In this document: in pieces, positions 1 through 64,000 of the stretch
Numbering within the stretch: position 1 is the first letter of the stretch
Layout of the letters: each line of letters opens with the position of its first letter
Program-made: the position numbers and the translations under genes
Notes under the pieces: generated by a model
Seen by the model: the letters and a program-made list of their open reading frames with translations, nothing else
Told to the model about the DNA's origin: nothing
The model's database searches: none
Assembly: GCA_023418705.1 (NCBI GenBank)
Contig: JAEZYZ010000062.1
Coordinates: 17,875-81,874 of the forward strand
Source of the DNA: Pseudomonadota bacterium
GTDB lineage: Bacteria; Myxococcota_A; Polyangia; Polyangiales; Polyangiaceae
Direction of reading: 5' to 3'
DNA: 64,000 bases

Positions 1-272
1 GTCGCCTGCAGCAAGCGATCCAGCCAGAAGAGCACCGGGTAGTCCGTAGGCCGGAGCTCCCCCAACTCGTCTTGATACATCGACGCGGGCTCCGGCTGGT
101 CGTAGCCGCTGCGGCGATGGACGGGGATGGACGCGGCTGCGTCGGCGAACGAGGCGTAGACCCCGCGGAACAGATGACACTCGGTGGCAGACTGGAAGTA
201 ACGGCGATACCGCTCCTCGAGCAGGTTCTTGACCACCGGGAGTTGGCGCAATTTCTCGATGCGGTTCGACAT
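1..272 (-). CDS. hypothetical protein, 5-prime fragment (gene continues past the left edge)
   Basis: ATG at 272-270 opens a frame that stays open to nt 1 (MSNRIEKLRQLPVVKNLLEERYRRYFQSATECHLFRGVYASFADAAASIPVHRRSGYDQPEP...). Third codon positions are GC-rich. It starts 33 nt downstream of the hydrolase stop on the same strand. It is absent from the ORF track because it has no in-window stop. The FxGVYxSFxxA...GYD start recalls small methyltransferase-like proteins of sugar clusters, from memory only. Confidence 0.35.
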   Translation of the reverse strand, partial: MSNRIEKLRQLPVVKNLLEERYRRYFQSATECHLFRGVYASFADAAASIPVHRRSGYDQPEPASMYQDELGELRPTDYPVLFWLDRLLQA

Positions 273-305
273 GGTCGGATACGTTCGGTCGGGGCGATGG
301 CGGCG

Positions 306-1238
306 TCAGCGGGAGGTCGCCGCTCGCGACTCCGGCGCCACCAGTACGGAGAAAAACTCTCTCAAGCGGCGGGTGTACTCGCCGGTGGCCACTTTAGCGT
401 AGTCGCCATGGGCGGCCGACGGAAAAACGAGCAGCTGCTTCGGCTCTTCGGCAGCCGCGTAGAGGCGCTGCACCATGCTCGGCAGCACGACCTCGTCGCG
501 TGCTCCGCCGATGACCAGCACGGGGCGCGGAGCGAGCTTCGAAACCACGCGCACCGCCTTGTCCTCGTCGGGCTCGTAGCCGAGGAGCCGCTGCGACCAC
601 AGGGCGGGCAGCACGCTGAATGGCCCCCACCGCCGATACTCCCAGCGCGTTTGTTCGGTGACGTCGGCGGGGGTCCCGGCCAGCACGACGGCGCGCAGCC
701 GGGGGTCGACCGCGGCGACCTGGGCTACGATGTAGCCGCCCATGGAGAAGCCGAAGACGCCGATGCGCTCCGCGTCGACGTCGGGTCGACGTGCGATCCA
801 ATCGGTGGCGGCCCGGAGCGCCTCGCGCTCGGCGGCGCCCCATTCCACGACGCCGTCACTGTGACCGTGGCCGGGCCAATCGAACGCGAGCACCCCGTAG
901 CCGGCGTCCGCCAAGATACGGATTTCGGGGCCGAGCTCGCTGCGATCGCCCATCGAGCCGTGCGTGAGGATCACCGCGGCGCCGTTGTTCGAGGGCGCGA
1001 ACCACCCGCTGAGCTCGGAGCCGTTCGCGACCGGGATGCGGACGTCCTCGAGCCGCGAGACGCCCACGCTCGAACGATCGTGCTGCAGCGTGCCCCGGGG
1101 CGGGTGCAGGTAGGAACGTTCCTTGAGGTAGATGCGAACCCCCATCAACAGCCACACCCCGAGCGGCGCCGCCCCCAGCGTCAGCAGGGCGCCGCAGACC
1201 CAGCGCCTGCGGCTGAAGAGCTTCGAGAGGGCCTTCAA
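306..1238 (-). CDS. membrane-anchored alpha/beta-fold hydrolase
   Basis: 310-aa ORF with a basic N-terminus followed by a hydrophobic helix (WVCGALLTLGAAPLGVWLLMGV). HG motif (ILTHGSMGD), nucleophile elbow GFSMGG and a C-terminal His (SAAHGDY). The TTG start overlaps the TGA stop of the upstream megasynthase (TTGA). Confidence 0.8.
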   Translation of the reverse strand: MKALSKLFSRRRWVCGALLTLGAAPLGVWLLMGVRIYLKERSYLHPPRGTLQHDRSSVGVSRLEDVRIPVANGSELSGWFAPSNNGAAVILTHGSMGDRSELGPEIRILADAGYGVLAFDWPGHGHSDGVVEWGAAEREALRAATDWIARRPDVDAERIGVFGFSMGGYIVAQVAAVDPRLRAVVLAGTPADVTEQTRWEYRRWGPFSVLPALWSQRLLGYEPDEDKAVRVVSKLAPRPVLVIGGARDEVVLPSMVQRLYAAAEEPKQLLVFPSAAHGDYAKVATGEYTRRLREFFSVLVAPESRAATSR

Positions 1239-4200
1239 GGCGCGTCGACCTTGACGTACTTCGAAGGGTTCTGCGGGTGCGGTACGAACCAGGCGGGGTT
1301 GCCGCTGCGGTCACGCCCGAGCCGAGCGCCTGGAACCGGAGGCGCCTTCGGGTCGAAGAGGATCCGCTCCGGCTCCGAACGTCCCGGCAAGAACTCGGCC
1401 GCTTGAAGCTCAGCGACGGCGTCCTTGAAGGCCTGAACGATGGCAGCGACGTCCGCATCCGAATGCGCGGTGGTCAAAAAGCACGGGAACAGATCGAGGA
1501 TGTGGATGCCCTTCTCGCGCAGCGAATAAAACAGCAAATCTCCGTAGGGTTGCTCCTGCTTCCAGAACACCTTCCACAGCGACGCGAAGTGCCGGATTTC
1601 TAGCGGAGCGCCCACGGCTTCGAAGTGTGCGTTCAGCTCGGCGGCGAGCGCGGAGGTCTTCGCGTTGAGGGTCTCCTGCAACCTGGGCCCTTGCTCCTTC
1701 AAGTGAAGGAGCGCCGCCTTGGCCGCGGCGAGCGCCAGCGGGTGACGGCAGAAGGTCCCGGCGAAGTAGGTCACGCCGACCGTGGGCTTCGAGTCATCCC
1801 CGTACTGCCAGTGGCCCCCGTCGAGCGCATCCATGTACGGCCGCTTGCCGGCGATCACGGCGAACGGGTAGCCGCCGCCGATGACCTTGCCATAGCTGGC
1901 GAGGTCTGCCTGCACGCCAAAGTACGCTTGCGCACCACCCGGGTGGCAGCGGAAACCGGTGATGACCTCGTCGAAGATGTACACGGCGCCGGAGCGGTCC
2001 GCGATCCCCCTGAGCTCGTGCAGGAAGTCGCGAGGCTGGAGGTCCGGGCGGCGGCTCTGCACCGGCTCGACCATGATGGCGGCGAGCTCGTCGCCGCGTG
2101 CACGTAGGATCTCGAGCGCCTCGGGGCTGCCGTACTCCAGCACGAGGACGTTCTGTGCGGTGGAGGGGAGGATGCCCGGCGCCGCGGGGACCGCCCGGAG
2201 CTTCTTGGTTCCGCGCACGATCACCTCGTCGAAGATGCCGTGGTACGAGCCATTGAAGATGGCGATCGTGTCCCGACCAGTGACCGTTCGCGCGATGCGC
2301 ATGCAGCCCATGACCGCTTCGGAGCCGGTGTTGCAGAACGCGGCGCGCTCGGCCCCCGTCATGTCACAGATGAGGTCGGCCACCTCCGCCGCCAGCGGCG
2401 TCATGGGACCGATTTCGTGGCCGATGTCGATCTGCCGGATGACGGCCTCGTTGACGAAATCCGGCTGCCAGCCGAACAGGTTGCAACCAAACCCGCTCAG
2501 CGTGTCGATGTACTCGTTGCCATCCAGGTCCCACATGTGGGAGCCCTTCGAGCGCTCGATCACGATCTGATAGACGAGCTCCTTGAGTTGCGGCCGAAAG
2601 CCGGTGACCGCTCGGGGATCGGAGAGCCGCGAGCGGTGCTCCTGCGTGTACTCCTTGGAGCGGCGGGTGCGCGCCGTGTAGCGCTGGATGAAGGCATCCA
2701 GGCGCGCGCGCTGTCCCGGCGTCAGATCGTCGGTGCCGCTGGTGTTGATGCGCGCGATGGCGCCGAACGCCTTCTTGACGTCGTACGTCCTTTGGTATTC
2801 GGTCTCGCTCGAAGCGGCGTCGACGCCGTTGCTCGGCGCGGCCGGCGCCGCGGCAGCGGCCGGCGCTGCCGGCTGGAGAGCTGGCGCTGGCGCCTGGGGT
2901 TGGGCGACGGCAACGCTGGCAGGGGCCGAAACCGCGGGCGCGCTGGCAGACCGCCCCGCCAAGAGCTGCAGCTGCTGCTGCATCAGCAGCAGCTGTTGGT
3001 CGATGACGCGCTGAAGGTCACCGGCCGGACCGGCGACGATGGGCGCTGGGACGAGCGCCGCCGGTGCGACGGCGACGGGCGCTGCGGCGGTGATGGGCGC
3101 CGTGGCGGCCGCGGGCGCAGCGGTCGCTGCCGGCGGGGCTTGGGGATCCGGCGGTAGTTGTTGGTCCATGTGGTCTCCCAATCTGTCCAAACTCGGGAAC
3201 GCTTCCATCAGCTCACGGAACGTGATCTTGACGCGGAAAGTCTTTTGCAGCTGCTGCGCGACCTGGGTCAGCGACAAAGAGTCCAGCCCGAGCTCGAGGA
3301 ACGTGGCGTGGACGTCAACGTCACGCATCTCGAGCCCGGAAATGTCTTCGAAGACCTCGCGCAGCTGAGCCACCAGGCGGTCCTTGCGACCGGCTGCGGC
3401 GGGGGCGGATTCGGGCATGGGAACACTCATTGGAAACGTTGGGATGGGTTCGATCGGTAGTGCCGTCCCGGCGCCGTTCGAGGCGGGGGCCGGTTGGGGG
3501 AGGAGGTTGCCGTCAAGGGCCTGCGCGGGCCTGTCGGACCTCGGCAGCGGGTCGAGCCAGTAGCGCTTGCGCTCGAAAGGATACGTCGGCAGCGGTACGC
3601 GGCGGCGCCGCTCATCCGCGAAGAGGTTGCTCCAGTCGACCTCCACGCCGGCGCTCCAGAGCTGTCCGAGCGCGGCGAGCAGCGCCTTCCACTCCCCGTC
3701 GACGCTGCCCGAGTCCCCGAGCGTCGGGGTCGCCACCAAGCGGTCCCGGAGCTTCGATTGCTGCCGCGCCAGCGCCGTCAGGGTCGCCCGAGGGCCCACC
3801 TCGAGCAGAACGCGGTGCTCGTCCTTCAAGAGCTCCGCCGCCGCCTCTCGGAAGCGGACGCGCTCGCGCAGGTGCTTGGCCCAGTAGCGAGGATCGCAGG
3901 CCTGCTCCTCGGTGATCCAGGTCCCGGTCAGGGTGGAGACGAAGGGCACCTGCGGCGCCGACAGCCGGACCTTGCCCACCATCTCCGCGAAGGGCTCGAC
4001 CACCGGGTCCATCATGGGCGAATGGAAGGCGTGGGAGGTCAAAAGAGCACGGCACACCGTCCCCTCGGCTTCGAGAGCGCGCTGCAGCTCCGCCACGGCC
4101 TCGGTCGAGCCGGCAACGACGCAGAGCGAGGGCCCGTTGTCCGACGCGATGGCGAGGTCTTTTGGCAGCCGTCGTTCGAGGTCTGCGGCCGGCAGCCGCA

Positions 4201-7200
4201 CGGACAGCATGGAGCCGCCAGGGAGGTCTTGCATCAGACGCCCGCGGGCCGCCACCAGCGACAGGGCGTCCGGCAGCGACAGGACCCCCGCCAACACCGC
4301 GCTGACGAACTCGCCGATGCTGTGCCCGATCATGGCGGACGGTCGAATGCCCCACCCGAGCAGCACCTGCGCGACGGCGTACTCCACGACGAACAGCGCG
4401 GGCTGAGTGAACGCCGTGTTGCGGAGCGCCTCGGCGGCGTCGTCGGTCTGCGTGTCGGCGGGGAAGAGCAGCTCGCGCAGGTCCCGTCCGAGATCGGGCT
4501 TCAGGCGCTCCGCGCAGTCATCGACCACCGCTCGGAACACCGGATCGACGGTGTACAGGCCGAGCCCCATGTTGGGTGCCTGCGCGCCCTGCCCCGGGAA
4601 GAGGAACGCCACGTTGGCGCGCCCACCGTCGTAGCTGCGCGTCGCCGCTCGCTGAGGCTCCGACAGCTGGGCGATGGCCTCGGCGTGGCTGCTCGCGACG
4701 ACGAAGCGCCGCTCACGAAAGCCGCGCCGGCCCAATGCCAGCGTGTAGGCCACATCGGCGAGCGCGACGTCACCAGCGCCGCGCAGGTGTTCGGCGAGGT
4801 TCGTCGTTGCCTGGTTCAGCGCGTCGCGGGAGCGGGCTGACAGCAGCAACAGCTCACACGGACGAACGCTGGGTGTCGTCGCCGGTGCCGGCGGTTCCTC
4901 GAGCACGACGTGTGCGTTGGTCCCGCCCACGCCAAAGGAGCTCACCCCGGCGCGCCGGGGCCCGTCGCCGCGCGGCCACTCCGACAGCCGGTCGGCGACG
5001 TAGAACGGGGTGGACTCGAAGCCTATCTTGGGGTTCGGTCGGCGGAAATGCGCGGTCGGGGCGATGACCCCGTCGCGGAGGCAGAGCGCGGTCTTGATCA
5101 ACCCCGCGGCGCCCGCGGCCGACACGATGTGTCCGATGTTGCTCTTGACCGACGAGATGGCGCAGTACTGCCGATCCTGGGTGGTCTCGCGGAACGCCTC
5201 GGTCAGGGCCTCGACCTCGATGGGGTCGCCGAGCGGGGTCGCCGTCCCGTGCGCTTCGACGTACCCGATGGAGCGCGCGTCGATCCCGGCGACCTCTTGG
5301 GCCATCCGGACCACCGTGGCTTGCCCCTCAACGCTGGGCGCCGTGAAGCTGGCCTTGTTGCCCCCGTCGTTGTTGGCGGCAGCGCCGCGGATGACGCCGT
5401 AGATCGTGTCGCCGTCGGCCTGCGCGTCCGCCAAGCGTTTGAGGACGACGACGGCGACCCCGTCGTTGAAGGTGGTGCCCGTCGCGTCGGCGTCGAAGCT
5501 GCGGGTGTAGCCGTCGGCCGACAGCATGGCGCCTTCCTGATACAGATACCCGCTGCGCGGTGGGCAGGTCAGGGAGGCTGCGCCCGCGATGGCGACGTCA
5601 CACTGACCCGTTCGAAGGCTCCAAAAGGCCTCGACCACAGCGACCAGCGAGGTCGAGCACGCGGTGTGCACACTGACGGCGGGACCCCGAAGGTTCAACT
5701 TGTGCGCGATCCGCGTCGCGACGTAGTCCTTCTCGTTTTGCAGGAGCAGGCTGATGTCGTCCAGCGGACCCTGGTACTCCGGGCGCGACAAGATGTGATA
5801 GGTCAGGTAGCTGTTGCTGTAGACGCCCGCGTACACGCCGACGAGGCCGTCGATGGTCTCCGGGGCGTAACCGGCGTGCTCGAGAGCCTCCCAGACCACC
5901 TCGAGCATCAACCGATGCTGCGGGTCCAGGACCCGTGCTTCGCCCGGCGTGATGCCGAAAAAACCTGCGTCGAACTGGTCGAACCCCTCGACGATGCCGC
6001 GCGCCTTGACGTAGTTCGGCGCGTTCACCAGGTCCTTCGGGAGGCTCGGGTCCAGCTCGTCGTCGGAGAAGCGGTGCAGGGCCGCCTCGCCGCTTTTCAC
6101 GAGCGACCAAAAGGCGTCGACGTCATTGGCGCCGGGGAAGCGGCCCGCCATCCCTACGATGGCGACGTCGTCGGCGCCTTCGGTGCGCCGCCGCTGGCGA
6201 GTCCGCTGCTGCGCACCGGCGGCGCCGCTGCGGCGCGCCAGATAGCCGTCGAGATCGCGCGCGGACGGGTGCTGGAAAAAGCGGGCTACCGGGACGTCGA
6301 GCCCGTATTGCTCACGCAGGCGGGTCAGCACCTTCATCGCCAGCAGCGAGCTGCCACCGAGCTCGAAGAAATTGTCCTCGGCGCCGATCGGCTCGAAGCC
6401 CAGCACCTCCGCAAAGATCGCGCACACCGCGCGCTCGATGTCGGTACTCGGCGGCACCGGTGGCGAGCCCGTGTCCGGCCGCTCGCGCGGCGGCGCTGGC
6501 AGCGCCTTGCGATCGAGCTTGCCGCTCGGGTTGATCGGCAAGGCGACCAACCAGACGAAGTGCGCGGGCACCATGAACTCCGGCAAGCTGCGTGTCAGCC
6601 AGCCGCGAAGCTCGCCGCCGGTCGGGCGCTCCGCCTCGTCGCCGACCAAGTAGGCGACGAGGCGATCGTCGCCTTGGTCATTTCGCAAAGCTACCGCCGC
6701 CTGGGTCACGGCCGGATGGGTGAGCAGCACGGCCTCGATCTCGCCGAGCTCGACGCGGAAGCCGCGCAGCTTGACCTGGAAGTCGATGCGGCCGAGGTAT
6801 TCGACCTGCTGGTCGTGCGTGACGCGCGCCAGATCGCCGGTCTTGTAGAGGCGGGCGCCCGGCTTTGAAGAAAATGGATCGGGGACGAACCGCTCCGCCG
6901 TCAGCTCCGGGCGGTTGAGGTAGCCGCGCCCGACCTGAGCGCCGCCGATGTACAGCTCACCCGGGACGCCGACGGGCAGGGGGCGCAGCCGCTCGTCCAA
7001 GATGTGGATCTGAGTATTGGCGACCGGCTTCCCGATGACGACCCGCGCCGACCCGGGCTCGCAGTCCCAGTAGGTGACGTTGACGGTCGCTTCGGTGGGT
7101 CCGTACAGGTTGTGCAACGAAGCGCCGAGCTTGGAGAAAAACGCCTCCATCAGCTCTGGCGTCAACGCCTCGCCGCCGCAGGTGACCCTCCGCAAGCTCG

Positions 7201-8719
7201 AGCAACGCGTGGCCTCGGGGTGCGCCAGAAAGACGCGCAGCATCGACGGGACGAAGTCGATCACCGTGATGCGTTCACGCTGGATCGTCTCGATCAGGTA
7301 CTCGACGTTCTTGTGGCCGCCCGGTTCGGCCAAGACGATCTGCGCACCTGCCAACAGTGGCCAGAACAGCTCGCAGATCGAGGCGTCGAAGCTGTAGGGC
7401 GTCTTTTGCAGGAAGCGATCGGCGGGGCTGAGCTGGTAGTGGTGCTGCATCCAGAAGAGGCAAGCGACCAGCTGGCGATGCTCGATCATTCCCCCCTTGG
7501 GGCGACCGGTGGAGCCGGAGGTGTAGATCACGTAGGCGAGATCCGCGGGAGACACCGTGACGGACGGCGGCGACTCCGCAGCGCCCTGGGTGAGCTCGGG
7601 ATCGTCGAGCAGCAGCACGCGCCCAGCGAAGCTGCTCGGCAGCTTCGGCGCGGTCCGGCTCTGCGCCAAAACGAGCCGCGCCGCCGTGTCCTCCAGCATG
7701 AACTCGAGGCGCTCCGCAGGGTAGTCGGGATCGAGGGGAACGTAGGCGGCGCCCGCCTTCAAGATGGCCAACAGCGCGACCATCATCTCGAACGACCGCT
7801 CGACGCACAGCCCCACCAGCGTCTCGCGGCCGACCCCCTCGCGCAGCAGGACGTGGGCGAGCTGGTTCGCGCGAGCGTCGAGCTCGGCGTAGCTCAGCGA
7901 CCGGTCGCCGGAGAACACCGCGGGCGCTTGCGGGGTGCGCCGCACCTGAGCCTCGATCAGGTCGTGCAGGCATGCCGACGGGTAGTCGAGCTCAGCGGCG
8001 TTCAACCCTGCGATGAGCTCGGCGTCTTTGGGCTCCGAGAGGTCGACGTCGCAGAGCGCCAGGTCGGGGTTGGTCGCAAGCGCGGTGAGGGCCGCGCGCA
8101 GGTGCCGGAGCGCGCGCTCGGCGGCGTCGCGGCTCAGCCGCTCGGGGTCGAAGCGGGCGCAGAGCTGCTCGAAATCCGGGGTCAACTCGAGGCGCAGGGG
8201 GGCGCCCTCCGATGGCGTGGCATCGCCTCCGCCGAACGCCACCACCGTCTGGCAAATCGGCACGCTATCGGGCCACTCGAGCCAGGCCCGCAGCGCTTGC
8301 AGATCCGGGCGCTGCTGCGAGCGCTGCGCGCGATCGGCGTCGATCGCACGCAGCCAGTCGCCCGCCGTCGCCTGCGGCAGGACGGACACGGGCGCCGGCA
8401 GCAGCGTCGAAGGCGCGTCCAGAGACACGCTGCCGAACAAGACGTCGGGCTCTCGCTGGTGGCGGCTCGCTACGAGCGCCCAGGCGCCCTCGAGCAAGCT
8501 CGACGGCTGAATTCCCAGGGACTGCACGGCGGAGCGCAGGGCGGCGCCCTGCTCGGAGGTCGGCAGATCCACCGACGTGGGGGCGGTGCACTGCGACGTT
8601 CGGCCGGGGGCCGCGTCGTCGAGCAGCGGCGTGGGCTGGCTGAAGCCGCGAAGGCGCTGGACCCAGTAATCCCGGCTCGTGCCTTCGGAGCTGGGCGCGG
8701 CGAGAAACGTCTCTGTCAC
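1235..8719 (-). CDS. hybrid NRPS-PKS: condensation C-lobe only / A / PCP / KS / AT(malonyl-type) / ACP / class-III aminotransferase
   Basis: 2494-aa ORF with a GTG start preceded by GAGGA. Domains by motif:
- Condensation-like C-terminal lobe without HHxxxDG (aa 1-235, nt ~8015-8719).
- A domain ([67 protein letters not shown]; nt ~6485-7972).
- PCP (FFELGGSS; nt ~6230-6457).
- KS (TACSTS, EAHGTAT, SNIGH; nt ~4895-6172).
- AT (GHSIGE, HAFHS; nt ~3620-4618).
- ACP (LGLDSLS; nt ~3170-3388).
- Ala/Pro/Gln-rich linker (nt ~2825-3157).
- GSA-aminomutase-like PLP aminotransferase (SGSEAV, DEVITGFR, SYGKVIGGG; nt ~1400-2617). Confidence 0.95.
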   Translation of the reverse strand: MTETFLAAPSSEGTSRDYWVQRLRGFSQPTPLLDDAAPGRTSQCTAPTSVDLPTSEQGAALRSAVQSLGIQPSSLLEGAWALVASRHQREPDVLFGSVSLDAPSTLLPAPVSVLPQATAGDWLRAIDADRAQRSQQRPDLQALRAWLEWPDSVPICQTVVAFGGGDATPSEGAPLRLELTPDFEQLCARFDPERLSRDAAERALRHLRAALTALATNPDLALCDVDLSEPKDAELIAGLNAAELDYPSACLHDLIEAQVRRTPQAPAVFSGDRSLSYAELDARANQLAHVLLREGVGRETLVGLCVERSFEMMVALLAILKAGAAYVPLDPDYPAERLEFMLEDTAARLVLAQSRTAPKLPSSFAGRVLLLDDPELTQGAAESPPSVTVSPADLAYVIYTSGSTGRPKGGMIEHRQLVACLFWMQHHYQLSPADRFLQKTPYSFDASICELFWPLLAGAQIVLAEPGGHKNVEYLIETIQRERITVIDFVPSMLRVFLAHPEATRCSSLRRVTCGGEALTPELMEAFFSKLGASLHNLYGPTEATVNVTYWDCEPGSARVVIGKPVANTQIHILDERLRPLPVGVPGELYIGGAQVGRGYLNRPELTAERFVPDPFSSKPGARLYKTGDLARVTHDQQVEYLGRIDFQVKLRGFRVELGEIEAVLLTHPAVTQAAVALRNDQGDDRLVAYLVGDEAERPTGGELRGWLTRSLPEFMVPAHFVWLVALPINPSGKLDRKALPAPPRERPDTGSPPVPPSTDIERAVCAIFAEVLGFEPIGAEDNFFELGGSSLLAMKVLTRLREQYGLDVPVARFFQHPSARDLDGYLARRSGAAGAQQRTRQRRRTEGADDVAIVGMAGRFPGANDVDAFWSLVKSGEAALHRFSDDELDPSLPKDLVNAPNYVKARGIVEGFDQFDAGFFGITPGEARVLDPQHRLMLEVVWEALEHAGYAPETIDGLVGVYAGVYSNSYLTYHILSRPEYQGPLDDISLLLQNEKDYVATRIAHKLNLRGPAVSVHTACSTSLVAVVEAFWSLRTGQCDVAIAGAASLTCPPRSGYLYQEGAMLSADGYTRSFDADATGTTFNDGVAVVVLKRLADAQADGDTIYGVIRGAAANNDGGNKASFTAPSVEGQATVVRMAQEVAGIDARSIGYVEAHGTATPLGDPIEVEALTEAFRETTQDRQYCAISSVKSNIGHIVSAAGAAGLIKTALCLRDGVIAPTAHFRRPNPKIGFESTPFYVADRLSEWPRGDGPRRAGVSSFGVGGTNAHVVLEEPPAPATTPSVRPCELLLLSARSRDALNQATTNLAEHLRGAGDVALADVAYTLALGRRGFRERRFVVASSHAEAIAQLSEPQRAATRSYDGGRANVAFLFPGQGAQAPNMGLGLYTVDPVFRAVVDDCAERLKPDLGRDLRELLFPADTQTDDAAEALRNTAFTQPALFVVEYAVAQVLLGWGIRPSAMIGHSIGEFVSAVLAGVLSLPDALSLVAARGRLMQDLPGGSMLSVRLPAADLERRLPKDLAIASDNGPSLCVVAGSTEAVAELQRALEAEGTVCRALLTSHAFHSPMMDPVVEPFAEMVGKVRLSAPQVPFVSTLTGTWITEEQACDPRYWAKHLRERVRFREAAAELLKDEHRVLLEVGPRATLTALARQQSKLRDRLVATPTLGDSGSVDGEWKALLAALGQLWSAGVEVDWSNLFADERRRRVPLPTYPFERKRYWLDPLPRSDRPAQALDGNLLPQPAPASNGAGTALPIEPIPTFPMSVPMPESAPAAAGRKDRLVAQLREVFEDISGLEMRDVDVHATFLELGLDSLSLTQVAQQLQKTFRVKITFRELMEAFPSLDRLGDHMDQQLPPDPQAPPAATAAPAAATAPITAAAPVAVAPAALVPAPIVAGPAGDLQRVIDQQLLLMQQQLQLLAGRSASAPAVSAPASVAVAQPQAPAPALQPAAPAAAAAPAAPSNGVDAASSETEYQRTYDVKKAFGAIARINTSGTDDLTPGQRARLDAFIQRYTARTRRSKEYTQEHRSRLSDPRAVTGFRPQLKELVYQIVIERSKGSHMWDLDGNEYIDTLSGFGCNLFGWQPDFVNEAVIRQIDIGHEIGPMTPLAAEVADLICDMTGAERAAFCNTGSEAVMGCMRIARTVTGRDTIAIFNGSYHGIFDEVIVRGTKKLRAVPAAPGILPSTAQNVLVLEYGSPEALEILRARGDELAAIMVEPVQSRRPDLQPRDFLHELRGIADRSGAVYIFDEVITGFRCHPGGAQAYFGVQADLASYGKVIGGGYPFAVIAGKRPYMDALDGGHWQYGDDSKPTVGVTYFAGTFCRHPLALAAAKAALLHLKEQGPRLQETLNAKTSALAAELNAHFEAVGAPLEIRHFASLWKVFWKQEQPYGDLLFYSLREKGIHILDLFPCFLTTAHSDADVAAIVQAFKDAVAELQAAEFLPGRSEPERILFDPKAPPVPGARLGRDRSGNPAWFVPHPQNPSKYVKVDAP

Positions 8720-8774
8720 GGTTTCCTCAGTCAGGAGAGAGGTTTCGCGGGGGCGTCGTGCGAAGAGGACGGCT

Positions 8775-9746
8775 CTAAAGCTGCCCGCTCTGGAGCACCG
8801 CCAGGCGCTCCTTGAAATCGGCGATGGTGCGCTTCAACCCTTCCTTGAGCGAGATCGTCGGTTGAAAGCCGATGAGCTCGCTGGCGAGGGTGATGTCCGG
8901 CCGGCGCTGCTTGGGATCGTCGGTGGGCAGCGGGTGGTGCTCGATGCGGGTATCGGCGCCGACGAGCTCCCGAACGATATTGGCAAGCTCGATCATCGTG
9001 AACTCACCGGGGTTGCCGATGTTCACGGGGCCATCGAGGGACGGCAGGCGCGAGACGCGGATGAAGCCCTCGAGCAGGTCGTCGACGTAGCAGAACGAAC
9101 GCGACTGCTTGCCATCTCCGAAGATCGTCAGCGGCTCCCGCTTGAGGGCCTGGGTGATGAAGTTCGACACCACCCTGCCGTCGTTGAACGCCATGCGTGG
9201 GCCGTAGGTGTTGAAGATGCGGACGATCCGCGTGTCGACACCCCACGAGCGCTTCGCGTCCATCAAGAGCGTCTCCGCCCCCCGCTTGCCCTCGTCATAG
9301 CAAGAGCGCGGTCCGATCGGGTTCACGTTGCCCCAATAGGACTCCGGCTGAGGGTGCACGGTCGGATCGCCATACACCTCCGAGGTCGAGGCGTGGATGA
9401 TGGTGCATTTCCGCCCGCGCGCCATTTCGATCAGCCGCTGCGCGCCGAGCACGCTGGTCGTGAAGGTGGCGTAGGGGTCGTGCTGGTAGTGCACGGGGGA
9501 CGCGGGGCAGGCGAAGTTGAACACCATCTCCGCGTAGACGTGGATCGGCTCGCGCACGTCGCCAGCCTGGAAGTGGAAATGCGGGTTTCTCGCGGCCCGA
9601 GCCAGGTTCGTCAGATCGCCTGTCATCAAGCTGTCGAGGCCGACGACCTCGAAGCCTTCGTCGAGCAACCTGTCGACCAGGTGAGAACCGAGAAAACCCG
9701 CGGCACCAGTGACCAATACCGTCCGGCGGACTGAACCGAGACCCAT
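8775..9746 (-). CDS. UDP-glucuronate decarboxylase (UDP-xylose synthase), SDR family
   Basis: 323 aa. VLVTGAAGFLGSHL Rossmann motif, ASTSEVYGDP, catalytic YDEGKR, NTYGPRM, GDGKQSRSFCYVDDL. This motif set is typical of UXS-type extended SDRs. ATG start at 9746. Confidence 0.9.
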   Translation of the reverse strand: MGLGSVRRTVLVTGAAGFLGSHLVDRLLDEGFEVVGLDSLMTGDLTNLARAARNPHFHFQAGDVREPIHVYAEMVFNFACPASPVHYQHDPYATFTTSVLGAQRLIEMARGRKCTIIHASTSEVYGDPTVHPQPESYWGNVNPIGPRSCYDEGKRGAETLLMDAKRSWGVDTRIVRIFNTYGPRMAFNDGRVVSNFITQALKREPLTIFGDGKQSRSFCYVDDLLEGFIRVSRLPSLDGPVNIGNPGEFTMIELANIVRELVGADTRIEHHPLPTDDPKQRRPDITLASELIGFQPTISLKEGLKRTIADFKERLAVLQSGQL

Positions 9747-10018
9747 CAGGCCATCCCCTTGTTTGTGCTTTTGAAATCGAGGACCACAGTCCCAGGTATC
9801 AGTTTTGCGCCCGCACGTCTAGAACGCTCTTCGGTGGCTTTGGCGAGCTCGCCTCTCGCTCTTGCCATTGCCATTGCCCCATCCGGGCGTCGCGCGAGTT
9901 TCAGGCACAGAAGAAACGAAGGGCGCCGCGCCGTTCTTACGTTTGGGGTGCGGTCCTATGACGCCGAGCCAACTCCCCGGTGCTATAATGATCGATTTGG
10001 CTTCTTCGCGGGGAAATG

Positions 10019-11221
10019 TCAGAGATCGAGCGGCCTTGGCGAGAGCGTCAGACCGACGAAGCCCGCCCAGATCGGCTCGAACCCTTGGTCGTCGAGGACG
10101 CCGCCGATCTCGAAGTCCTGCCAGACCACCGATAGGCCGGTGTCCACGGAGAGCTCTGGGGCAATCTGGTAGATGGCGCCGACGGAGGCGCCGTAGCTGG
10201 TGAGCGAGACCTCGCTGTTGCCGCCCAGCGAGCGTGTCCCGGAGGTCGAGCCAACCAGGGTCCAAAAGCCACGGGTGCGGCTCACCGCGGCGCTCCACAG
10301 CACCCGCTGGTCGACGCCGCCCGTCGTTCGATCGACGACGGGGGACACGCTGACGTTGAAGGTCAGGCCGAACCGATCGAGCTCGCGCGCCACCGAATAA
10401 TCCATGCCGGCGCTGCCCGCCGGAAGGAGCTGAGTGTCGCCGCCGGGGAGATCGTCGTCCTCGAACCGGGTCCACGCCAGCCCGGCACCGACCGACCCGG
10501 TCCAGGTCGTGCTGAAGCGGTGCGACCAGACCTCCTCCAGGCTCACGATGACGGCCTTCTCGTCCGGCTCGGTCACCGAGTAGCGCCCGTCGAGTCGCGT
10601 CGACAGGCCGTCGTTACGGCTGAGCGCGTAGCCGAGCCCGACGCCGCCGTAGCCCTGCCGCTGCAGCGGGTAGGCCGCGCGGGAGACGTTGTTCAGGCCG
10701 CCGCTGACCGAATACCCAACGAACTCCGACAGCCCCCAGCGGCGCGACAGCACGTGGCTGAGGCCGAGGGAAGTGTTCGAGGAGCCGATGCGCACCACCT
10801 GGTCGACCGCGCGGGTCTGGGTGACCGACGGATCGGGGGGCGGCGTGGTGGGATCGGGGCTCTCGGCGGGTGCTTCGGGGGCGGAGAGCGTCAGCGCGTC
10901 GAGCCGCAGGTTGCGGCGCCCATAGCCCGCCGACTGCATGAGCGAGAGGGTCGTCCTGCGGAAGCGGAGGTTGGCGGCCGCCGTCAGGTTGTGGAACACC
11001 ACGAGCTCGGCGTCGGGATCCTGGAACGAGAACAGCGTGATCGTCGGCGCGTAGGTGAGGGAGTACGAGGTTCGGGGCGTGGTGAGCGCCAGGGTCACCG
11101 AAGGGCTCGTCTGGGCGTCGAAGTCGAGCTCACCATCGAATTCACGCCCGCGCAGCTCCGTGCGGTCTGCGGCGCCAAGCGTCAGCGCCTGCGCCAAGAT
11201 GGGAGCGAAGAGCGGCAGCAT
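10019..11221 (-). CDS. predicted outer-membrane beta-barrel protein, partner of the adjacent short OPX protein
   Basis: 400 aa. Signal-peptide-like start (MLPLFAPILAQALTLGA), then about 380 aa of alternating beta-strand-like segments rich in G/S/T/Y/R (YSLTYAPTITLFSF, GVGLGYALSRNDGLSTRLDGRYSV, TSYGASVGAIYQIAPELSVDTGLSVVWQDF). No enzyme motifs. It starts 20 nt after the OPX stop. Confidence 0.6.
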   Translation of the reverse strand: MLPLFAPILAQALTLGAADRTELRGREFDGELDFDAQTSPSVTLALTTPRTSYSLTYAPTITLFSFQDPDAELVVFHNLTAAANLRFRRTTLSLMQSAGYGRRNLRLDALTLSAPEAPAESPDPTTPPPDPSVTQTRAVDQVVRIGSSNTSLGLSHVLSRRWGLSEFVGYSVSGGLNNVSRAAYPLQRQGYGGVGLGYALSRNDGLSTRLDGRYSVTEPDEKAVIVSLEEVWSHRFSTTWTGSVGAGLAWTRFEDDDLPGGDTQLLPAGSAGMDYSVARELDRFGLTFNVSVSPVVDRTTGGVDQRVLWSAAVSRTRGFWTLVGSTSGTRSLGGNSEVSLTSYGASVGAIYQIAPELSVDTGLSVVWQDFEIGGVLDDQGFEPIWAGFVGLTLSPRPLDL

Positions 11222-11241
11222 CGGGTGCTCCCGGCGGCCGA

Positions 11242-11841
11242 CTACTCGGCAACGACGACGTCGCCCGACTGCAGCTTGAAGCGCTGGACGTGCTGCGCTC
11301 CGCGCAGAATGTCCACGTAGTCGAAGCGAATGCGCTGTCCGTCACGCAAGACGTACACGGCCGTCTCGTCGGCGAACTCGGTCAAGCCGCCGGCCTCGGC
11401 CATGGCGTCGATCAGGCGCGCGGGGGGCGGCAGCGCGAAGCGCCCGGTCTCTCGCACTTCCCCGAGCACGGTGACCTGAACGGTCGACTCCTCGATCACG
11501 ACGATGACGTGGGGCTCCGCCACGAACGGCTTCAGCAGCTGCTCGAGCTCGCGAGCGGCGGCCGACGGGAGCTTGCCCGCGAGCTGCTGCTCGCCCAGAA
11601 GCGGGATGGCCACGAGCCCGTCGCTTCGGACCCGCGCTCGCACGGACATGGGCTCCTGACCGAAGACGCGGACGCTCACGACGTCTCCAGGGCGGATGAC
11701 CTCGGGGTGGATGGGCGCCGCCGCGGGCTGATAGCTCTCCGCGCGGACGTAGGTGCCGCTGCCGCGGCAAGCCGCCATGAAAAACGCGGCGCCCGCCACC
11801 AACAAGAGAAGGCCGTGCCGGAGTCGAAGCTGGTGACGCAT
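11242..11841 (-). CDS. short outer-membrane polysaccharide export (OPX, Wza-like) lipoprotein
   Basis: Poly_export-type segment (VIRPGDVVSVRVFGQEP...[33 protein letters not shown]) and one SLBB-like segment (VTVLGEVRETGRFALPPPARLIDAMAEAGGLTEFAD). Lipobox FFMAAC. At only ~200 aa it has no Wza-type C-terminal membrane helix. Three in-frame ATGs (11880, 11853, 11841); the last gives the best signal peptide. Confidence 0.85.
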   Translation of the reverse strand: MRHQLRLRHGLLLLVAGAAFFMAACRGSGTYVRAESYQPAAAPIHPEVIRPGDVVSVRVFGQEPMSVRARVRSDGLVAIPLLGEQQLAGKLPSAAARELEQLLKPFVAEPHVIVVIEESTVQVTVLGEVRETGRFALPPPARLIDAMAEAGGLTEFADETAVYVLRDGQRIRFDYVDILRGAQHVQRFKLQSGDVVVAE

Positions 11842-12128
11842 GCGAAATTCCATCGTGGCTGATCGGGCGGATGAAAACATGGAATCGCGGCGTGGGCAAT
11901 CGCCCGGAGGGCGCGCCGGAGCCGATCGTTCGGGCGGTCTCGAGCTCCCGAGCCGGGTCGGGGAACCGGCCCGCCCGCGCTCATCCGGAGGCGGCTCCGC
12001 GCCGCCCGAGAGCGCGCCCGAGCATCACCCGAGCATCAGGGGGATCGCTTTGCCTCGCCTTCGAGCGTGATCTAGCGTTTACTGTTTTGGGGGCACGCGT
12101 CTCCCGCCACCCTGAGCCCGACCCATCG

Positions 12129-13313
12129 ATGTTAGCTCTCGACGTCCTGCTGATGGCTGCCAGCGCGCCTCTCGTGTGCTTCGCGGCCTACCTGTGCCTG
12201 CTCGCGCTCCTGGCTCGCAGAAATCCCGAAGCGTCCGGCTCGGGAACGACCCGCTTCGCCGTCGTCGTGCCGGCACACGACGAGGAGCTCGGCATCACGC
12301 GTACCGTCGAGAGCCTCTTGGCGCTCGACTACGACGCGGACCGGTTCGAAATCGTGGTGGTGGCCGACAACTGCAGCGATCGGACGGCCGAGCTCGCCGC
12401 GGCGGCCGGCGCCCGGGTCCTCGTTCGGCAGCACGCCACCGAGCGGGGCAAGGGCTACGCGCTGAACTTCGCCTTCGAGCGGTTGATGGAGGAGCAGCGG
12501 TTCGATGCCTTCGTGGTCGTCGACGCGGACACGGGCGTCTCGCCGAACTTGCTCACCGCGGTCGCCGCTCGGCTGGAGCGAGGCGCCCACGCCGTGCAGG
12601 CGCATTACCGGGTCCAGAACCCGATGGATTCCTGGCGCACGCGCCTGATGGTGCTCGCCCTGGCGCTGTTTCACGACGTGCGGTCGCTGGCGCGGGAGCG
12701 GCTCGGGCTCTCGGTGGGGCTGCGCGGCAACGGCATGGCGTTCTCCAGAGCGCTCTTGGAGCGAGTGCCGCACACGGCGTTCTCGATCGTGGAAGATCTG
12801 GAGTACGGCATCCGCATCGGTATGGAGGGCTACCGCGTCCACTACGCCGAGGAGGCGGCCGTCTTCGGCGACATGGTGGCGGGCGAGCGGGACTCTCGAT
12901 CGCAGCGAGAGCGCTGGGAGGCCGGGCGGCGCGCCATCCGCCGGCAGCTCGCCGGACCCTTGCTGGTGCGCGCGCTGAAGACGCGCGACCCGGTGCTCTT
13001 CGACCTGGCGATGGACCTCCTGGTGCTCCCGCTGGCGGCGCTGGCGGGCTGGGTCGCGCTCGGCCTCGGCGCGGCGGGGGCGTCGGTGGCGCTGCTCGCG
13101 CGCCCGGTGTGGCTGATCGCGCCTTGGGCGGCGGCCGCGGCGGCGATGACCGTGTATGTCGGGCGCGGCATCTCGATCTCCGGCTTGGGGATGCGGGGGG
13201 TCGCGGCCTTGCTGTGGGCTCCCGTCTACCTGATCTGGAAAGTGGCCTTGCGCATCCGTAGCCTGGGTGCGTCGCAGCGCGAGTGGGTCCGGACGGCACG
13301 CGCAGGGAAGTAG
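12129..13313 (+). CDS. membrane-embedded family-2 glycosyltransferase with processive-synthase motif set
   Basis: N-terminal TM helix, then VVVPAHDEE (D), VVVDADTG (DxD), SIVEDLEYG (ED) and SQRERWEAG (QRxRW), followed by 3-4 C-terminal TM helices. ATG at 12129 chosen. The track ORF starting at 11871 adds an Arg/Pro-rich, non-protein-like leader. Confidence 0.85.
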   Translation: MLALDVLLMAASAPLVCFAAYLCLLALLARRNPEASGSGTTRFAVVVPAHDEELGITRTVESLLALDYDADRFEIVVVADNCSDRTAELAAAAGARVLVRQHATERGKGYALNFAFERLMEEQRFDAFVVVDADTGVSPNLLTAVAARLERGAHAVQAHYRVQNPMDSWRTRLMVLALALFHDVRSLARERLGLSVGLRGNGMAFSRALLERVPHTAFSIVEDLEYGIRIGMEGYRVHYAEEAAVFGDMVAGERDSRSQRERWEAGRRAIRRQLAGPLLVRALKTRDPVLFDLAMDLLVLPLAALAGWVALGLGAAGASVALLARPVWLIAPWAAAAAAMTVYVGRGISISGLGMRGVAALLWAPVYLIWKVALRIRSLGASQREWVRTARAGK

Positions 13314-13322
13314 GCGCGGGGC

Positions 13323-14858
13323 ATGGCGGCGGTCACGGCGGCGCTGGGAGCGGCACGCGCACGGAGCATCCCGCGGGACGCGTTCTTGTGGCCGTCCATC
13401 CTGATCGTGCTGCTGATCTTCGTCGGGTGTTGGATCGCCGATCAGGTCGGGTCCAACGTCCTCATCTTCGCGGTCCTCTGGGGACCTTTGCTGTATCGCT
13501 ACGTCCTGGCGGCGCCCGTGCACCTGTCGGCGCGGGTGATGTTCCTGCTCGCGCTGGTGCTGGAGCCGCCCGCGGAGCAGCCCGGCTACGGCTACTGGAC
13601 GTCGGTGCTCGCGCCGGCCAGCCAGATCTACTACGACGCCCTCAAGGCCTGGGCGGGGATCCCCGGCCTGTCGTTTTCGCTCTACACGCTGCTGTGCCTG
13701 GTGCTGTACTTCCGGGCGACGCGCGGCCGCAAGGCGCCGGGGTATGTCGCGCCGCCGCCGGAGGCGGTGAAGGCCGTCAAGCTCTGGTTGCTCGCGCTGA
13801 CGCTGCTCTTGATCTGGGGCCTGATCCGCGGCGGCAACGGCAAGGCCGCGTTTTTCCAGCTTCAGCACCTGTACACGCTGGGGTTTTGCGCGCTGGCGTT
13901 CTTGCACGCGCTGCGCGGTCCGGCAGATCTGCGAGCCCTCGGGACGATCGTGGTGGTGGCGGCCATCACCAAGGGTCTGCTGGTCGGGTGGGTGTACTAC
14001 GTCGTCTGCGCCCCGATGGGGTTGAAGCCGTTTTACGCCACGACCCACTCCGACTCGGTGACCTTCGCGATGTGCATCATCATCCTGGCCACGCGCTTGT
14101 TCGAAGAGCGCGACGGGCGGAGCCTGCGCCTGTTCCTGTGCATCGTGCCGTTCATCGTGATGGCGATCGTGATGAACAACCGGCGCCTCGCCTTCGTCGG
14201 CGTGGGCTTCGGGGTGGTGACGACCTACGCGGTGATGAAATCAGGCCGCCTCAAGCGAAAGATCGCGCGCATCGCCCTGGCGCTCGCCCCGCTGGTGGTC
14301 GTCTACGTGAAGGTGGGCGGCCACTCGACGAACCCGCTGTTTGCGCCGGCGGCGATGGTCAACTCCGCCCTCAGCGGGACCGACAGCTCGTCGATCACCC
14401 GCGACATCGAGAACTACAACCTGATCTTCACCATGAACCAGCAGGGCCGGATCTTGGGCACGGGGTTCGGTCACGAGTACATCGAAGCCGTCCGGGCCGA
14501 CGACATTTCCCAGGCCTTCGCGCTTTATCGCTACATCCCGCACAACAGCGTGCTCTGGCTGTGGAGCTTCGGCGGGCTGATCGGGTTCACGGCGCTGTGG
14601 ATGGTCTACCCGCTCTTGGCGTACTTCGGGGCGCGGGGCTACCACGGCAGCCTGGATCCGATCGAGCGCGCCGCGGGGCTGACGACGCTGGCCGGCGCCA
14701 TGACCCTGATGGCGCAAAATTGGGGGGACATGGGCTTGCAGAGCTACACGAGCCTGACGGTGTTCGGCATCTGCTACGCGGTGGCGGCCAAGTTGTGCAT
14801 GGCCGCCGACAGCCGCCGCGCCAGCGCGCCCGCCGCCACGGCGAGCGTCGCGCGTTGA
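13323..14858 (+). CDS. Wzy-like polymerase / O-antigen-ligase-family polytopic membrane protein
   Basis: 511 aa with at least 10 hydrophobic helices. Large loop followed by ILGTGFGHEY...YRYIPHNSVLWLWSFGGLIGF, resembling the Wzy_C / O-antigen ligase signature. It starts 10 nt after the GT2 stop. Confidence 0.7.
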   Translation: MAAVTAALGAARARSIPRDAFLWPSILIVLLIFVGCWIADQVGSNVLIFAVLWGPLLYRYVLAAPVHLSARVMFLLALVLEPPAEQPGYGYWTSVLAPASQIYYDALKAWAGIPGLSFSLYTLLCLVLYFRATRGRKAPGYVAPPPEAVKAVKLWLLALTLLLIWGLIRGGNGKAAFFQLQHLYTLGFCALAFLHALRGPADLRALGTIVVVAAITKGLLVGWVYYVVCAPMGLKPFYATTHSDSVTFAMCIIILATRLFEERDGRSLRLFLCIVPFIVMAIVMNNRRLAFVGVGFGVVTTYAVMKSGRLKRKIARIALALAPLVVVYVKVGGHSTNPLFAPAAMVNSALSGTDSSSITRDIENYNLIFTMNQQGRILGTGFGHEYIEAVRADDISQAFALYRYIPHNSVLWLWSFGGLIGFTALWMVYPLLAYFGARGYHGSLDPIERAAGLTTLAGAMTLMAQNWGDMGLQSYTSLTVFGICYAVAAKLCMAADSRRASAPAATASVAR

Positions 14859-14875
14859 ATGTCGCCAGGCGCCCG

Positions 14876-15046
14876 TCAGTGCAGCCGCGGGTACAAGTAC
14901 AAGAGGCCAAACAGGTAGAAGGCGCAGTACGCCGTCATCCACTTGAGCGTGAACTTGAACCCATCCTGCCGGCGTTCGAAGCGCGCTGCCCGGATCGGGA
15001 TGATCAGCGCCATGAACATGATCGAGAGCAAGAGGAGCTTCTGCAT
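14876..15046 (-). CDS. small two-helix membrane protein (56 aa), below the ORF-track cutoff
   Basis: ATG at 15046-15044 to TGA at 14878-14876. Sequence: MQKLLLLSIMFMALIIPIRAARFERRQDGFKFTLKWMTAYCAFYLFGLLYLYPRLH. Two hydrophobic helices with a basic loop. Convergent with the Wzy-like gene. Confidence 0.3.
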   Translation of the reverse strand: MQKLLLLSIMFMALIIPIRAARFERRQDGFKFTLKWMTAYCAFYLFGLLYLYPRLH

Positions 15047-15135
15047 GGCTGGCGACCGTGATCATGACGTCAGCGCGGGTCGACGGCAACGGTCTCCTTG
15101 GCGACGGCAGCGCGATGAGCGCTGCTTGATTTTCG

Positions 15136-15430
15136 TTCACAGGAAGGAACGGAAGGACGGAAGATTCTGGGAGTTCGGACCGACGACGTCGGCCCCCCCT
15201 TCCGAGCTTCCGCTCTCCTATGAAAACGAGGTCCGAAGTACGCACCACGAGCGCCCTTGAATTTTTCACAGGAAGGGCGGAAGAGCAGAAGATTTTGGGA
15301 TTGGGGATGAGGTCCGAAGCGGGCGTGGGTGCGTGGGTCGTCACAGCGATTCACGTCGCGCCGGTCGAATCGACGCCGATCGGGGACCGACGACCTCGGT
15401 CCCCCTTCCGATCTTCCGACCTTTCTGTAA
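15136..15430. repeat. cluster of purine-rich direct and inverted repeats in a 537-bp intergenic region
   Basis: - TTCACAGGAAGG..GGAAG...GAAGATTYTGGGA occurs at 15136-15172 and 15265-15300, with an inverted version at 15400-15430.
- GGACCGACGAC(G/C)TCGG(C/T)CCCCC..TTCCGA.CTTCCG occurs at 15177-15212 and 15384-15418.
- GAGGTCCGAAG occurs twice (about 15228 and 15309).
- Embedded palindrome CCGACGACGTCGG. Confidence 0.6.
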
Positions 15431-15583
15431 ACAATCTCCGAGCCAGACTGGTCGACACAGCTCGCTGTCTCGGTCGTGAAATCCGTTTTTCACCGACTCG
15501 AGGTGGGCCGAAGGCCCTGATGGTCTTCCTGTGCTGATCTCCGATCGAGACCCTCGACGCACCTCGCTGTCTCAGCGAGGCGC

Positions 15584-18500
15584 TCACGGCCGCCGGCGGC
15601 GATCGAGCATGGCCTGGCGCAGCCGCTGTCGCTCGGCGCCGCGCTCGGCGCTTTGGTCGAGCGCCCCGGTCGAGGCGGCGTCGCCTTCGGCCAGAAAGCG
15701 CGCCAGACCCCGGATCGTGGGGTACCGGAACAGGTCGACCAGCTGCAGCGGGCGGCTGACCTTCGGCTTCAACTTGCCGAGCAGCTGGACGGTGAGCAGG
15801 GAGTGGCCGCCGAGATCGAAGAAGTTGTCGTCCACGCCCACCGCGGGCAGCTTCAGCACCTCGCGCCACATCTCGGCGATGAGCAGCTCGTGCTCGCTGC
15901 TCGGCCGCTCGCGCTCCGCCAGCGGCGCCTTCTGTTGCTGCTCGGGTGCCGGCAGGGCGTTGCGATCGAGCTTCTTGTTGGGCGTCTGCGGGAACGCGGT
16001 CATCGGCACGATCGCGGCCGGCAGCATGTAGTCCGGGAGGCGCTCGGCCAGGTGTTGCTTGAGCGCGCTCGTGTCGACGCCGCCGCCGTCGGGGATGACG
16101 TAGGCCACCAGGCGCTTGTCGCCTTGCGTGTCCTCTCGGGCGAGCACGACCGCCTGACGCACCGCCGGGTGCTCGGTCAACAGGGCCTCGATCTCGCCGA
16201 GCTCGATCCGGTAGCCGCGGATCTTGACCTGGTGGTCGGCTCGACCGCGGTAGCGTAGAACGCCGCTTGGATCGACGGTCGCGACGTCTCCCGTGCGGTA
16301 GGCGCGCGCGCCCGGGCGGAAGGGGTGGGCGACGAACCGGCTCGCCGTGAGCTCGGGCCGGCCGAGGTAGCCGCGGGTCACGCCGTCGCCGGCGATCAAG
16401 AGCTCGCCGTCTTCGCCGGGGGGCAGCAGGTTGCCGCAGCGGTCGACCACGAACGCCTCTTGATTGTGCAAGGGGCGTCCAATCGGGATGTCGGTCGAGG
16501 ACTCGGTGACCTCGTGCGAGGTCGACCACACCGTCGTCTCGGTCGGACCGTAGACGTTGATGAGCCTGCCTGGGAGCGCTCGCCGCAGGTCAGCAGCCAG
16601 CGCGCCGCCGAGCGCCTCCCCGCCGACCAGCAGCGTCTGCAGCTCCCCCAAGCGCGCGCGCGTCTCGTCGTCGCCGACCAACATGCTGGCCATCGAGGGC
16701 GTGCACTGCAGGTGGGTGACGCCATGCCGCTCGATGAGCTCCGCCAGCGTGGCATCCGCTTCGTCCACGTCGCTGTTGCAGCGAGCGTGCACCTCCGCCA
16801 AAAGCGGCAGGTTCTGCAGCACCTGATCGGTGGGGACCCCGAAGTCGATCAGGCAGGCGATTTCGTCGACGTCGGATCGCCGCACGGCGTCGACGATGCC
16901 GAGCGCCGATTCCACGCTGCCGAACAGCCCGCTGGTCGCGTAATACCGCTCGAAGGCATGATCGAGCAGCGCGTCCATCTCCTCGGCGCTGAGGTTGTCG
17001 GTGGTGAAGGAGCCGCCGTCGAGCCGGTGTTTGAAGGCCGGGAACGACCAGGCGGCTTCTTTGATCAAGCCGACGGAGGTCCGCAGGTACTGCTTCATGG
17101 GCTCGCGGACCGCGCGCTTCACCGCCTCGTCGCTCTCCCCCACGAAGGTGTGGAGCATGAGCGACACGGTGCCGCGCCCGGGGTGACCCGCTTCGGTCCA
17201 GGCCTTGCGATAGATCCGAACCTTCTCGGTCAAATCGGCGAACGACTGACCGAGCAAGTGGGTCAACAGGTTGGCGCCGATGCGCCCCGCTCGCTCGAAC
17301 GTCTCGGGGCTGCCTGCCGCGGTCACCCAGACGGGCAGCTCCTTCTGCACCGGGCGGGGCAGCGTGCCGATGACCACCTCGCGCCCCTCTCCATTTCGGA
17401 AGGGCAACCGCTCTCCGCGCCAGAGGCGGCGCACCGTCTCGATCGCCTCGAACATGCCGTCTTTGCGGTCGGCAAACCCCTCCGGGCGGATGCAGAAATC
17501 ATTCGGCTGCCAGCCCGAGGCGAACGAAATCCCGACGCGGCCGTTCGACAGGTTGTCCACCAGCGCCCAGTCCTCCGCGATGCGGATCGGCGAGTGCAGC
17601 GGCGAGACACAGCTGCCGGCCCGCAGCGCCACGCGCTTGGTGATCATCGCCAGCGCCGCGTTCGTCACGGCGGGGTTCGGATAGAGGCCGCCGAAGGCGT
17701 GGAAGTGCCGCTCTGGCGTCCACACGGCGACAAACCCGTTTTCGTCGGCGAAGCGCGCCCCTTCGGTCAACAGCCGATAGCGATCGCCGCCTTGGGCGTT
17801 CTCGTCGGCGGAGAAGTAGAACGCCGAGAAGTCGACGCGGCGCGCGTTCTTGGCCCCCGCGGACACCGTGCCCGAGGAGACGACCACGTGAAAGCCGTGG
17901 GTCAACGTCCAGAGCAGCTCGAGCACCGAGATGTCGAAGGACAGGCTCGTGACCGCCAGCCAGGTCCCCGGCTTCTCGGGCCGGAGCACCTCATCCATGC
18001 CGCGGAAGAAGTTGACCACGTTGCGGTGCTCCACCATTACGCCCTTGGGGCGCCCCGTGGAGCCCGACGTGTAGATGACGTAGGCCAGGTGATGGCCTTC
18101 GACGCCGCTCTGGGGCGGGCTCGCTGCACCGTCGTCGACGCTCCCGTCGTCCACGACGATCTTGTCCAGGCGACCCAGACCGCTCCGGCCTTGGTGCGCT
18201 CGGTCGGTCAGCAAGAGCGTGAGCGCTGCGTCTTCGATCACCAGCCGGAGGCGCTCCTCGGGGTAGCGCGGATCCAGCGGGACGTACGCGCCGCCTGCCT
18301 TGTGGATGGCCAGGAGGCTCACCAGCAGGTGCACGCTCCGATCCATGAAGACGCCGACCAGCGTGTCGGGCCCGACCCCGCGCTGCTGCAGCCGATGCGC
18401 CAAGGCGTTGGCGCGGGCGTCGAGCTCGGCGTAGGTCAGGGTCACGCCGCGGGCGGTCACCGCCGGTCGATCCGGCGTCCGCGCGGCTTGCGCGGCGATC

Positions 18501-20137
18501 AGCACGTGCAGGCACGCGGGACCGTCGAGCGGCTCGGCAGGAGGGTTGAGCTGTCGTAGCAGCGCCGCTTCCTCCTCGCTGACGAGTGGCACAGCCGAGA
18601 GCGGGACATTGGCCGTCGGCGCGTGCTCGAGGAAGACCCCGAGGCGCGCGGCGATCGAGCGGAGGCGCGCCTCCGAGCAGCGCGCCACGAGGCGCAGCCG
18701 CCCAGCTTTCGTGTTCACGCAGAGCAAGAGATCCCGTGTCGCGTCCGGCGGCTCGGGATCGACATCGACGAGCACCGCGACAGCGAGCGGCGCCGGGGCT
18801 TGTCCGCTCCTCAGCGCCAGGTCCACCGGATGCGGCTCGGTTTGGCTGAGCCGCAGCCGCTCGCGTTCGATGCTCTCGACGGCGGCTCCGACGCCGAGGG
18901 TCGGCGATAGGCTCAGGCGCAGCGGGGACGCGCCAGCGAGCAAGCGGGGCGCCATGGCTTGCTTGTCGCGCAGGGCCGGATCGGCATAGGCGACGTCGAG
19001 CTCGAAGCACTGGCAATAGCGCGCCAAAAAGGCGAGGCCGAAGGCCGCGGCGTGGGACGCCGGTACGCCCGGCGCAAGGGGCACCTCGATCGAACGTTCG
19101 GGGGCGGCCGGGTCTGGGTTGAGGTCGAGCGACGGATTGTTCGGCGCCCGCAAGATCGCGGCAAAGCGCGGCTCGTGCCGGGCGGCGGCCTTGGCGGCCG
19201 CTTCGAAGCGCGCTTTGAGCTCCGCGTCGACGAGCGGGAGCTTGCTGCCCACCTCGATGCCGGCGGCGCGCAACGCCTCGGCCGTGAGCGGCTGCCCGTC
19301 GGTCAGGCGCAGCCCGGAGAGCCGAACGCCGGTGGTCGAGCTGGCGACCACCAGCGCGTCGCCGTCCACCTGGAGGACGGTCCCCGGCGTCCCCGTCGAA
19401 GCTTCGGGATGGGCTCGGGACACGAGCAGGACGCCGCTGGGGGTGAGCAGCTTGGCGCACCCGACGGGGTTTGGATACGTGCCAAAGTCGAGCGCGCGCA
19501 CGACGCGGACGATCGCGTCGGCCGCTTCGTCGAAGCAGAGCACGCCGGCGGCCGGCGGTCGCTCGGAGGCCCCGAAATAGGTGCGCTGCGAAGGGTCCTG
19601 AGCCTTCGGCTCCAGCGTGCCGGAGACGATGGCCTCGGTGAGGTCCCGGAAGCTCTCGATCCCGGCCGTGAAGCATTTGGCGTTGAGGCTGAACGCGGTC
19701 TCGTCCGCGGCGACCTCGAACGACCGCTGGATGAAAATGCGCCCGGCGTCCGCCTGCGCCGTCATCTCGTGCCAGGTCACGGCGTGCGTCGGCTCGCCGT
19801 TGAGCAGCGCCCAGACCGGGGCGTTGAGGCCGGCATACCGGGGCAGCGGCCCGTCGTGGAAGTTCACCGCGAAGCGCCGCGCCCGCTCGAGCAGCTCCGC
19901 CGGCAGGATGCGGAAGTTGACCACCGAGAACAGCACATCGAAGGGCTCCGCCGCGGCCGCGCTCGTCAGCTCGCCGGGATCGATGACCCGCAGCCGTTGC
20001 TCGCGAGCCCACTCGACGACGGTGGGTTCGCGGCTGGCGATGCCGCGGATCCGCTGTCCGGCGTGCTGCCAGATCTCGACCGCCTGAATCAGCAGCGTGG
20101 CTTCACCGACGAACCAGGCTTCAAGCGGGCTCTGCAT
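15584..20137 (-). CDS. NRPS: formyltransferase-like / condensation C-lobe only / A domain (Gly-type code) split by luciferase-like monooxygenase / PCP
   Basis: 1517 aa. ATG at 20137 overlaps the PKS stop by 17 nt. Domains by motif:
- Fmt-like domain (aa 1-300, nt ~19238-20137) with [13 protein letters not shown] and ...ADAGRI, so the N/H/D triad is present.
- C-lobe-like segment without HHxxxDG (aa ~320-530, nt ~18548-19180).
- A-domain motifs A1-A4 ([35 protein letters not shown]; nt ~17873-18520).
- LLM insert of ~355 aa ([10 protein letters not shown]...[12 protein letters not shown]...[19 protein letters not shown]; nt ~16778-17845).
- A5-A10 ([38 protein letters not shown]; nt ~15938-16765).
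- PCP (FFDLGGHS; nt ~15683-15904).
There is no C-terminal release domain. Confidence 0.95.
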
Positions 20138-23100
20138 GGGATGACCTCGATACGGGCGGCAAGGGTCCGGGCGCCTCTTCGAGAGCGCGCTTCAGGTGCG
20201 CCGTCAGCACGCTCACGTTTGGCTCCAGGATCAGGCTATCGTGGGTGCCGGGGACCTCGACGATCTCGAGCCCCGGCAAGAGGCCGTCCCAACCGAGGGT
20301 CGGCCCGACATGTTGAAACACCTCCGCGACGCGGTCGGCGCGGAACAGGATCACGCGACCTTCGTAGCGGCGCGCGCGGTAGCGCGCCGAGGCTTCGTAG
20401 AAGCTGCGCGTCAGCTGCAGCTCTCGGAGCTCCAGCGGCAGCGGCTGCTGCTGGCTGAGGTAGAAGCGGAGCTTGAGCTCGGCGGACAGCTCGTTCAGGT
20501 GACGGGACCACTTGGCCCGGCTGCGCTCGGACAGGTACGCGGTGCCGCCCTGGAGCAGCTTGGTGATCCGATCGGCGAGGGCGGGCTTGCGCGGGCGGGT
20601 CGAGGGCTCGAACGTGTCGAACAGCACGACGAGCCGCACCTGCTTGCCCTGGGCGATCAGCTGGTGGGCCATCTCGAGCGCCACCACCCCGCCCCCGGAA
20701 TAGCCGCCGAGCACGTACGGTCCCGAGTGGTCGATTTGCGATAGCTGCTCGACGTACAAACGGCCCATGTCCTCGATGGTCTGAAGGGGCGTCTCCCCGT
20801 TCACGCCCAGCGCCTGCAGCCCGTAAAACGCCTGATTCGAGGGGAGCCGCCGCGCCAGGTCGTAGAAGTTCAACACGTTGCCGCCCGCGCCGTGGACGCA
20901 GATGAACGGCGGTCGTTCCGGGCTGCCCTTTTGGATCAAGACCAGGGGGTTGAAGCCGTCGTGGGCTGCGGGACGCCCGTTCGGGCGCTCCGGCGCGGCG
21001 CGGCCGTTCTTCGGGACCTCGAGGGTCTTGCCGAGCCGCTCGCGCAGGATGTCGGCGCACTGCTCGATGGTCGGCGCCTGGAAGAGCACGGCGAGCGAGA
21101 GATCGACCCCGTGCGTCTTCTTGATCCGCGAAAATAGCCTCACCGCGATCAGGGAATGCCCGCCGAGCTCGAAGAAGTTGTCGTGAATGCCGACGCTGGA
21201 GACGCCGAGCAAGGCGCACCACATCTCCGCCAGGCTCCGCTCGATCTCGTCGCGCGGGGCATCCTCCCGCTGCGCTTCCGCCGTCGGGGCGCTGGGGCGC
21301 GCCTCGACGCGCGCTGGCTTCAGATCGGCGGCGAGGGTCTCGAGCGGAACGGGCGTGGCGACGACTTCGCCGCGCCAGCCGCTTCGCAGCACGCGATCGA
21401 CGACCCGGAGGCCCTCTTCCAGGGTGAGCCCCTCCTCGAACCAGCGCTCGAGCGGCGAGGGGGCCGTGGCGGGGGCAGCTGGGGCGGTGAGCGCGCGGGC
21501 GGGCATGCTCTTGGTCACATAGCCGTCGATGGTGGCGACGACCTTCCCGTCGAGGTCCGCCAGCTGCAGGTCGAAGACGGCGACGCCGTCGGACCCGGGC
21601 GCCGATCTCAGCCGCACGTGGCTCATCAGCTCGGCGGGCAGCGGGGCGCGGATCGTCAAGCGCTCGTACGAGAGGGGGATCCGCAGCAGGTCTGCCGCGT
21701 CGCCCGTGTCCGCCAGCGAGAAGGCGAACCCCGACGCCATGTCGAGCAGGCCGGGGTGCAGCGCGTAGTTCGCCTGCTCCCCGCGGAGCTCCTCGGGCAG
21801 ACGCAAGAGGGCGAGCGCCTCGTCCGTCCCGAAGTGCATCTCGCGGATCACCTGCCAGTGCCGACCGAGGGCCAGGTGGCGGTCCTGAGGCAGCTCCTGG
21901 CGCTCCTCGAAACGCTGGCTTCGGTGGCCGCAGCGGCGGCGGATGGCGTCGAGATCGAGCGGCGCCGGCGCCGGCGCCTGGTCGACGCGCAGGCTCCCTC
22001 GAGCGTGCTCGACCGCGCTCGGCTCGCCCTTCCCACGGCTCGAGATGGTCACGGTCACCGTCGCCGGCTCGGAGCGCACGTCGGTCACCACCTCCAGCTG
22101 CCGCTCGGCGCCGTCCGGGATCGACAGCGGGCGCGCAAACAGCAGATCGCTGAGCTCGAGCGCGGCGGCGTCGGGCAAACCGAGCGCCCGGGCGCCCGCA
22201 GCGCGAACGATCTCCACGAAGCCGGTGCCGGGCAGCACGGCCGTGCCACCCCGCACGCGGTGCTGATCCATCACCCACAGCGCGCGCGGGGAGTAGGTAG
22301 CCCGAAACCCGAGCTGGTCCATGCGCTCGCGGTGCAGGCGGCCTAGCAGCGGGTGTCCCACGACGTCACCTTCGGCGGGCGCCTCGACGCGCGAGAGCGC
22401 GCGCGCCGCCATCCCCACCTCCTTCCAGACGCCGAAGCCCAGGCTGAGCACGCGCGTCCCGGCTTCGGAGTAGCGCCGGGCGAGCTCCCGTCCGAGCGCG
22501 TTGAGGTAGCTGTTGGCGGCGGCGTAGTCGATCTGCCCGGGAGGGCCGAGCACCGCGCTCGTCGAAGAGATGAGCAGCAGCAGCGCGGGCGGATCTTGGG
22601 CGAGCGCCTCGACCAGGTGGCGGCTGGCGTCGAGCTTCGGGGCGAGGACAGCGCGGGCCGCGGCGCGCGTCTTCACCGCGAGGGGCGCGTCGTCGAGGAC
22701 GCCGGCCGCCTGCACGACGACGTCGACGCGACCGAAGCGGGCCTTCACCCGGTCGAGCAGGGCATCGGTCTCCGCCCGGGAGGCGAGGTCGCCACTCTCG
22801 ACGACCACCTCATGGCCCGCTGCGCTGAGCTCGAGCAACAGCTTGAGCTTGCCGGCGAGCGGATCGCTCGAGCCGAGCTCCTCGAGCACCTCGGCCCAGT
22901 GTTCTCGCTCCGGAAACGGATGGCGTGTGACAAGGACCAGGCGAGCGTTCAGCGTGTCCGCGAAGTGCTTGGCCAAGGTGCTGCCGATGCCGCCGAGGCC
23001 GCCAGCGATCAGGACGATGGGCTCGGGGGGCAGGGGAGCGCCGGCGTCCGAAGCCGGGGCGTGGGTGAAGATCTGGGCGAGGCGCCGTCCGTCGCGTTCG

Positions 23101-26100
23101 GTCGTGACCTCGTGAACCTCCGACGCCGCGGCCTCGAGCAGGACGGAGCGCGCGGTGGCCTCGCTGTCTTGCAGGGCCGGCACCTCGAACAGGACGGCCC
23201 TGACCTCCGGCAGCTCCTTGGGGATGACCCGCACCGGGCCCTCCGCCAGCGCCGCCAGGGCGCCCGAGCTGCCGCCGCCGTCGTCGAAGACCCCCGAGCA
23301 AGCCACCAGCAGGCGCGTGTCGGGATGCAGGCTCTCGCGGGCGAGCGCTTGAGCCAGGTGCAAGAGCGAATAAAAACAGCGGTCGAGCGCGGGCTCGAGG
23401 GGAGCTTCGGGGGATCGCAGCTCGGGGGACAGGCAGAGCGTGTGCACGATCCGGGCGGGGACTCCGGCGTCGCTGACGACGTGCTGAAGCAGCGTCTCGT
23501 AGTCTTCCGGATGGGCGAGCCTCAGCTGATACCGTCCCCGTTCGAGCCGCTCGGTCGTGGCTCCGGGCGTCACGATCGCGGGTTTTATACCGCGCGCGCG
23601 CAGCTCGAGCTCGAGCGCCCGGCAGAGCGGCCCTTCGTCGGCGAACAGCAGCCACACCTCGGCCGGATCGAAGGTCGTGGCTCCGCGATCCGCTTCGGAG
23701 AAGCTCGGCTGGAAAAACCATTTGGAGGCGTCGGGCTCCCGCCGAGCGGAGGGCGCGTCCTCGGCGGCGCCAAAGTAGCCCTTGCCCGGCTCGATCCAGT
23801 AGGGCTCGTGCTCGAAGGGCGTCGCCGGCAGCGGAACGATCGTCCGCGGGGTGTTCAGCAAGCGCTCGAAATCGACGCTCCCACCGTGGGCTGCGATCCG
23901 GCCGACGCTCGTGACCAGGGTCGTCACATCCGATGAGCGATCCTTCGCGTGCGGAGAGACCGGGACCACCGGGCGCTGTTGGTTCGCGCGCAGGGTGGAG
24001 GTCAGGGTCTGGCCTGGACCGACCTCGACGAAGATCGCGTCCGGGTGACGCTCGAGCACACCGGCGACCCCGGCGGCGAAGCGAACGGTCTCTCTCAGGT
24101 GACGGACCAGGTAGCGCGCGTCGATCTCTGCCGCTTCGGGGAAACGGCCGCTCAAGTTGGACACGAAGGGGATGCGCGGCGCGTGAAAGGTCACGCCGGT
24201 CAGCGCCGCCGCGAACTCATCGAGGATCGGATCGAGCAGCGGCGAGTGGGCGGGCACGTCGATGCGCAGGCGCGTGGGGTGCACGTCCTGGGCGAGCAGA
24301 TCGCGCTCCAGGCGCTCGAGCGCCTCCGAGCTGCCGGAGACGACGCAGAGGTCGGGGGCGTTGATGGCGGCGATCGACAGCTCGCCCTCGAGCAAGGGGG
24401 CGAGCTGTTCACTCGGCATCGGCACCGACAGCATGCCGCCGCGCCGAACCTTCTCGAACAGGCGACCCCGGCAGCAGACGACGGCCAGCGCTGCGCCCAG
24501 CTCCAGGACCCCGGAAAGGTGGAGCGCGGCGTACTCCCCCAGCGAGTGGCCGATCAAGGCCGCCGGGCGCACTCCCCAGTGATCGAGCAGGCGCGCGTAG
24601 GCGATCTCGATCGAGAACAGGGCCGGCAGCGCCAGGGAGGGACGCTCGAGCTCCCGCGCCGCGGCCGATACGTCCCCATCCACGAAGAGCAGGGGACGAA
24701 GATCGATGTTTTCTTGCCGCTCGAGGACGCTCAAGCATTCGTCGAGCGCGTCGCGAAAAACGGCTTCGCTCTCGTAGACCTCGCGGGCCATGTTGGGGTA
24801 TTGCGCGCCCCCGCCCGGAAACACGAACACCACGCTAGCGGCTTCACCTGGGGCGTGCACATCGAAGACGCGCGCCGTGTCCGGCCGGGCCAAGAGCTCA
24901 GCGGCCTCCGACGAGCTCTTGGCGGCGAGCACCCGCCGGTGAGCGAAGCGGCGCCGGCCGCGGAGCAAGGTCGAGCTCACCTCGGACAGCACCAGGTCCG
25001 GATGCTCGGCGAGGTGCGCGCTCAGGCGCGCGGCGTACTCGTCGAGGGACCCCTGGCTGCGCGCCGCGAGCAACAAAAGCTGCGGCTTGTCACTCGCGGC
25101 GGGTGACCGCCGCCGCGGCGCTTCTTCGAGGATGGCGTGCGCGTTGGTGCCGCCGACGCCGAGCGAGCTGACGCCGGCGCGTCGTGGCCCGGTGCCCTTC
25201 GGCCACGGCGCCCGCTCGTGCACCACGTAGAACGGGCTCGCCGCGAAGTCGATCTGCGGGTTGGGTCGCTCGAAATGCAGGGTCGGGGCGAGCTGCTCGT
25301 GCTCCAGCATTTGAGCGACCTTGATCAAGCTCGCGACGCCCGCCGCGGTGTCCAGGTGGCCGATGTTCGACTTGACCGACCCGACGCCGCAGTAGCCGCG
25401 GTCGTCGTTCGTGCGGGAGAAGGCGCGCGTGAGCGCCGTCAGCTCGATGGGATCGCCCACCGGCGTCCCGGTGCCGTGGCATTCGACGTAGGAAATGTCG
25501 CGGGCAGTTAGCCCCGCCACCTGGAGCGCTTCGACCACGCACTCCGCCTGACCATCGACCGATGGTGCCAGGTAGCCGATCTTGCGGCTGCCGTCGTTGT
25601 TGACCGACGTGCCCTTGATGAGCGCGTGGATGTAGTCACCGTCGGCGATGGCGTCCGCCAGGCGCTTCAGGACGACGACCCCCGCACCGGATCCGAACAC
25701 GGTTCCTTTGGAGCGCTCTTCGAAGGGGCGGCAGTGGCCGTCGGGCGAGAGGATTTCACCCTCTTCGTAGAAGTAGCCGCGGCCGTGGGGCAGCTCGAGC
25801 GTCACGCCCCCGGCCAGCGCCACGCCGCATTCTCCGGAGAGCAGGCTCTGGCAGGCCATGTGAACGGCCACCAGCGAGGTCGAGCAGGCGGTCTGGACGT
25901 TGATGGACGGCCCCTTCAGATCGAGGCAGTAGGAGACCCGGGTGGCCAGAAAGTCCTTGTCGTTGCCGGTGTGCCGGACGAGGAACAACCCCATCGACTG
26001 CATGAGGTCGGGGTTGGTGAACAGGTGGTAGGGCAGGTAGGCGTTCATGCCAGAGCCGGCGAACAAGCCGATCGGGATCGCCGCGGCCTCGGGCAGGATG

Positions 26101-26444
26101 CCGGCGCTCTCGAGCGCCTCCCAGCACACCTCCAGGAAATGGCGGTGCTGCGGATCCAGCACGCTGGCTTCGCGCGGAGAGAAGCCGAAAAACTTGGGAT
26201 CGAACAGCGAGAGGCCGTCGATCGGCGCCGTCGCCCTCACGTAGCGAGGATCGGTGAGGTGCGCGTCGGGCACGCCGGCGCGGCGCAGCGCCTCGGCGCT
26301 CGGGAACTGGATGCTCTCCACTCCGTCGCGCAGGTTCGCCCAGAAGCGGAACACGTCCGGCGCTCCTGGGAACCGAGCTGCCATGCCCACGATGGCGATG
26401 TCCGTACTCTGTAGTTGATCGTCGTCGACGTCGTATGCGCCCAT
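20121..26444 (-). CDS. type I PKS: KS / AT / KR / DH / PCP-type carrier / thioesterase
   Basis: 2107 aa, ATG at 26444. Domains by motif:
- KS (TACSTS, ECHGTGT, SNIGH; nt ~25125-26405).
- AT (GHSLGE, with VPAHS where HAFH/YASH normally sits; nt ~23865-24833).
- KR ([13 protein letters not shown] in [16 protein letters not shown]; nt ~22395-23732).
- DH ([23 protein letters not shown]; nt ~21501-22361).
- Carrier (FFELGGHS; nt ~21030-21251).
- TE (GYSGGG, PGTHDS; nt ~20175-20957). Confidence 0.95.
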
Positions 26445-26508
26445 TCAGCGTCCTGATCCAGCAAAGGACCGGTCGGTAGCGACTGCGGGCTGGACCGCAG
26501 CCGCCGTG

Positions 26509-27927
26509 TCAGTACGCGTTGCTGCGAACTTTGCGCCCGAACACGGTCAAGAAAATGATGCGCAGATCCAGTCCGAGGTCCCAGTTCTGGATGTAGTAGA
26601 GGTCGTGCTCGAGGCGCTTCTCCATCTTGTCGAGCGTCTCGGTCTCTCCGCGCCAGCCGTTCACCTGCGCCCAGCCGGTGATGCCCGGCTTGACCTTGTG
26701 GCGCAGCATGTAGCGGTAGATCTGGGAGCGGTAGAGCTCGTTGTGGGCGACGGCGTGCGGCCGCGGACCGACGATCGACATCTGCCCTGCCAGCACGTTG
26801 AAGAACTGCGGCAGCTCATCGAGCGAGGTGCGCCGCAAGAACGCGCCGAGCGGGGTGATGCGGCTGTCGCCCTTCTTGGCCTGACGTACCGTGTCGCCGT
26901 CTTCGCAGACGGTCATGGTACGAAACTTCAGCACGGGGATTTCTTTGCCGTTCAGGCCGTAGCGCCGCTGAACGAAAAATACCGGCCCCGGCGACGTGAG
27001 CTTGATCAGGATGGCGATGACGACCATCGGCAGGCTGATCAGCAGCAGGATCAACGTCCCGAGCACGATGTCTTCCAGCCGCTTCACCCACCCGCCGAGA
27101 CCATGAAACGGGGTGTGTTGGATCGCGACCACGGGAACGTCCCCGAGGCTCGACCATTGCGCTTGCAACAGATCGAACACGAAAAAATCGCCCACGACGA
27201 AGACCGACGCGGTCGTGTCCGACAGGCGCTGCAACAGGTCGTTGATCCGAGACTCGGCGCGCAGGGGCAGCGCGATGTAGACGTAGTCGACCGGGTTGTC
27301 CTTCATGTGGACGAGCAGCTCGTCGAACCCACCTTTGAACTCGGCGTATTGCTCGCTCATCTTGTGGCGGCGCGACTCGATACGATCGTCGTAGAACCCG
27401 ACTACCTGCATACCGACAGCGGGATCGGCCATGTGCTCGCAAAGGCGCTCGGCCGCGCGGGTCATGCCCAGGATGGCGACGGTGCGCGAGTTGCGGCCGC
27501 GCCGGCGCAGCTCCTGCAGAAAGAAGCGGACCGCCAGCCGCCAGACGGCCAGCAAGTTGGGGGTCAGCAGGAACCAGCCCACGGTGATGACGCGTGAGAA
27601 GTTCTCCGTTTGTTTGGTCGCGAACCCCAGAAACAGCAAGACTGGAATGACGCAGACCCACGTCAGGACCACCTGGGTCAGCTCACTGACCACCGGATCT
27701 CCCCGCCAGGCGCGGTAGAGGCCGTTCAACTCGGACGCCAGGTAGAAGGCGATCACGGCCACGCAGCTGGCGACCGTGTCCTCGAGCCGCCAGCCCTGGT
27801 CGTATCCCCAAACCAGGGCGTACAGGCCGACGACGATGAAAATGGCGTCTGTGATGCGCTGCCCCATCGTGATGAGGGGCGCGTAGGTTTTCAGGAAGCC
27901 GTCTTTGATGCCGCGCTGCTCAGTCAT
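26509..27927 (-). CDS. polyprenyl-phosphate hexose-1-phosphate transferase (WcaJ/WbaP-type priming glycosyltransferase)
   Basis: N-terminal TM helices, then the C-terminal bacterial sugar transferase domain: SPGPVFFVQRRYGLNGKEIPVLKFRTM, SLDELPQFFNVLAGQMSIVGPRP, KPGITGWAQVNG. ATG at 27927 preferred over the TTG at 27942. Confidence 0.9.
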   Translation of the reverse strand: MTEQRGIKDGFLKTYAPLITMGQRITDAIFIVVGLYALVWGYDQGWRLEDTVASCVAVIAFYLASELNGLYRAWRGDPVVSELTQVVLTWVCVIPVLLFLGFATKQTENFSRVITVGWFLLTPNLLAVWRLAVRFFLQELRRRGRNSRTVAILGMTRAAERLCEHMADPAVGMQVVGFYDDRIESRRHKMSEQYAEFKGGFDELLVHMKDNPVDYVYIALPLRAESRINDLLQRLSDTTASVFVVGDFFVFDLLQAQWSSLGDVPVVAIQHTPFHGLGGWVKRLEDIVLGTLILLLISLPMVVIAILIKLTSPGPVFFVQRRYGLNGKEIPVLKFRTMTVCEDGDTVRQAKKGDSRITPLGAFLRRTSLDELPQFFNVLAGQMSIVGPRPHAVAHNELYRSQIYRYMLRHKVKPGITGWAQVNGWRGETETLDKMEKRLEHDLYYIQNWDLGLDLRIIFLTVFGRKVRSNAY

Positions 27928-28260
27928 CTGACACTCGTGCAACTTCGACCAAAGCGCGAGAAGTCGCTCACTCTTATCTACCGAAATCGGGGTCTGGGGT
28001 AAATAGTGGACTCACACCGGCACCTCGGGATTGTCTCGGATTCAGCTCCTTTTTGTTTCCCCGGTCTCGTGTCGACCTGGGGTCGGCCGGTCTCCGCCGG
28101 CCTAGTTCAAGCCGCGGCTTGGGCTTTGTTCTTCCTTTTTTCGCGCCGCAGCGCGGCCTAGCTAAATGCGCCCGGGCGCTCGGCGCCCGCGAAGAAACGA
28201 CCTCCGAGCGGATCGTTCACGATGGGACCGCGGCCTTGCCGTGTCGAGTTCGGGGTGGAC

Positions 28261-28307
28261 CCCACCCCAATCCCGCGCCCAAGCCCAACCCAACCCCAAG
28301 CCCCCCC
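28261..28307 (-). repeat. G-tract / TTGGG-like microsatellite (G-rich on the minus, gene-sense strand)
   Basis: The minus strand reads GGGGGGGCTTGGGGTTGGGTTGGGCTTGGGCGCGGGATTGGGGTGGG. That is at least 8 G-runs of 3 or more separated by 1-4 nt. It lies in the 434-bp spacer between the PhzF-like gene and the priming transferase. Confidence 0.5.
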
Positions 28308-28376
28308 TTTCAAAGCGAGGAGCGCGGCGATTTCACCCACTTTGTAAGTGCGAGGGCAGGGACGGCGCGACGAGAT

Positions 28377-29288
28377 TCAGACGTGCACGACCCCTTCGCC
28401 CACGACACGGCACTGGCCCCCGACGCGCAGCTCGGTCAGAGCACCATTGGCGTGCGCCAGGCTCACGTGCAGGATGCTCGGGCGGCCAAGCTCCGTTCCT
28501 TGCTCGATCGCGAGGCTCGCCGCCGGGGGGAGGTCTAGCAGGCCATGCCTGACGGCATAGCCCACGACCGGGCCGCAGGCGGATTCGGACGCGGGCTCCT
28601 CGTCCTCGGTGTCCTCCGGGGAGAACACACGGATTTTTAGCCGGGTGTCCTTGCGGCTCGTTTGTACGGAGAAGGCGAGCAGGTTCGGTGCTTCGAAGCG
28701 CTGCAGCGTCCGCTCCCAGATGCTGCGCCGAAAGGCAATGCTCTCCAAGGTCTGGCGGTTCTTGAGCGCGACGATCAGGTACGGAACACCCGAGGAGACG
28801 GCTTGTAGCGGTGCGTCATCCAGGAAGTGCTCACGCCGCAGCGAGAGCATCGCGGCCACGGCTTCGGGTTCCGGGTATTGCCTGCCGAAGACGGGCAAGT
28901 CCTGTTTGACGGTCAGCAAGGGGGCGAACACGGCCACGGAAACCGGGCCGTCCCGCTCTTCGAGCACGATGCGCCGCTGCGCGGCGGGCGGACGGCTCCC
29001 CTTCTGCTGCAGGTCGAGGGCGAAGACGGTCGCGATGGTCGGCAAGCCCGCCCGTGGCAGCTCGCGCGTCGGAGTGAACACCCGGATTTTGGCGTGCGCC
29101 TGCGGATCCGAAGACGGAAAAACGAAGCTGCACTGAGGCAAGCTGAGCTCCCGGGCGATGGCGGCCATCTGTTCATCCGCCAGCCCGGTGGCGTCGGTGA
29201 AAACCGCAACGCGCTTGCCGGCGAATGGGCGTTCGGCAAACACGTTGACCAGCTTGTACCCGTAGCTGAGCATGAGACCCGAGTCCAT
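28377..29288 (-). CDS. PhzF-family (DapF-fold) isomerase-like protein, divergent active-site positions
   Basis: 303 aa. KLVNVFAERPFAGKRVAVFTD...MAAIARELSLPQCSFVF...IRVFTPTRELPRAGLPTIAT matches the PhzF/YddE N-terminal pattern, and the two-domain length is right. Confidence 0.75.
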   Translation of the reverse strand: MDSGLMLSYGYKLVNVFAERPFAGKRVAVFTDATGLADEQMAAIARELSLPQCSFVFPSSDPQAHAKIRVFTPTRELPRAGLPTIATVFALDLQQKGSRPPAAQRRIVLEERDGPVSVAVFAPLLTVKQDLPVFGRQYPEPEAVAAMLSLRREHFLDDAPLQAVSSGVPYLIVALKNRQTLESIAFRRSIWERTLQRFEAPNLLAFSVQTSRKDTRLKIRVFSPEDTEDEEPASESACGPVVGYAVRHGLLDLPPAASLAIEQGTELGRPSILHVSLAHANGALTELRVGGQCRVVGEGVVHV

Positions 29289-29328
29289 TGTCTCAGCTAC
29301 CTACGGGAACGTCTCGTAAAGGACAAGC

Positions 29329-29350
29329 CCGATCCGCGAAATCGGATCGG
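29329..29350 (-). terminator. possible terminator hairpin after the kinase-like gene
   Basis: CCGATCCG-cgaaat-CGGATCGG (8-bp stem), 118 nt downstream of the stop. On the minus strand it is followed by GCTTGTCCTTTACG, which is only weakly T-rich. Confidence 0.3.
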
Positions 29351-29467
29351 CGTCGCCGGCCGCGGGCCTTCGGGCCTTCAGGCCTTCTCCGATGGATCCA
29401 ACCCGAGCGTGCCGCCCGCGCGGGTCTCGCGCCGGCTCGGGCTAGTCCCGAGCTGGTCCCAAGCTCG

Positions 29468-31603
29468 TCACCAGGGCCGCAAGAGCAAGATCAGCGCCAG
29501 CAGCGTCGCCACCGCGAGCATGGCGTAGATGATCCCTCGTCGCTTGACGCTTCGCGCGGTCTTCTGGCGGTCTTTCGCGCTCGCGAGCTCGTCCGAGACG
29601 CCAGCGCCGAGCGCGCCGCTCGCCGCCGCAGGCGGGCGCTCGGAGTCTCGGAGCGCCAGCGCCCTGAGCTGCAGGCTCTTCCCGACCGCCGCCAACACGC
29701 AGGCGGAAATTTCGGTGCGCGACGCCAACCAGCCCTCACGGCTGCCGATGCGCTCGAGCTCATCGGCGAACTGCTCCGCCGTTGGAAAGCGGTCCGCCGG
29801 GCTCAGCGCCAAGGCCTTCGCGCAGAGGGCGTCGAAGCAAGCGGGTGGACGGTTGCCGATTGAGCTCGGCGGAGGCAGTGGGCGGTGCAGCTGGTTGTGG
29901 AGCACGTCCACCACGGCTTCGCTGCCGCCGAACGGAGGGGTGCCCGTCAGCGCGGCGTACAAAACCGCTCCCATCGAGAACACGTCGGCGCGGGCGTCCA
30001 GAGGCAAACCGCGCAGCTGCTCGGGTGAGCGAAAGGCTGCCGCGAGCGTGCTCAGGTCATCGCCGGGGGCGTTGCGGGGGGCGAGGCCTGCCAGACGGCA
30101 GCCGCCGTCGGTTCCGATCAAGAGGGCGCGGGGAGTGATGTTGCCGTGGACCAGGGGCTGGTTGAGCCGGCTCCCCAAGGCGTGCAAGGCGTGAAGCCCG
30201 CGCAAGGCTTCGATGATCGGCGGCAGCAGCAAGGCGGGGGAGCTCCAGCGGGCAGCCAGGAGGTCGCCCAGCGTGCCGCCCTCGACGTAAGCCATCGCTA
30301 AATACGGATTTTCCAGCGGCCCCACGTCGAGGACGTCGACCAGATTCGGGTGCAGCCCGCTGGGCACCTGTCGAACTTGGCTCAGAAAAATCTCGAGCGG
30401 CTGCGGGCTGTCGGGCGACGCGAACACCTTGATCGCGACCAGGGGGCGCACGCTCGTCGTCGCGCGCTGGCGCGCCAGGTAGACGGCCGACGCACCGGCG
30501 TTCTCCAGACACACTCCAAGCTCGTACTTCTCTGGATTCTTCGGGGCGACGATCGTGTTGCGAGGGGGCGCGCTGGGCCGGGAGCCGTCGCTCGCCGGCT
30601 CTTCGAGCTGCGGAGAGAGGTTCCTCAGCACCGGCGTTGCCGCCTCGGCTGGAGCGTGGACGATCGCGGCAGTCTGTTCCGTTGGCTCCGAAATCCGGCG
30701 GAAAAAATCTGCCTCGGTGGCTGGAGCCTGCGAGGGGAGGCTGCCCTCGGGTTCCGGCCAGCCCCGAATCGTGTCGGGGGGGCGCCGGCGCTCCGCGGTG
30801 GGCGTCCTGGCGCCGTTCGAGCCGGAGATGCTGATCACCGGGGCGGCCGTCAGCTTCTCGAAGGTCGGTGTCGGGCTCTGGCCGATCGGGCTCTGGCCGG
30901 TCGGGCTCTCGACGGGAGAAAACCCGGTGAGGGTCCTTGGGTAGCGGGAGCGCTGCGGGGAGCGGTAGAACGAAACGGGTTGGAAGTCTTTGAGCGTCGT
31001 CGTGCGCTCCACCGGCGGCGGGCGCGCCGCCGCGCCGTTCGGGGCGGTGGCTTCGACGCCGTTCGCCTCGCCAAGCGAGCGGCCTCCGCCGCGTTCGAGC
31101 AGCCCCCGGACCAGCAGGTCTCCGATGTCCCGGAGGGCGGCCACGGTGCCGACGTTGGTGGCGCCGAGCACCTGCCAGAGCGTGCGCTGTCCGTCGCAGG
31201 CCGCGAGCAGCGCTCGCTGCCTCTCCGACAGGCTCTGGGACGCAGGACCGCTCTTGCGGGCGAGGACCCCGTCGAGCGGCGGGCACGCCTTCAAGCGCTT
31301 CGTCCAGGGCTCGACCCGCGTGGCGTGCAGCGCGAACAGGCGCCGCGCCCGCTTCTTGAACGCGCCGCCGACGGCAGCGTCCGGTGGTGCGAGCTCGAAG
31401 CTGCCACGATTCAGCGCCAGCACGCGGTAGAGGGCCTTTTCTCCGCGGAACGTCCCGAAGGCGGCGTCGACGAGATCGCCGTGGCGCAGCGAGATGCTGG
31501 CGCGCATGCGGTCGCACTCGATCAACACTTCGGCGCTCAGGCTCGCCGCCTCGAGCGTCAGCAAAAGCTCCGCGAGGCCGCCGGGTGACAAGGTTTCGCG
31601 CAT
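29468..31603 (-). CDS. DUF4388-like N-domain + Ser/Thr-kinase-like domain (predicted pseudokinase) + C-terminal TM anchor
   Basis: 711 aa. The N-terminus (GGLAELLLTLEAASLSAEVLIECDRMRASISLRHGDLVDAAFG...GEKALYRVLAL) has a DUF4388-like pattern. Kinase fold at aa ~359-620 with VAIK, SPE, DVFSMGAVLY and a late Arg. HRDLKPxN is replaced by HGNITPRA and DFG is absent (CRLAGLAP). C-terminal helix IIYAMLAVATLLALILLL. Confidence 0.8.
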   Translation of the reverse strand: MRETLSPGGLAELLLTLEAASLSAEVLIECDRMRASISLRHGDLVDAAFGTFRGEKALYRVLALNRGSFELAPPDAAVGGAFKKRARRLFALHATRVEPWTKRLKACPPLDGVLARKSGPASQSLSERQRALLAACDGQRTLWQVLGATNVGTVAALRDIGDLLVRGLLERGGGRSLGEANGVEATAPNGAAARPPPVERTTTLKDFQPVSFYRSPQRSRYPRTLTGFSPVESPTGQSPIGQSPTPTFEKLTAAPVISISGSNGARTPTAERRRPPDTIRGWPEPEGSLPSQAPATEADFFRRISEPTEQTAAIVHAPAEAATPVLRNLSPQLEEPASDGSRPSAPPRNTIVAPKNPEKYELGVCLENAGASAVYLARQRATTSVRPLVAIKVFASPDSPQPLEIFLSQVRQVPSGLHPNLVDVLDVGPLENPYLAMAYVEGGTLGDLLAARWSSPALLLPPIIEALRGLHALHALGSRLNQPLVHGNITPRALLIGTDGGCRLAGLAPRNAPGDDLSTLAAAFRSPEQLRGLPLDARADVFSMGAVLYAALTGTPPFGGSEAVVDVLHNQLHRPLPPPSSIGNRPPACFDALCAKALALSPADRFPTAEQFADELERIGSREGWLASRTEISACVLAAVGKSLQLRALALRDSERPPAAASGALGAGVSDELASAKDRQKTARSVKRRGIIYAMLAVATLLALILLLRPW

Positions 31604-31745
31604 GGCTGGATGGTGAGGGTTTGGGGAACGATACCGATAGCACGGACGCGCGCCCGTTCAGCGGGCGATTTGCGTCGGCGCGAAGCTCCGCGCCCTTCCG
31701 AATCTCGTTGCCGCGCGAGCGCCTTCCGCTACCCTCCCGGGCGCC

Positions 31746-32816
31746 ATGCCCGCGCCAACGCTGCTCCTGCGCCAGCCGTCGTCGCTGCTGGTGACCGGCG
31801 GCTCCGGGTTCATCGGCTCTGCGTTCGTCCGTCGCTTGTTCACCGAGCTCGGCTTCACCGGCAAGCTCGTGAACCTCGACGCCCTGACGTATGCGGGCAA
31901 CCCGGAGAACGTCGCGGGCGCCGTCCCCGAGGATCGCTATACGTTCGTCCAGGGGGACATCCGCGATCAAGAGCTCGTCGGACGCATTTGTGACGAACAC
32001 GCGGTGGACGCCATCGTCAACTTCGCCGCAGAGAGCCACGTCGATCGCAGCATCCACGGTCCCGGCGTCTTCATCCAGACGAACGTGGTCGGGACGTTCT
32101 CACTCCTGGAGGTCGTGCGAGCGCGGCCGTCGATCCACTTCCACCACGTCTCCACCGACGAGGTGTATGGGTCGCTCGGGCCCGAAGGCCTCTTTCACGA
32201 GACGACGCCCTATTCGCCGAATTCGCCGTACTCGGCCTCCAAGGCCGCGTCCGATCACCTGGTGCGGGCCTACGCGCACACCTACGGCCTGAGCGTCACC
32301 CTCTCCAACTGCAGCAACAACTACGGGCCCTATCAGTTCCCCGAGAAGCTCATCCCGTTGATGCTGCTCAACATGTTGGAGGGCAAGCCCCTGCCGGTCT
32401 ACGGCGACGGCTCCAACGTGCGCGACTGGCTCTATGTCGACGACCACGTCGAGGCGCTGTGGATCGTGCTGCGTTCGGGCCGCTCCGGTGAGACGTACAA
32501 CGTGGGCGGGGAGAGCGAGCGCACGAACCTGGCGCTATTGCACGAGCTGATCGACGCGGTCGCCGACGTCGCGGGGCGTGACGCGGCACGCCTGCGTGAG
32601 CTCATCACCTTCGTCAAGGATCGCCCCGGGCACGACCAGCGCTACGCCATCGACTGCACCAAGATCAAACGCGAGCTCGGCTGGACGCAGCGCCATGACC
32701 TGGCCGCCGGGCTCCGGGACACCGTCCGCTGGTACCTCGAAAACCCGAGCTGGGTCGAGCGCGTGCGGTCCGGGGAGTACAGGAGCTGGATGGAGAAGAA
32801 TTACACGACCCGTTGA
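31746..32816 (+). CDS. rmlB: dTDP-glucose 4,6-dehydratase
   Basis: 356 aa. VTGGSGFIGS, NFAAESHVDRS, HVSTDEVYG, YSASKAASDHL, SNNYGPYQFPEKLIP, GDGSNVRDWLYVDDH. Confidence 0.95.
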   Translation: MPAPTLLLRQPSSLLVTGGSGFIGSAFVRRLFTELGFTGKLVNLDALTYAGNPENVAGAVPEDRYTFVQGDIRDQELVGRICDEHAVDAIVNFAAESHVDRSIHGPGVFIQTNVVGTFSLLEVVRARPSIHFHHVSTDEVYGSLGPEGLFHETTPYSPNSPYSASKAASDHLVRAYAHTYGLSVTLSNCSNNYGPYQFPEKLIPLMLLNMLEGKPLPVYGDGSNVRDWLYVDDHVEALWIVLRSGRSGETYNVGGESERTNLALLHELIDAVADVAGRDAARLRELITFVKDRPGHDQRYAIDCTKIKRELGWTQRHDLAAGLRDTVRWYLENPSWVERVRSGEYRSWMEKNYTTR

Positions 32817-32855
32817 CCCCTTAGACCTGTCACGAGTCACTTACTGGTCGAGCTC

Positions 32856-34247
32856 ATGTTTCATCGACTCTGGCAACGGCGGCGGTACGGCTGGATGCTG
32901 GTCGCCTTGGCAGTGCCGCTCTTTGCCATGGTCGCCCCGCCGATGGAGGGGCTGAGCCAGCCGGGTCAAATCGCGCTTGGGGTCTTCGCGATGGCCGCCA
33001 TCCTGTGGGTGAGCGGGGCGCTGCCGCTCGCGGTGACCGGTCTGATGATCTTGGCCTCGCTGCCGTTCTTCGGCGCCCTGGATTCGCAGCGCGCCTACGC
33101 GCTGTTCGGCAACCCCGCCGTGTTCTTCATCCTCGGCGCGCTGGTGCTGGCGGCGGCGCTGATGACCACCGGGCTCAGCCGGCGCGTCTCGCTGTTCCTG
33201 CTCTGGCGCTTCGGGGGCTCGGCGCGGCAGCTCGCGCTCGGCATCCTGGTGTCCTGCGCGCTTTTGTCCTGGTTCATGCCGGAGCACGCCGTAGCGGCCA
33301 TCGTGTTCCCGACCGTCGCCACCATCACCCAGGCGTTGGAGCTGCAGCCGCGCAGCAGCCGGCTGGCGATCTTGCTGTACCTGTCGATGGCGTGGGGCTG
33401 CATCACCGGCGGCATCGCGACCTTGCTCGGCGGCGCGCGGGCGGCTCTGGCGATCGGCATCCTGACCGAGACGTCCGGACACTCGCTGTCTTTCACCGAG
33501 TACAGCTTGGCCGCAGCGCCCGTCTCCCTGGTGCTGACGCTGGTGGCCGGCGTGCTGCTCCAGCTCTGCTTCAAACCCGAGATCAAGGACGTGAGCGCGG
33601 CGCGCGAGCGGCTCCGCGAGCAGGTGCGCGAGGCCGGGCGCTGGAGCAAGAACGAGGTGCGGGCCGCGGTGATCGCCGCGCTGGCGATCACCTCGTGGAT
33701 CTTGTTCGGGCATTCGGTTGGGCTGGCGACCCTCGCCTTGCTGTGCGCCTCGGCTCTGTTCGCCGTGAACGTGGTGACCTGGGCGGAGGTGGAGCAGAGC
33801 GTCAACTGGGGCGTGTTCTTGCTCTACGGCGGGGCCATCGCGCTGGGGACCTCTCTGACCGAGACCGGGGCCACTCAATGGGTGGCCGACGCGGTGCCCT
33901 CGGTGCTGCCCGCCTCGCCCACGCTGGCGCTGGTGGCGTTCGGCGCGATCGCCTTCGTATTGACCGAGTTCATCAGCAATGCCGCGACCGTGGCGGTCCT
34001 GTTGCCGCTCGCCCTCTCGGTCAGCCCGGCGTACGGACTCGATCCGCGGCTGGTCACCGTGGCCATCGCGGTGCCGGCCGGGTTGGCGTTCACGCTGCCC
34101 GTCGGGACGCCCCCGAGCACCATCGCCTTCTCATCGGGCTACTACGACGTGCCGACCGTCCTGGTGCCCGGGCTGGTGATGACGCTGTGCTCCCTGGTCG
34201 TCTTTGCCATCGCCTGCAGTCTGCTGTGGCCTCTGCTACCATGGTGA
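32856..34247 (+). CDS. DASS/SLC13-type anion (sulfate/dicarboxylate) symporter
   Basis: 463 aa, polytopic. ILWVSGALPLAVTGL..., FGNPAVFFILGALVLAAAL, FISNAATVAVLLPLA and TLPVGTPPSTIAF hairpin-type motifs in both halves. Confidence 0.8.
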   Translation: MFHRLWQRRRYGWMLVALAVPLFAMVAPPMEGLSQPGQIALGVFAMAAILWVSGALPLAVTGLMILASLPFFGALDSQRAYALFGNPAVFFILGALVLAAALMTTGLSRRVSLFLLWRFGGSARQLALGILVSCALLSWFMPEHAVAAIVFPTVATITQALELQPRSSRLAILLYLSMAWGCITGGIATLLGGARAALAIGILTETSGHSLSFTEYSLAAAPVSLVLTLVAGVLLQLCFKPEIKDVSAARERLREQVREAGRWSKNEVRAAVIAALAITSWILFGHSVGLATLALLCASALFAVNVVTWAEVEQSVNWGVFLLYGGAIALGTSLTETGATQWVADAVPSVLPASPTLALVAFGAIAFVLTEFISNAATVAVLLPLALSVSPAYGLDPRLVTVAIAVPAGLAFTLPVGTPPSTIAFSSGYYDVPTVLVPGLVMTLCSLVVFAIACSLLWPLLPW

Positions 34248-34690
34248 GGATGACGCCAGTGGTCGCTTCCCCGCCGGTGTTGGCCCTCTTCTCCGGCCTC
34301 GATCTCGAACCCGCGGTGTTCGAGCGCGGGGTCGCGGAAGCTCGCCAGCGCCAGGTCCCACTGGTGCTCCTGAACGTGCGCCACCAGCAGCAGGCGGAGC
34401 GCCTCGCCGAGGCGCTCACGTCCAACTCGTTCATGGGTCGGGGCGCGGTCGAGCAGCTCAAGCGTCAGATCAAAGATCAGCGCAGCGAGCTGGTGCGCAA
34501 GACGCTCGAGACCATGGCCGCCGAGGCCCGCTCGCTCGGCTTGGACGTGGTGACGCGCTGGGAGAAAGGCGATCTCTCGGCGATCGTCGCGGCGCAGATC
34601 GCGGAGCTCAAGCCCGCGCTCGTCGTCACCGATTGCAAATATCCGGGCGCCTTGCCCAAAGACGTTCAGGTCATCTGCGTCGCCGCCTGA
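34241..34690 (+). CDS. universal-stress-protein-like small protein
   Basis: 149 aa. The ATG overlaps the transporter stop (ATGGTGA). USP-like topology (VLALFSG...VPLVLLNV...GDLSAIVAAQIAELKPALVVTD), but no clear ATP-binding Gly motif. Only the last 150 codons of track ORF 33005-34690 are accepted. Confidence 0.45.
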   Translation: MVRMTPVVASPPVLALFSGLDLEPAVFERGVAEARQRQVPLVLLNVRHQQQAERLAEALTSNSFMGRGAVEQLKRQIKDQRSELVRKTLETMAAEARSLGLDVVTRWEKGDLSAIVAAQIAELKPALVVTDCKYPGALPKDVQVICVAA

Positions 34691-34714
34691 CGGGCGACCG
34701 CGGCCCGACGCCGG

Positions 34715-36046
34715 TCAACCGGACGCCAACAGCGTGAAGGTGTCGCCGCCGTCGGCCGCGTCGTCGTCGTTGATGTCGTCCCACTCGTAGACGTACCAGC
34801 TGTCGGTGTAGGTCGCGAGGTTCGGCAAGATGTCCTGCTCGAACAGCCACACGGCCGCGTGCGTCCCCTCAGCGGTCAGCCCGTAGATGACCAGCCCCAG
34901 GGTCCCGGTCAGGGCGTCGCGGTACACCTCGAAGAGCAGCAGGTCTTTGTCGTCCAGGTCGTCGAGCAAGATGGTCGCGACCTCCTGGTCGTCCGAGCTC
35001 CGCCAGATCCCGTAGGCGTCGTCTCCCGAAGGGCCGCCATAGAGCGGCGCGAGGCGGTTGCTTTCCATCAGCGAGACGGTCGGGTTGCCGTAGCCGCCCC
35101 CCGCCAGGACGACCAGCTCCCCGCCGCCCCCCACGAGCTGCCCGGTCTGGGGATTGATGACGTCGGCCTGCTCTTGGGGCACCACCCGCGTGGTGGGCGC
35201 GGGCGAACACCCGTTCGAGAGCACGGCGATCAGATCTTCCACGGCCGGCCCGTCTCCGGACAGACCGTTGTCGATGGCGACCGCGCGCGCGTTGTTGCAG
35301 ACCTCGGCCAGCACCGCGGGTGCGCAGCCCACCGTGTCGCCGCCGGTCGCGCAGAACTCGGTCGCGGCGCAGGCGACGCCGCAGCCGCCGCAGTGATCGA
35401 TGTCGCGCCCGGCGTCGACGCACCGGCTGCCGCAACAGCTGAAGTCGGCCGGGCACCCTGGCTCCTCCGCCGCTGCGTCACAGGTCGCGTGGCATGTCCC
35501 GCTGCCGCACAGCCGCCCTTCGGCGCACTCCGCGTCGGCCGTGCAGCGATCGCAGTCGTGGTCTTCGCTGCAGACGCCGCTGGCGCAGCTCCCGCCGGTC
35601 TTGCAGCCCGGCACGCACTCGCCGGCGCTGCAGTACGTTCCGTCGGGACACTGATCGTCGTTCTCGTCGCAAGGTCCGTCGCCGCCGCCACCGGCGCCGC
35701 CCTGGCCGCCGCTGCCACCGGCGCCGCCGGTCGCCATCCCCCCACTGCCGCCGTTCCCGGTGCCCGCGCTGCCACCGGCGCCTCCCGCTGGTGTGCCCGC
35801 GCTGCCGCCGTCTCCCGCGCTGCCGCCGTCTCCCGCGCTGCCGCCGCTCGCCGCGGCCCCGGCGCCCGCCGAGCCTCCGCTGCTGGCGTTGCCCGATCCC
35901 GCGGCTCCCCCGCTAGTGCTCCCGGCGGCCCCCGCGTCGTTCCCCGCTCCCCCGGTTTCGCCGAAGGGATCCTGTTCTTCGGACCCGCAGCGCAGGCTGA
36001 CGACGGCGCACCCCAGAAGCACGAAACGACTGATCCAAGTCCTCAT
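34715..36046 (-). CDS. secreted lipoprotein with Gly/Ser/Ala repeat linker and Cys-rich module
   Basis: ATG at 36046 preceded by GGAGG. Lipobox VLLGC. About 100 aa of GGSAG-type repeats (GGSAGDGGSAGDGGSAGTPAGGAGGSAGTGNGGSGG). About 110 aa with about 20 Cys in CxxGxC-like spacing. Acidic C-terminal globular domain of unknown function. Confidence 0.7.
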   Translation of the reverse strand: MRTWISRFVLLGCAVVSLRCGSEEQDPFGETGGAGNDAGAAGSTSGGAAGSGNASSGGSAGAGAAASGGSAGDGGSAGDGGSAGTPAGGAGGSAGTGNGGSGGMATGGAGGSGGQGGAGGGGDGPCDENDDQCPDGTYCSAGECVPGCKTGGSCASGVCSEDHDCDRCTADAECAEGRLCGSGTCHATCDAAAEEPGCPADFSCCGSRCVDAGRDIDHCGGCGVACAATEFCATGGDTVGCAPAVLAEVCNNARAVAIDNGLSGDGPAVEDLIAVLSNGCSPAPTTRVVPQEQADVINPQTGQLVGGGGELVVLAGGGYGNPTVSLMESNRLAPLYGGPSGDDAYGIWRSSDDQEVATILLDDLDDKDLLLFEVYRDALTGTLGLVIYGLTAEGTHAAVWLFEQDILPNLATYTDSWYVYEWDDINDDDAADGGDTFTLLASG

Positions 36047-36157
36047 ATCAAGCACCTCCGAGCATCCCCCACACAGCCTCTCGGTCGCCCCCCACAGTAA
36101 CGCCTCTTCGCGGCTGTCGCGAGCGAATTTCGTTTCCCCTGTGAAACAACGCCGGCG

Positions 36158-36328
36158 CTAGAGCACCGATCCGTTCGCCAGAGCGGAGATCCCGAAGCAT
36201 CGGGGCCCCCATCCCGGTGAGGGCCCCGATCCTTTGGGAAACCCTCTCGTCTGCTCACGGCTCGGTGCTCTAGAGGGTCTCATTTTCCGCGACAAACGGC
36301 TTGCTCCGCAAACCGTTTGTCGCCCTAG
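36158..36328 (-). mobile_element. CTAG-bounded hairpin element, copy A (MITE/REP-like, full length, inverted relative to copies B and C)
   Basis: The core at 36270-36328 is 57/59 identical to the reverse complement of 47041-47099. Hairpin GCGACAAACGG (36289-36299) / CCGTTTGTCGC (36313-36323) with an inner TTGC/GCAA stem. Second hairpin ATCGGGGCCC/GGGCCCCGAT. Ends are CTAGAGC...CCCTAG. It lies 26 nt downstream of the rmlD stop. Confidence 0.6.
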
Positions 36329-36353
36329 GTGACGAGCCGTCGCTCGGTTGGCG

Positions 36354-37232
36354 CTAGCGCCCAGATTCGGCGGCAAGCTCCCCGAGCATGCCGCGGAGCC
36401 CCGCGCGCCAGTGGAGGGACTTGGCGCCGAGGATTTCCCAGGTGCTGGTCTTGTCGAGCACGCTGTACGCCGGACGGCGCGCGGGCGTGGGGTAGTCTTC
36501 GGTTCGGATGGGCTCGACCGCCACCGCGCGTTCGAGGACCCCCAAAGAGAGGGCCTCCTCGGCGATGGCCACGGCGAAGTCGTACCAGCTGGCGACCCCG
36601 GCGTCGGACCAATGCTGGACACCCGCTGCGTCCGGTGCCCGCGCGAGACTCCAGAGCGCGGTCGCCAAACCCCGGGCCCAGGTCGGGGTGCCGACCTGAT
36701 CGCTGATGACCCGCAGCTGATCGCGCTCTCGCATCAGGCGCAGCATGGTCTTGACGAAGTTATGCCCGTGCGAGGAGTAAAGCCAAGAGGTGCGGACCAC
36801 CAGCGCTCGGCCCGCCGTCGCTGCCAAGACGAGCTGCTCGCCCGCGAGCTTGCTCTGCCCGTAGACCCCGAGCGGCGCGGTCGTGTCATCGGGCCGGTAG
36901 GGGCGGTTCGCTTCACCCGAGAACACGAAGTCTGTCGACACGTGCACCACCCGCGCCCCAACTTCGCGACCGGCGAGCGCGACCGACTCGGCGCCCGTCG
37001 CGTTCACGGCGAAGGCGGCCTCCCGATTCGATTCGGCGGCGTCGACGGCCGTGTAGGCGGCCGCGTTGAAGAGGATCGCCGGCCGCTCGGTCGTCACCGC
37101 ACGGAAAACGGCGGCGCGGTCTTTGATGTCGAGCTCCGCTTCGGTTCGACACGCAAGCGTCACGCCGGCGGGCGCGCTGCGGGCGAGCTCGGAGCCGAGC
37201 TGACCCGAGGCACCAACGATCAACGCCTTCAC
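36354..37232 (-). CDS. rmlD: dTDP-4-dehydrorhamnose reductase
   Basis: KALIVGASGQLG, NAAAYTAVDAAE, VHVSTDFVFSG, YGQSKLAGE, TSWLYS, DQVGTPTW. The GTG at 37232 overlaps the rmlC stop (GTGA). The track start at 37313 would overlap rmlC by 85 nt. Confidence 0.9.
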   Translation of the reverse strand: MKALIVGASGQLGSELARSAPAGVTLACRTEAELDIKDRAAVFRAVTTERPAILFNAAAYTAVDAAESNREAAFAVNATGAESVALAGREVGARVVHVSTDFVFSGEANRPYRPDDTTAPLGVYGQSKLAGEQLVLAATAGRALVVRTSWLYSSHGHNFVKTMLRLMRERDQLRVISDQVGTPTWARGLATALWSLARAPDAAGVQHWSDAGVASWYDFAVAIAEEALSLGVLERAVAVEPIRTEDYPTPARRPAYSVLDKTSTWEILGAKSLHWRAGLRGMLGELAAESGR

Positions 37233-37774
37233 GGATACACCTCCGCCCCCGACAGAAGGGGCGCCGCGGCGTCTTTGGAGCTCAAGAGCAGCTCGTCCCG
37301 CAAGAGCGGCCACTCGATCCCGATCTCCGGGTCATCCCAGCGGATCGACCGCTCGTGCTCCGGGGCGTAGACGTCGGTGCACGCATAGAGAATGGTGGCG
37401 AAGGCGCTCGTGACATAAAAGCCGTGCGCGAAGCCTGGGGGGACGTACAGCGCGCGCCGATTCTGCGCCGAGAGCGCGCAGCCGAACCACTTGCCGAAAT
37501 GCGGGGAGCTCTTGCGCACGTCGACGGCGACGTCGAAGACCTCGCCGTCCAGCGCCCGTACGAGCTTCCCTTGAGCCTTCTGTATCTGGTAGTGCAGGCC
37601 GCGGAGCACCCCGCGGCGGGAGCGGCTCTCGTTCTCCTGAACGAAGCGGGCGTCGATCCCGGCAGCGGCGAAGCGCTGGGCGTGCCACGCCTCCATGAAG
37701 TAACCCCGGTCATCGCCGAACACCTTGGGCTCGACGAGGAACACACCCGGTAGGGACGTCTGTTCGATGTTCAT
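37229..37774 (-). CDS. rmlC: dTDP-4-dehydrorhamnose 3,5-epimerase
   Basis: 181 aa. FGDDRGYFMEAW, RGLHYQ, KLVRALDGEVFDVAVDVR, YVPPGFAHGF. Confidence 0.95.
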   Translation of the reverse strand: MNIEQTSLPGVFLVEPKVFGDDRGYFMEAWHAQRFAAAGIDARFVQENESRSRRGVLRGLHYQIQKAQGKLVRALDGEVFDVAVDVRKSSPHFGKWFGCALSAQNRRALYVPPGFAHGFYVTSAFATILYACTDVYAPEHERSIRWDDPEIGIEWPLLRDELLLSSKDAAAPLLSGAEVYP

Positions 37775-37807
37775 GCTGAAGGCCTCGGATTTCGCGTCCC
37801 TGGCGGC

Positions 37808-38707
37808 TCAGGGGCGGCCGCCATCGCGCAGCAAGCCTAGCAGATACTCCCCGTAGCCGCTTTTGCACAGCGGCTCGGCGAGCCGCTCGAGCTCGCCGGC
37901 GCCGATGAACCCCATCCGATAGGCGATCTCTTCGGGACACGCGATCTTCAGCCCCTGACGCTGTTCGATCACGCGAACATAGTTGGCGGCGTCGAGCAGT
38001 GACTCGTGCGTGCCAGTGTCCAGCCATGCGAAGCCTCGTCCGAGCAGCTCGACCCGCAGCCGTTTCCGATCGAGGTACGTCTGGTTCACGCTGGTGATCT
38101 CGAGCTCGCCCCGGCTCGACGGGCGGATCTCGCCGGCGATCGAGACCACGTCGTTGTCGTAGAAGTAAAGCCCGATCACGGCCCAGTTCGATTTGGGGTT
38201 GCGGGGCTTCTCCTCGATGCCGCGCGGCGCTCCGTGCTCGTCCAGGTCCACCACCCCGTAGCGCTCCGGGTCGCGCACGTAGTAGCCGAAGATGGTGGCG
38301 CCGGTGGTGCGCTCGCTCGCGGAGCGCAGCTTGCCCGGCAGGCCGTGGCCGAAGAAGATGTTGTCGCCGAGGACCAACGCGCACGGATCGCGACCGATGA
38401 ATTCCTTGCCGATGAGGAACGCTTGCGCGAGCCCTTCGGGCCGGGGCTGCTCCGCGTAGCGGATCGAAATACCCCACTGCGAGCCGTCCTCGAGCAAGCG
38501 CTGAAACTGGGGTCCGTCTTCCGGTGTCGTGATGATCAGGACGTCGCGAATGCCAGCCAGCATCAAGGTCGACAAGGGATAGTAGATGAGCGGCTTGTCG
38601 TAGACGGCTGCCAGTTGCTTGCTGATGGCCCGGGTGATGGGATAGAGGCGGGTGCCGGAGCCGCCGGCCAGGATGATGCCTTTTCTGTGGTGCACGGGCG
38701 GCATCAT
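37808..38707 (-). CDS. rmlA: glucose-1-phosphate thymidylyltransferase
   Basis: 299 aa. [72 protein letters not shown]. Confidence 0.95.
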
Positions 38708-39026
38708 ACAGCGCTGGCCCTACATCGGAAACCAGCAACGACGGCGACCAATGGCGCACGGGGAGAGCCGCTCGGAGTCCGAAGTGGGCGCCCCGCGCAG
38801 GGATGGACCACTCCGAACGATGACAGCCGCTGTCGATCGGCGTGATTTGCAATTGCCCGATCATCGCATTGAGCTAGAAGAGGGGCACGATTGGTTTTCG
38901 TGCGCTGACGCGTGACTCATGACGTCACCTGCGAGCGTGTCATCGATCGGGGCCGTGCTCCCTACCTCGGAGCGGGGCCGATCGCCGATGCGTCAGGCGG
39001 CGAACACCTCTAGCGACGAGGATGGA

Positions 39027-40802
39027 ATGCAGAAACGATCCTGTTTGATGTGGTTGTGCGGGGCGGCGGTGGCGCTGCTGGGCTGCTCGGCGCCCGCCGG
39101 CTCGGACGAATCCCTGGCTCGAGCCCAAACGCCGCTCGCCGGCGCCGCCGCTTCTGGCGTCGTGCCCGCGGGGCTGCCGGCGCGCCTGGGCGTCGGGCTG
39201 TTCTCCGACCACGGGGACACCTGGATGCGCGACAGCGGGGTCCGCTGGGATTTGCGCTACCGCTACTTCACCAAAGGCTGGGTGAACAACTGGGGATGGA
39301 GCGACAGCGACGGATCCTGGGGGCTGTCGTACCTGCGGGAGTGCGACCAGCAGGGGTTCATCCCGGCGATTCAGTACTACCAGATGAACGGTGAACCCGG
39401 CGGCGGTGAGGCGCAGTTCTACGAAAAGACGCGCAACGCCGGGACGATGCGCTCGTACTTCGGTGACTTCAAAATCTTGATGCAGCGGGTCAAAGACTTC
39501 GGCAAGCCCGTGGTGGTGCTGCTCGAGGCGGACGGCTACGCGTTCATCCAGCAGCAGAGCGGGGACAACCCTGGCGCCTACGCGGCGGTCGCGGACACCG
39601 GGATGCCCGAGCTCGCCGGTTTGTCGAACAGCGCCGCGGGTTGGGGTCAGGCGTTCTTGCAGATCCGCAAGAGCGTCGGCGCGAACAACGCGATCCTGGG
39701 GATCCACGTGTCCGCCTGGGCGAGTGGGAAAGACATCGCCCATTTCAATGTCACCGACCCGCTCGAGCCGGAAGTCAGCAAGGTCTACACGTTCCTCTCG
39801 AAGCTCGGGCTCGGCCCGAACCCGACGGGCGAAACGTACGACGTGTTGGTTGGCGATCCGCTCGATCGCGACGCCGACTACTATCGGCTCGAGCACGGCC
39901 AAGATCGCTGGTGGGATCCGAGCGATGGCGCGTCCATCCACTCGAAGAGCTTCAACCGCTACGCCGAGTGGTTGCGGCTTTGGAACGAGACGGCGAGCCG
40001 CCGCTGGGTTCTCTGGCAGCTGCCGCTCGGCAACTCGAGCCACCTGAACGTACCGAACAACGGCGGACCGCGGCAAGGCTATCGCGACAACCGGGTCGAG
40101 TACTTCTTCGGCAACGGGACGGCGCACCTGACCAAGTTCGCCGATGCCGGCGTCATCGCTCTCTTGTTCGGCGCAGGGGCCTCCGGTCAATCCTCGTACA
40201 CGAACGATCTGCACACCGACGGGCAGCCCTACCTGAAGGGCCGCGCGGGGAGCATCCTGAACGCTGGCGGCGTCGCGATCGCGACCGGCAGGGGAGGCGG
40301 CGACCCGGGCACCGGCGGCAGCGGTGGCAGCGGCGGCAGCGGTGGCACCGGCGGTGGGTCCGGCAACACCGTGGACTACTCGTTCGAGAGCGGCGTGCAG
40401 GGATGGACGGCCACCGGCGGTCTCATTCGGTCGATCGCAAGCTCGACCGATCAGGCGTTCGACGGCGCCCGTTCGCTGCGCATCTCCCTGAACGGATCGG
40501 GGACCGAGCGCGTGCGGGTGAGCGCGCCGGCCGTCCCCGCCGGAGCGCGCGTCACCTTCCAGCTCTACGTCCCCGCGGGAGTGTCTCTGGTCTCGGTGCA
40601 GCCGTATGGCCTGCAGGGCGCGGCCGGTGGCTGGACGTGGACGGGCAGCTGGACCTCCGGAGCCGAGCTGCGCGCCGGATGGAACACGCTCTCGTTCACC
40701 GTGCCGGCCGAGGCGACGACACCGCTCTACGAGATCGGGCTGGAGATCTCGGCGAATCGGATCCGCAGCCGGTCCATCTATCTCGACGCCGTCGACTGGT
40801 GA
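39027..40802 (+). CDS. secreted lipoprotein; N-terminal glycan-hydrolase-like domain, GGS linker, C-terminal CBM-like beta-sandwich
   Basis: ATG at 39027 preceded by GAGGA. Lipobox ALLGCS. About 400 aa rich in W/Y/D/E (WDLRYRYFTKGWVNNWGW, VVVLLEADGYAF, VLWQLPLGNS). (GGS)n linker. About 150-aa C-terminal module (DYSFESGVQGWTATGG...SLRISL...IYLDAVDW), typical of carbohydrate-binding modules. The function is inferred, not established. Confidence 0.55.
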   Translation: MQKRSCLMWLCGAAVALLGCSAPAGSDESLARAQTPLAGAAASGVVPAGLPARLGVGLFSDHGDTWMRDSGVRWDLRYRYFTKGWVNNWGWSDSDGSWGLSYLRECDQQGFIPAIQYYQMNGEPGGGEAQFYEKTRNAGTMRSYFGDFKILMQRVKDFGKPVVVLLEADGYAFIQQQSGDNPGAYAAVADTGMPELAGLSNSAAGWGQAFLQIRKSVGANNAILGIHVSAWASGKDIAHFNVTDPLEPEVSKVYTFLSKLGLGPNPTGETYDVLVGDPLDRDADYYRLEHGQDRWWDPSDGASIHSKSFNRYAEWLRLWNETASRRWVLWQLPLGNSSHLNVPNNGGPRQGYRDNRVEYFFGNGTAHLTKFADAGVIALLFGAGASGQSSYTNDLHTDGQPYLKGRAGSILNAGGVAIATGRGGGDPGTGGSGGSGGSGGTGGGSGNTVDYSFESGVQGWTATGGLIRSIASSTDQAFDGARSLRISLNGSGTERVRVSAPAVPAGARVTFQLYVPAGVSLVSVQPYGLQGAAGGWTWTGSWTSGAELRAGWNTLSFTVPAEATTPLYEIGLEISANRIRSRSIYLDAVDW

Positions 40803-40835
40803 GCGGTCATGCGTGGGCCAACCCCGCCCGCGCGC

Positions 40836-41555
40836 TCAGCCTGCGGGCGGGCCCTTGCCGGGTCCGCCCGCGCCGAGCTGGCGCTCCAACTCGGCGCAGC
40901 GGCTGGCGACGCGCGTGAGCACCCGGCAGAGCTCCTCGGCCGCGTAGGGGTCGAGGGCGTCGCAACGTTCGGGTGCTGTTTCGAGCAAACGCTCGAGCTC
41001 GCGCGCCCACTTCAGCGGCTTCGGCAGCGGGCGCCGCCCTCTTCGCCGATCCCGCGGGCGGCGCGCCACCTCGAGCTCGAGGCGGCGTTTGGTCCAACGC
41101 TCCTCGGCGGCGCGCTGCAACAGCGCCCGCTGCTCTTCCAGCGCGAGCCCCGCCACGGCTCGAAAATGGCTGACCCCGAGCTCGGTGCGCTCGAAGAGCT
41201 GGGGGAAGCGCAACGACATCTCATAGACCGAGAGCGCTCGCCACAGGGTGGTGAGCTTGACGCCCACGTCGGGGTGCGCTGCCAGTTGCCGCAAGGAGGC
41301 CGTGCTCTGCCCCTGCCTGGGGCGTGTCCGGCGTCCTTGGTAGAGCTCGCGAAAGATCGTCTCCCCGATCTGCAGCACCTGGTTCAAGGTTTCGCCGTTG
41401 CCGATCGCCTTCAGGCGGGCGGCGACCCGTTCGACGAGGACCTCGGCCACCGGCGCTGGCTCCTCCGCGCGCAAGAGCTCGCTGATGTCGGAGGGGCGAT
41501 CGGCCGAGCCGTCTTCGAGCTCTGGGCCGGGCTGTTCGTCGGGGGCGGCGGGCAT
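40836..41555 (-). CDS. hypothetical protein with ParB-like helix-turn-helix segment
   Basis: ATG at 41555 preceded by GGAGG. LRQLAAHPDVGVKLTTLWRALSVYEM...LGVSHFRAVAGLALEEQRALLQRAAEERWTKRRLE resembles the ParB/Spo0J HTH region. Basic Arg-rich tract RRPRDRRRGRRPLPKP. Confidence 0.4.
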   Translation of the reverse strand: MPAAPDEQPGPELEDGSADRPSDISELLRAEEPAPVAEVLVERVAARLKAIGNGETLNQVLQIGETIFRELYQGRRTRPRQGQSTASLRQLAAHPDVGVKLTTLWRALSVYEMSLRFPQLFERTELGVSHFRAVAGLALEEQRALLQRAAEERWTKRRLELEVARRPRDRRRGRRPLPKPLKWARELERLLETAPERCDALDPYAAEELCRVLTRVASRCAELERQLGAGGPGKGPPAG

Positions 41556-41732
41556 GCGGAAAGCCTCCGAAGCGGATGGCGCGGGTTCACGGGAGCGCCG
41601 AACGACCTGGCGAGGGCGCGCAGCGATTCCGACCAGCATACGACGCTCGGCGGCGAAATTTAAGCGCTTGCCACGACGCCGGAGGCTTTGAGCCAGGGCG
41701 GAAACACCGGAGGCCGCGGCGCCGAAGCGGCG

Positions 41733-42959
41733 TCACTCGGCGGCGGCGTGCCGTACCCCGCGGCGCTCCTTTGAGAGGCCGCTCTCTTCGAGGATGCGCC
41801 GACTATGGGCTTCCCACGTATAGCGGGCCTCGACCTCTGCACGCGCGGCGCGTCCCAGCCTTCGCGCCAAGGCTTCGTCGGTGAGAGCGGCCGTGATGGC
41901 CTCACCCAGCCCGCGTCCGCTCGCGTCGAAGATCAACCCCGTGCGGCCGTGCTCGAGCACGTCGAGGATGGGCTCGGTCCCAGGCGCCACGACGGGTTTG
42001 CTGGCCGCCATGTACTCGAACATTTTGATCGGCGATCGGAAGGCGTTCGATTGCGGGATCACGGTCACCTGGCACAGCTCGATCAGGCGGCGCACCTCCG
42101 GGTGGCTGACGCGCCCGGTGAAGCGCAGCGCCTGGCGGACGCCGAGGCGCTCGGCGTGGGCCTCGATGGTCCTGCGCTCGCGACCGTCACCGACGATCAA
42201 CAGGACGGCCCGCGGGACCCGCGCGCGTGCCTGCTGGAACGCCTGGAGCAGGAGCGGGAAGTTGTGCCATTCGATCAACGCGCCGACGAAGCCGACGACC
42301 GGCTCGTCCCCGAGCCCGACGCGCTGCCGGAGCGCTGCGAGCTCCGGCTCCGGGATCTTTGCCTCGAGCCACTCCCGACCCACGGCGTTGGGGATCGTGA
42401 TGGCCGGCACCCGACCCTCCGTCAGCTCGCGCACCCGCTCCGTCAGAAAATCGGACACGCACACCACGAGCCGAGCGCGCTGAAACACGAAGCGCTCGGC
42501 GCGCTGCGCCAGGCCGACCAGCTTCTGGTCCCGGGCGCGCTCGTAGCCCGAGAGCTCGTTCACCTCCACCACGTGCGGGATCTTGCGCCGGCTGGCCGCG
42601 ATCGAGCCGGCGACATTGAAGAACGCGTGGCGCTCGTACAAAAGCTCAGGCTGCCAGCGCGTTAGCGCGCGCAGCAGCCGTGGCACGGCGACCGCGTTGT
42701 AAGCGATCTCGAGCGCTTCGAAAGCCAGCTGCGGCGCGTGATCGGCGAGTCCGTGCAGCAGTCGAACCCACGCTGGGCTCGCGTGCTGGGGGGTGGTCGT
42801 TGCCGCTGGCACTGGCGCTGGCGCTCGCAATGGGTCGATGCCGGAGGGCGACACGAACTGCACGTCGTGGCCGAGCTGCGCCCATCCGCCGGCGATCCCC
42901 GCGATATGCACCGCTTCCGCGCCGATCCCGCGGACACGGAAGTGATAGACGATGTTCAC
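41733..42959 (-). CDS. GT-B fold glycosyltransferase (family 4-like)
   Basis: 408 aa, GTG start. C-terminal VVGFVGALIEWHNFPLLLQAF, LLIVGDGRER, FTGRVSHPEV, and an EX7E-like FEYMAASKPVVAP...E. Confidence 0.85.
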   Translation of the reverse strand: MNIVYHFRVRGIGAEAVHIAGIAGGWAQLGHDVQFVSPSGIDPLRAPAPVPAATTTPQHASPAWVRLLHGLADHAPQLAFEALEIAYNAVAVPRLLRALTRWQPELLYERHAFFNVAGSIAASRRKIPHVVEVNELSGYERARDQKLVGLAQRAERFVFQRARLVVCVSDFLTERVRELTEGRVPAITIPNAVGREWLEAKIPEPELAALRQRVGLGDEPVVGFVGALIEWHNFPLLLQAFQQARARVPRAVLLIVGDGRERRTIEAHAERLGVRQALRFTGRVSHPEVRRLIELCQVTVIPQSNAFRSPIKMFEYMAASKPVVAPGTEPILDVLEHGRTGLIFDASGRGLGEAITAALTDEALARRLGRAARAEVEARYTWEAHSRRILEESGLSKERRGVRHAAAE

Positions 42960-43225
42960 CTTGCCTCCTTAGGGTTCCGGACAACCGGTGGGATGGGCCC
43001 AAGCAAGCGGTGTGCCTCCTGGCGGGAGGTCGCGACGACCCGGGACCACGCGGTCGTGGGCGTGCCCTGGCGCCACTGCGTGGCGCCTCGCCTCGCGACA
43101 GCTCAGGCAGGCGGCGGTGCGGTCGAAGCCGCAACCCCCGTGCTTGCCTCGGGAAGTGACGCAGGCCTTGGCGGGCGAGGCCGCGATCACAGATCGTGGA
43201 ACGCGGCTTGCCTCGCGCCTGCGAC

Positions 43226-44167
43226 ATGAAGTGGCAGCTCAAGGCCGCGCTTCAGGGCGTGCTCGGGCGCGTGCCCTATGGACGGCGTGTGAATCTCGCC
43301 TTTCAGGAGCGCCACGGCGAAATCCGGCGCTTCGACGCGCCTCGGGTGGTCGGCGCGATGGTCGAGCACTTCATCGCGCCAGCGGCGGAACAGCTGGGTG
43401 GCATCGAACAGCGCCGCGTGCTCGAGATCGGCACCGGCTGGTTGCCGACCCTCCCTTGCCTGTTCGCGGCGCTCGGGGCAGAGGTGTCGACCTTCGACAT
43501 CGCCAGGCACCTGAGCGCCGAGCGCGGCCGAAACGTCTGGGACGCTGTCCAGAAAGAGCTGCCGAGCGCGCTGTCGGCCCACGGATTGAGCTTGCCCATC
43601 CTTCGCCACGGGGCCGCCGCGGACGGACAGCGCCCGCGCGAGGTGCTCGCGCCGCTCGGGATCCAGTACACCGCGCCGGCCGACACCACCCGCCTGCCCG
43701 TCGCGTCCGCGTCCCAGGATCTCGTCATCTCGAACCTGACCTTGCAACACATCCCCCCGAAGGTCTTGCCAGCGGTGCTCCGCGAGCTCACGCGCGTGCT
43801 GCGTCCGGGAGGCATCGCCATCCACCGCGTCAACCTGCACGACGAGTACGCCTCCGTCGACCCCAGCGTGAGCGCCATCAATTTTTTGAGATACCCCGAT
43901 TGGTTTTGGGAGAGCTTCGGCAACAATCCCATCAAATACGTCAACCGCGAACGCTACCCCTGGTACCTCGAGCAGCTCGCAGACAGCGGCGTCGAGTGCC
44001 TGCACCTCCGGCGCCGTGAAGACGCGCGCGCGCTGCCCGCGCTCAGGGGCAAGCCGCTCGCAGCGCGGTTCCAGAAATACTCGGCCAGTGAGCTTTCCAC
44101 CGTCGGCATCCACGTGCTGCTACGCAAACCGGCCCGAGACGCCGCGGCGGATCTCGCGGCGGAGTAG
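43226..44167 (+). CDS. class I SAM-dependent methyltransferase
   Basis: VLEIGTGWLP (motif I), an acidic residue after the beta2-like strand STFDI, LVISNLTLQHIPP, LRPGGIAIH. ATG at 43226 (MKWQLKAALQGVLGRVPYG). Confidence 0.75.
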   Translation: MKWQLKAALQGVLGRVPYGRRVNLAFQERHGEIRRFDAPRVVGAMVEHFIAPAAEQLGGIEQRRVLEIGTGWLPTLPCLFAALGAEVSTFDIARHLSAERGRNVWDAVQKELPSALSAHGLSLPILRHGAAADGQRPREVLAPLGIQYTAPADTTRLPVASASQDLVISNLTLQHIPPKVLPAVLRELTRVLRPGGIAIHRVNLHDEYASVDPSVSAINFLRYPDWFWESFGNNPIKYVNRERYPWYLEQLADSGVECLHLRRREDARALPALRGKPLAARFQKYSASELSTVGIHVLLRKPARDAAADLAAE

Positions 44168-44490
44168 CCACAGGTTGGCATCCCAGCGCCCTGCTTGTTT
44201 GGGTTCGTGCGCATCAGCACCCACCGTCGAGTGTTCACGCACCCATTGCCTGTCGATGACGCCATCGCTCGTGTTCGCAGGTGGCTCGAGCAACCGAATG
44301 TCACTTTCCTGGCGCCAGGCGCTCGCTATTCAGAGGTAGCGTTCGGCCTGCTCTCAGAGCTCGGTGCCGGCGCAAACCAACTGCCGACGTGCAGCTCGCA
44401 GCACACGCCATCGAGTGTAACGGGGAGGTGCACTCGAACGATGGCGACTTTGCTCGCATTCAAGGCCTGCGATGGGTCAACCCCCTCCGC
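44168..44490 (+). pseudogene. PIN-domain (VapC-type) toxin remnant: 5-prime truncated and frameshifted
   Basis: The first frame reads VGIPAPCLFGFVRISTHRRVFTHPLPVDDAIARVRRWLEQPNVTFLAPGARYSEVAFGLLSELGAGANQLP. After a 1-nt shift near 44386-44388 it continues as DVQLAAHAIECNGEVHSNDGDFARIQGLRWVNPL. The N-terminal ~50 aa with the first PIN Asp are missing, because the frame begins right after the methyltransferase stop. No antitoxin gene is present. Confidence 0.65.
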
Positions 44491-45098
44491 GGGCTGACCG
44501 CCCCCGCGCTCCCGCCCTTGCCGCTCAGTGCGCGGGCCCGATCTATTCCGCAGGGGAAGGCTCCATGGGGTAGACGCAACCCGGCACGACCTTGAGCACG
44601 CGGGTGTAGACGTTCGTCTGTGTCACCAGCCACAGCGTATCATCCCCGCCGCTCACCAGGTGCATCTCGCGGAAATCTCTAACCACCCCGTTCTCCGATG
44701 GGTCGATCTCCACAAGGGCCCCAGTGCGACAGCGACATCGTGTGCCTCGCCTCACGAACACCACGGGCCGGAGATGGCGACGGTAGTGGTGGAGAAATGG
44801 GTGCAGCGGGCGCCGGTGGGGTGCTCCAGCCTGGCGGTTCGGGAAACGAGACGAGTGGAGTGGCTGGAAGTCTCGGCTCACACGACGGCGCCGGAAGGGC
44901 CGGGAGTGCGTCCGGTTCGGAAGGCGATTCCGGTGGCGAAAGGGACGCGGAGCCCGGGCATGCCTTGAGCGAGAGCCCTGCCTGCATGATCGGATATCGA
45001 CGTGTCTCGACGACGAGGTATCTACCGGTTGTTCTCAGTATTCTCGGGGTGGGGGCGTGCGTCCGGCGCAAGCGGCGGTTTATGGTTGCTCGCTTTCC

Positions 45099-45740
45099 AT
45101 GAAGACGTGCTTGCTCTTGCTGATCGCACTCACCGGATGTGGTTCCCGTGGGATCGGAACCGATCCAGCCACCTGCTCGAACTCTGAACAGCAGTGCGCG
45201 GGGACCCGACTTTGCTACTCGGGCTGCTATTGTCGAACGGGTGTGCATGACCGCTGCCTTTCGGCTTGTTCCCTTCAGGGCGACGAGCCGCTCGTAGCGT
45301 ATCCGCCGCCGGTTGCCCCTGCCAATCTCGACCTCGCGCGCGAGCTCGTCGCGTACATCAACGAGCTGCGCCGCTCACCGCCGTCCTGCGACGGCAGCCA
45401 GCCCCCCGAAGGGTTGGTGGATCTCGAATACGATGAGCGGCTGACTCTGGCCGCGGGACGGCACGCCACCGATATGGTCGGGCGAGGCTACTTCGGGCAT
45501 CACAGCCCGGAGGAGGCGAACGTCGTCGATCGCGCTCGAGCCGCCGGCTACCGCGGCTGCGCCGGGGGGGAGAACCTCGCCCGGGGTCACCTCGAACCGA
45601 AGGCGGTAGTGACCGCCAGGCTCGCAAGTCCTTCGCACCGCGAGAACCTCATCGGGTCTGAGTACCAGGCGGCTGGTGTCGCGGTGACCTTCGATGGCGA
45701 GACGCCGCTGTGGGTGTTGACCCTCGGAGACCAGCGTTGA
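45099..45740 (+). CDS. CAP/SCP (YkwD-like) domain lipoprotein with Cys-rich N-terminal segment
   Basis: MKTCLLLLIALTGCGS lipobox. The CAP pattern is YINELRRS..., LEYDERLTLAAGRHATDM, YFGHHSPE, GGENLARG, SPSHRENL. Confidence 0.75.
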   Translation: MKTCLLLLIALTGCGSRGIGTDPATCSNSEQQCAGTRLCYSGCYCRTGVHDRCLSACSLQGDEPLVAYPPPVAPANLDLARELVAYINELRRSPPSCDGSQPPEGLVDLEYDERLTLAAGRHATDMVGRGYFGHHSPEEANVVDRARAAGYRGCAGGENLARGHLEPKAVVTARLASPSHRENLIGSEYQAAGVAVTFDGETPLWVLTLGDQR

Positions 45741-45800
45741 CGTGGCCAGCGGCGGACTGTCCTGCTTTCCGCCTCACGGCCATGAACAAACCTAGCGAAT

Positions 45801-47033
45801 GTGCCACCATGCGTCACCGTGAGCGCTGAACACGCGGACGTGGCCGTCATCGGCGCGGGCATCGTGGGGCTCGCGACAGCCTTTCAGCTGCTGCGGCGCG
45901 AGCCAGCGCTATCGGTGCTCGTGGTGGAGAAGGAGCCCGCGGTTGCTCGGCACCAGACCGGGCGCAACTCCGGTGTCCTCCACTCCGGTGTCTACTACGC
46001 GCCCGGTTCACTCAAGGCGCGCAACTGTCGTGAAGGCAAGCAGCGGATGGAGGACTTCTGCCGCGCAGAGGGCATCCCGTTCGAGCTCTCCGGCAAGGTC
46101 ATCGTGGCCACCGCCGAATCGGAGCTGCCGCGTCTGGCGGAGCTCGCGCGCCGCGGGCGAGCCAACGGCGTCGCCGTGGAGCTCATCGGTGCCGACGCCC
46201 TGCGGCGGCTCGAACCCCACGCCGCGGGCCTGCAGGCGCTGCACGTGCCGGAGGCGGGCGTGGTCGACTTTGCGAGAGTGGCGCGGCGGCTGGCGGAGCG
46301 CATCGCCGAGCGGCCCGGTTGCGGCGTGCGCCTTGGCGCCAAGGTGGAAGGCCTCGAGGTGAGGGGAGGCCACGCCACGTTGACCACTTCAGCCGGCCGT
46401 TTCGAAGCGGGCTACCTCGTCAACTGCGCTGGTGTTTACGCCGATCGCGTCGCGCGCCTCACCGGCCGCGAGCCGCCCGCCCGCATTGTTCCCTTTCGCG
46501 GTGAGTACTACCGGCTGCGTCGGGAGGCGTCGTCGCTCGTCCGCCATCTGATCTACCCCGTGCCCGACCCGGCGTTTCCGTTCTTGGGTGTTCACCTGAC
46601 GCGCCGGATCGACGGCAGCGTCGAGTGCGGGCCAAACGCGGTGCTCGCCCTGGGCCGCCAAGCGTACGCGCGGCGCCAGATCGATCGCCAGGACCTGCTC
46701 GAGCTGGCGCGGGACGCCGGCTTTCGGCGCTTCGCGCGGCATCATTGGAAGACCGGGCTCTTCGAGCTCGGGCGATCTTACAGCAAGCGTGTGTTCGCCC
46801 GCGCTTTGCAGCGCCTCGTGCCCGCCGTCCGTCCCGAGCACCTCGAACCGGCGCCCGCCGGCATCCGCGCCCAGGCCCTCGCCCCCGACGGCACCCTCGT
46901 CGACGACTTCCTGTTCGACGAGGATGAGCGGATCCTCAACCTGTGCAACGCGCCGTCCCCGGCGGCGACGGCGTCGTTGAACATCGGGAGGGTGATCGCG
47001 GAGCGGGTGCTCGGGCGGGTCTTGGTGAGGTGA
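45801..47033 (+). CDS. lhgO: L-2-hydroxyglutarate oxidase-type FAD oxidoreductase
   Basis: DVAVIGAGIVGLA, VVEKEPAVARHQTGRNSGVLHSGVYYAPGSLKA, then a DAO-family body. The start is uncertain (GTG at 45801 or GTG at 45819). Confidence 0.8.
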   Translation: MPPCVTVSAEHADVAVIGAGIVGLATAFQLLRREPALSVLVVEKEPAVARHQTGRNSGVLHSGVYYAPGSLKARNCREGKQRMEDFCRAEGIPFELSGKVIVATAESELPRLAELARRGRANGVAVELIGADALRRLEPHAAGLQALHVPEAGVVDFARVARRLAERIAERPGCGVRLGAKVEGLEVRGGHATLTTSAGRFEAGYLVNCAGVYADRVARLTGREPPARIVPFRGEYYRLRREASSLVRHLIYPVPDPAFPFLGVHLTRRIDGSVECGPNAVLALGRQAYARRQIDRQDLLELARDAGFRRFARHHWKTGLFELGRSYSKRVFARALQRLVPAVRPEHLEPAPAGIRAQALAPDGTLVDDFLFDEDERILNLCNAPSPAATASLNIGRVIAERVLGRVLVR

Positions 47034-47040
47034 GCTTCGC

Positions 47041-47126
47041 CTAGAGCGACAAACGGTTTGCGGAGCAAGCCGTTTGTCGCGGAAAATGAGACCATCTAGA
47101 TCTAGAGTCGGCTCGTCGGTGTCTAG
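47041..47126 (+). mobile_element. CTAG-bounded hairpin element, copy B (internally deleted)
   Basis: CTAGAGCGACAAACGGtTTGCggaGCAAgCCGTTTGTCGCGGAAAATGAGACCATCTAG followed by ATCTAGAGTCGGCTCGTCGGTGTCTAG. It starts 8 nt after the lhgO stop and lies 45 nt from the truncated GNAT gene. Confidence 0.6.
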
Positions 47127-47170
47127 GATCCCGGGTCGCGGGCAAGTGGCGTTTGCGGGCGCACGGCCGC

Positions 47171-47479
47171 TCAATGCCCGATTTCCTTGGCTCGCTTGAT
47201 GGCCTGGATCGGAGGCCACATCGGCGTGGGAAGCGGACGCGCCCCCGACTGGCCCTCAAGAAGGTCGAACTGAGCCAAATCCTCGATTTCGAGGTGACGA
47301 GGTGCCACGGTGGCGAAGCCAAGGACGGGATCGCCGTCCACGGCGACGTAGGTGACGCCGAGGTAATGCCGAAACTGATTCTGGCCAGCGTACCGATGGA
47401 AGAAGCGGTCGAGCGCTTCGTCGCCAGATTGGAAGGCCGAGCGATCGTCGTTCGGGCGGAGCGCCCTAATCTCCATCAC
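47171..47479 (-). pseudogene. GNAT-type acetyltransferase toxin (TacT-like), C-terminally truncated
   Basis: MEIRALRPNDDRSAFQSGDEALDRFFHRYAGQNQFRHYLGVTYVAVDGDPVLGFATV matches the N-terminal half of GNAT toxins paired with RHH antitoxins. The ORF stops at 102 aa, before the acetyl-CoA-binding Q/RxxGxG region. From memory the family is about 160-175 aa. Confidence 0.5.
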
Positions 47480-47681
47480 GCATCAGTTCGCGCAACGCGG
47501 GTGTCGGCTCGGTAGCCTCGGCATTGCGGAGCATCGTTTCGCCGGTCTTTCGAGAGACGACGATGCGCGGGTGGATGATGTACTCGGCCGGTATCTCGTC
47601 GAGCGCCTGCAAGTGGTGCAGGAGCACTTGCTCGATCAGATGCCCTTTCTTGACCCCGGTCTGACGGACGTGCCTCTCCAT
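47466..47681 (-). CDS. ribbon-helix-helix antitoxin-like protein (N-terminus uncertain or degraded)
   Basis: 71-aa ORF overlapping the GNAT gene by 14 nt. Sequence: ...ELMERHVRQTGVKKGHLIEQVLLHHLQALDE. The in-frame upstream codons (RISQTTREL) look like the RHH beta-strand but have no ATG. Confidence 0.45.
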   Translation of the reverse strand: MERHVRQTGVKKGHLIEQVLLHHLQALDEIPAEYIIHPRIVVSRKTGETMLRNAEATEPTPALRELMRDGD

Positions 47682-48046
47682 CAGCTCGCGCGTCGTCTGG
47701 GAAATACGTCGCCAACTTCGGTGACGACTTCGCCCGAGCGGCGCTGTCGGACGGCAGCGATTACGACGCCGGTCGCAAAGCGTTCAAGGTCGTCAGCACG
47801 GCGATGGCGTTGACGGGCGCCGTGCTCGGCGCCCGGGCCGCGATCGCGAAGCCGAAGAGCAAGCGCACCATCGCGACCGACGGAAGGACTGCTCGGGGAT
47901 GTGCTCGGAGGCGGCCGTCCGGCAGTGCCGGCGGGAGGCTCGACGTCGTTACCAGCTACCAGCAGAGCGAGGAGGGACTTGTCGACCATCGGGCCCGTAA
48001 TCGGGAGTGGCGCGCGAGGCGGCGCGAGCAGGCAATGCCGGTGTGA

Positions 48047-49453
48047 TCACTCAGCGGCGGCCGAGGGTCGCGCCAGCCCGTGCTCTCTCACCTGCGCGGC
48101 GACTTCTCCCATCAGCTGCTCGATATCCTCCATTGCGTTGTGCAGCGAGACGGTGAAGCGTAGGCCTGCGTGGTTGCGTGGTACGGCCGGGAACACGCTG
48201 GGGCACACGTAAAGATGCCGCTCTCGCAACGCCTGGACGACACGGAACGCGAGCTGGGAGCGCCCGCAGCGCACGAAGAAGATGGGCGTGCGGGCCCAGG
48301 TCGTCAGGGGGACGTGAAGCTCGCGCGCGAGCTCGAGCACCCGATCGATGCGGTCGGCGAGGCGCCGCTGAAGCAGAGGGAGCTCCGGGGTCTGGTGCAG
48401 CTTCGCTGAGGCCAGGGCGGCGGCGAGCATCGGCGGTTGGATGGGGCCCGAGAACAACATCGGGCCGCCGCAGCGGCGGACCCGATCGCGGAGCCGTGCG
48501 TCGGGGAACACGAGCGCCCCTCCCGCCGCCGAGAAGCACTTGTTCAGCGACAGGGCCACGACGGCTCGGCTCGTGTCGGCGAGCTGCTCGAGGGCTCGAC
48601 CGCGACCGTGCACGCCGCACCAGGAGGTCGCGTGCGCGTCATCGACATACAGGTAGAGCTGAGGGTGCTGCTCCAGCAAGGCCGAGAGCTCCTCGAAGGG
48701 AGCGAAATCTCCATGCATCGAATACAGCCCGTCGAGCACGTACCAGATCCGCCGGTGCGAGCGGGAGAGTTCGACGAGCTTGGCAGACAGGGCCGAGATC
48801 TTGCTGTGCCGGACCGGCAGCACGTGGGCCTGGTGAAGCAGGCCCGCCGCCGTGTGCAGGCTCGCGTGGGCGAACTGATCGATGACGACGGCATCACCGG
48901 GCTCGACCAGCACCGGCAGGGCCGCGATGTGCCCGAGCGTCGTCGAGGCTGAGACGACGACGGGCCTGTCGGTGATGTGCTCTAGCTCGCTCTCCAGCTC
49001 CGGGTAGAGCGAGGACGTCAAGTAGGCGCGGGAGAACGAGAACTGGGTGCCGTAGCGCCGCACGGCGTCGCTGACGGCGGCTTTCAGCTCGGGCCGGAGC
49101 TCGAGGCCGAGATAGCTGCAGCCGCCGAAGTTCAGCAGCCGCTGCGCGCCGATCTCCACATGCCTTCCCGTATATGGAGATGTCGAAATGCTCTGCCGGA
49201 TGACGCCAGCCTGCTCCGCTTCGAGCACGCTCTGCTCGATCGGATCCACGAAAGGAGCCGGATCGAGGCGACGAGCGCTCGAGTCGATCTTGGGTGTGCG
49301 CCGGGGGGGTTCGGCCGCGCCTTTCGGGGCGCCGGCGGAGGGGCTTCCGTTCAACATGCAGACCCCTTCGACCGCTCCCGGGTCGAAGTTTAGGCGTCTT
49401 GGGTCACTTGGATCCCCAGGTATGACAGCGATCATGACCTGAGGGCTGGGCAC
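48047..49453 (-). CDS. PLP-dependent alpha-oxoamine synthase family enzyme (AONS/SPT/KBL-like)
   Basis: LLNFGGCSYLGLE, GTQFSFSRAY, SASTTLGHIAALP, GDAVVIDQFAHASL, YVDDAHATSW, Schiff-base Lys in SLNKCFSAAGG. The start is uncertain (several in-frame Met). There are up to ~90 aa of extension before the conserved core. Confidence 0.85.
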   Translation of the reverse strand: MPSPQVMIAVIPGDPSDPRRLNFDPGAVEGVCMLNGSPSAGAPKGAAEPPRRTPKIDSSARRLDPAPFVDPIEQSVLEAEQAGVIRQSISTSPYTGRHVEIGAQRLLNFGGCSYLGLELRPELKAAVSDAVRRYGTQFSFSRAYLTSSLYPELESELEHITDRPVVVSASTTLGHIAALPVLVEPGDAVVIDQFAHASLHTAAGLLHQAHVLPVRHSKISALSAKLVELSRSHRRIWYVLDGLYSMHGDFAPFEELSALLEQHPQLYLYVDDAHATSWCGVHGRGRALEQLADTSRAVVALSLNKCFSAAGGALVFPDARLRDRVRRCGGPMLFSGPIQPPMLAAALASAKLHQTPELPLLQRRLADRIDRVLELARELHVPLTTWARTPIFFVRCGRSQLAFRVVQALRERHLYVCPSVFPAVPRNHAGLRFTVSLHNAMEDIEQLMGEVAAQVREHGLARPSAAAE

Positions 49454-49609
49454 GTGTCGAAGCGCGCAAAGCCTGCTTCATGAGCGTAGAGTCGACGTAG
49501 AATCTGCGTAGGTCGCCTCGCGTCGTCGCGACCCGATGCAGGATTGTTGCCTCGACGCACGTCTGGCGTACTTGTTGCTGATCGAACCGCTTCGGAGCGA
49601 CCCCCAATC

Positions 49610-50113
49610 ATGAAAACATCCCATGTGCTGTACGGCGACGATGGGGTCATCGTCGCTGAAGTTGGCGCCATCTGCGTCGTGATCTGGCGCAAGGACGTAG
49701 TCGAGCACCGGTTTCGCGAGCAGGCCACCGGTCTCGCGCAAGTGGTGCGCAACCATCGAGGAGGCGACGCGGCGTTCCTCTGCATCATCGAGTCCACGTG
49801 CAGACCGCCGGACGACCAGCTGCGGCGGGCGTCGATCGACATGGTCGCCGCCCACGACGGGGATCTGAGCTGCGTCGCTTGCGTCGTCGAAGGCTCGGGG
49901 TTCCGAGCGGCGGTGGGCCGCAGCGTGCTCTCGGGCATGTCGCTCATCTTCTCCGGACGCAAAGCGCCGGTCTCGGTGTTCGCGAGCGTGCCGTCCGCCG
50001 TCGACTGGATGAGCGAGCGTTGCCGCGTGTCGCCCGCCTTGCCCGCGACCGTGGAGCGGTTGCGGTTGCTGTTCGAGTCCAACGCAACGCAGCCATCCAA
50101 GGCGTTGCGCTGA
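49610..50113 (+). CDS. hypothetical protein, SpoIIAA/STAS-like pattern
   Basis: MKTSHVLYGDDGVIVAEVGAICVVIWRKDV...AFLCIIESTCRPPDDQLRRA...VACVVEGSGFRAAVGRSVLSGMSLIF...VFASVPSAVDWM. ATG at 49610. Confidence 0.5.
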   Translation: MKTSHVLYGDDGVIVAEVGAICVVIWRKDVVEHRFREQATGLAQVVRNHRGGDAAFLCIIESTCRPPDDQLRRASIDMVAAHDGDLSCVACVVEGSGFRAAVGRSVLSGMSLIFSGRKAPVSVFASVPSAVDWMSERCRVSPALPATVERLRLLFESNATQPSKALR

Positions 50114-50133
50114 CGTGCACCCGGAGGATCCTC

Positions 50134-51315
50134 ATGAATCGTCGTCATCTTCTCGTCCTCGCCCTCGCCCTGACCGGATGCGGAGCAGATCCGCAGGTGG
50201 AGGGAGCGGCGTCCGAAGAGCTCCGGGCCGCCTCCGCGGAGCTCATCGAGATCGGCTCCCGCTCAATCAGCTATGATTATGCCCGCCTGGATCTGTTGCC
50301 GGCCGGGGTCGCGGGTGGAAAGAAGGTCGTGTTCGTCGGCGATCCGCTCGGAGGACGGGTCGTGGCGCTCGATCGCTTCACCTCCGCGCGCATCGGCGAG
50401 CTGCCGCCGCCGCCGGACGGGTTTCTGCTGCCGTTCATCGTCCACGCGATCGGTCCGAACCGCGTCGCGGTCCTGGACGCCGGGGGCCTACCGAGCCCGG
50501 ATCCGTTCGTTCCGGCGAACCCCACGATCTACGAGTACGAGTACGGGTGTGGCGCCGGCGCTGGGCTCGCGGCCTCCCTGGTGAAGACCATCAGCTTCTC
50601 GTCGGCCTTCATCGGCTTCGCCGAGGACTTCGTGAAGCTCGCCGACGGTCGCTACGTGCTCTCCGATGCGGTCCTGGGCGGCCTGTGGATAGCGACCCCC
50701 GACGGCGACATCGAGCCCGGGATCGTGCCGGCGAGCCTCGAGCCGGAGGACCAAATTCCCGAGCTCGCCGTTTGCCCGGAGATGCCGATGATCGATGTTG
50801 GCGGGGTGCCGTTTCTGTTCTCCGGCGCCACCCTGCCGGGCGCCTCGCCGCTCGGCTTGGCCGAGCGCGCGGGCCTGCTGTACTTCTATTCGCCCTGCGC
50901 CGAGGGGTTGTACGCCGTCCCCCTCGCCGCGCTGGCGGACACGCGGGCGCCGCACGAGCGGGCGGCGGACATCCGCCTGGTCGCCGCCAAGCCTGCAGAT
51001 GTGCCCGTCGAGCAGCTGCTCGGGCTCACCTTCAACCCGTTCTCACCTTGGGACCGCTGGCTCTATGCCGCAGATTCCCTACAGCTGCGCATCATCCGTA
51101 TCGACGTAGCCACAGGTAGGCGGCAAGTCGTCGCGGACCACCCGGATCTCTTCAACTTCCCGTCGTCGCTAGCGTTCTTGCCGCCCGTGCTCGGCGTGAG
51201 CCCGCTCGCGGTCGTCTCGAACCAGCAGCATCGCCTGACCCTCACGAACGCCGCCATCAGCGAGGATCTGGCGGCGCCGCCGTTCATCATCGCGAAGGTC
51301 TTCGCGCTGCCGTGA
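50134..51315 (+). CDS. lipoprotein, possibly beta-propeller-like, unknown function
   Basis: GGAGGA 5 nt upstream of ATG 50134. MNRRHLLVLALALTGCGA lipobox. Repeated strand-like blocks (VVFVGDPLGGRVVALD, RVAVLDAGG, YVLSDAVLGGLWIATPDG, LLYFYSPCAEGLYAV, WLYAADSLQLRIIRID). Confidence 0.6.
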   Translation: MNRRHLLVLALALTGCGADPQVEGAASEELRAASAELIEIGSRSISYDYARLDLLPAGVAGGKKVVFVGDPLGGRVVALDRFTSARIGELPPPPDGFLLPFIVHAIGPNRVAVLDAGGLPSPDPFVPANPTIYEYEYGCGAGAGLAASLVKTISFSSAFIGFAEDFVKLADGRYVLSDAVLGGLWIATPDGDIEPGIVPASLEPEDQIPELAVCPEMPMIDVGGVPFLFSGATLPGASPLGLAERAGLLYFYSPCAEGLYAVPLAALADTRAPHERAADIRLVAAKPADVPVEQLLGLTFNPFSPWDRWLYAADSLQLRIIRIDVATGRRQVVADHPDLFNFPSSLAFLPPVLGVSPLAVVSNQQHRLTLTNAAISEDLAAPPFIIAKVFALP

Positions 51316-51381
51316 AGGGAGGCCTCCGCCTGCACGAAGCACGCCCGTCGGGCAGACCGCGCGCGCCCCGTGGGTGCTCGC

Positions 51382-51888
51382 TCAGCGCCAGCTCGGCTTC
51401 TTGGTGTCGATCAGCGGCCAGGTTTGGTTGATGGCCTCTTCGACCTGCCGACGCTCGCTGCGTGTCAGGCCGAGGTGCTCGTAGGCCGCCTCCACTTCCG
51501 AGCTCTGAAAGGCCCGATGTCCCTGGTTGAACAGCGCGACGCCCGCCGAGATGAAGCGCATCTTGAGGCTGTCGGAGACGACGGCGACGGGGACGGGCCC
51601 CCCGGAGAGAGCCTGCTCGAGCTTCTTGCGTTGCCTGCCGTCCGGACCCCCGCCCTCGGTGACCACCAGGACGCGGACGCGCCGGTGCTGTTCGCGGATT
51701 TCCTTCAGCATTCGGAGGCACTCTTGCCACTCGAGATCGGTTGGAGAGTCGTTGTTTTGTACGAGAATGAGAACGTCACCGACACTTCGCGTGACAAGAC
51801 GCTTACCTTCGTTGGCACTATTGCGGAAGCTCACGACATTTTCCCTGATTTGCGCGCCGCCCGCGCCCTTCGCGGACCAGCTTGGCAT
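51382..51888 (-). CDS. hypothetical protein, STAS-like pattern (distant paralog style of 49610-50113)
   Basis: 168 aa. VGDVLILVQNNDSPTDLEWQECLRMLKEI...VRVLVVTEGGGPDGRQRKKLEQAL...VAVVSDSLKMRFISAGVALFN...FQSSEVEAAYEHL. Confidence 0.5.
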   Translation of the reverse strand: MPSWSAKGAGGAQIRENVVSFRNSANEGKRLVTRSVGDVLILVQNNDSPTDLEWQECLRMLKEIREQHRRVRVLVVTEGGGPDGRQRKKLEQALSGGPVPVAVVSDSLKMRFISAGVALFNQGHRAFQSSEVEAAYEHLGLTRSERRQVEEAINQTWPLIDTKKPSWR

Positions 51889-52067
51889 TGATACCCTAGA
51901 AGGGCGCCCATGATACAGTCAAATGCGCTGACAACGGTCGTGATGCCGGCTGCCGCAGCGTTTCCGATGGGCGAACGCCCTACAGCGGGCCACCTACGCG
52001 CACTGGCCATCACCATGGGGTCGCACGGTGGACAAGCCCGCACTGGTCGAGCGCTCCACTCGGGTGA

Positions 52068-52234
52068 CTAGAGCGACAAACGGATTGCAGCGCAAACCGT
52101 TTGTCGCGAAAGGAGACCATCCAGCGCACCGGGCCGTGAGCGCGCAGCGGGAATCTCGATGCGTCGGGGCCCTCACCCAAGAGGGGTCGCCGATTCACCG
52201 GAATTTCGGTCTGGCAGACGGAGCGGCGCTCTAC
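52068..52234 (+). mobile_element. CTAG-bounded hairpin element, copy C (full length, diverged)
   Basis: CTAGAGCGACAAACGGaTTGCagcGCAAaCCGTTTGTCGCGAAAGGAGACCATCCAG, then about 110 nt collinear with copy A (GCACCGGGCCGTGAGC, TCGGGGCCCTCACC, CTGGCAGACGGAGCGGCGCTCTAC). The last 4 nt overlap the stop codon of the di-iron enzyme gene. Confidence 0.55.
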
Positions 52235-52983
52235 TCGGCAGGCGGCGCCGCGGCTGCAGGACCCGCGACCTTGCCGGGTCGGTCAGCCGGGAACCCTTTC
52301 TTCGAGACCGCTAGCTCGAAGGTTTCGTCGACGAAGCCCTGGAAGCGGGCGAAAACGTCGTCGACGATCGCGCAGAGCCGCTGGCACTTCGCATCGTCGA
52401 GCGCCACTCGCAGCAGGGAGCTGTGAACGTCGTCCTGTTCGACGGTGTGCTGCCGCTCCGTGTCGAGGTGATGCCCACCGAAGTAGATGAGCGAGCGTCC
52501 GTTGTCCAGCTTGACCTTGTTCCCGGTGGGAACCGACGCCTCGAGTCCAACGCGGCCGGTTGCTTCGATCGCCTGGATCATGACGAGCTTTTCCAGCGAG
52601 TCCATCCCGGCGGTCATCTTGCAGATCTCGTAGGCCAGGCGGCGCGTGTTGATCGTCGAGTCGCCCCAGATGAAGCGGAGGGTATCGGTGAGCCGGAGCG
52701 ACGGATCCAGGTCGAGCTCGGTGAGGTCCTTCAAGTACCACTTCCAGTGGCTGCCCTCCTCCGAGAGGTGTGTGTTCGCCAGCACCTCATACTCGTCCTT
52801 AGGTTCATCGGTCGTCAGGAAGAAGTGATACAGGTCGGCGAACGTCATCACGAAGTGCGCGATGTGCGGGATGAACTGGAGCCGATCGCGAGGGGACAAG
52901 CTCTCGTCTTTCAGGTAGACGAAGAGCGGTCGCTGGGTAAACTCTCGGGATTTGTCCTGAATGTGATCGAAGACACGTTTCAT
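52231..52983 (-). CDS. heme-oxygenase-like fold di-iron (HDO / iron-containing redox enzyme family) protein
   Basis: ATG at 52983 preceded by GAGGAG. 250 aa, all-helical pattern. Candidate ligand motifs are FIPHIAHF, NTHLSEEGSHWKWYLKDL (ExxH), VMIQAIEATG and GGHHLDTERQH (ExxH). The track start at 53136 adds an unlikely leader. GC is visibly lower than in the flanks. Confidence 0.6.
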   Translation of the reverse strand: MKRVFDHIQDKSREFTQRPLFVYLKDESLSPRDRLQFIPHIAHFVMTFADLYHFFLTTDEPKDEYEVLANTHLSEEGSHWKWYLKDLTELDLDPSLRLTDTLRFIWGDSTINTRRLAYEICKMTAGMDSLEKLVMIQAIEATGRVGLEASVPTGNKVKLDNGRSLIYFGGHHLDTERQHTVEQDDVHSSLLRVALDDAKCQRLCAIVDDVFARFQGFVDETFELAVSKKGFPADRPGKVAGPAAAAPPAE

Positions 52984-53002
52984 CTGGATCTCCTCTTGCG
53001 GG

Positions 53003-54106
53003 TCAGGGACCTCGACGGCGGTACTTGCCCGACGCTGGTCGGCTTGGAGGGCTTGTTTCAGCACTGGTGTCGTAGAGCTGTGGGGCCAAATAGACGGTGA
53101 GGCGCGTCCCGACCCCCTTCGCACGAACCGAGCCATACGTGATGAGGCCGCGGTCTTGCGACAGGCTGCGGGTGCTGATCGCCGCGACCGCTCGCCTCAG
53201 ACGCTCCGCGTTCATGTCGTCGAGCAGGCCGGAGATGCGCTGGAGCGCCTCGTCGTCGCTTCGGACGTGGCACCGGATCGGAACGTGAACCGTGAGCTCT
53301 GGCGCCTTCGAGCCCTTGCGAAACGAGAAGCAGCTCAGGATTGGACGTGAAGCGGCCGCACGGCGCGGCCCCATCAGGTGATCGGCCGAGGCGAGAGCCT
53401 GTTCGAGCGAGCGCGTCGACGACGCAGGCGCGATCGCTCGAAGGTGGTCGATATCGTCCTGCCCAGGAACGTAGAGCTTGACCCGCGCCGACTCCGTGGT
53501 TTCCAGATCGAGCGCGAAATAGCTCGTGGAGTCCTTTATGAAAGGATGCGCCCCCTCGATGCCCAGGCGGCGCATGGCCTCGTGCAGCAGCTCCGGAGCG
53601 CGCTCTCGACCGTGCACTTGGGGGTTCAAATACACTTTGAACAAGGGCTTCGGATCGCGCAGCACGGCAGCGACCCAGAATAGGAATCGAACCGGCTCGT
53701 TGGACTTCGGTGCGAAGAGATCTCGAACGGCGTCGAAGCGATCGACGTCCACCCCACGATGATTGCGGAGACGCTGAATGAGACGAAGCCCGGCTTCCCA
53801 GCTCGACGTCGGGGTAATGGGCATGATCTGCGGCTCCAAGAGCATTCGTAGCTCTGGGCGGCCGTCATCGAAGGCGATCGAGAACTCGAAGGGGCTGCCG
53901 TCGTCGCAGATGTCGTTCGCCCACATGGGTTCTCCGCCGGTTGGCCAGAGGCCCCACGGATCACTCAGCAGGTCGAAGACGTCCTGCGCCTGGATCAGCG
54001 TGGTGTCGCTGTGGTCGATAGCTTCGCAGAGGGCGGTGAGACGTAGCAGCGCGGCGTCCCGCAATGGCGCGGAGCCGGAGCGTTTTGTCGAGGGAGGCGA
54101 CGTCAT
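53003..54106 (-). CDS. ABBA-fold aromatic prenyltransferase, DMATS (tryptophan dimethylallyltransferase) type
   Basis: 367 aa. WANDICDDGSPFEFSIAFDDGRPELRMLLEP (the DMATS DDGxPxExS pattern). Repeated basic-x-aromatic strands: LFKVYLNP, RVKLYVPG, ELTVHVP, RLTVYLAP. The size is typical of bacterial indole prenyltransferases. Confidence 0.7.
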   Translation of the reverse strand: MTSPPSTKRSGSAPLRDAALLRLTALCEAIDHSDTTLIQAQDVFDLLSDPWGLWPTGGEPMWANDICDDGSPFEFSIAFDDGRPELRMLLEPQIMPITPTSSWEAGLRLIQRLRNHRGVDVDRFDAVRDLFAPKSNEPVRFLFWVAAVLRDPKPLFKVYLNPQVHGRERAPELLHEAMRRLGIEGAHPFIKDSTSYFALDLETTESARVKLYVPGQDDIDHLRAIAPASSTRSLEQALASADHLMGPRRAAASRPILSCFSFRKGSKAPELTVHVPIRCHVRSDDEALQRISGLLDDMNAERLRRAVAAISTRSLSQDRGLITYGSVRAKGVGTRLTVYLAPQLYDTSAETSPPSRPASGKYRRRGP

Positions 54107-54332
54107 GAAAGCACCTCGGGTGACATACCTTGTGCGATGCCTGGTTTAGGAGCGCCCGATCGCGCCTTGCGCCTCAACGGCCGCACTCGAGGATTCTTAA
54201 GACGCAAAAGTACGAGGCCGCCTCATTGGCCCAGGGGCCAATGCTGCAGTCCGTACCACGCCGTGCTGCCACCGCTCATGGCCGGCGCGGTGCACGCCGG
54301 GACCGGGCGCGGCGACGCGCGTGACGACCGCT

Positions 54333-55784
54333 CTAAAAGATGTCCGGACCAGGCGTCAGGATGCAGGCGGGATCGTAGCGACGCTTCTGTCGAACGAACC
54401 AGGGGAACGTCTCGCCGTAGTGGCGGATCCAGTCGACCTTCGAGAACGGCGTCGAGCCGATCGGGTACCGGTAACCGCCCACGCTCCGCGCCTTTTCGTA
54501 CAGACGACGGTTGCGCTTGAGCATGCGGGCCTCGAAGGCTGGATCGGGACCGGGGGCCGGTGCGGAGGTGAGGATGTCGAACAGGAAGACCCATTCACCT
54601 CGGGGAACTCGGAACAGCGGACGGGCGTGTCCGTGCCGCTTGAAGGCAAACAAAAGGAGGAACCCCGTCATGCCGACGTCATCTGGCTGCAAAGAAGGTA
54701 TCACCTCGCCGACATACCGTTCGACCGCCTTCTCCGGCAGAAAGACATCGAACCAGGGGTGCCTAACATTGTCCCACAGCCCGATACTTCTAAAGAAATC
54801 GATCGCAACGTCGACGGTGAGGGCATACTGGAGGAACGGTTGATCTTGGATGCTCAACAATGAAGCATCGAAGTTGAGACCGCGCAGCAGGTGGTTGTCG
54901 TGGGGTGTCGCGCCTGGGCCGTGAAACTTGACGGCGTTGAGCTGATAAAGCCACCCACCTGCCCCATCTGGAAACCAGAGGGTAAACAGGTCGTCGAACT
55001 CGCCGCGTGCGAGCAGCTTGCGCAGATCGCGGAAGAACGTGGCGTTGTCGACGTAGTGCAGCAGGTAGGTGCGCGCCTGCTCCGGCGCTGGCACCAGGTC
55101 GACCTCGGCGCGGGTGATGATCCCGCATTGACCGAGACCCGCGAGCGCCGCTTCGAAGAGATCGCGGTGGCGATGCACGGAGCACTCGACCAGGTCCCCT
55201 TTTCCGGTGACGACCTCCAGGCGGCGCACGTGATCGACCTGGACTCCGCGCCGGTTGCCCGATGAGACTCCGCCGACGGACAGCGTGCCGCCGATGGAGA
55301 GACCGAGATAGCCAGTTAGTACTGGCGGCATGAGGCCGTGCTGCAGCGTCTCTTCGAGCAGGCTATTCCAGCGCAGGCCAGCATCGACCTCGGCGGAGCG
55401 GTGGCCGATCTTGTGGATCTGGCCGAGGGGGGCCATCTCGATCATGAGCCCGCCGCGCACCAGCGACTGGCCGTACGTCGTGTGACCCTGACCGCGGGCG
55501 GAGACCTTGATGCGAAACTTCTTGGCGAAGCGCACCATCTTGACGATGTCTTCGACCGAGCCGGGGCGCAGCAGGGCGAGCGGGGTCTCATGAACGGTGT
55601 TGCCCACGTCGCTCGAGTAGGCGGCGAGCACGGCCGGGTCGAAGATGAGCTCCCCGTCCAGCCGGGGGACGGAGGAGTGGCCGTGGGCAGCCGCGGCTTC
55701 GGAGACCCAGCGCCCCGTCACCGGATTGAAACCAACCACCGTGGCGGCCGCAAGGCCGGAGATCACTTGCCGTCGACTGATCAT
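54333..55784 (-). CDS. Tat-exported FAD-linked oxidase of the cytokinin dehydrogenase (CKX) type
   Basis: 483 aa. Twin-arginine signal MISRRQVISGLAAATVVG. PCMH FAD domain with ARGQGHTTYGQS (His at the covalent-FAD position). LSIGGTLSVGGVS. CKX-type C-terminus RYDPACILTPGPDIF. Confidence 0.8.
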   Translation of the reverse strand: MISRRQVISGLAAATVVGFNPVTGRWVSEAAAAHGHSSVPRLDGELIFDPAVLAAYSSDVGNTVHETPLALLRPGSVEDIVKMVRFAKKFRIKVSARGQGHTTYGQSLVRGGLMIEMAPLGQIHKIGHRSAEVDAGLRWNSLLEETLQHGLMPPVLTGYLGLSIGGTLSVGGVSSGNRRGVQVDHVRRLEVVTGKGDLVECSVHRHRDLFEAALAGLGQCGIITRAEVDLVPAPEQARTYLLHYVDNATFFRDLRKLLARGEFDDLFTLWFPDGAGGWLYQLNAVKFHGPGATPHDNHLLRGLNFDASLLSIQDQPFLQYALTVDVAIDFFRSIGLWDNVRHPWFDVFLPEKAVERYVGEVIPSLQPDDVGMTGFLLLFAFKRHGHARPLFRVPRGEWVFLFDILTSAPAPGPDPAFEARMLKRNRRLYEKARSVGGYRYPIGSTPFSKVDWIRHYGETFPWFVRQKRRYDPACILTPGPDIF

Positions 55785-55886
55785 AGTTAGCGCTCCCGTG
55801 TGACTTGCTCGAACAATCCCCAGCCCAACCGGGGATTATCCAGGAAGGAAGCGCGCCCGTCAATCCGGCGCATCACAGATTGTTCG

Positions 55887-56915
55887 TCAGGCCGCGTCCG
55901 CGAGCGACGGCAACGCGAGCATGCCGCGGAAGTATGACATTGGGAGATGGTATTCCATCGAGATGCGGCGCAGGTCGAGCGGATCGTAGCCGCCCCGCAC
56001 CCGCGTGAGGCCGCTACAGTTCGAGAAGCCGAGCTCGTAGCCGGCGTCGGCGACGGCATCGCGGATGTGGGGGAACTGGGTGATGGGGCGACCTACCGGG
56101 TAGGACACGCTGCTCACCCTCTCGTTCAACTGGTCTTCGAGATCCTCGCGGGCGCCGCCGAGCTCCGACGCGAGATCCGAGGCGTCGATGGTTTGGAGGA
56201 TGCGGTGCGTGCGGGTGTGAGAATGGATCTCCATGCCGGCGTGGCGCAGGGCGCGGACCTGGTCCCAGCTCATCACGAGCTGGTCGGCGAAGTGCCGCTC
56301 GATGTCCGGGTCCCAGGGAGCGCCGGACGCGGCGGTCAGCTCTTCGACGAAACGTTCCAGGTCTAGGCTGTGAAACGACTTCACCAGATTCAGAAGGTAG
56401 CGCAGCGTCCGCTCTGGCTCGCGTGCGATGTCGAGCGTGATCGTGAATGGATACCGTAGCTCGACGTGCTCGTGCCGCGCGTTGCGGACCGCGTAGCTGA
56501 TGCGGTCCCACCAAAACAGCTTGCGGCGGGTGACGTAGCTGGTCGCGATGAAGAAGGTGGCCTTCACGCCGTGTTTCTGCAACACGGGCAGGGCCACGTC
56601 GTGGCACGTTCGGTAGCCGTCGTCGAAGGTGACGATCGCTGGGTTCTCTGGCAGCCGGCCGCCGTTTCTATGCTCGAGCAGCTCCTCGATGCCGATCACG
56701 GTGAAGTACTGCTTCAGCGTTCGGATCTGGAGGTCGAAGTCGGCGGGCGACGCATCGATGACGCCAGGGTCGAAGGGCTGCCCCTCGGGGTCGTCGGCGA
56801 TGCGGTGGTAGGTCAGCACCGTAAGCCAAGGGGAGCGCGATTTTGAGCGTGCTCGGAGGATGGGTTCCAGCGCGCCGGTGACGTCAAGCAGGTGGCAAAG
56901 ATCTCGTCGGGACAC
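55887..56915 (-). CDS. polysaccharide deacetylase (NodB-homology, CE4) family protein
   Basis: LTVLTYHRI, IVTFDDGYRTCHDVALPVLQKHGVKATFF, MEIHSHTRTHR, VSYPVG. The start is uncertain; GTG at 56915 is chosen. The track start at 57269 would overlap glmS and adds an Arg/Pro-rich leader. Confidence 0.75.
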   Translation of the reverse strand: MSRRDLCHLLDVTGALEPILRARSKSRSPWLTVLTYHRIADDPEGQPFDPGVIDASPADFDLQIRTLKQYFTVIGIEELLEHRNGGRLPENPAIVTFDDGYRTCHDVALPVLQKHGVKATFFIATSYVTRRKLFWWDRISYAVRNARHEHVELRYPFTITLDIAREPERTLRYLLNLVKSFHSLDLERFVEELTAASGAPWDPDIERHFADQLVMSWDQVRALRHAGMEIHSHTRTHRILQTIDASDLASELGGAREDLEDQLNERVSSVSYPVGRPITQFPHIRDAVADAGYELGFSNCSGLTRVRGGYDPLDLRRISMEYHLPMSYFRGMLALPSLADAA

Positions 56916-57246
56916 GCGGCTCGAACCAGCAATGCACGTGCCGCTCACGAACACGCCGGGGACCTGCTCGGGAATCCAGGGGACCGCGGCCAACCCCACC
57001 AAAAACGGGGCCGCAGCGGATGCAAGCTTTGCGGCTCCGTGCAACCGCTGCGAACGCCTGGGGCGCCGTGCGTGCCACGCCGCCACATCGCGTCGGCGCG
57101 GTGGCGTGTCTCGCAACGGCCCGCTCGGGCGCGGTCCGGAAAAAAACCCGATCCATCCGGCCCGGGGGTGTCGACGGCGCGTTGGCATGTGCGTTGCTGA
57201 ATCGCTTGCGCATCGTCGTCGGTCCTCACGGACGGGAGATTTGCTT

Positions 57247-59082
57247 ATGTGCGGAATCGTTGGATACATCGGAGAAAAGCCGGCGTCGCCGGTGCTGTTG
57301 GAGTGCCTGCGCCGGCTGGAGTATCGCGGCTACGACAGCGCCGGGATCGCGCTGGTGCCCTCGGACGGTCCTGTGCGCATCACACGGGCCTCGGGCAAGC
57401 TGAACAACCTGGCCCAGAAGCTCGACACGAGCGACCAGACGCCCCTCGGTATCGGCCACACGCGCTGGGCGACGCACGGACGACCGACGGAGCAGAACGC
57501 GCACCCGCACCGCAGCCAGGACGGCAAGGTGGTGGCGGTGCACAACGGCATCTTCGAAAACTTCCTGGAGCTCCGGGCGGAGCTGCAAAATAGCGGCTGG
57601 ACGCCGAGCAGCGAGACGGACACAGAGTGCTTCCCCGCGCTGGTCTCGCTTTTGATGAGACAGGGGCTCGACTTCGCGCGGGCGTTTCGCGACGCCGTTC
57701 GGCGCCTGCGCGGCATCTACGCCATCGCTTGCGTGCACGCGGACGATCCGGGGCGTGTGCTGGTCGCACGCTCGGGGCCGCCGCTCGTCGTCGGCGTCGG
57801 ACACGGGGAGACGTTCATCGCCTCCGACGTCACCGCGTTGCTCAGCCACACCCGCGACTTCGTGTTCCTGGAGGACGGCGACCTCGCGGAGGTTCGCCGG
57901 GATCGCGTCCGGGTCTTCGACCTCGACGGCAACGCGCTGGACCGCACGGCCCAGCGGGTGAACTGGAAGGCGGGGGACGCCGAGCTCGGCACGCACAAGC
58001 ACTACATGCAGAAGGAGATCTTCGAGCAGCCGCAGGCGCTGGCCAATACCCTGCTCGATCGCCTCCCGGGCGACCCGAACGATCCGATCGAGCTCGACCT
58101 GCCGTTCGCCGCCGAACAGCTCGCCGCGATCGATCGCGTCGTCATCCTGGCGTGCGGCACGTCGCTGCACGCAGGTTTGGTCGGCAAGTTCTTGATCGAG
58201 CAGATCGCCGGGATCTCAGTCGACGTGGACTACGCCTCGGAGTACCGCTACCGCTCGCCGGTGGTGCGCCCGAACACGCTGGCCATCGCCATCACCCAGA
58301 GCGGCGAGACGGCCGACACCCTGGCGGCCATGAAGGAAGCGGCGGCCCGTGGCGCCAAGACGCTCGCTATTTGCAACGTCCAAGGCTCGCAGGCGACCCG
58401 GCAGGCCGACGCGACGCTGCTGACGCACGCGGGGCCGGAGATCGGCGTCGCGTCGACCAAGGCGTTCACCACCCAGCTCGCGGTTCTGACGCTCGTCGCG
58501 CTGCACCTCGGGGAGGTCAAGGGCACGCTCTCGCGGGAGCTGAAGGCGGAGCTCGTGCTCGGCCTGCGAGAGCTGCCGAGCCAGCTCGAGCGCCTGCGCT
58601 GCCTCGAGCCGCAGATCCAAGGCCTGGCGCAGCGCTATCACGGCGCGACCAGCGCGCTCTATCTCGGTCGCGGGCCGATGTATCCGATCGCACTCGAGGG
58701 CGCCCTCAAGATCAAGGAGATCTCGTACATCCACGCCGAAGGGTACCCGGCGGGCGAGATGAAACACGGCCCCATCGCGCTCATCGACGCCTCGCTGCCG
58801 GTGATCGCCCTGATGCCGGACGACCTCCACCATGATCGCACGTTGAGCAACTTGCAAGAAGCGGCCGCGCGCGATGGGCAGATCATCGGCTTCGTTCGCG
58901 AGGGCGATCCGGGGCTGAAGGACATCGCCGCGCACCTGGTGGAGCTGCCGGCGGTGAGCCAATACCTGGCGCCGATCTTGTACGTCGTGCCGCTGCAGCT
59001 CTTCGCCTACTACGTCGCGGCCCTGCGGGGGTGCGACGTCGATCAGCCGCGCAACCTGGCCAAATCCGTCACGGTGGAGTGA
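57247..59082 (+). CDS. glmS: glutamine--fructose-6-phosphate aminotransferase (isomerizing)
   Basis: MCGIVGYIG (N-terminal Cys nucleophile), LEYRGYDSAGIA, HTRWATHG, two SIS domains (ACGTSLHAG, ITQSGETADT), C-terminal DQPRNLAKSVTVE. Confidence 0.97.
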   Translation: MCGIVGYIGEKPASPVLLECLRRLEYRGYDSAGIALVPSDGPVRITRASGKLNNLAQKLDTSDQTPLGIGHTRWATHGRPTEQNAHPHRSQDGKVVAVHNGIFENFLELRAELQNSGWTPSSETDTECFPALVSLLMRQGLDFARAFRDAVRRLRGIYAIACVHADDPGRVLVARSGPPLVVGVGHGETFIASDVTALLSHTRDFVFLEDGDLAEVRRDRVRVFDLDGNALDRTAQRVNWKAGDAELGTHKHYMQKEIFEQPQALANTLLDRLPGDPNDPIELDLPFAAEQLAAIDRVVILACGTSLHAGLVGKFLIEQIAGISVDVDYASEYRYRSPVVRPNTLAIAITQSGETADTLAAMKEAAARGAKTLAICNVQGSQATRQADATLLTHAGPEIGVASTKAFTTQLAVLTLVALHLGEVKGTLSRELKAELVLGLRELPSQLERLRCLEPQIQGLAQRYHGATSALYLGRGPMYPIALEGALKIKEISYIHAEGYPAGEMKHGPIALIDASLPVIALMPDDLHHDRTLSNLQEAAARDGQIIGFVREGDPGLKDIAAHLVELPAVSQYLAPILYVVPLQLFAYYVAALRGCDVDQPRNLAKSVTVE

Positions 59083-59088
59083 ACGAAC

Positions 59089-60318
59089 ATGGAACACAAC
59101 GGTCATTCTTCGATGGGCGGCGACCGCCGGGGGGGCAAGACGCCCGCGGTGCTGCTCGGCGATCTCAACATGCTCCGCTGTTTCGCCGGCACCGACGTGC
59201 CGGTGGAGGTGGCGGCGTCCGATCCCGAGGAGGTCACGCTCAAGTCGCGGCACTGCGCCAAGAGCCGCATCATCGCCCCGTTCGCGGAGGTCGATCGCGT
59301 GCTCGACGATCTCGAGCGGATCGGTCGCGACTACCCGGACAAGCCGGTGCTCTACTACGGCAATGACGCGCAGCTGCTCGTCATCTCGCGCCACCGGCAG
59401 CGGCTCGGGCGCTGGTTTCGCTTTCAGATGCCGGCTCCGGACCTGATCGAGGCGCTGGTCGACAAGAGCCAGTTTGCCGAGCTGGCTCCGCGCGCCGGCA
59501 TCCCGGTGCCCGCCACCGCGAACTCGCGGGAGGCGACCAGCGCCGACCAGATCCTCGAGCGGGTGCCGCTGCCCTGCGTGATCAAGCCGAACTGCCACAT
59601 CGGCTGGTACGCCATGCGGCGCGCGGGCGGTCCCCAGAAGGCGCTGCGCGCGGACACCCCCGAGGAGTTTCGCAGGCTGTACGAAGAAGTGCTGGGGCAC
59701 ACGAACGACTTCGTCGTCCAACAGTTCATCCCGGGCGGCGAGGATCTCATCTATAGCTTCCACGCCTACATCGACGCGAAGGGGCGCTCGTTGGGCCACT
59801 ACGTTGGCAAGAAGATCCGGACCTACCCCATGCAGGCCGGCGTCAGCACCTACCTCGAGCTCATCGAAGACCCGCGTGTCGTCGCGCTCGGCCTCGACAT
59901 CGTGGACAGGCTCGGCTTCTCGGGCCCGGTCAAGATCGACATGAAGCGCGATCCGCGTGACGATCGGTTCTACGTGCTGGAGCTGAACCCGCGCTATAAC
60001 CTGTGGCACTATTTGGGCGCGCGCTCCGGCATCAACCTGCCGCTCGCCGCCCACGCCGACTTGAGCGGGCAGCCCGTCGAGCCCCAAACCGGCTACCGCA
60101 CCGGCGTGCGCTGGCTGTCGTTCGGCAATGACTTCCGCTCGTTCATCCGCGACTACCGCCCCAACGGCGGCGTCTCGATCGGCGACTACCTCGGATCGCT
60201 CCGCAGCGAAAAGGTCTACGACGTGTTCGCTTGGGACGACCCGGTGCCGTGGGCGGCCTCGGTGCTCCAGTACGGCAAGGCGCTCGGCAGTCGGCTGCTC
60301 GGGTCGGCGGGTCGCTGA
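59089..60318 (+). CDS. ATP-grasp family carboxylate-amine ligase-like protein
   Basis: 409 aa, starts 7 nt after the glmS stop. PCVIKPN, VVQQFIPGGEDLIYSFHAY, VKIDMKRDPRDDRFYVLELNPRYNLWH. Confidence 0.7.
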   Translation: MEHNGHSSMGGDRRGGKTPAVLLGDLNMLRCFAGTDVPVEVAASDPEEVTLKSRHCAKSRIIAPFAEVDRVLDDLERIGRDYPDKPVLYYGNDAQLLVISRHRQRLGRWFRFQMPAPDLIEALVDKSQFAELAPRAGIPVPATANSREATSADQILERVPLPCVIKPNCHIGWYAMRRAGGPQKALRADTPEEFRRLYEEVLGHTNDFVVQQFIPGGEDLIYSFHAYIDAKGRSLGHYVGKKIRTYPMQAGVSTYLELIEDPRVVALGLDIVDRLGFSGPVKIDMKRDPRDDRFYVLELNPRYNLWHYLGARSGINLPLAAHADLSGQPVEPQTGYRTGVRWLSFGNDFRSFIRDYRPNGGVSIGDYLGSLRSEKVYDVFAWDDPVPWAASVLQYGKALGSRLLGSAGR

Positions 60319-60322
60319 GCCC

Positions 60323-61156
60323 ATGCGCATCGCATTCATCTCCGACGTGCACGCGAACCTCGAAGCGCTCGAGGCCGCGCTGGGCCGCATCCGGGAGCTG
60401 GATGTCGACCGGGTCGTCTGTTTGGGGGATCTGGTGGGGTACAACGCCGACCCGGACGCTTGCGTGGCGCGACTGCGCGCCCAGGGGGTAACGTGCATCG
60501 CCGGCAACCACGATCAGGCGGCCGCGGGCTTGTTTGAGCCGGTGCAGTTCGGACAAAGGGGCCGGCGCGTCATCCTATGGACGCGCCGGCACGCCTCGCA
60601 CGAGACCCTCGCGTACCTGAAGGAGCTGCCCGTCTTCGTGCGCCTGACCGACGAGAGCTGCGCGGTGCACGCCGCGCTGCACCCGGAGCCGAACACGCGC
60701 TATCACCTCACGCGCCCCGAACGCGTCGCCGCGAGCTTCGAGCGGCTCTGCGTCGATCCCGAAGAAGCTCGCATCTGCTTCTTCGGCCACACGCACCGCC
60801 CCGTGGTCTGGGAGCGAGACAGCGCGGGCATGCGGCAGCGCCTCGGAGCCCCCGAGGGCACCGTCGAGCTCCGCCCCGATGCCTGGTACCTGATCAACCC
60901 CGGCACCATCGGGCAGCCCCGTGAAAACGACCAGCGCGCGGCGTTCGCCGTCTGGGACCAGGCGCGCGCGCTCGTGCATTTCGAGCGCGTCGAGTACGAC
61001 TGGCGGAGCGCCGAGCGAAAGGCGGAGGCCGCGGGGCTCCTGGCCGAGCCGCCGTTGCTCGAACGCTCCATGATGTACCTGACCAACCAGCTCGACACCG
61101 GGCGCGAGCTCGTGGGCCGCGTGGTGCGGCGGGGGCGCGCGGCGCTGAGCGGATGA
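60323..61156 (+). CDS. calcineurin-like metallophosphoesterase (YfcE/MJ0936-like)
   Basis: MRIAFISDVHAN, CLGDLVGY, AGNHD, FFGHTHRP, INPGTIGQPR. It starts 5 nt after the ATP-grasp stop. Confidence 0.85.
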   Translation: MRIAFISDVHANLEALEAALGRIRELDVDRVVCLGDLVGYNADPDACVARLRAQGVTCIAGNHDQAAAGLFEPVQFGQRGRRVILWTRRHASHETLAYLKELPVFVRLTDESCAVHAALHPEPNTRYHLTRPERVAASFERLCVDPEEARICFFGHTHRPVVWERDSAGMRQRLGAPEGTVELRPDAWYLINPGTIGQPRENDQRAAFAVWDQARALVHFERVEYDWRSAERKAEAAGLLAEPPLLERSMMYLTNQLDTGRELVGRVVRRGRAALSG

Positions 61157-61164
61157 GGTAGATT

Positions 61165-61186
61165 CAGCGGAGCAAGAACTCCGCTG
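61165..61186 (+). terminator. possible terminator hairpin after the glmS operon
   Basis: CAGCGGAG-caagaa-CTCCGCTG (8-bp stem) begins 9 nt after the stop. No T-tract follows. Confidence 0.3.
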
Positions 61187-61235
61187 CTACAATGAGTGAC
61201 CGATACCGCGCATGGGGCGTGAGCCAACCGCATTT

Positions 61236-61460
61236 TTAGGCGCGTGGATGACTGATACGCCGGCAGATCGTCATGTAGAGTCCCAACAGGACGAGAGCGC
61301 CAAAGACGCCGACTATGATCCTCCAGGGATCCAACCGCTCGGCCAAGTTGGAGGGGTCCGCTGCAAGACCATCGAGAGAGGGACTGCGCAACCTCTCGTC
61401 GGGCGAACACTGGGTGCGTTGCGTACAGCCATCGTTGGGTCCGGACCTAGCAGATGACAT
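61236..61460 (-). CDS. possible small tail-anchored membrane protein
   Basis: MSSARSGPNDGCTQRTQCSPDERLRSPSLDGLAADPSNLAERLDPWRIIVGVFGALVLLGLYMTICRRISHPRA. One clear C-terminal TM helix. Third-position GC is only moderate. The longer track ORF extends to 61580. Confidence 0.25.
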   Translation of the reverse strand: MSSARSGPNDGCTQRTQCSPDERLRSPSLDGLAADPSNLAERLDPWRIIVGVFGALVLLGLYMTICRRISHPRA

Positions 61461-61622
61461 GTCAACGCAGTACGCGACAAGCTCACTTCCGCGCGCCGTG
61501 AGGGACGTTACTATGGGAGCACTCTCCCGTTCAGGCGCAGTACGCGCCTGCTTCGACGGGGAACAGGCCAGCAATGTCAAGAAATCGCAATCGTTGGGCC
61601 CAGGGTTGAGCCCGGAGGGACC

Positions 61623-62933
61623 ATGGCCGAAGCGAACTCCGCGCTCGCAGGAGAAAGCCCGCCATCGTGTCGGACAACCGATCCAGGCGAGGTCGGGGCA
61701 GCGCGCTGCCGTAGGCGGTTGGCTTCGCTGCTCCCGGCATGGCTTCTGATACTCGCAACGTGCTGGGCGACCGCGGCGTGCGCCGTGGGATCGTGGCTTC
61801 CCGGTCGAAATGCGTCGGGCGCTCCGGAGGGAGAAGGAGTCACTCTAGCAACGCCTGGGGTAAAGACCAAGACCTCCCAAGCGGCGTTACAACGAGACGT
61901 CCAGCGCTTCTCCGACGATTTCGTTTCACGAATATCCGAAGCCATGGACCCCCTTCTGCGCTCGGACCGTGCCGAGGTCCGGCAAGCGGCGATGCACCAG
62001 GTGCTGCTCTACGTCTCATCCTCCACGGACATCGCGACAGGAGCGCAGCCAGAGCTCAGCTTGCTCGACATGATCGTTTTCGTGACGCTGTCCCGCGAAA
62101 CGGTCATTCACCATTGGGTTCCTGACGTCTACGGGGTGGACGGCCGACCCCTCGCGAGTGCGATGGCACACTTGGAAGAGTCCATCTGGGAGATATCAGG
62201 TGGCCTCCTGAGTGCCTCGCAGCAGCAGCATCTCGCCGACGCCATCAGCGATTGGCGTGAGCGGAACCCGGAACGCACTCGGGTCGAGGATGTTCGATTC
62301 CTTCAGTTCTCGGGTGTCGCCGGAGAGATTAGCGAAGAACACGCAAAGCGGGCGAGAGGACTGTTCGCGAGCATCAAACAGGCCTCCGCGGCAGCGGACC
62401 ACGCTGTGCTCCTGGGCGAGCGTGCCGTGTTCCTGGCCAATCGTATGCCCTTCCTCGTGCGCCTTCAGGCGCGTGTCGGCTCTCAGGAGGTGCTCAGGGA
62501 TACCGGAAGAGCCCTGGGGCCGGTGCAGGACTTGCTGCCAAAGGCAGACGAAATAGGACCGGTGGTTCAGGACCTTGCGACGTTGATGGAGCGGGCCACC
62601 CAGGCGGCGCGTGAAGCACGGGAGCTCTCCGAGGCCGTCCGCAAGCTGATGCCCGAGTCCTCCTCGCCAAGCGAGACCGTCGGTGGGCTTCGTGACGTGC
62701 TAGAGCAGCTAGACTCCATAGCAAGGCGAACGGAGAGCGTCGTCGAAGAGCTCAGGGTCATGGCACCCGGTGGAGAGCACGATGTCGTCGATCGCATCGA
62801 CCGTATGGTGCGGGGTTGGCTCCTTGCTTCCTTCGGCGTTGGCGCCATCCTGATCGTCCTTTTCTGGGTTGGCTACTACGCCGTTCGAGAGCGCGGGGCC
62901 GTTCGGGAGCGTGGCGTGGTGCGGCAGCGCTGA
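61623..62933 (+). CDS. hypothetical membrane or lipoprotein, helical, unknown function
   Basis: 436 aa. N-terminal hydrophobic segment ending TAACA. Long helical body. C-terminal TM WLLASFGVGAILIVLFWVGYYAV, followed by the duplicated RERGAVRERGVVRQR. Confidence 0.55.
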   Translation: MAEANSALAGESPPSCRTTDPGEVGAARCRRRLASLLPAWLLILATCWATAACAVGSWLPGRNASGAPEGEGVTLATPGVKTKTSQAALQRDVQRFSDDFVSRISEAMDPLLRSDRAEVRQAAMHQVLLYVSSSTDIATGAQPELSLLDMIVFVTLSRETVIHHWVPDVYGVDGRPLASAMAHLEESIWEISGGLLSASQQQHLADAISDWRERNPERTRVEDVRFLQFSGVAGEISEEHAKRARGLFASIKQASAAADHAVLLGERAVFLANRMPFLVRLQARVGSQEVLRDTGRALGPVQDLLPKADEIGPVVQDLATLMERATQAAREARELSEAVRKLMPESSSPSETVGGLRDVLEQLDSIARRTESVVEELRVMAPGGEHDVVDRIDRMVRGWLLASFGVGAILIVLFWVGYYAVRERGAVRERGVVRQR

Positions 62934-63044
62934 GAGGTGCGCGGAGGCTCGAACCCGACCGCGCCGAGGGAGATGGAAGCGCCACCAGCAACGCCGCGAC
63001 CGTCAAGGCCGCGAGCAGCGGAATTGGGGCGGTGTACAGCCAGC

Positions 63045-64000
63045 TCATGGCGCCGTCGTGGCGTCAGGGTCTCGATCGGGCATCACGCGCCCGATGCTCG
63101 CGCCGGGCTCGAGGTCCGCGAACCGTCCGGAGGGCAGGCTGCGCAAAAGGCGCCGTTCGGAGGCGTTGGCGCCAACGACCTTCAGCTTGACCTTTTGAGC
63201 TTCGAGCGCCTGGCTCAGTTTGTCGATCATGTCGGCGCCCGAGAGGTCCATCATTGGGGACGCCTCCAGATCCAGCACCAGCAGCCGGATCGGCGTGGTG
63301 CTCCGGCGGATCCGCTCCAGCACGTCCTCCTTGACCGTGTGGGCGTTGGCGAACACCAGGCTCGCGTCGATCCGCAGCACCAGCACCCCCTCTTCCGCCT
63401 CGTAGTCAGGGTGACCCTCTCGGTCGGCGTAGGCCTCGGTGCCCGGAATGCGCCTCAGCTCTGCAACGTGAGGGAAGGTCGCCCGCTCGAGCAGATCGAG
63501 CAGCGACAGCACGACCCCCGTCAAGATGCCCCCAAGCATCCCGACCAGCAGCACACTCAAGCCGGTGAGGGCGGCGATCGTGAACTCACGCCTGCTGCGA
63601 GCGAAGATTTGCTTCAACGCGCGCAGGTCGACCAGCTCGACCACCGCGACCAGCACGACGGCGGCCAAAACCGCCTCGGGCAGGTTCGCGAACACCCCGG
63701 TGAAGAACGCCACCACCACGAGCATCACCACACCGCCAACCGCGCCCGACAACTGGGTGCGTGCGCCCGACTCAACGCTGACGGAAGAGCGAGTGAGACT
63801 GCCGCCCACCGGCATGCCCTGAAACAGGCCCGCCATGGCATTGCCTGCGCCGTTGGCCAGCATCTCCTGGTTCGGGTCGACCCGCCCGCCGTGCTTCGCG
63901 GCTAGGCTGCGCGCCGCCGAGACCCCCTCCACGTAGGACAACAAGAACAGCGACAGCCCCAGCGGCACGAGCGCCCCCCAGGTGTCGAGGGCATCGAGCG
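63045..64000 (-). CDS. SulP-family anion permease with C-terminal STAS domain (N-terminus beyond the right edge)
   Basis: NQEMLANGAGNAMAGLFQGMPVGGSLTRSSV. TM segments. STAS: VLVLRIDASLVFANA...LLVLDLEASPMMDLSGADMI. The frame is open to nt 64000. Confidence 0.85.
   Translation of the reverse strand, partial: LDALDTWGALVPLGLSLFLLSYVEGVSAARSLAAKHGGRVDPNQEMLANGAGNAMAGLFQGMPVGGSLTRSSVSVESGARTQLSGAVGGVVMLVVVAFFTGVFANLPEAVLAAVVLVAVVELVDLRALKQIFARSRREFTIAALTGLSVLLVGMLGGILTGVVLSLLDLLERATFPHVAELRRIPGTEAYADREGHPDYEAEEGVLVLRIDASLVFANAHTVKEDVLERIRRSTTPIRLLVLDLEASPMMDLSGADMIDKLSQALEAQKVKLKVVGANASERRLLRSLPSGRFADLEPGASIGRVMPDRDPDATTAP

Follow-up and report, generated by a model that had tools for sequence, protein, structure and literature searches.

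Gene content of the window

The window, the whole 64,000-nt stretch analysed, carries near its start three megasynthase genes among genes for glycan assembly and export. ORF calls together with Pfam, NCBIfam and PDB matches recovered every gene, domain order and spacer that the first-pass annotation had listed there, at the same coordinates; all ORFs were coding frames by GC3, and the spacers (64, 20, 272, 55 and 33 nt) and both overlaps (17 nt and 4 nt) were as it had given them. A minus-strand PGT-PKS-NRPS run opens with a WcaJ-type polyprenyl-phosphate hexose-1-phosphate transferase (PGT; 26509..27942, Bac_transf and CoA_binding_3), which scores 533 bits against TIGR03023 (cutoff 411) and starts in the public gene call at 27927, in agreement with the earlier annotation. 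The second gene (20121..26444, minus strand) encodes a single-module type I PKS with the Pfam domain order KS-AT-KR-DH-carrier-TE. Its KS domain retains an intact Cys-His-His triad, and motifs were found for the KR (LDD and YAAAN), the DH (HPLLG), a PCP-like carrier (GGHSL) and the TE (GYSGG); the AT motif, VPAH, is unusual, and the extender unit is therefore uncertain.

The third gene (15584..20137, minus strand), which overlaps the PKS gene by 17 nt, encodes an NRPS loading module of formyltransferase-A(luciferase-like monooxygenase)-PCP architecture (Formyl_trans_N/C, AMP-binding, TIGR04020), in which the AMP-binding domain is split by the monooxygenase (TIGR04020, 507 bits). This architecture is common to more than 1300 homologues across phyla. 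The Asn-His-Asp triad of the formyltransferase (Fmt) domain is invariant in 14 homologues, and the A-domain code DILQLGVVWK is glycine-like by motif reading. LgrA was the best whole-protein PDB match; the sequence of the Fmt domain itself resembles ArnA, FMT and sugar N-formyltransferases more than it does the F domain of LgrA, so its acceptor could differ from glycyl-PCP. Downstream of the NRPS gene lies a small hydrophobic ORF of 56 aa (14876..15046, minus strand), which the public record annotates as a gene (L001 21399-21569) and whose membership in the unit is uncertain.

On the plus strand we found an EpsU-like membrane GT2 glycosyltransferase (12129..13313; Glyco_tranf_2_3; NF041865 EpsU, 464 bits) and a Wzy-type repeat-unit polymerase with the O-antigen ligase family fold (13323..14858; Wzy_C; NF041870 Wzy_EPS, 320 bits; at least nine hydrophobic segments). 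Three further minus-strand genes follow: a short OPX lipoprotein of the EpsY type (11242..11880, start at 11841 in the public gene call; Poly_export and SLBB; NF041843 EpsY, 156 bits) with a signal peptide and Cys lipobox, its EpsX-family outer-membrane beta-barrel partner (10019..11221; PF28089, on record for the exact protein; NF041842, 67 bits, below the equivalog cutoff), and a UDP-glucuronate decarboxylase, or UDP-xylose synthase (8775..9746), which matches human UXS1 (PDB 2b69/4gll) over its full length (E = 1e-94; next-best fold, 157 bits). Neither a Pfam scan of the remaining large ORFs nor tblastn detected a Wzx, Wzc/Wzz or PPTase in the window, upholding the earlier statement that a Wzx and a Wzc-type co-polymerase are missing from it. 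No minus-strand terminator-like hairpin was found at the three short junctions, in a scan of low power (9 and 16 sites, where chance alone would give 10.3 and 9.2).

The third megasynthase belongs to a separate assembly line

The remaining megasynthase, which with its neighbours we call Module B, is a hybrid NRPS-PKS (1235..8719, minus strand; Pfam, NCBIfam) of A-PCP-KS-AT-ACP-class III aminotransferase order, with a region of about 250 aa ahead of the A domain. Its gene is overlapped by 4 nt by that of an alpha/beta hydrolase (306..1238, minus strand; Hydrolase_4/Peptidase_S15/S9), membrane-anchored with one N-terminal hydrophobic helix, and the start of a TIGR04325-family methyltransferase (1..272, minus strand; 262 aa, 220 bits against a cutoff of 80) then runs off the window. 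Past that edge, the L004 gene table lists a MATE exporter and two opposite-strand NRPS genes, C-A-PCP and dock-C-A-PCP-TE.

Three orthologues of the hybrid (P0121, P0123 and P0124; 55-60% identity) all adjoin C-A-PCP NRPS genes and hydrolases. The closest relative, L174, is syntenic with Module B at about 49-60% identity (hybrid, 60%; hydrolase, methyltransferase and both NRPSs, 49-59%, with the hydrolase at 49% and the methyltransferase at 57%), and its Module B cluster contains no glycan genes. Adjacency of Module B to the OPX and barrel genes recurs in only one of the three relatives examined. The hybrid gene product opens an assembly line of its own, and Module B is an ordinary NRPS-PKS cluster of the peptide-antibiotic type that most probably just abuts the export genes. 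The line would run from A-PCP-KS-AT-ACP-aminotransferase through C-A-PCP to C-A-PCP-TE, with a small beta-amino-acid-containing peptide as its predicted product.

The PKS and Fmt-NRPS pair recurs beside glycan genes across phyla

The PKS and Fmt-NRPS genes (Module A) form a pair conserved in Myxococcota, roseobacters, Agrobacterium, Ramlibacter, Acidobacteriota and many metagenome contigs. Carriers include Myxococcus sp. Y35, Polyangiaceae and Sandaracinaceae MAGs, Ramlibacter tataouinensis, Agrobacterium, Agarilytica, Acanthopleuribacter, Roseovarius, Nioella and Ruegeria, and full-length PKS orthologues (36-58% identity) adjoin the Fmt-NRPS in 32 of 44 loci. We scored as hallmark glycan genes a priming transferase, Wzx, Wzy, Wzz or OPX beside or flanking the pair. 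At least one lay within 10 kb in 22 of 44 Fmt-NRPS loci as against 1 of 53 generic NRPS loci (Fisher p = 1e-8), counts in which metagenome loci are not independent evolutionary events and the BLAST references were drawn from the test loci, a bias only partly removed by a Pfam control. That control, which is independent of the BLAST references and agrees with the BLAST-based enrichment, gave for 141 sampled Fmt-NRPS flank ORFs 11 GT2, 8 GT1/4, 8 PPTase, 7 epimerase, 5 Wzx, 4 PGT, 3 exosortase and 3 Wzz members; among 130 control ORFs, MFS, ABC and HlyD ranked top, and GT2, Wzx, PGT and Wzz each had fewer than 2 members.

A frequent layout is GT2-Wzx-PKS-GT2-NRPS-PPTase-Wzz-PGT-Wzy, and in five loci (L159, L115, L129, L128 and L164) all of these genes are colinear. 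The Sandaracinaceae locus L093 instead carries PGT-340aa-PKS on one strand and OPX-FmtNRPS-Wzz-Alg14-Alg13-346aa-acyltransferase on the other, a layout repeated in L143 at 42-73% identity. Roseovarius sp. S4756, a cultured strain, has a Wzy_C-like gene on one side of the pair and PPTase, GT2, P-loop kinase-like and PGT genes on the other. Identity of the window PGT to the PGT adjoining the orthologous PKS in L093 is 55%, and to those beside the Fmt-NRPS in L165 and L143 it is 51-56%. Glycan genes were absent from the flanks of about half of the loci surveyed. No dedicated acyltransferase that could be assigned to the attachment step is conserved with the cassette. As for the interleaving reported by the first-pass annotation, the PKS-NRPS pair does recur with glycan genes, in several genomes from within their operons, whereas the exact arrangement of the window was not found among the nearest relatives sampled.

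Proposed role of Module A

The region is probably made up of two units: Unit 1 (about 8775-27942), which combines glycan assembly and export with Module A, and Unit 2 (1-8719 and beyond the window start), which is Module B. The three megasynthases are two units, not one. The earlier placement of all three in one glycan locus holds for the PKS/Fmt-NRPS pair, with its cross-phylum Wzx/Wzy link, and fails for the third, which has its own NRPS-PKS cluster. A glycoconjugate that bears, or is constructed on, a short polyketide/amino-acid unit is likewise reasonable for the PGT-PKS-NRPS run, in view of the Wzx/Wzy-type linkage across phyla, and does not stand as proposed for the third megasynthase.

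As part of the same overall explanation, Unit 1 is likely to be a set of genes for Wzy-type glycan assembly and export into which a two-gene thiotemplate cassette is built. The glycan set comprises the WcaJ-type priming transferase, EpsU-like GT2, Wzy, UDP-xylose synthase, and EpsY-type OPX with EpsX barrel. Within the cassette, the NRPS PCP would be loaded with glycine, which the N-terminal formyltransferase domain would N-formylate and the embedded flavin monooxygenase may oxidise; the single PKS module would then add one malonate (more if iterative), followed by reduction and dehydration, and the TE would off-load a short unsaturated acyl unit. Conservation of the genomic partnership suggests that this unit is placed on an undecaprenyl-PP-linked sugar or repeat unit, putatively at the cytoplasmic face, after which the acylated unit would be flipped, polymerised and exported via the OPX and barrel. 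Other family members have Wzx, the Wzz/Wzc co-polymerase and the PPTase within the cluster; all of these are absent here, so they must be encoded elsewhere in the genome.

Alternatively, the natural product could be the core that sugars decorate: Module A would make a small aglycone or lipid-like acceptor, to which sugars from the clustered GT2 and PGT priming would be added, Wzx/OPX would export the secreted glycoside or glycolipid, and no acylated polysaccharide would form. This is unlikely, if tenable. A GT2 lies directly between PKS and NRPS in the roseobacter-type layout, the carenaemin model from Collimonas couples lipid-carrier glycosylation with secretion (PMC8313283), and a single KR-DH module could iterate to a longer chain; yet many loci pair the cassette with genes resembling Wzy and Wzz, a sign of polymerisation with control of chain length, the product predicted from one extension is small and polar, and no condensation- or ligase-type attachment enzyme was found.

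We consider it improbable that the juxtaposition is coincidental, with all three megasynthases making free small molecules in a variable region shared with EPS genes. The enrichment of glycan genes around Module A, the same-strand runs in distant taxa in which OPX/Wzz or Wzx/Wzz flank the NRPS gene, and the orthologous PGT that travels with the cassette all argue against it. Pointing the other way are the glycan-free Module B cluster of L174, the lineage-restricted layout of the window, the closest Wzy homologues (53-59% identity), which sit in ordinary EPS loci of Polyangiaceae MAGs without megasynthases, and two loci with near relatives of the window NRPS, L008 (Myxococcus sp. Y35) and L011 (inspected fully on one side), whose flanks held no glycan genes. 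A single assembly line made up of all three megasynthases, with its product joined to the glycan, is scarcely credible. They share a strand within 27 kb, and hydrolases of one family are found with both modules in different genomes, but Module A carries an initiation module and a TE of its own, Module B likewise has a starter A domain, with its TE in the NRPS past the window start, neither a C domain nor a docking partner connects the two, and they are separate in every relative examined.

Comparison with known systems

The first-pass annotation held that glycan and assembly-line loci are normally separate, which overstates the case given rkpA/wcbR, the roseobacter cluster and Collimonas (PMC3908369, PMC5014874, PMC8313283). 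The rkpA/wcbR type I PKS genes lie within rhizobial K-antigen and Burkholderia capsule clusters (PMC3908369), and the likeness to the window is one of locus context, a type I PKS inside a surface-polysaccharide biosynthesis and export cluster. Those clusters use an ABC-transporter (Kps-type) route and their PKS is thought to act on a lipid moiety (PMC3908369), whereas the window has PGT/Wzy/OPX partners, an NRPS loading module and a PKS with a TE. In Collimonas arenae, the hybrid PKS-NRPS product carenaemin needs a Wzy-dependent sugar repeat-unit locus, and in the proposed model the peptide core is joined to a lipid-linked sugar before export (PMC8313283). The KS-AT-aminotransferase module of that system resembles Module B; however, that system is split between two chromosomal loci and uses another, multimodular synthetase, without the Fmt-A(LLM)-PCP/PKS pair.

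Four window proteins, the GT2, Wzy, OPX and barrel, hit NCBIfam models of the Myxococcus xanthus EPS pathway (EpsU, Wzy_EPS, EpsY and EpsX, respectively), all with scores below the equivalog cutoffs, and the short OPX followed after 20 nt by the barrel recalls the EpsY/EpsX composite translocon. Unlike that pathway, the window has a WcaJ-type rather than EpsZ-type PGT (533 against 135 bits), lacks a Wzx or EpsV-type co-polymerase, and has megasynthases interposed. For the loading module, F-A-PCP glycine modules that pass N-formylglycine to a PKS are known from OzmO (oxazolomycin) and CongA (conglobatin) (PMC4504003). The window NRPS shares with these and LgrA an N-terminal formyltransferase, a glycine-type A domain and a PCP handing over to a KS, but its context is glycan assembly rather than an antibiotic cluster, and no CongE/OzmP-type cyclodehydratase was present among the enriched Module A neighbours. 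The monooxygenase insert lies between A-domain core motifs A4 and A5, the arrangement of the MOx-interrupted A domains of MtaG/MelG; unlike either group, the window joins formyltransferase and monooxygenase insert in one module. In Dlt D-alanylation of teichoic acids and in the addition of glycine to Vibrio lipid A by AlmEFG, an adenylation enzyme and a carrier protein deliver the amino acid. Both resemble Module A in bringing a carrier-borne amino acid (glycine for Alm) to a cell-surface glycoconjugate, and differ in lacking a PKS, formyltransferase and TE and in using dedicated membrane transferases, DltB and AlmG.

Judged by sequence, Module A is of the roseobacter PKS/glycosyltransferase/NRPS/PPTase type, a hybrid cluster noted since 2007 (Martens et al., as cited in PMC5014874 and PMC4062626), so that calling the arrangement undescribed went too far. 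Its product was unidentified as of 2016 (PMC5014874), with no later report found in the literature searched, and we found no description of flanking Wzx, Wzz, PGT or Wzy in the two sources consulted on the cluster (PMC5014874, PMC4062626). Full-length orthologues occur in Roseovarius, Nioella and Ruegeria (PKS, 37-42% identity; Fmt-A(LLM)-PCP, 42-44%), with glycosyltransferase and PPTase genes beside the pair. The window differs in its PGT-PKS-NRPS order, without a GT2 between the pair and without a PPTase, and in its myxobacterial EPS-type partners (EpsU, Wzy_EPS, EpsY and EpsX). The link between Module A and glycan genes is general and uncharacterised, and the exact arrangement of the window is lineage-specific.

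Megasynthase genes lie among polysaccharide assembly genes

The finding of megasynthase genes among glycan genes is real. All of the genes that the first-pass annotation had called in the window (GC ~68%) were present at the same coordinates and were the coding frames by GC3, and the spacers and overlaps between them matched; each functional assignment was borne out by Pfam, NCBIfam and PDB searches. The priming hexose-1-P transferase (PGT; 26509-27942, minus strand) was of the WcaJ type (TIGR03023, 533 bits versus a cutoff of 411), and the Wzy polymerase, a multi-span membrane protein, matched Wzy_C at 39 bits (above the gathering score) and NF041870 Wzy_EPS at 320 bits. The export protein (OPX, 199-212 aa) carried Poly_export and SLBB domains, scored 156 bits with the EpsY model and was followed after a 20-nt spacer by a putative EpsX-family barrel (PF28089 on record), which was assigned by family match and scored 67 bits with NF041842, below the equivalog cutoff. 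We also recovered an EpsU-like GT2 (464 bits) and a UDP-glucuronate decarboxylase matching human UXS1 in the PDB (UXS; E = 1e-94). The best-named homologues of the window's Wzy and NRPS came from Polyangiaceae MAGs (56-59% identity), which points to a polyangiaceous myxobacterium as the probable source. Rfam and tRNA scans of the window gave no matches.

The proposal that all three megasynthases belong with the glycan genes held for two of them, a PKS (20121-26444, minus strand) and an Fmt-A(LLM)-PCP NRPS (15584-20137, minus strand), hereafter Module A or the cassette, and failed for the third, a hybrid A-PCP-KS-AT-ACP-aminotransferase protein (1235-8719, minus strand) that belongs to Module B. 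A Wzx flippase and a Wzc-type co-polymerase had been reported as missing, and our Pfam and tblastn searches of the window agreed, finding no Polysacc_synt/MOP flippase, no Wzc or Wzz co-polymerase and no PPTase. A MatE gene past the window start was considered as the missing Wzx and rejected as NorM-like.

Several small features occupy the 725 nt that separate the stop codons of the Wzy and NRPS genes. In this convergent gap, downstream of the NRPS gene, the public record calls a 56-aa ORF (14876-15046, minus strand; MQKLLLLSIMFMALIIP...), whose product has two hydrophobic stretches and no family match. A terminator-like hairpin lies at 15106-15126 (plus strand), and two direct-repeat pairs, of ~40 nt (spacing 206-207 nt) and ~35 nt (spacing 102-103 nt), occupy 15177-15573 and may form a small repetitive intergenic element.

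The PKS-NRPS pair is conserved across phyla

The NRPS architecture (~1520-1560 aa) had more than 1300 homologues at E <= 1e-50, with named sources in Myxococcota, Ramlibacter, Acidobacteriota and Planctomycetota. A genome-contig scan with the full-length NRPS alignment keyed on a generic A-domain motif and returned mostly unrelated NRPS loci, with only ~9 true full-length relatives, the remainder being reused as a control set; a metagenome scan keyed on the formyltransferase domain gave 80 further loci. In every context examined, a full-length orthologue of the window PKS adjoined the NRPS: in Myxococcus sp. Y35 (L008), a soil metagenome contig (L009), a Polyangiaceae MAG (L010/L011), Ramlibacter tataouinensis (L092), a Sandaracinaceae MAG (L093), and Agrobacterium, Agarilytica, a betaproteobacterium, Acanthopleuribacter, Roseovarius, Nioella and Ruegeria (L012-L019, L024). 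The three roseobacter loci (Roseovarius, Nioella, Ruegeria) matched by full-length tblastn at 37-44% identity over 97-99% coverage, and are equivalent to the "hybrid PKS/NRPS cluster conserved amongst roseobacters". In the literature that we searched, Phaeobacter locus tags included, the cassette product was only ever stated as unknown, with no later characterisation.

The pair is associated with Wzx/Wzy-type glycan genes

At the Sandaracinaceae locus L093, the PGT is encoded in one run with a 340-aa protein and the PKS, and a divergent run encodes OPX, the NRPS, Wzz, Alg14-like and Alg13-like proteins, a 346-aa protein and an acyltransferase. This order was repeated at metagenome locus L143 (42-73% identity). 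Pfam scans of representative flanks gave a colinear layout on a single strand: GT2, Wzx (Polysacc_synt_3), PKS, GT2, NRPS, PPTase, Wzz/GNVR, a small PGT and a Wzy_C-like gene. A comparable set surrounds the pair in the cultured Roseovarius sp. S4756. Wzx was found in many sister loci, and a Wzz/co-polymerase gene adjoins the cassette in L093, L143, L159-type loci and L017. The window PGT was 55% identical to that of L093 and 51-56% identical to those of L165 and L143; therefore, an orthologous primer enzyme accompanies the cassette.

Within flanks of <=10 kb, at least one of PGT, Wzx, Wzy, Wzz and OPX was present at 22/44 Module A loci (>=15 kb) versus 1/53 of the generic NRPS loci from the earlier scan (Fisher p = 1e-8), with annotations propagated by tblastn from references that came from the test set. 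Because of this origin of the BLAST references, random flank ORFs were scanned directly with Pfam. Module A flanks (141 sampled ORFs) most often yielded GT2 (11), GT1/GT4 (8), PPTase (8), NDP-sugar epimerase (7), Wzx (5), Bac_transf (4), exosortase (3) and Wzz (3), whereas the commonest families in control flanks (130 ORFs) were tailoring enzymes and transporters of the MFS, ABC and HlyD types; GT1 accounted for two matches only.

Several neighbouring genes are recorded here as observations. Exosortase (EpsH) genes, one of them fused to an Rce1-like domain, occur beside the cassette at 17508-19136 of L009 and in the 3/141 sampled flank ORFs, which hints at a link with PEP-CTERM/exosortase EPS systems. 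In the window, a full dTDP-rhamnose set (31746-38707; rmlB-like at 31746, rmlD at 36354, rmlC at 37229, rmlA at 37808) is split by genes for a Na/sulfate symporter and a Cys-rich protein of 446 aa and followed by a GT4 (41733-42959) and a methyltransferase (43196-44167); the set, the GT4 and the methyltransferase could supply the same glycan. Further along (55887-60318), a polysaccharide deacetylase, an unusually long GlmS-like protein (740 aa, GATase and 2 SIS domains) and an ATP-grasp-like protein lie together. The combination of a polysaccharide deacetylase and a PPTase is also found ahead of Module A in Ramlibacter and in three metagenome loci (L092, L152, L160).

The exact gene order is lineage-specific

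Of the two nearest NRPS relatives inspected, one (L009) had exosortase, WecG and GT2 neighbours and the other (L011) had no glycan neighbours. The nearest Wzy relatives belonged to ordinary EPS loci that also carry Wzx, acetyltransferases and GH44. The exact interleaving of the window (PGT-PKS-NRPS / Wzy-GT2 / OPX-barrel-UXS-Module B) is therefore lineage-specific. As to whether interleaving would be conserved in related genomes, a question raised by the first-pass annotation, the type of arrangement is general across Module A loci and the exact order is absent from the nearest relatives sampled.

Co-transcription of PGT, PKS and NRPS is plausible from the sequence, because the PGT-PKS junction is a 64-nt spacer with an AGGA motif, the PKS and NRPS genes overlap by 17 nt, and no hairpin with a T-run was found in this run. 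Terminator and promoter scans gave counts not above shuffled expectation and neither supported nor refuted co-transcription. In the OPX-barrel-UXS-Module B run, a separate promoter would most probably lie in the 272-nt gap (9746-10019). The ~435-nt region upstream of the PGT gene contains a 48-nt tract (28260-28307) with C runs on the plus strand, which read as G runs on the PGT-encoding strand (GGGGGGGCTTGGGGTTGGGTTGGGCTTGGGCGCGGGATTGGGGTGGGG). Directly upstream of the PGT run (28377-31603, minus strand) lie a PhzF-family isomerase and a DUF4388-Ser/Thr kinase, with a terminator-like hairpin between them (29329-29350).

Module B is a separate assembly line

The hybrid protein is encoded with an alpha/beta-type hydrolase bearing one N-terminal helix (306-1238, minus strand) and a methyltransferase (1-272, minus strand). 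Past the window start, the same contig (L004, 10967-20743) holds the remainder of this TIGR04325 methyltransferase and, on the opposite strand, a NorM-like MATE exporter and two NRPS genes, dock(TubC_N)-C-A-PCP-TE and C-A-PCP; the A-domain codes of both are of the DILQ type (glycine-like). Among homologues of the hybrid protein, P0121 was the closest (60%); its locus, L174, also holds orthologues of the hydrolase and methyltransferase genes and of each NRPS gene (49-59% identity), and it lacks glycan genes. On this evidence, Module B forms a self-contained line of the NRPS-PKS type. We considered a single joint assembly line of all three megasynthases and rejected it, both on domain logic and because the modules are separate in relatives. 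The hydrolase was likewise rejected as a Module A marker and assigned to Module B, since its identity was 49% with the copy linked to Module B in L174 and only 43% with the one linked to Module A in L009.

The KS-AT-ACP-aminotransferase portion would make a beta-amino unit, which the two NRPS modules would extend and the TE release. This fits the iturin/mycosubtilin-type order of KS-AT-ACP, class III aminotransferase and then NRPS C-A-PCP, with the NRPS genes downstream of the hybrid in L004 and many hybrid homologues fused to C-A-PCP. Unlike in iturin and mycosubtilin, the starter domain of the hybrid protein is of the amino-acid A type (TIGR01733, 479 bits) and not a fatty-acyl ligase; its code reads DACDTGLVNK, for which we know of no matching specificity.

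Two further loci (L175, L180) carry a related cluster, with genes of the Acetyltransf_6 and GH44 families after it. The cluster is preceded in L175 by an EpsX-family barrel, on a contig that also holds an EPS locus with a 53%-identical Wzy; EpsX is absent beside Module B in the third relative, L180, where the upstream gene encodes a different membrane protein. Module B may therefore be linked to the export genes, but the case is weak, and we treat the two as merely adjacent. Elsewhere in the window (53003-55784, minus strand), a Trp_DMAT-family aromatic prenyltransferase adjoins an FAD oxidase of the cytokinin-dehydrogenase type, and the two may form a separate small prenylated-indole cluster.

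Predicted product and role of Module A

The NRPS begins with a formyltransferase (F) domain (Formyl_trans_N/C); A and PCP come next, and Pfam showed no C domain. The formyltransferase triad N92, H94 and D130 was invariant in 14 homologues. LgrA was the top PDB match of the whole protein. When searched alone, the F domain had better matches in ArnA (1e-19), FMT and sugar N-formyltransferases than in the F domain of LgrA (6e-5). The AMP-binding domain is split (548-758 / 1122-1331) by a Bac_luciferase domain (776-1063), and this luciferase-like monooxygenase (LLM; TIGR04020) insert lies between A-domain core motifs A4 and A5; several homologues are named 'MelG-like' at source. The A-domain code, taken from the GrsA alignment and a reading of the THLQCTPS motif, was DILQLGVVWK, close to the glycine code DILQLGLIWK. 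The KS, KR (B-type), DH and TE motifs of the PKS are intact. Its AT domain (residues ~725-735) has GHSLGE with an atypical VPAH where the usual specificity motif is HAFH/YASH, and its C-terminal carrier (~1760-1770) shows a PCP-type GGHSL rather than an ACP-type LGxDS.

F-A-PCP glycine loading modules hand N-formylglycine to a PKS in oxazolomycin and conglobatin (PMC4504003). Module A would by the same route build a glycine-primed acyl unit, extended once, reduced and dehydrated, and the simplest product predicted from these domains is of the 4-formamidobut-2-enoyl type, perhaps oxidised. Cyclodehydratases were not enriched near the cassette (Pfam, 141 sampled flank ORFs). The attachment step could be carried out by the TE, by one of the recurrent membrane alpha/beta hydrolases or by a conserved protein of 315-346 aa without Pfam or NCBIfam match. 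This last protein recurs directly beside the cassette (L093 6201-7223, L017 17480-18427, L162 15224-16249, also L012 and L015) and in L093 sits between PGT and PKS; no homologue was found in the window.

We tentatively suggest, as a possibility rather than a probability, that the cassette marks a widespread, phylum-spanning class of Wzx/Wzy-dependent surface polymers, in which a thiotemplate glycine/malonate unit, within the repeat unit or at a terminus, is moved directly by the PKS TE onto an Und-PP-sugar. If so, this hybrid polyketide-peptide-polysaccharide logic would be without a characterised example. Should the product belong to the glycan, a common pair now annotated as an orphan "T1PKS-NRPS" cluster, and found in roseobacters from the sea, myxobacteria from soil, Acidobacteriota, Planctomycetota and other groups, would be a polysaccharide-tailoring or -building device. 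The reading of thousands of genome-mined clusters would then change, environmental EPS and capsules would contain an unknown non-sugar constituent, and transfer from a thioesterase to a lipid-linked sugar would be new off-loading chemistry. The question is directly testable because cultured, genetically tractable carriers exist (Phaeobacter/Ruegeria, Roseovarius, Ramlibacter and Myxococcus).

Comparison with known systems

Carrier-protein-dependent amino-acylation of surface glycoconjugates occurs in the Dlt and AlmEFG systems. The glycan genes of the window resemble the Myxococcus xanthus EPS pathway with its EpsY/EpsX translocon, with all scores below equivalog cutoffs, but the window PGT differs in type. 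PKS genes inside capsule clusters are known from rkpA/wcbR, with Kps-type export and without an NRPS (PMC3908369). Cluster content sets the window apart from these Kps-type clusters (ABC transporter, KpsC/S), as the window ORFs scanned included none of the ABC-transporter or KpsC/S type. In Collimonas, the PKS-NRPS product carenaemin needs a Wzy-dependent locus, the two being at separate sites (PMC8313283).

At the level of domains, the NRPS shares with LgrA/OzmO-type formylating modules an N-terminal F domain with Asn-His-Asp, followed by A and PCP. MtaG and MelG carry a monooxygenase between the A4 and A5 core motifs, and the window NRPS similarly has a luciferase-like monooxygenase inside its glycine-like A domain.

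The systematic embedding of the roseobacter-type cluster family in Wzx/Wzy loci had not previously been spelled out, as far as the literature searched shows. The window locus is a rearranged member of this family, which was already noticed and never characterised. As in the roseobacter-type cluster, an orthologous KS-AT-KR-DH-CP-TE PKS adjoins an Fmt-A(LLM)-PCP NRPS. In contrast to that cluster, the window has neither the GT2 beside or between the pair nor the directly downstream PPTase; the EpsU-like GT2 that it does have is ~2.3 kb away from the NRPS gene and encoded on the other strand, and its PKS and NRPS genes overlap.

Follow-up and report, generated by a model that had tools for sequence, protein, structure and literature searches.

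Domain organization of the AMT protein

Where does the chain go that is built by a hybrid NRPS-PKS protein whose last domain is an aminotransferase? The question is raised by the gene at 1235-8719, on the reverse strand of the window (the whole stretch of 64,000 nucleotides that was analysed). The original prediction described its product as an A-PCP-KS-AT-ACP module closed by a class-III aminotransferase (AMT) with nothing downstream.

The reading frame is open over 2494 aa from a GTG at 8719, in front of which stands a GAGGAA ribosome-binding site; the upstream gene ends at 8775. Pfam matches give the predicted domain order, A-PCP-KS-AT-ACP-AMT, with a C-domain fragment at the N-terminus, an Ala/Pro linker before the AMT and a 49-aa tail behind it (Table 1). 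The protein carries the full set of catalytic motifs of a type I hybrid NRPS-PKS, namely the A-domain core, the PCP and ACP serines, the KS Cys-His-His and the AT GHSxG. The motifs named beforehand (DEVITGFR, SYGKVIGGG, GHSIGE, HAFH and the Gln/Leu stretch of the linker) were all located. The predicted linker between ACP and AMT is 114 aa long and includes 40 Ala and 18 Pro, and its QQ..QQL.LL motif is found in 40 of the 50 family members checked.

Table 1. Features of the AMT gene, its neighbours and the partner genes. Plain coordinates are window positions; C125 denotes positions on the contig.
Feature	Coordinates	Strand	Evidence or remarks
AMT gene	1235..8719	-	
N-terminal condensation fragment (aa 1-240)	8000..8719	-	homologous to C-terminal lobe of condensation domain
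Adenylation domain	6518..7954	-	PF00501 E 9e-102; TIGR01733 478.6 bits; AMP-binding aa 256-601, AMP-binding_C aa 660-734
PCP	6251..6430	-	PF00550, aa 764-823; LGGSS serine aa 790
Ketosynthase	5045..6172	-	PF00109 + PF02801, aa 850-1225; TACSTS, EAHGTAT, KSNIGH
Acyltransferase	3752..4606	-	PF00698 E 1e-55, aa 1372-1656; GHSIGE nt 4310-4327; HAFH nt 4022-4033 (aa 1563-1566)
ACP	3140..3337	-	second PP-binding match; LGLDS serine aa 1813
ACP-AMT linker, Ala/Pro-rich	2795..3139	-	conserved Gln/Leu helix DQQLLLMQQQLQLL (nt 2960-3001)
Class-III aminotransferase, MycA type	1385..2794	-	Aminotran_3 aa 2050-2411; DEVITGFR nt 1949-1972; PLP lysine aa 2278 in SYGKVIGGG (nt 1871-1897)
C-terminal tail PPVPGARLGRDRSGNPAWFVPHPQNPSKYVKV	1238..1384	-	candidate docking element toward next protein
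Membrane-anchored α/β serine hydrolase (GFSMGG)	306..1238	-	Hydrolase_4 + Abhydrolase_1; N-terminal TM helix
TIGR04325-family methyltransferase, 5' part	1..272	-	220.5 bits vs cutoff 80; complete gene C125:17358-18146, past left window end
C-A-PCP gene	C125:8304-11558	opposite to AMT gene, convergent	code DILQLGCVWK
TubC_N-C-A-PCP-TE gene	about C125:11555-15817	opposite to AMT gene	code DILQIGGIYK; PF18563 TubC_N at start

The N-terminal fragment matches the condensation profile only at positions 194-277 (aa 15-98) and lacks the HHxxxDG motif. Its identity to relatives is 29-34%, as against 48-83% for the catalytic domains, and it is probably vestigial or structural. The A domain is assigned by its code residues to the α-amino-acid type, with Asp235 and Lys517 present. 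An MAFFT alignment reproduced the code that had been extracted by hand, D-A-C-D-T-G-L-V-N-K. Among 82 homologs with alignable A domains this code is common to P0003 only, and the only relative with an identical code is L091. Since the residue at position 278 of the code is Asp, our guess is that the substrate has a basic or polar side chain. HAFH marks malonyl-specific and YASH methylmalonyl-specific acyltransferases, and by this rule the AT is classed as malonyl-CoA type, as predicted.

The AMT sits directly after the ACP of the KS-AT-ACP module. It can be aligned from end to end with the AMT of MycA (PDB 6KFM; E 2.4e-133, 448 residues, query residues 29-476), whereas the best match to a glutamate-1-semialdehyde aminomutase reaches only E 1.5e-52. 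SYGKVIGGG pairs with YGKIIGGG of MycA, which keeps the catalytic PLP lysine, and IFDEVITGF pairs with IMDEIITGF, which keeps the Asp that binds the pyridine nitrogen. By alignment, the domain is closely related to that of MycA, more so than to the free-standing aminomutases. It is 73-83% identical to its counterparts in related proteins.

Probable acceptor modules encoded in trans

The AMT and its tail are indeed the last part of the protein, but the contig has more to offer. Just past the window edge, to the left of position 1 (C125:8304-15817), lie a C-A-PCP gene and a gene for C-A-PCP-TE with a TubC_N dock, 3.3 to 10.8 kb beyond the 3' end of the AMT gene and on the opposite strand. The module is thus not without an acceptor. 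The apparent lack of anything downstream comes from where the window ends and from a gene boundary; the partner module is displaced, not lost. The A-domain codes of both partners read as Gly-like. In six-frame translations of 82 kb, FDPFAG occurs once, at the N-terminus of the C-A-PCP protein. The C-terminus of this protein is ...EEFVL, as it is in the L091 ortholog. A MATE gene overlaps the end of the C-A-PCP-TE gene. That the partner genes form a separate transcription unit on the opposite strand is unusual for the AMT family.

The membrane hydrolase is coupled to the AMT gene, as the original prediction had it, its TTG start overlapping the TGA stop as TTGA. Orthologous hydrolase genes adjoin the AMT gene in L003, L019, L054, L091 and L092, and a TIGR04325 methyltransferase is a recurrent neighbour in the family. 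Both are conserved partners that have no role in the assembly-line model given below.

Relatives of the AMT protein and a candidate docking pair

Relatives of the AMT protein are encoded in at least 585 species of Pseudomonadota, Myxococcota and Bacteroidota. We found no biochemical or genetic data in the literature for any member of this family, and no known product. In a synteny sample of 80 loci, a C-starting NRPS gene starts no more than about 50 nt from the end of the AMT gene wherever the flank suffices, with two exceptions: at L083 there is none within 10 kb downstream, and at L019 the gene is convergent, as in the present genome. That homologs have a downstream C-A-PCP essentially without fail speaks against the original prediction on its own terms, and the present genome departs from the pattern by displacement. 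The A codes of the downstream proteins are mostly of the DILQLG(M/L)(V/I)WK type, which from published codes we take to be Gly-type. L091 keeps five orthologs in a rearranged order: the AMT gene, the hydrolase (48% identity), the TIGR04325 methyltransferase (57%), the C-A-PCP gene (59%) and the dock-C-A-PCP-TE gene (59%).

How would the chain find its acceptor on a separate protein? The C-terminus lies 512-523 aa past the AMT start motif KKAFGAIARI in all 104 top homologs in which this motif could be located. The tail, with the consensus PGARLGRD..G.PAWFVP..PGKY.KV, matches no Pfam family and is kept in about 60 of 61 unfused members from three phyla. In seven loci the AMT gene is fused to the C-starting NRPS gene, and the tail is missing from the naturally fused proteins checked. 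The DPFAG motif is found at the N-terminus of 39 downstream proteins and is likewise missing from fused ones. Since both elements are confined to unfused proteins, we infer that the tail and DPFAG form a docking pair. An AlphaFold2 model gives the tail three short strands with a pLDDT of about 80, inside an overall poor model. The present protein has the features that define the family: the 512-523 aa end, the PGARLGRD..G.PAWFVP tail and a DPFAG-bearing partner.

Proposed assembly line

We consider it likely that the AMT gene encodes modules 1 and 2, for loading and β-amination, of a hybrid line of four modules, distributed among three proteins, that makes a 3,4-diaminoacyl-Gly-X peptide. The A domain would load an α-amino acid onto the PCP, and the KS would join it with the malonyl-ACP that the AT provides, to give a 4-amino-3-oxoacyl-S-ACP. 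The MycA-type PLP domain would then transaminate C-3, giving a 3,4-diaminoacyl-S-ACP; by analogy with MycA and ItuA, the conversion of a β-keto to a β-amino thioester in the original prediction, and with it the 3,4-diamino-type product, would stand. The conserved tail would dock onto the FDPFAG-bearing N-terminus of the separate C-A-PCP protein, which would hand the chain, via the TubC_N-type docking domain, to the C-A-PCP-TE protein. The latter would free a small, amine-rich 3,4-diaminoacyl-Gly-X pseudo-tetrapeptide, which could be exported by the adjoining MATE pump or attached to the exopolysaccharide (EPS) of the surrounding genes.

Before transamination, a tetramic acid or lactam could form by cyclisation of a free 4-amino group that stands beside a 3-oxo thioester; the real intermediate may for this reason be N-protected.

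Alternative fates of the chain

The same line could instead serve the polysaccharide, its peptide being grafted onto, or priming, the EPS of the surrounding Wzx/Wzy genes and giving the glycan free amines; the transfer would fall to the TE or, in TE-less relatives, to an α/β hydrolase pair. We regard this as possible but doubtful. The genes of the line are interleaved with EPS genes in the present genome: OPX, EpsX-like and epimerase/dehydratase genes lie directly upstream of the AMT gene and share its strand, the C-A-PCP gene is directly preceded by Wzx, and the block also includes GT2, Wzy, PGT, GT4 and GH44 genes. A PGT, Wzy, GT2, polysaccharide deacetylase or Wzx gene is found, as a raw count, in the few-kb free flank of 31 of 63 full-length loci; about half of the loci, such as most Variovorax loci and Corallococcus L002, have no glycan genes in the flank. 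A hydrolase pair like TIGR03100/TIGR03101, the hydrolases of the exosortase A (EPS) system, accompanies 12 of 43 TE-less loci and none of 20 TE-bearing ones. TIGR04325 methyltransferases are typical of O-antigen regions, and we count this on the same side. However, no peptide-to-sugar transferase was identified, and the ordinary TE of the last module, with the overlapping MATE efflux gene, fits a secreted small molecule.

The other fates would leave the partner modules out altogether. Release of the ACP-bound 3,4-diamino acid by the coupled membrane hydrolase, or its cyclisation to a 4-aminopyrrolidinone, would make the protein a bimodule that stands alone with no NRPS acceptor. The overlap of the hydrolase start with the AMT-gene stop and the orthologous hydrolases beside the closest relatives speak for this, and on chemical reasoning the γ-amine could attack the thioester. 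We nevertheless think it very improbable, given a cognate C-A-PCP with a family-specific N-terminal motif and a downstream C gene that is near-universal in the family. Furthermore, this type of hydrolase is found in few loci (cluster 17, 4 sampled loci), and therefore cannot be a general release route; nor is there need for such an off-loader, as the last module comes with a TE of its own. The original prediction further offered transfer to the TE-bearing PKS, KS-AT-KR-DH-ACP-TE at 20121-26444, which would perform one more extension and release. In favour of this, the PKS starts directly with a KS and bears a TE, and its gene is found 11 kb upstream, within the same block; but the gene overlaps that of an F-A(MOx)-PCP protein, an obvious loader, and the N-terminus of the PKS has no DPFAG. 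Neither the PKS-TE nor its F-A(MOx)-PCP partner is present in any of 83 related loci, so the two cassettes are independent, and we give this hand-over the least credence of all.

Comparison with known systems

The proposed four-module line resembles subunit A of mycosubtilin, iturin and bacillomycin (MycA, ItuA, BmyA), where KS-AT-ACP is also followed by a class-III PLP AMT that turns a β-ketoacyl into a β-aminoacyl chain and a C domain joins the next amino acid. In those systems, however, the starter is a fatty acid brought in by an acyl ligase, whereas here it would be an α-amino acid loaded by A-PCP; neither an acyl ligase nor a starter C domain of the iturin type is found. With an amino-acid starter, the product would bear vicinal 3,4-diamines and lack a lipid tail. 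The iturin-family subunit runs on as AL-ACP-KS-AT-ACP-AMT-C-A-PCP, whereas here the protein stops after the AMT and the conserved 49-aa tail and C-A-PCP is a separate gene. Only two Gly-like residues would follow here, and the genes lie in a polysaccharide locus.

McyE/NdaD-type modules of microcystin and nodularin likewise have an in-line AMT after a PKS module and then an NRPS condensation, but they work on a long polyketide (Adda) chain with C-A-PCP in cis; the likeness is one of domain order. Statine-type modules (A-PCP-KS-AT-KR-ACP; pepstatin- or didemnin-like) extend an amino-acid primer by a single malonyl unit into a γ-amino acid unit, as is proposed here, and their KR yields 3-hydroxy-4-amino acids; with a transaminase in place of the KR, 3,4-diamino acids would result. 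The third protein begins with PF18563, as in tubulysin-type TubC_N β-hairpin docking, whereas the AMT-to-C junction would use another motif pair that has no Pfam family. Carrier-protein chemistry within EPS loci recalls the exosortase A/PEP-CTERM loci (TIGR03098, TIGR03100, TIGR03101). The hydrolases beside TE-less members fall below cutoff (TIGR03100 E 2e-20, TIGR03101 E 7e-31), and the present locus has a fused TE and no such pair; the likeness is a lead, not membership.

β-Amination of the MycA kind is already known. An amino-acid-primed version of it would lead to vicinal 3,4-diamino acids, and we found no gene cluster assigned to this building block. The AMT-tail/DPFAG pair is a candidate new docking code, with possible use in engineering split NRPS-PKS lines. 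We suggest only tentatively the combined reading in which the line is a glycan-tailoring device that places 3,4-diaminoacyl-Gly-X covalently on an EPS repeat unit and the tail/DPFAG pair is a previously undescribed NRPS docking system. If true, a thiotemplate line would decorate a bacterial polysaccharide with a peptide-polyketide unit, and the recurrence of the family in polysaccharide loci raises the possibility of surface-glycan decoration made in this way.

Results and discussion

Domains of the AMT protein

The AMT gene has 2494 open codons and begins at a GTG that is preceded by a GAGGAA ribosome-binding site, while the epimerase/dehydratase gene upstream stops 55 nt ahead of this GTG. 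The short N-terminus of the protein is therefore genuine and did not arise from a frameshift artefact. The domains that Pfam places on the protein are collected in the table, together with the neighboring genes. The DEVITGFR, SYGKVIGGG, GHSIGE and HAFH motifs all lie where the original prediction had placed them, as does the Gln/Leu stretch in the linker (nt 2960-3001), and its reading of the domains and their chemistry was right. The linker between the ACP and the AMT is 114 aa long, with 40 Ala and 18 Pro. A read-out of motifs found the Cys-His-His set of the KS complete and the serines of both carrier domains present. No catalytic motif is present in the N-terminal C fragment, whose identity to relatives, 29-34%, is the lowest among the folded parts; we regard the fragment as either vestigial or structural. 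Some relatives (protein P0014, locus L058) have a complete C domain at the N-terminus.

The AMT is the best-kept part of the protein, with 73-83% identity to relatives. Its best match in the PDB is the solved aminotransferase domain of MycA, 6KFM (E 2.4e-133, full length), with the PLP lysine and the aspartate of FDE(V/I)ITGF aligned; the next matches in the sequence search are glutamate-1-semialdehyde (GSA) aminomutases at E 1e-52 or weaker. This gap identifies the domain, by sequence, as a MycA-type β-ketoacyl-ACP aminotransferase, and not merely as a GSA-like enzyme.

Features of the AMT protein and surrounding genes (aa, residues of the AMT protein; C125, the whole contig; L010, the locus of this genome; other coordinates, window)
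Feature	Position	Strand	Remark
AMT gene	1235-8719	minus	right of membrane hydrolase gene
Condensation-domain fragment	aa 15-98	minus	Pfam, profile positions 194-277 only
A domain	aa 256-734	minus	Pfam
PCP	aa 764-823	minus	Pfam
KS	aa 850-1225	minus	Pfam; then KS-AT linker
AT	aa 1372-1656	minus	Pfam
Second carrier domain	between AT and aminotransferase	minus	Pfam
Class-III aminotransferase	aa 2050-2411	minus	Pfam
Tail	1238-1384		
N-terminus of C-A-PCP protein	L010:8370-8420		
Wzx flippase gene	left flank of window		before C-A-PCP gene
C-A-PCP gene	C125:8304-11558	plus	
TubC_N docking domain-C-A-PCP-TE gene	C125 about 11555-15817	plus	overlaps C-A-PCP gene
MATE efflux gene			overlaps end of dock-C-A-PCP-TE gene
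TIGR04325-family methyltransferase gene	C125:17358-18146	minus	first 90 codons in window 3-272
Membrane hydrolase gene	306-1238	minus	right of methyltransferase gene
F-A(MOx)-PCP / PKS-TE cassette	15584-26444		KS-AT-KR-DH-ACP-TE

Downstream partners and gene order

The window corresponds to C125:17875-81874 of a 7.2-Mb genome in 520 contigs, and the 17.9 kb to its left were also examined. The AMT had been described as having nothing downstream; this proved to be an effect of the window edge, and two more modules and a TE are found on the same contig. A terminal AMT with no acceptor seemed an oddity because its trans partners sit beyond the window. The genes for the C-A-PCP and dock-C-A-PCP-TE proteins have a convergent orientation relative to the AMT gene and start 3.3 kb past its 3' end. 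The A codes of their modules are DILQLGCVWK and DILQIGGIYK, the former being close to DILQLGLIWK, which we take to be a glycine code. At the junction between these two proteins, the last residues of the C-A-PCP protein are ...EEFVL and the third protein opens with a TubC_N domain; this second junction uses a known docking system.

The best 120 protein matches, found in Dyella, Lysobacter, Rhodanobacter, Pseudoxanthomonas, Burkholderiales, Corallococcus and Polyangiaceae, have an identical set of Pfam domains and are about 2030-2700 aa long, except for three truncated records. For 104 of them the start motif of the AMT was identifiable, and every one of these proteins ends 512-523 aa past it. 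Thus, termination after the AMT is the rule in the family. A species scan, with one genome per species, found relatives in at least 585 species, and 80 loci from Lysobacterales, Burkholderiales, Myxococcota and Bacteroidota were kept; the downstream genes of five loci were found by tblastn. Wherever the flank of these 80 loci suffices, an NRPS gene whose first domain is a C domain starts no more than about 50 nt from the end of the AMT gene, with two exceptions. L083 has no C-domain match in the 10 kb downstream of the AMT gene, and L019 has the same convergent layout as this genome. The downstream protein is C-A-PCP-C-A-PCP of about 2150 aa in Pseudomonadota and Myxococcota and C-A-PCP-TE of about 1340 aa in Bacteroidota, and all modules are fused in one protein at seven of the 80 loci. 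Downstream C-A-PCP modules thus accompany essentially all homologs in these loci, which speaks against the reading of a module without an acceptor; in this genome the modules have been displaced, not lost.

Among 41 genomes from the same family or order, the AMT gene is found in just 7, one of them this genome, and the other six carriers have 60-69% identity. The nearest relatives are Myxococcota-type MAGs. This distribution is patchy and may reflect horizontal transfer. We also observed that the six carriers (among G001-G040, the related genomes) are no closer than matches from other phyla.

A motif pair specific to the split proteins

In three phyla, about 60 of 61 unfused AMT proteins end in PPVPGARLGRDxxGxPAWFVPxPxxPGKYxKV, with one-residue variants allowed. 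The tail is absent from the fused proteins that were checked, where a short linker leads from the AMT directly to the C domain. The downstream proteins carry (D/E)(Y/F)DPFAGG about 12 residues ahead of their C domain (39 examples), and this motif is also missing from the fused proteins. The C-A-PCP protein of this genome begins MINNEDDFDPFAGGEV, and six-frame translations of the window and left flank (82 kb) contain FDPFAG only at this N-terminus; the PKS-TE N-terminus does not have it. No Pfam family matched the tail, the linker or the partner N-terminus. In an AF2 model from an 8-row alignment, the tail forms three short strands with pLDDT of about 80, in a model of AMT plus tail that is otherwise poor (mean pLDDT 62). 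From the correlated occurrence of the two motifs, we infer that the tail and DPFAG may form a docking pair linking the AMT protein to the C-A-PCP protein, a candidate for a docking system not yet described.

The five-gene unit and the starter substrate

The A code obtained from a MAFFT alignment, DACDTGLVNK, is exactly the one extracted by hand earlier. Among 82 homologs with alignable A domains, it occurs otherwise only in P0003. The contig of P0003, L091, has orthologs of the C-A-PCP protein (59% identity, N-terminus ESFDPFARG, C-terminus ...QEEFVL), the dock-C-A-PCP-TE protein (59%), the hydrolase (48%) and the methyltransferase (57%), which flank the AMT gene in a divergent arrangement. 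The retention of this set despite rearrangement supports the idea that the five genes function together.

Starter codes vary in the family and include DALWLGGTFK and DAFWLGGTFK, presumably Val-like, DVQFIAHVVK, which looks Pro-like, and DFWNIGMVHK, which looks Thr-like, along with rarer ones. DACDTGLVNK combines Asp at 278 with otherwise small residues, and it keeps Asp235 and Lys517, which marks the substrate as an α-amino acid. The code is similar to the Gln/Glu pattern DAxDLGVVDK as well as to the Orn code DMENLGLINK, and our guess is that the starter side chain would be polar or basic. After the same-code system, L091:19553-22983 encodes an ArgE/DapE-like deacylase, an aspartate-semialdehyde dehydrogenase and an aspartokinase, which may supply a precursor. 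We dropped the idea that the starter necessarily comes from aspartate semialdehyde, since neither the L091 aspartokinase nor the L091 deacylase has a close copy in this genome, and we regard the idea as a weak lead.

Proposed mechanism

The domains of the assembly line are intact, its AMT is of the MycA type, its trans partners carry matching motifs and a TE stands at its end. We infer the following sequence of events. The A domain would load an amino acid, and the KS would catalyze its decarboxylative condensation with malonyl-ACP to give a 4-amino-3-oxoacyl-ACP. PLP-dependent transamination by the AMT would then give a 3,4-diaminoacyl-ACP. This chain would be joined to Gly-S-PCP on the second protein and then to a second small residue on the third, where the TE would free the product. 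The literature searched contains no product of this family, only iturin-like lipopeptide or microcystin cases, and the carenaemin and flavipulchrin papers describe architectures that differ from it.

Polysaccharide context and product fate

The assembly-line genes are interleaved with EPS genes in this genome. The AMT gene is directly preceded, on its own strand, by an OPX gene, an EpsX-like gene and the epimerase/dehydratase gene; Wzx immediately precedes the C-A-PCP gene, and genes for GT2 (EpsU-like), Wzy, PGT, GT4, GH44 and rml are near the line. Below cutoff, the neighboring EPS proteins match EpsX, EpsU and Wzy of Myxococcus. A GH44 gene is also beside the AMT line in the two closest metagenomic relatives (L010:2106-4352 here; L003:18494-20467; L092:18606-20438); L003 also has an EpsX gene, and both relatives have a FemAB-like Acetyltransf_6 gene.

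When the flanking ORFs of related loci were clustered without prior labels, the commonest neighbors were a JmjC/cupin-like protein, PPTase, phosphoglycosyl transferase, Wzy, GT2, two types of α/β hydrolase, the TIGR04325 methyltransferase, polysaccharide deacetylase and Wzx. One or more glycan-assembly genes lie in the few kb of free flank at 31 of the 63 loci that are at least 20 kb long. By tblastn, the methyltransferase gene recurs beside the AMT gene at 11 loci (L091:18515-19369). The JmjC/cupin-like protein, about 308 aa, is encoded directly upstream of the AMT gene at L030:3893-4819 and at 18 more loci, many of them from Lysobacterales and some from Myxococcota; it is missing from the locus of this genome and could be a hydroxylase.

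The two hydrolase types resemble TIGR03100 and TIGR03101 (exosortase-A-system hydrolases 1 and 2), below cutoff. The pair occurs at 12 of 43 TE-less loci (for example, L058:18039-18971 and L016:18630-19451) and at none of 20 TE-bearing ones, and is thus mutually exclusive with a fused TE. This confinement to TE-less loci suggests that the pair stands in for the TE. The peptide may be exported, the TE gene being coupled here to a MATE gene, or may be attached to the glycan, a fate that we consider less likely than not. The F-A(MOx)-PCP / PKS-TE cassette is absent from all 83 related loci and is therefore a separate system; two independent thiotemplate cassettes share one EPS locus here.

The family is a very widespread, amino-acid-primed, β-aminating NRPS-PKS line that is recurrently at home in polysaccharide loci, and its apparent dedicated docking pair is among the points of interest at the family level.

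Follow-up and report, generated by a model that had tools for sequence, protein, structure and literature searches.

The open reading frame at positions 15584..20137 on the minus strand of the window (the whole stretch of DNA analysed here, 64,000 nucleotides long) encodes what, on the balance of the sequence evidence, appears to be the module that loads formyl-glycine in a two-protein NRPS–PKS assembly line, situated in an exopolysaccharide locus of what is probably a member of the Myxococcota. The frame starts with ATG, and the ORF list, the translation and the Pfam and NCBIfam matches give its 1517-aa product the order F – ΔC – A[LLM] – PCP, i.e., a formyltransferase domain, a truncated condensation domain (ΔC), an adenylation (A) domain that contains a luciferase-like FMN monooxygenase (LLM), and a PCP. 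The fusion is half of a two-gene NRPS–PKS assembly line and belongs to a large, conserved and widespread family.

The formyltransferase domain (aa 1-300, 19238..20137) consists of an N-terminal catalytic and a C-terminal OB-like subdomain, matched by the Pfam models Formyl_trans_N (residues 54-157, E 1e-13) and Formyl_trans_C (residues 197-288, 26.3 bits against a cut-off of 21.1). It is followed, all on the minus strand, by ΔC (aa ~320-540, 18518..19180), the A1-A4 part of the A domain (aa 545-769, 17831..18505), the LLM insert (aa 770-1116, 16790..17830), the A5-A10 part of the A domain (aa 1117-1400, 15938..16789), the PCP (aa ~1415-1485, 15683..15895; PP-binding match 1420-1482) with Ser1446 in LGGHSL, and a basic C-terminal tail (aa ~1486-1517, 15587-15682). 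The two stretches of the AMP-binding match (548-758 and ~1122-1331) together reach E 1.3e-90, and AMP-binding_C covers residues 1315-1389; judged by such scores, all domain matches of the ORF are far above chance level. The translation carries a 14-residue motif at aa 90-103, ADAGRI at aa 129-134, SFDISVLE (A4), a 12-residue A5 motif and a further 12-residue motif; an 11-residue motif is invariant across the homologues compared. Conservation of the code, the triad, the PCP serine and HHxxxDG was scored in 70 full-length homologues, 69 of which retain the PCP serine.

Both the folate-site motif and the N-x-H...D triad are present in the formyltransferase domain, and N92, H94 and D130 are kept in 69/70 homologues. 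Among solved sequences, the ArnA formyltransferase domain comes closest (E 4e-19); the match to the LgrA F domain (E 2e-4) stops at residue 170 of the chain. The domain described here has retained its C-terminal subdomain and stands much nearer to ArnA than to LgrA F. In an AF2 model (pLDDT 93.4) it matches Fmt/ArnA folds at a target-normalised TM of 0.8-0.85, and the formyltransferase and ΔC are held in a rigid, high-confidence arrangement (pTM 0.89). The two-subdomain fold, the triad and the folate-site motif are shared with the N-terminal domain of ArnA and with methionyl-tRNA formyltransferase. However, ArnA-type enzymes, which act on a nucleotide amino sugar, are free-standing or fused to a decarboxylase domain, whereas here there is no decarboxylase domain and 76 of the 78 homologous ORFs encode the formyltransferase in frame with A-PCP. 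In Deinococcus it is a separate, free-standing ORF, and ΔC stays joined to the A domain. As predicted from sequence and model, an F-fold domain with triad and folate motif at the N-terminus, followed by A and PCP, is the layout of a formylating initiation module.

In a profile of 11 homologues, aa ~320-540 align with the C-terminal half of C domains of solved structure, namely McyB (265-465, E 6e-10), PvdL, Txo2 and CDA-C1, and neither HHxxxD nor HxxxDG occurs in this region in any of the 70 full-length homologues. ΔC probably acts as a scaffold, positioning the formyltransferase against A-PCP. The stretch of ~240 aa that separates the formyltransferase from the A domain is no plain linker but the C-terminal lobe of a C domain.

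The A-domain code, re-read from the A4, TPS, GGE, A5 and A10 motifs, is D-I-L-Q-L-G-V-V-W-K, with SFDISVLE supplying positions 235, 236 and 239 (D, I, L) and positions 278-517 contributing Q, L, G, V, V, W and K. By the Stachelhaus and NRPSpredictor codes, DILQLGVVWK would be a glycine code; the homologues have the glycine-type code DILQxGM(I/V)WK in 70/70 cases. The LLM insert lies between SFDISVLE (A4) and INVYGPTE (A5) and matches TIGR04020, the MupA/Atu3671 family LLM model, with 506.6 bits (cut-off 244.45, E 3e-152, model positions 1-340/341). Its closest solved relative, aligned end to end at E 1e-104, is the PuwE monooxygenase domain (6KET), to which 2-hydroxyl formation, or α-hydroxylation of a carrier-bound acyl thioester, was assigned (PMC4219810). 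In puwainaphycin synthesis, though, that domain is located between PKS and NRPS modules, outside any A domain, and it acts on a β-amino fatty acyl chain. The two LLM-bearing members that were checked (L033 and P0127) have the glycine code, and a relative without LLM (P0095) has the threonine code DFWNIGMVHK; another without LLM (L066) has a glycine code too. The LLM insert thus accompanies the glycine code, but the link is not exclusive. Much of this architecture had been anticipated by the sequence-only reading: its Fmt-like, A and LLM calls are borne out by the profile matches, the HMM check that it had itself called for, and its Asn/His/Asp triad, its hand-aligned code, its A4/A5 insertion site and its statement that a catalytic C domain is lacking all hold; the strand was left unstated in it.

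The partner is a type I PKS of 2107 aa (20121..26444, minus strand) with the order KS-AT-(ψKR)KR-DH-PCP-TE, assigned from Pfam and motifs. It is the upstream gene on the same strand, and the two genes share 17 nt where the PKS stops and the NRPS starts. Its motifs, read from the translation, are intact (KS Cys/His/His, AT GHSLG, KR GxGxxG/LDD/YAAAN, DH HPLLG, TE GYSGG), and the KR and DH are backed by PDB matches, the closest solved relatives being the modular PKS domains of PksJ, MlnE, CurK and MAS. The thioesterase at its C-terminus (20205..20909, minus strand; PF00975 aa 1846-1949, E 1.9e-25), which with the preceding PCP matches EntF, would be the release domain of the pair. Because this overlapping upstream PKS carries the release TE, the NRPS ORF is read as a loading module. 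The absence of a release domain noted earlier is therefore correct for the NRPS ORF itself but not for the pair, and the reading of a module that stands alone is not supported: this PKS adjoins the NRPS homologue in 53 of the 58 informative loci, in many phyla and in either gene order. The NRPS tail has a mean net charge of +5.1 across the family as against an acidic PKS N-terminus, and the two are complementary in 54 pairs. The placement of KR before DH in the PKS is unusual.

Matches to the NRPS at E<=1e-30 number 1390 clusters at 50% identity, and relatives are found in at least 578 GTDB species genomes of about ten phyla, which leaves the rarity implied by the sequence-only reading unsupported; the NCBI annotation pipeline already has a name in use, 'MupA/Atu3671 family'. 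The NRPS–PKS pair corresponds, by gene content and order, to the orphan 'conserved Roseobacter NRPS/PKS cluster' (PMC4337385, PMC5014874), which had no identified product in these 2015-2016 papers; as the papers omit domain content, the identification is based on gene order and taxa and not on sequence. The papers, citing Martens et al. 2007, give this hybrid cluster of the Roseobacter group the order PKS – glycosyltransferase – NRPS – PPTase (PMC4337385, PMC5014874), which is the one that we see in Ruegeria, Roseovarius, Thalassovita, Epibacterium and Yoonia, where a PKS is followed by a small GT2, F-ΔC-A[LLM]-PCP and, in most cases, a PPTase. The roseobacter loci share with the window pair the NRPS architecture, at about 42-47% identity over the full length, and the KS-AT-KR-DH-PCP-TE partner. 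They differ in their adjoining GT2 and PPTase, neither of which accompanies the window pair: tblastn of the small (~330 aa) GT2 and the PPTase against the 64-kb window gave no match. A further difference from the roseobacter cassette is the setting of the window pair, a Myxococcus-type Wzx/Wzy EPS operon in which a WcaJ-type priming transferase lies on one side and Wzy/EpsU-like genes on the other.

Judged from its neighbours, the pair is embedded in a Wzx/Wzy-type exopolysaccharide locus. Directly upstream of the PKS and in the same direction is a priming undecaprenyl-phosphate glucose phosphotransferase of the WcaJ type (26509..27942, minus strand; TIGR03023, 533.5 bits against a cut-off of 410.75), which has a homologue in 12 other cassette loci. 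At 2.3 kb from the pair is an EpsU-like GT2 glycosyltransferase (11871..13313, plus strand; NF041865 EpsU, 462.6 bits, short of the 700-bit equivalog cut-off), which has homologues in 10 other cassette loci and recurs beside cassettes of other phyla. A Wzy-type repeat-unit polymerase (13323..14858, plus strand; Wzy_C, and NF041870 Wzy_EPS, whose cut-off is not reached at 319.9 bits), a short OPX export protein (11242-11880, minus strand; Poly_export, SLBB) and an EpsX-like outer-membrane barrel (10019-11221, minus strand; PF28089, NF041842) complete the set. Neighbour tallies across loci give mostly polysaccharide genes beside homologous cassettes, with annotated glycan contexts in Ruegeria, Aminobacter, Paracoccus and Deinococcus. 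The glycan link is not visible at every homologous locus: at a Myxococcus locus (L011) a BLAST search found no glycan homologue, and the Dormibacterota locus L033 encodes a PKS-less variant, F-ΔC-A[LLM]-PCP-TE, in a non-glycan context. From this genomic company it is possible, if somewhat short of an even chance, that the product sits on, or primes, a secreted glycan.

The chemical steps that follow are deduced from domain identity and conservation. The A domain, to go by its code, very probably activates glycine and loads it onto the PCP. The ArnA/Fmt-like domain would then, with good likelihood, N-formylate the glycyl-S-PCP with N10-formyl-tetrahydrofolate, by analogy with F domains of the LgrA type and of the CongA/OzmO/PtxE type. 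A slightly favoured proposal, made by analogy with MtaG/MelG acting on N-acylglycyl-S-PCP, is that the FMN-dependent LLM introduces a hydroxyl group at Cα of the N-formylglycyl thioester. The starter would be N-formyl-α-hydroxyglycyl-S-PCP, or glyoxylyl-S-PCP once formamide is lost, and would pass to the KS of the overlapping PKS, possibly guided by the basic NRPS tail and the acidic PKS head. Malonate extension, reduction by a B-type KR and dehydration to an (E)-enoyl thioester, followed by TE release or transfer, are reasonably likely. If the PKS acts once, the C4 skeleton would be 4-formamido-4-hydroxybut-2-enoyl or 4-oxobut-2-enoyl.

The precedents named earlier, MtaG/MelG and LgrA, are apt (PMC11342130, PMC9396620, PMC4504003, PMC5764310). 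In MtaG/MelG of myxothiazol and melithiazol (C-A[MOx]-PCP-TE), a glycine-type A domain carries a TIGR04020-type LLM at the A4/A5 insertion site, as here, and Cα-hydroxylation of an N-acylglycyl thioester was proposed (PMC11342130, PMC9396620). There, however, a full C domain delivers the polyketide acyl chain and the module ends the line, leaving a carboxamide; here the upstream catalytic C domain is reduced to its C-terminal lobe, the N-acyl group would come from the formyltransferase, the module would start the line, and the TE is on the other protein. An N-terminal F on a starter A-PCP, as seen here, is common to CongA, OzmO, RizA and PtxE (F-A(Gly)-PCP) and LgrA (F-A(Val)-PCP). By analogy, CongA, OzmO and PtxE, which load formyl-glycine onto a PKS (PMC4504003, PMC5764310), are closer precedents than LgrA, and together with RizA they parallel the window module in predicted glycine substrate and hand-over to a KS. 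Unlike here, none of these modules, LgrA included, has an LLM in the A domain, and the pathways in question use an ATP-dependent cyclodehydratase to form an oxazole; no such cyclodehydratase was found among the window ORFs scanned.

A different fate for the formyl group, built on the collapse that the sequence-only reading had suggested, we regard as rather unlikely: formylation would make glycine resemble an N-acylglycine for the LLM, formamide would be lost, and the starter would be glyoxylyl-S-PCP, making the PKS product a 4-oxobut-2-enoyl (fumaraldehyde-type) electrophile. Collapse of N-formyl-α-hydroxyglycyl-S-PCP to glyoxylyl thioester and formamide is chemically reasonable and has a parallel in the MtaG proposal, and the ΔC remnant fits descent from C-A[MOx]-PCP with the formyltransferase replacing the acyl-donating half of C; the company of LLM and glycine code also speaks for it. 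Yet N-acyl-α-hydroxyglycines can be isolated at neutral pH, and a separate lyase is needed for peptide amidation, so collapse ahead of KS transfer is not assured. A further difficulty is that the L033 protein would then just convert glycine to glyoxylate and formamide, spending ATP and formyl-THF. On the other side, the hydroxylated N-acylglycine in MtaG/MelG is described as breaking down spontaneously to leave T-domain-bound glyoxylate (PMC11342130, PMC9396620). The amino-sugar alternative, in which the Fmt-like domain would be an ArnA-like sugar N-formyltransferase with an amino sugar from the co-encoded glycan as its substrate and A[LLM]-PCP would function separately, was also raised earlier and has become quite improbable. 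The ArnA relationship with both subdomains as in ArnA/Fmt, the polysaccharide locus and the free-standing Deinococcus ORF agree with it, but the near-universal fusion, which is kept in simpler variants (F-ΔC-A-PCP-TE) and travels with A-PCP into the non-glycan context of L033, the rigid arrangement with ΔC, and the scarcity of sugar aminotransferases near the cassette (across 20 loci, DegT accounts for 2 of the 126 neighbour proteins) argue against it.

If formyl-glycine loading is retained as the preferred reading, the extent of extension by the PKS may still be questioned. The KR-before-DH order resembles that of iterative PUFA- and enediyne-type synthases, and more than one extension is possible with it. 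The KS-AT-KR-DH set without ER might then extend the glycine-derived starter into a conjugated polyene acyl chain, and the resulting amphiphilic acyl group or lipid would anchor or decorate the polysaccharide. This departure from the canonical modular order, the single module ending in a TE that could serve as an acyltransferase, and the constant glycan context are consistent with such a scheme, but iteration has no demonstration in the sequence and the closest solved KR/DH relatives belong to ordinary modular PKSs, which leaves it improbable. That the NRPS gene has decayed or become an inactive relic in the source genome, as the failure to find the PPTase and small GT2 in the window might suggest, is very unlikely indeed: the frame is intact over 1517 codons with all catalytic motifs kept, it overlaps an intact PKS, and the identical protein is present on 5 independent contigs.

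The NRPS is encoded by a minus-strand ORF (15584-20137, 1517 aa) that starts with ATG in the window ORF list and translation, and it consists of a formyltransferase, a truncated condensation domain (ΔC), an A domain interrupted between A4 and A5 by a TIGR04020 luciferase-like monooxygenase (LLM), and a PCP. Pfam and NCBIfam profiles place Formyl_trans_N at aa 54-157 (E 1e-13), Formyl_trans_C at aa 197-288 (26.3 bits against a cut-off of 21.1), the two parts of AMP-binding at aa 548-758 and aa ~1122-1331, the TIGR04020 domain between them at aa 770-1116 (506.6 bits against a cut-off of 244, E 3e-152), AMP-binding_C at aa 1315-1389 and PP-binding at aa 1420-1482. These matches bear out the domain calls of an earlier sequence-only reading of this ORF, and all the motifs that it quoted are found in the translation. 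Its specificity code, D-I-L-Q-L-G-V-V-W-K, came out identical when it was read again from the A4, TPS, GGE, A5 and A10 motifs; it is an alignment-based reading of ten positions, and from published codes we take DILQLGVVWK to be a glycine code. The LLM insert aligns over its whole length (E 1e-104) with the PuwE monooxygenase domain, whose structure is solved (6KET) and to which the 2-hydroxyl on the β-amino acyl chain of puwainaphycin was assigned (PMC4219810).

The formyltransferase has both subdomains. Among solved structures, the formyltransferase domains of ArnA (E 4e-19), together with tRNA formyltransferases, are closest to it in sequence; the match to the F domain of LgrA is much weaker (2e-4) and that to HypX stands at ~1e-5. 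In an AlphaFold2 model of aa 1-545 (pLDDT 93.4, pTM 0.89), the part up to residue ~310 fits Fmt and ArnA with a target-normalised TM of 0.8-0.85, and formyltransferase matches fill the Foldseek ranking. The ~240 aa that separate this domain from the A domain match, as an 11-homologue profile searched against the PDB, the C-terminal half of solved condensation domains, namely McyB (residues 265-465, E 6e-10), PvdL, Txo2 and CDA-C1. Neither HHxxxD nor HxxxDG occurs in this stretch in any of 70 family members, and Pfam run on aa 300-545 alone gave no match for the window sequence and a Condensation match in 1 of 11 homologues. The profile match, taken with the missing motifs, indicates that the stretch is half a C domain devoid of its catalytic lobe and not a plain linker. 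On a Deinococcus actinosclerus plasmid (locus L005), the formyltransferase is a separate 304-aa ORF (11785-12699) lying ~250 bp upstream of an ORF for ΔC-A[LLM]-PCP (12945-17108), so that here the module is naturally divided between F and ΔC.

Upstream on the same strand, and overlapping the NRPS start by 17 nt, lies a PKS gene (20121-26444, minus strand, 2107 aa) for which Pfam finds KS, AT, KR, DH, carrier and thioesterase (TE) domains. The KS Cys/His/His residues are readable in the translation (TACSTS, HGTGT, NIGH), as are AT GHSLG, DH HPLLG, TE GYSGG and the KR motifs GGLGGIG, LDD and YAAAN, from which the KR is read as B-type. The carrier (21051-21236, minus strand) is PCP-like (FFELGGHSL) and not ACP-like, and the carrier and TE match the PCP-TE end of EntF. 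Since the PKS begins with its KS and has no loading domain, and the NRPS has neither a working C domain nor a TE, the NRPS is most simply read as loading the PKS. The opposite order, with the PKS acting before the NRPS, was rejected because an incoming chain would find no functional C domain in the NRPS. The isolated module without release that had been described from the sequence thus has its TE, and the rest of its line, encoded next door. A strongly basic stretch ([16 protein letters not shown]) makes up the last 30 residues of the NRPS, in its C-terminal tail (nt 15587-15682), whereas the N-terminus of the PKS (nt 26385-26444) is acidic ([10 protein letters not shown]). A DRAAxRR-like motif and the same charge pattern recur in 54 homologous pairs, with a mean net charge of +5.1 for the NRPS tail and −2.5 for the PKS head, and these opposite charges make it probable that tail and head form a docking pair.

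The rarity implied by the sequence-only reading did not hold: tblastn, a GTDB scan and HMMER reveal a large family spread over about ten phyla, and the window NRPS is one more member of a family already present in databases and literature. Aminobacter, Shinella, Rhizobium, Neorhizobium, Methylobacterium, Ruegeria, Aliiroseovarius, Parasedimentitalea and Paracoccus have full-length relatives that tblastn finds on plasmids and chromids, 42-49% identical across 82-99% of the query; a relative from Deinococcus is 47% identical across 77% of it. These relatives are named 'MupA/Atu3671 family FMN-dependent luciferase-like monooxygenase' in RefSeq and adjoin genes for 'type I polyketide synthase' and glycosyltransferases. 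The GTDB scan, which covered one genome per species and used the family-specific peptides NFHDGPLP and AGLN..xWA, yielded at least 578 confirmed stretches (578 of the 600 matches listed). Among the matches listed are Myxococcota, Planctomycetota, Chloroflexota, Dormibacterota, Acidobacteriota, Gemmatimonadota, Bacteroidota, one spirochaete, and Alpha- and Betaproteobacteria, the nearest relative among them being from a Polyangiaceae MAG. An exhaustive HMMER search with aa 1-545 against 1.84 billion cluster representatives returned 1390 proteins at E<=1e-30, most full-length relatives being 1520-1600 aa long.

In nearly all of the 80 loci kept, the formyltransferase and the LLM share one ORF; the LLM is found in 66 of the 68 loci with enough sequence, and 53 of 58 informative loci have an adjoining PKS of identical domain order, with either gene coming first. 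All 70 aligned full-length proteins carry the code DILQxGM(I/V)WK, and 69 of them keep Asn92, His94 and Asp130, the PCP serine likewise being kept in 69 of 70. Members of other layouts also occur. A Dormibacterota locus (L033, 6909-12404) encodes F-ΔC-A[LLM]-PCP-TE and lacks the PKS; beside it lie genes for an aldo/keto reductase and a PP-loop ATPase. A Gemmatimonadales locus (L075, 9875-14371) encodes F-ΔC-A-PCP-TE without LLM, with a GT2 directly upstream and an ABC-2 transporter and a GT4 nearby, and a Cytophagia locus (L066, 9962-13639) encodes an LLM-less F-ΔC-A-PCP whose code is that of glycine, accompanied by a priming transferase and a glycosyltransferase. Protein P0095 is also F-ΔC-A-PCP without LLM and has the code DFWNIGMVHK, read as threonine; P0127 has an extra full C domain in front (C-F-ΔC-A[LLM]-PCP), and P0138 an additional methyltransferase insert (F-ΔC-A[LLM][MT]-PCP). 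The constant core of the family is therefore the formyltransferase, the ΔC and A-PCP, with LLM and PKS as additions. Those LLM-bearing members whose code was checked carry the glycine one, which is also found without the LLM.

The route that we propose for the pair starts from what is observed: which domains are present, that their catalytic residues are conserved, that the two genes overlap and that the PKS accompanies the NRPS across the family. Glycine would be adenylated and loaded onto the PCP, and the formyltransferase would formylate the glycyl-S-PCP; formylation of a PCP-bound starter is the accepted view for LgrA and a proposal for CongA and PtxE (PMC4504003, PMC5764310). The LLM would then hydroxylate Cα, as the monooxygenase within the glycine A domains that act in myxothiazol and melithiazol assembly is described as doing (PMC11342130, PMC9396620). 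The precedents chosen earlier for both features are apt. The unit would pass to the KS and be extended by one malonate, the B-type KR and the DH would convert it to an (E)-enoyl thioester, and the TE would release or transfer the enoyl unit. The hemiaminal may have two fates. If it is retained, the product would be a 4-formamido-4-hydroxybut-2-enoyl unit. Alternatively, formamide may be lost, as the sequence-only reading suggested, giving a glyoxylyl and then a 4-oxobut-2-enoyl unit; this loss would be an analogue of what is said for MtaG. An oxazole pathway of the oxazolomycin/conglobatin kind was rejected, no cyclodehydratase-like gene being found among the window ORFs scanned. Hydrolysis by the variant that has a TE and no PKS would yield a trivially small acid, so that we mildly favour a TE that moves its product to some acceptor.

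On the minus strand, a gene for a WcaJ-type undecaprenyl-phosphate glucose phosphotransferase (26509-27942; TIGR03023, 533 bits, above the cut-off) is followed by the PKS and then the NRPS. Genes for a Wzy-type polymerase (13323-14858) and an EpsU-like GT2 (11871-13313) converge on the NRPS from the other side, and the window also holds a short OPX protein (11242-11880), an EpsX-like barrel (10019-11221), a sugar epimerase/dehydratase (8775-9746) and rmlABCD-like genes (31746-32816 and 36354-38707). The EpsX, EpsU and Wzy_EPS models derive from the Myxococcus xanthus EPS pathway, and together with the Polyangiaceae relative of the NRPS they make it probable that the window belongs to the Myxococcota. 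Clustering of neighbour ORFs across the family returns a priming sugar-phosphate transferase (13 loci) and an EpsU-like GT2 (11 loci), both with the window included, as well as a small GT2 (12 loci), a further GT2 (11), a PPTase (10), a Wzx flippase (9), a WecG/TagA transferase (8), a Wzz-like protein (8) and a short OPX (6). The commonest Pfams among 126 neighbour proteins from 20 loci are Hydrolase_4, GT2, GT1/GT4, Bac_transf and ACPS. Polysaccharide genes are thus the commonest neighbours, and the association is frequent, not universal: BLAST finds no homologue of the glycan reference set at a Myxococcus locus (L011), and no glycan gene is present among the five neighbours scanned at the Dormibacterota locus. 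It is possible, though we hold it doubtful, that the pair is a glycan-tailoring or glycan-priming line, in which a small enoyl unit derived from glycine and oxidised at Cα, either an N-formyl hemiaminal or an electrophile of the 4-oxo-enoyl type, would be joined to an exopolysaccharide or its lipid-linked repeat by the TE, or by a neighbouring GT2 via the hydroxyl installed by the LLM. Such a scheme, loosely analogous to Nod factor acylation, would represent a new and phylogenetically widespread class of NRPS/PKS-derived polysaccharide modification.

It would also explain an orphan cluster of roseobacters. In Roseovarius, Thalassovita, Epibacterium, Yoonia and Ruegeria, our loci contain the PKS, a small GT2, the NRPS and then, in most, a PPTase. 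A conserved PKS/NRPS cluster of the Roseobacter lineage, present in 28 of 57 genomes, comprises a polyketide synthase, a glycosyltransferase, an NRPS and a phosphopantetheinyl transferase (PMC4337385, PMC5014874), and its 'product has not yet been characterized' (PMC4337385) or 'identified' (PMC5014874). Our loci match this cluster, the two being equated on gene content, order and taxa, not on a shared accession. A literature search of incomplete coverage found no later paper naming the product of the cluster, no characterised product for the family no paper on the combination of formyltransferase and LLM, and no characterised example of a formyltransferase with an LLM-interrupted glycine A domain. 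What is added here is a domain-level description of the family, with its ArnA-like formyltransferase, half C domain and glycine A domain with a putative α-hydroxylase, together with the docking-type pairing of its tail with a KS-AT-KR-DH-PCP-TE partner. With the glycan neighbours, this description turns the question of the roseobacter product, raised by Martens et al. as these two papers cite that work (dated 2006 in PMC4337385 and 2007 in PMC5014874), into assays in culturable hosts, the company of polysaccharide genes being a concrete and testable lead. A product that did decorate or prime exopolysaccharide would be relevant to biofilms and surface biology in marine roseobacters, in rhizobia and in myxobacteria. 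The idea that the small GT2 of roseobacters is a polyprenyl-phosphate transferase like ArnC was rejected: its best matches, which are weak, are a rhamnosyltransferase model and MftF.

An α/β-hydrolase of ~280 aa with a weak Hydrolase_4 match is encoded directly beside the formyltransferase end of the NRPS at 8 loci, the Myxococcus locus L011 (9088-9930) and seven others, which come from Myxococcus, Brocadiaceae and Planctomycetota; our guess is an editing thioesterase or a deformylase. The precomputed Pfam list of a 580-aa Myxococcus protein (P0001) has both Formyl_trans_N and Hydrolase_4, which suggests a fusion. In the window, genes for a PhzF-family isomerase (28377-29288, minus strand) and a DUF4388-Ser/Thr kinase (29468-31603, minus strand) lie directly upstream of the priming transferase. 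The same polysaccharide locus encodes a second hybrid synthase of 2494 aa (1235-8719, minus strand), composed of a truncated C-domain lobe, an amino-acid A domain (TIGR01733, 478 bits; hand-read code D-A-C-D-T-G-L-V-N-K), PCP, KS, AT, ACP and a class-III aminotransferase, a layout that recalls the β-amination logic of MycA and PuwE, and an α/β-hydrolase (306-1238, minus strand) is encoded downstream of it.
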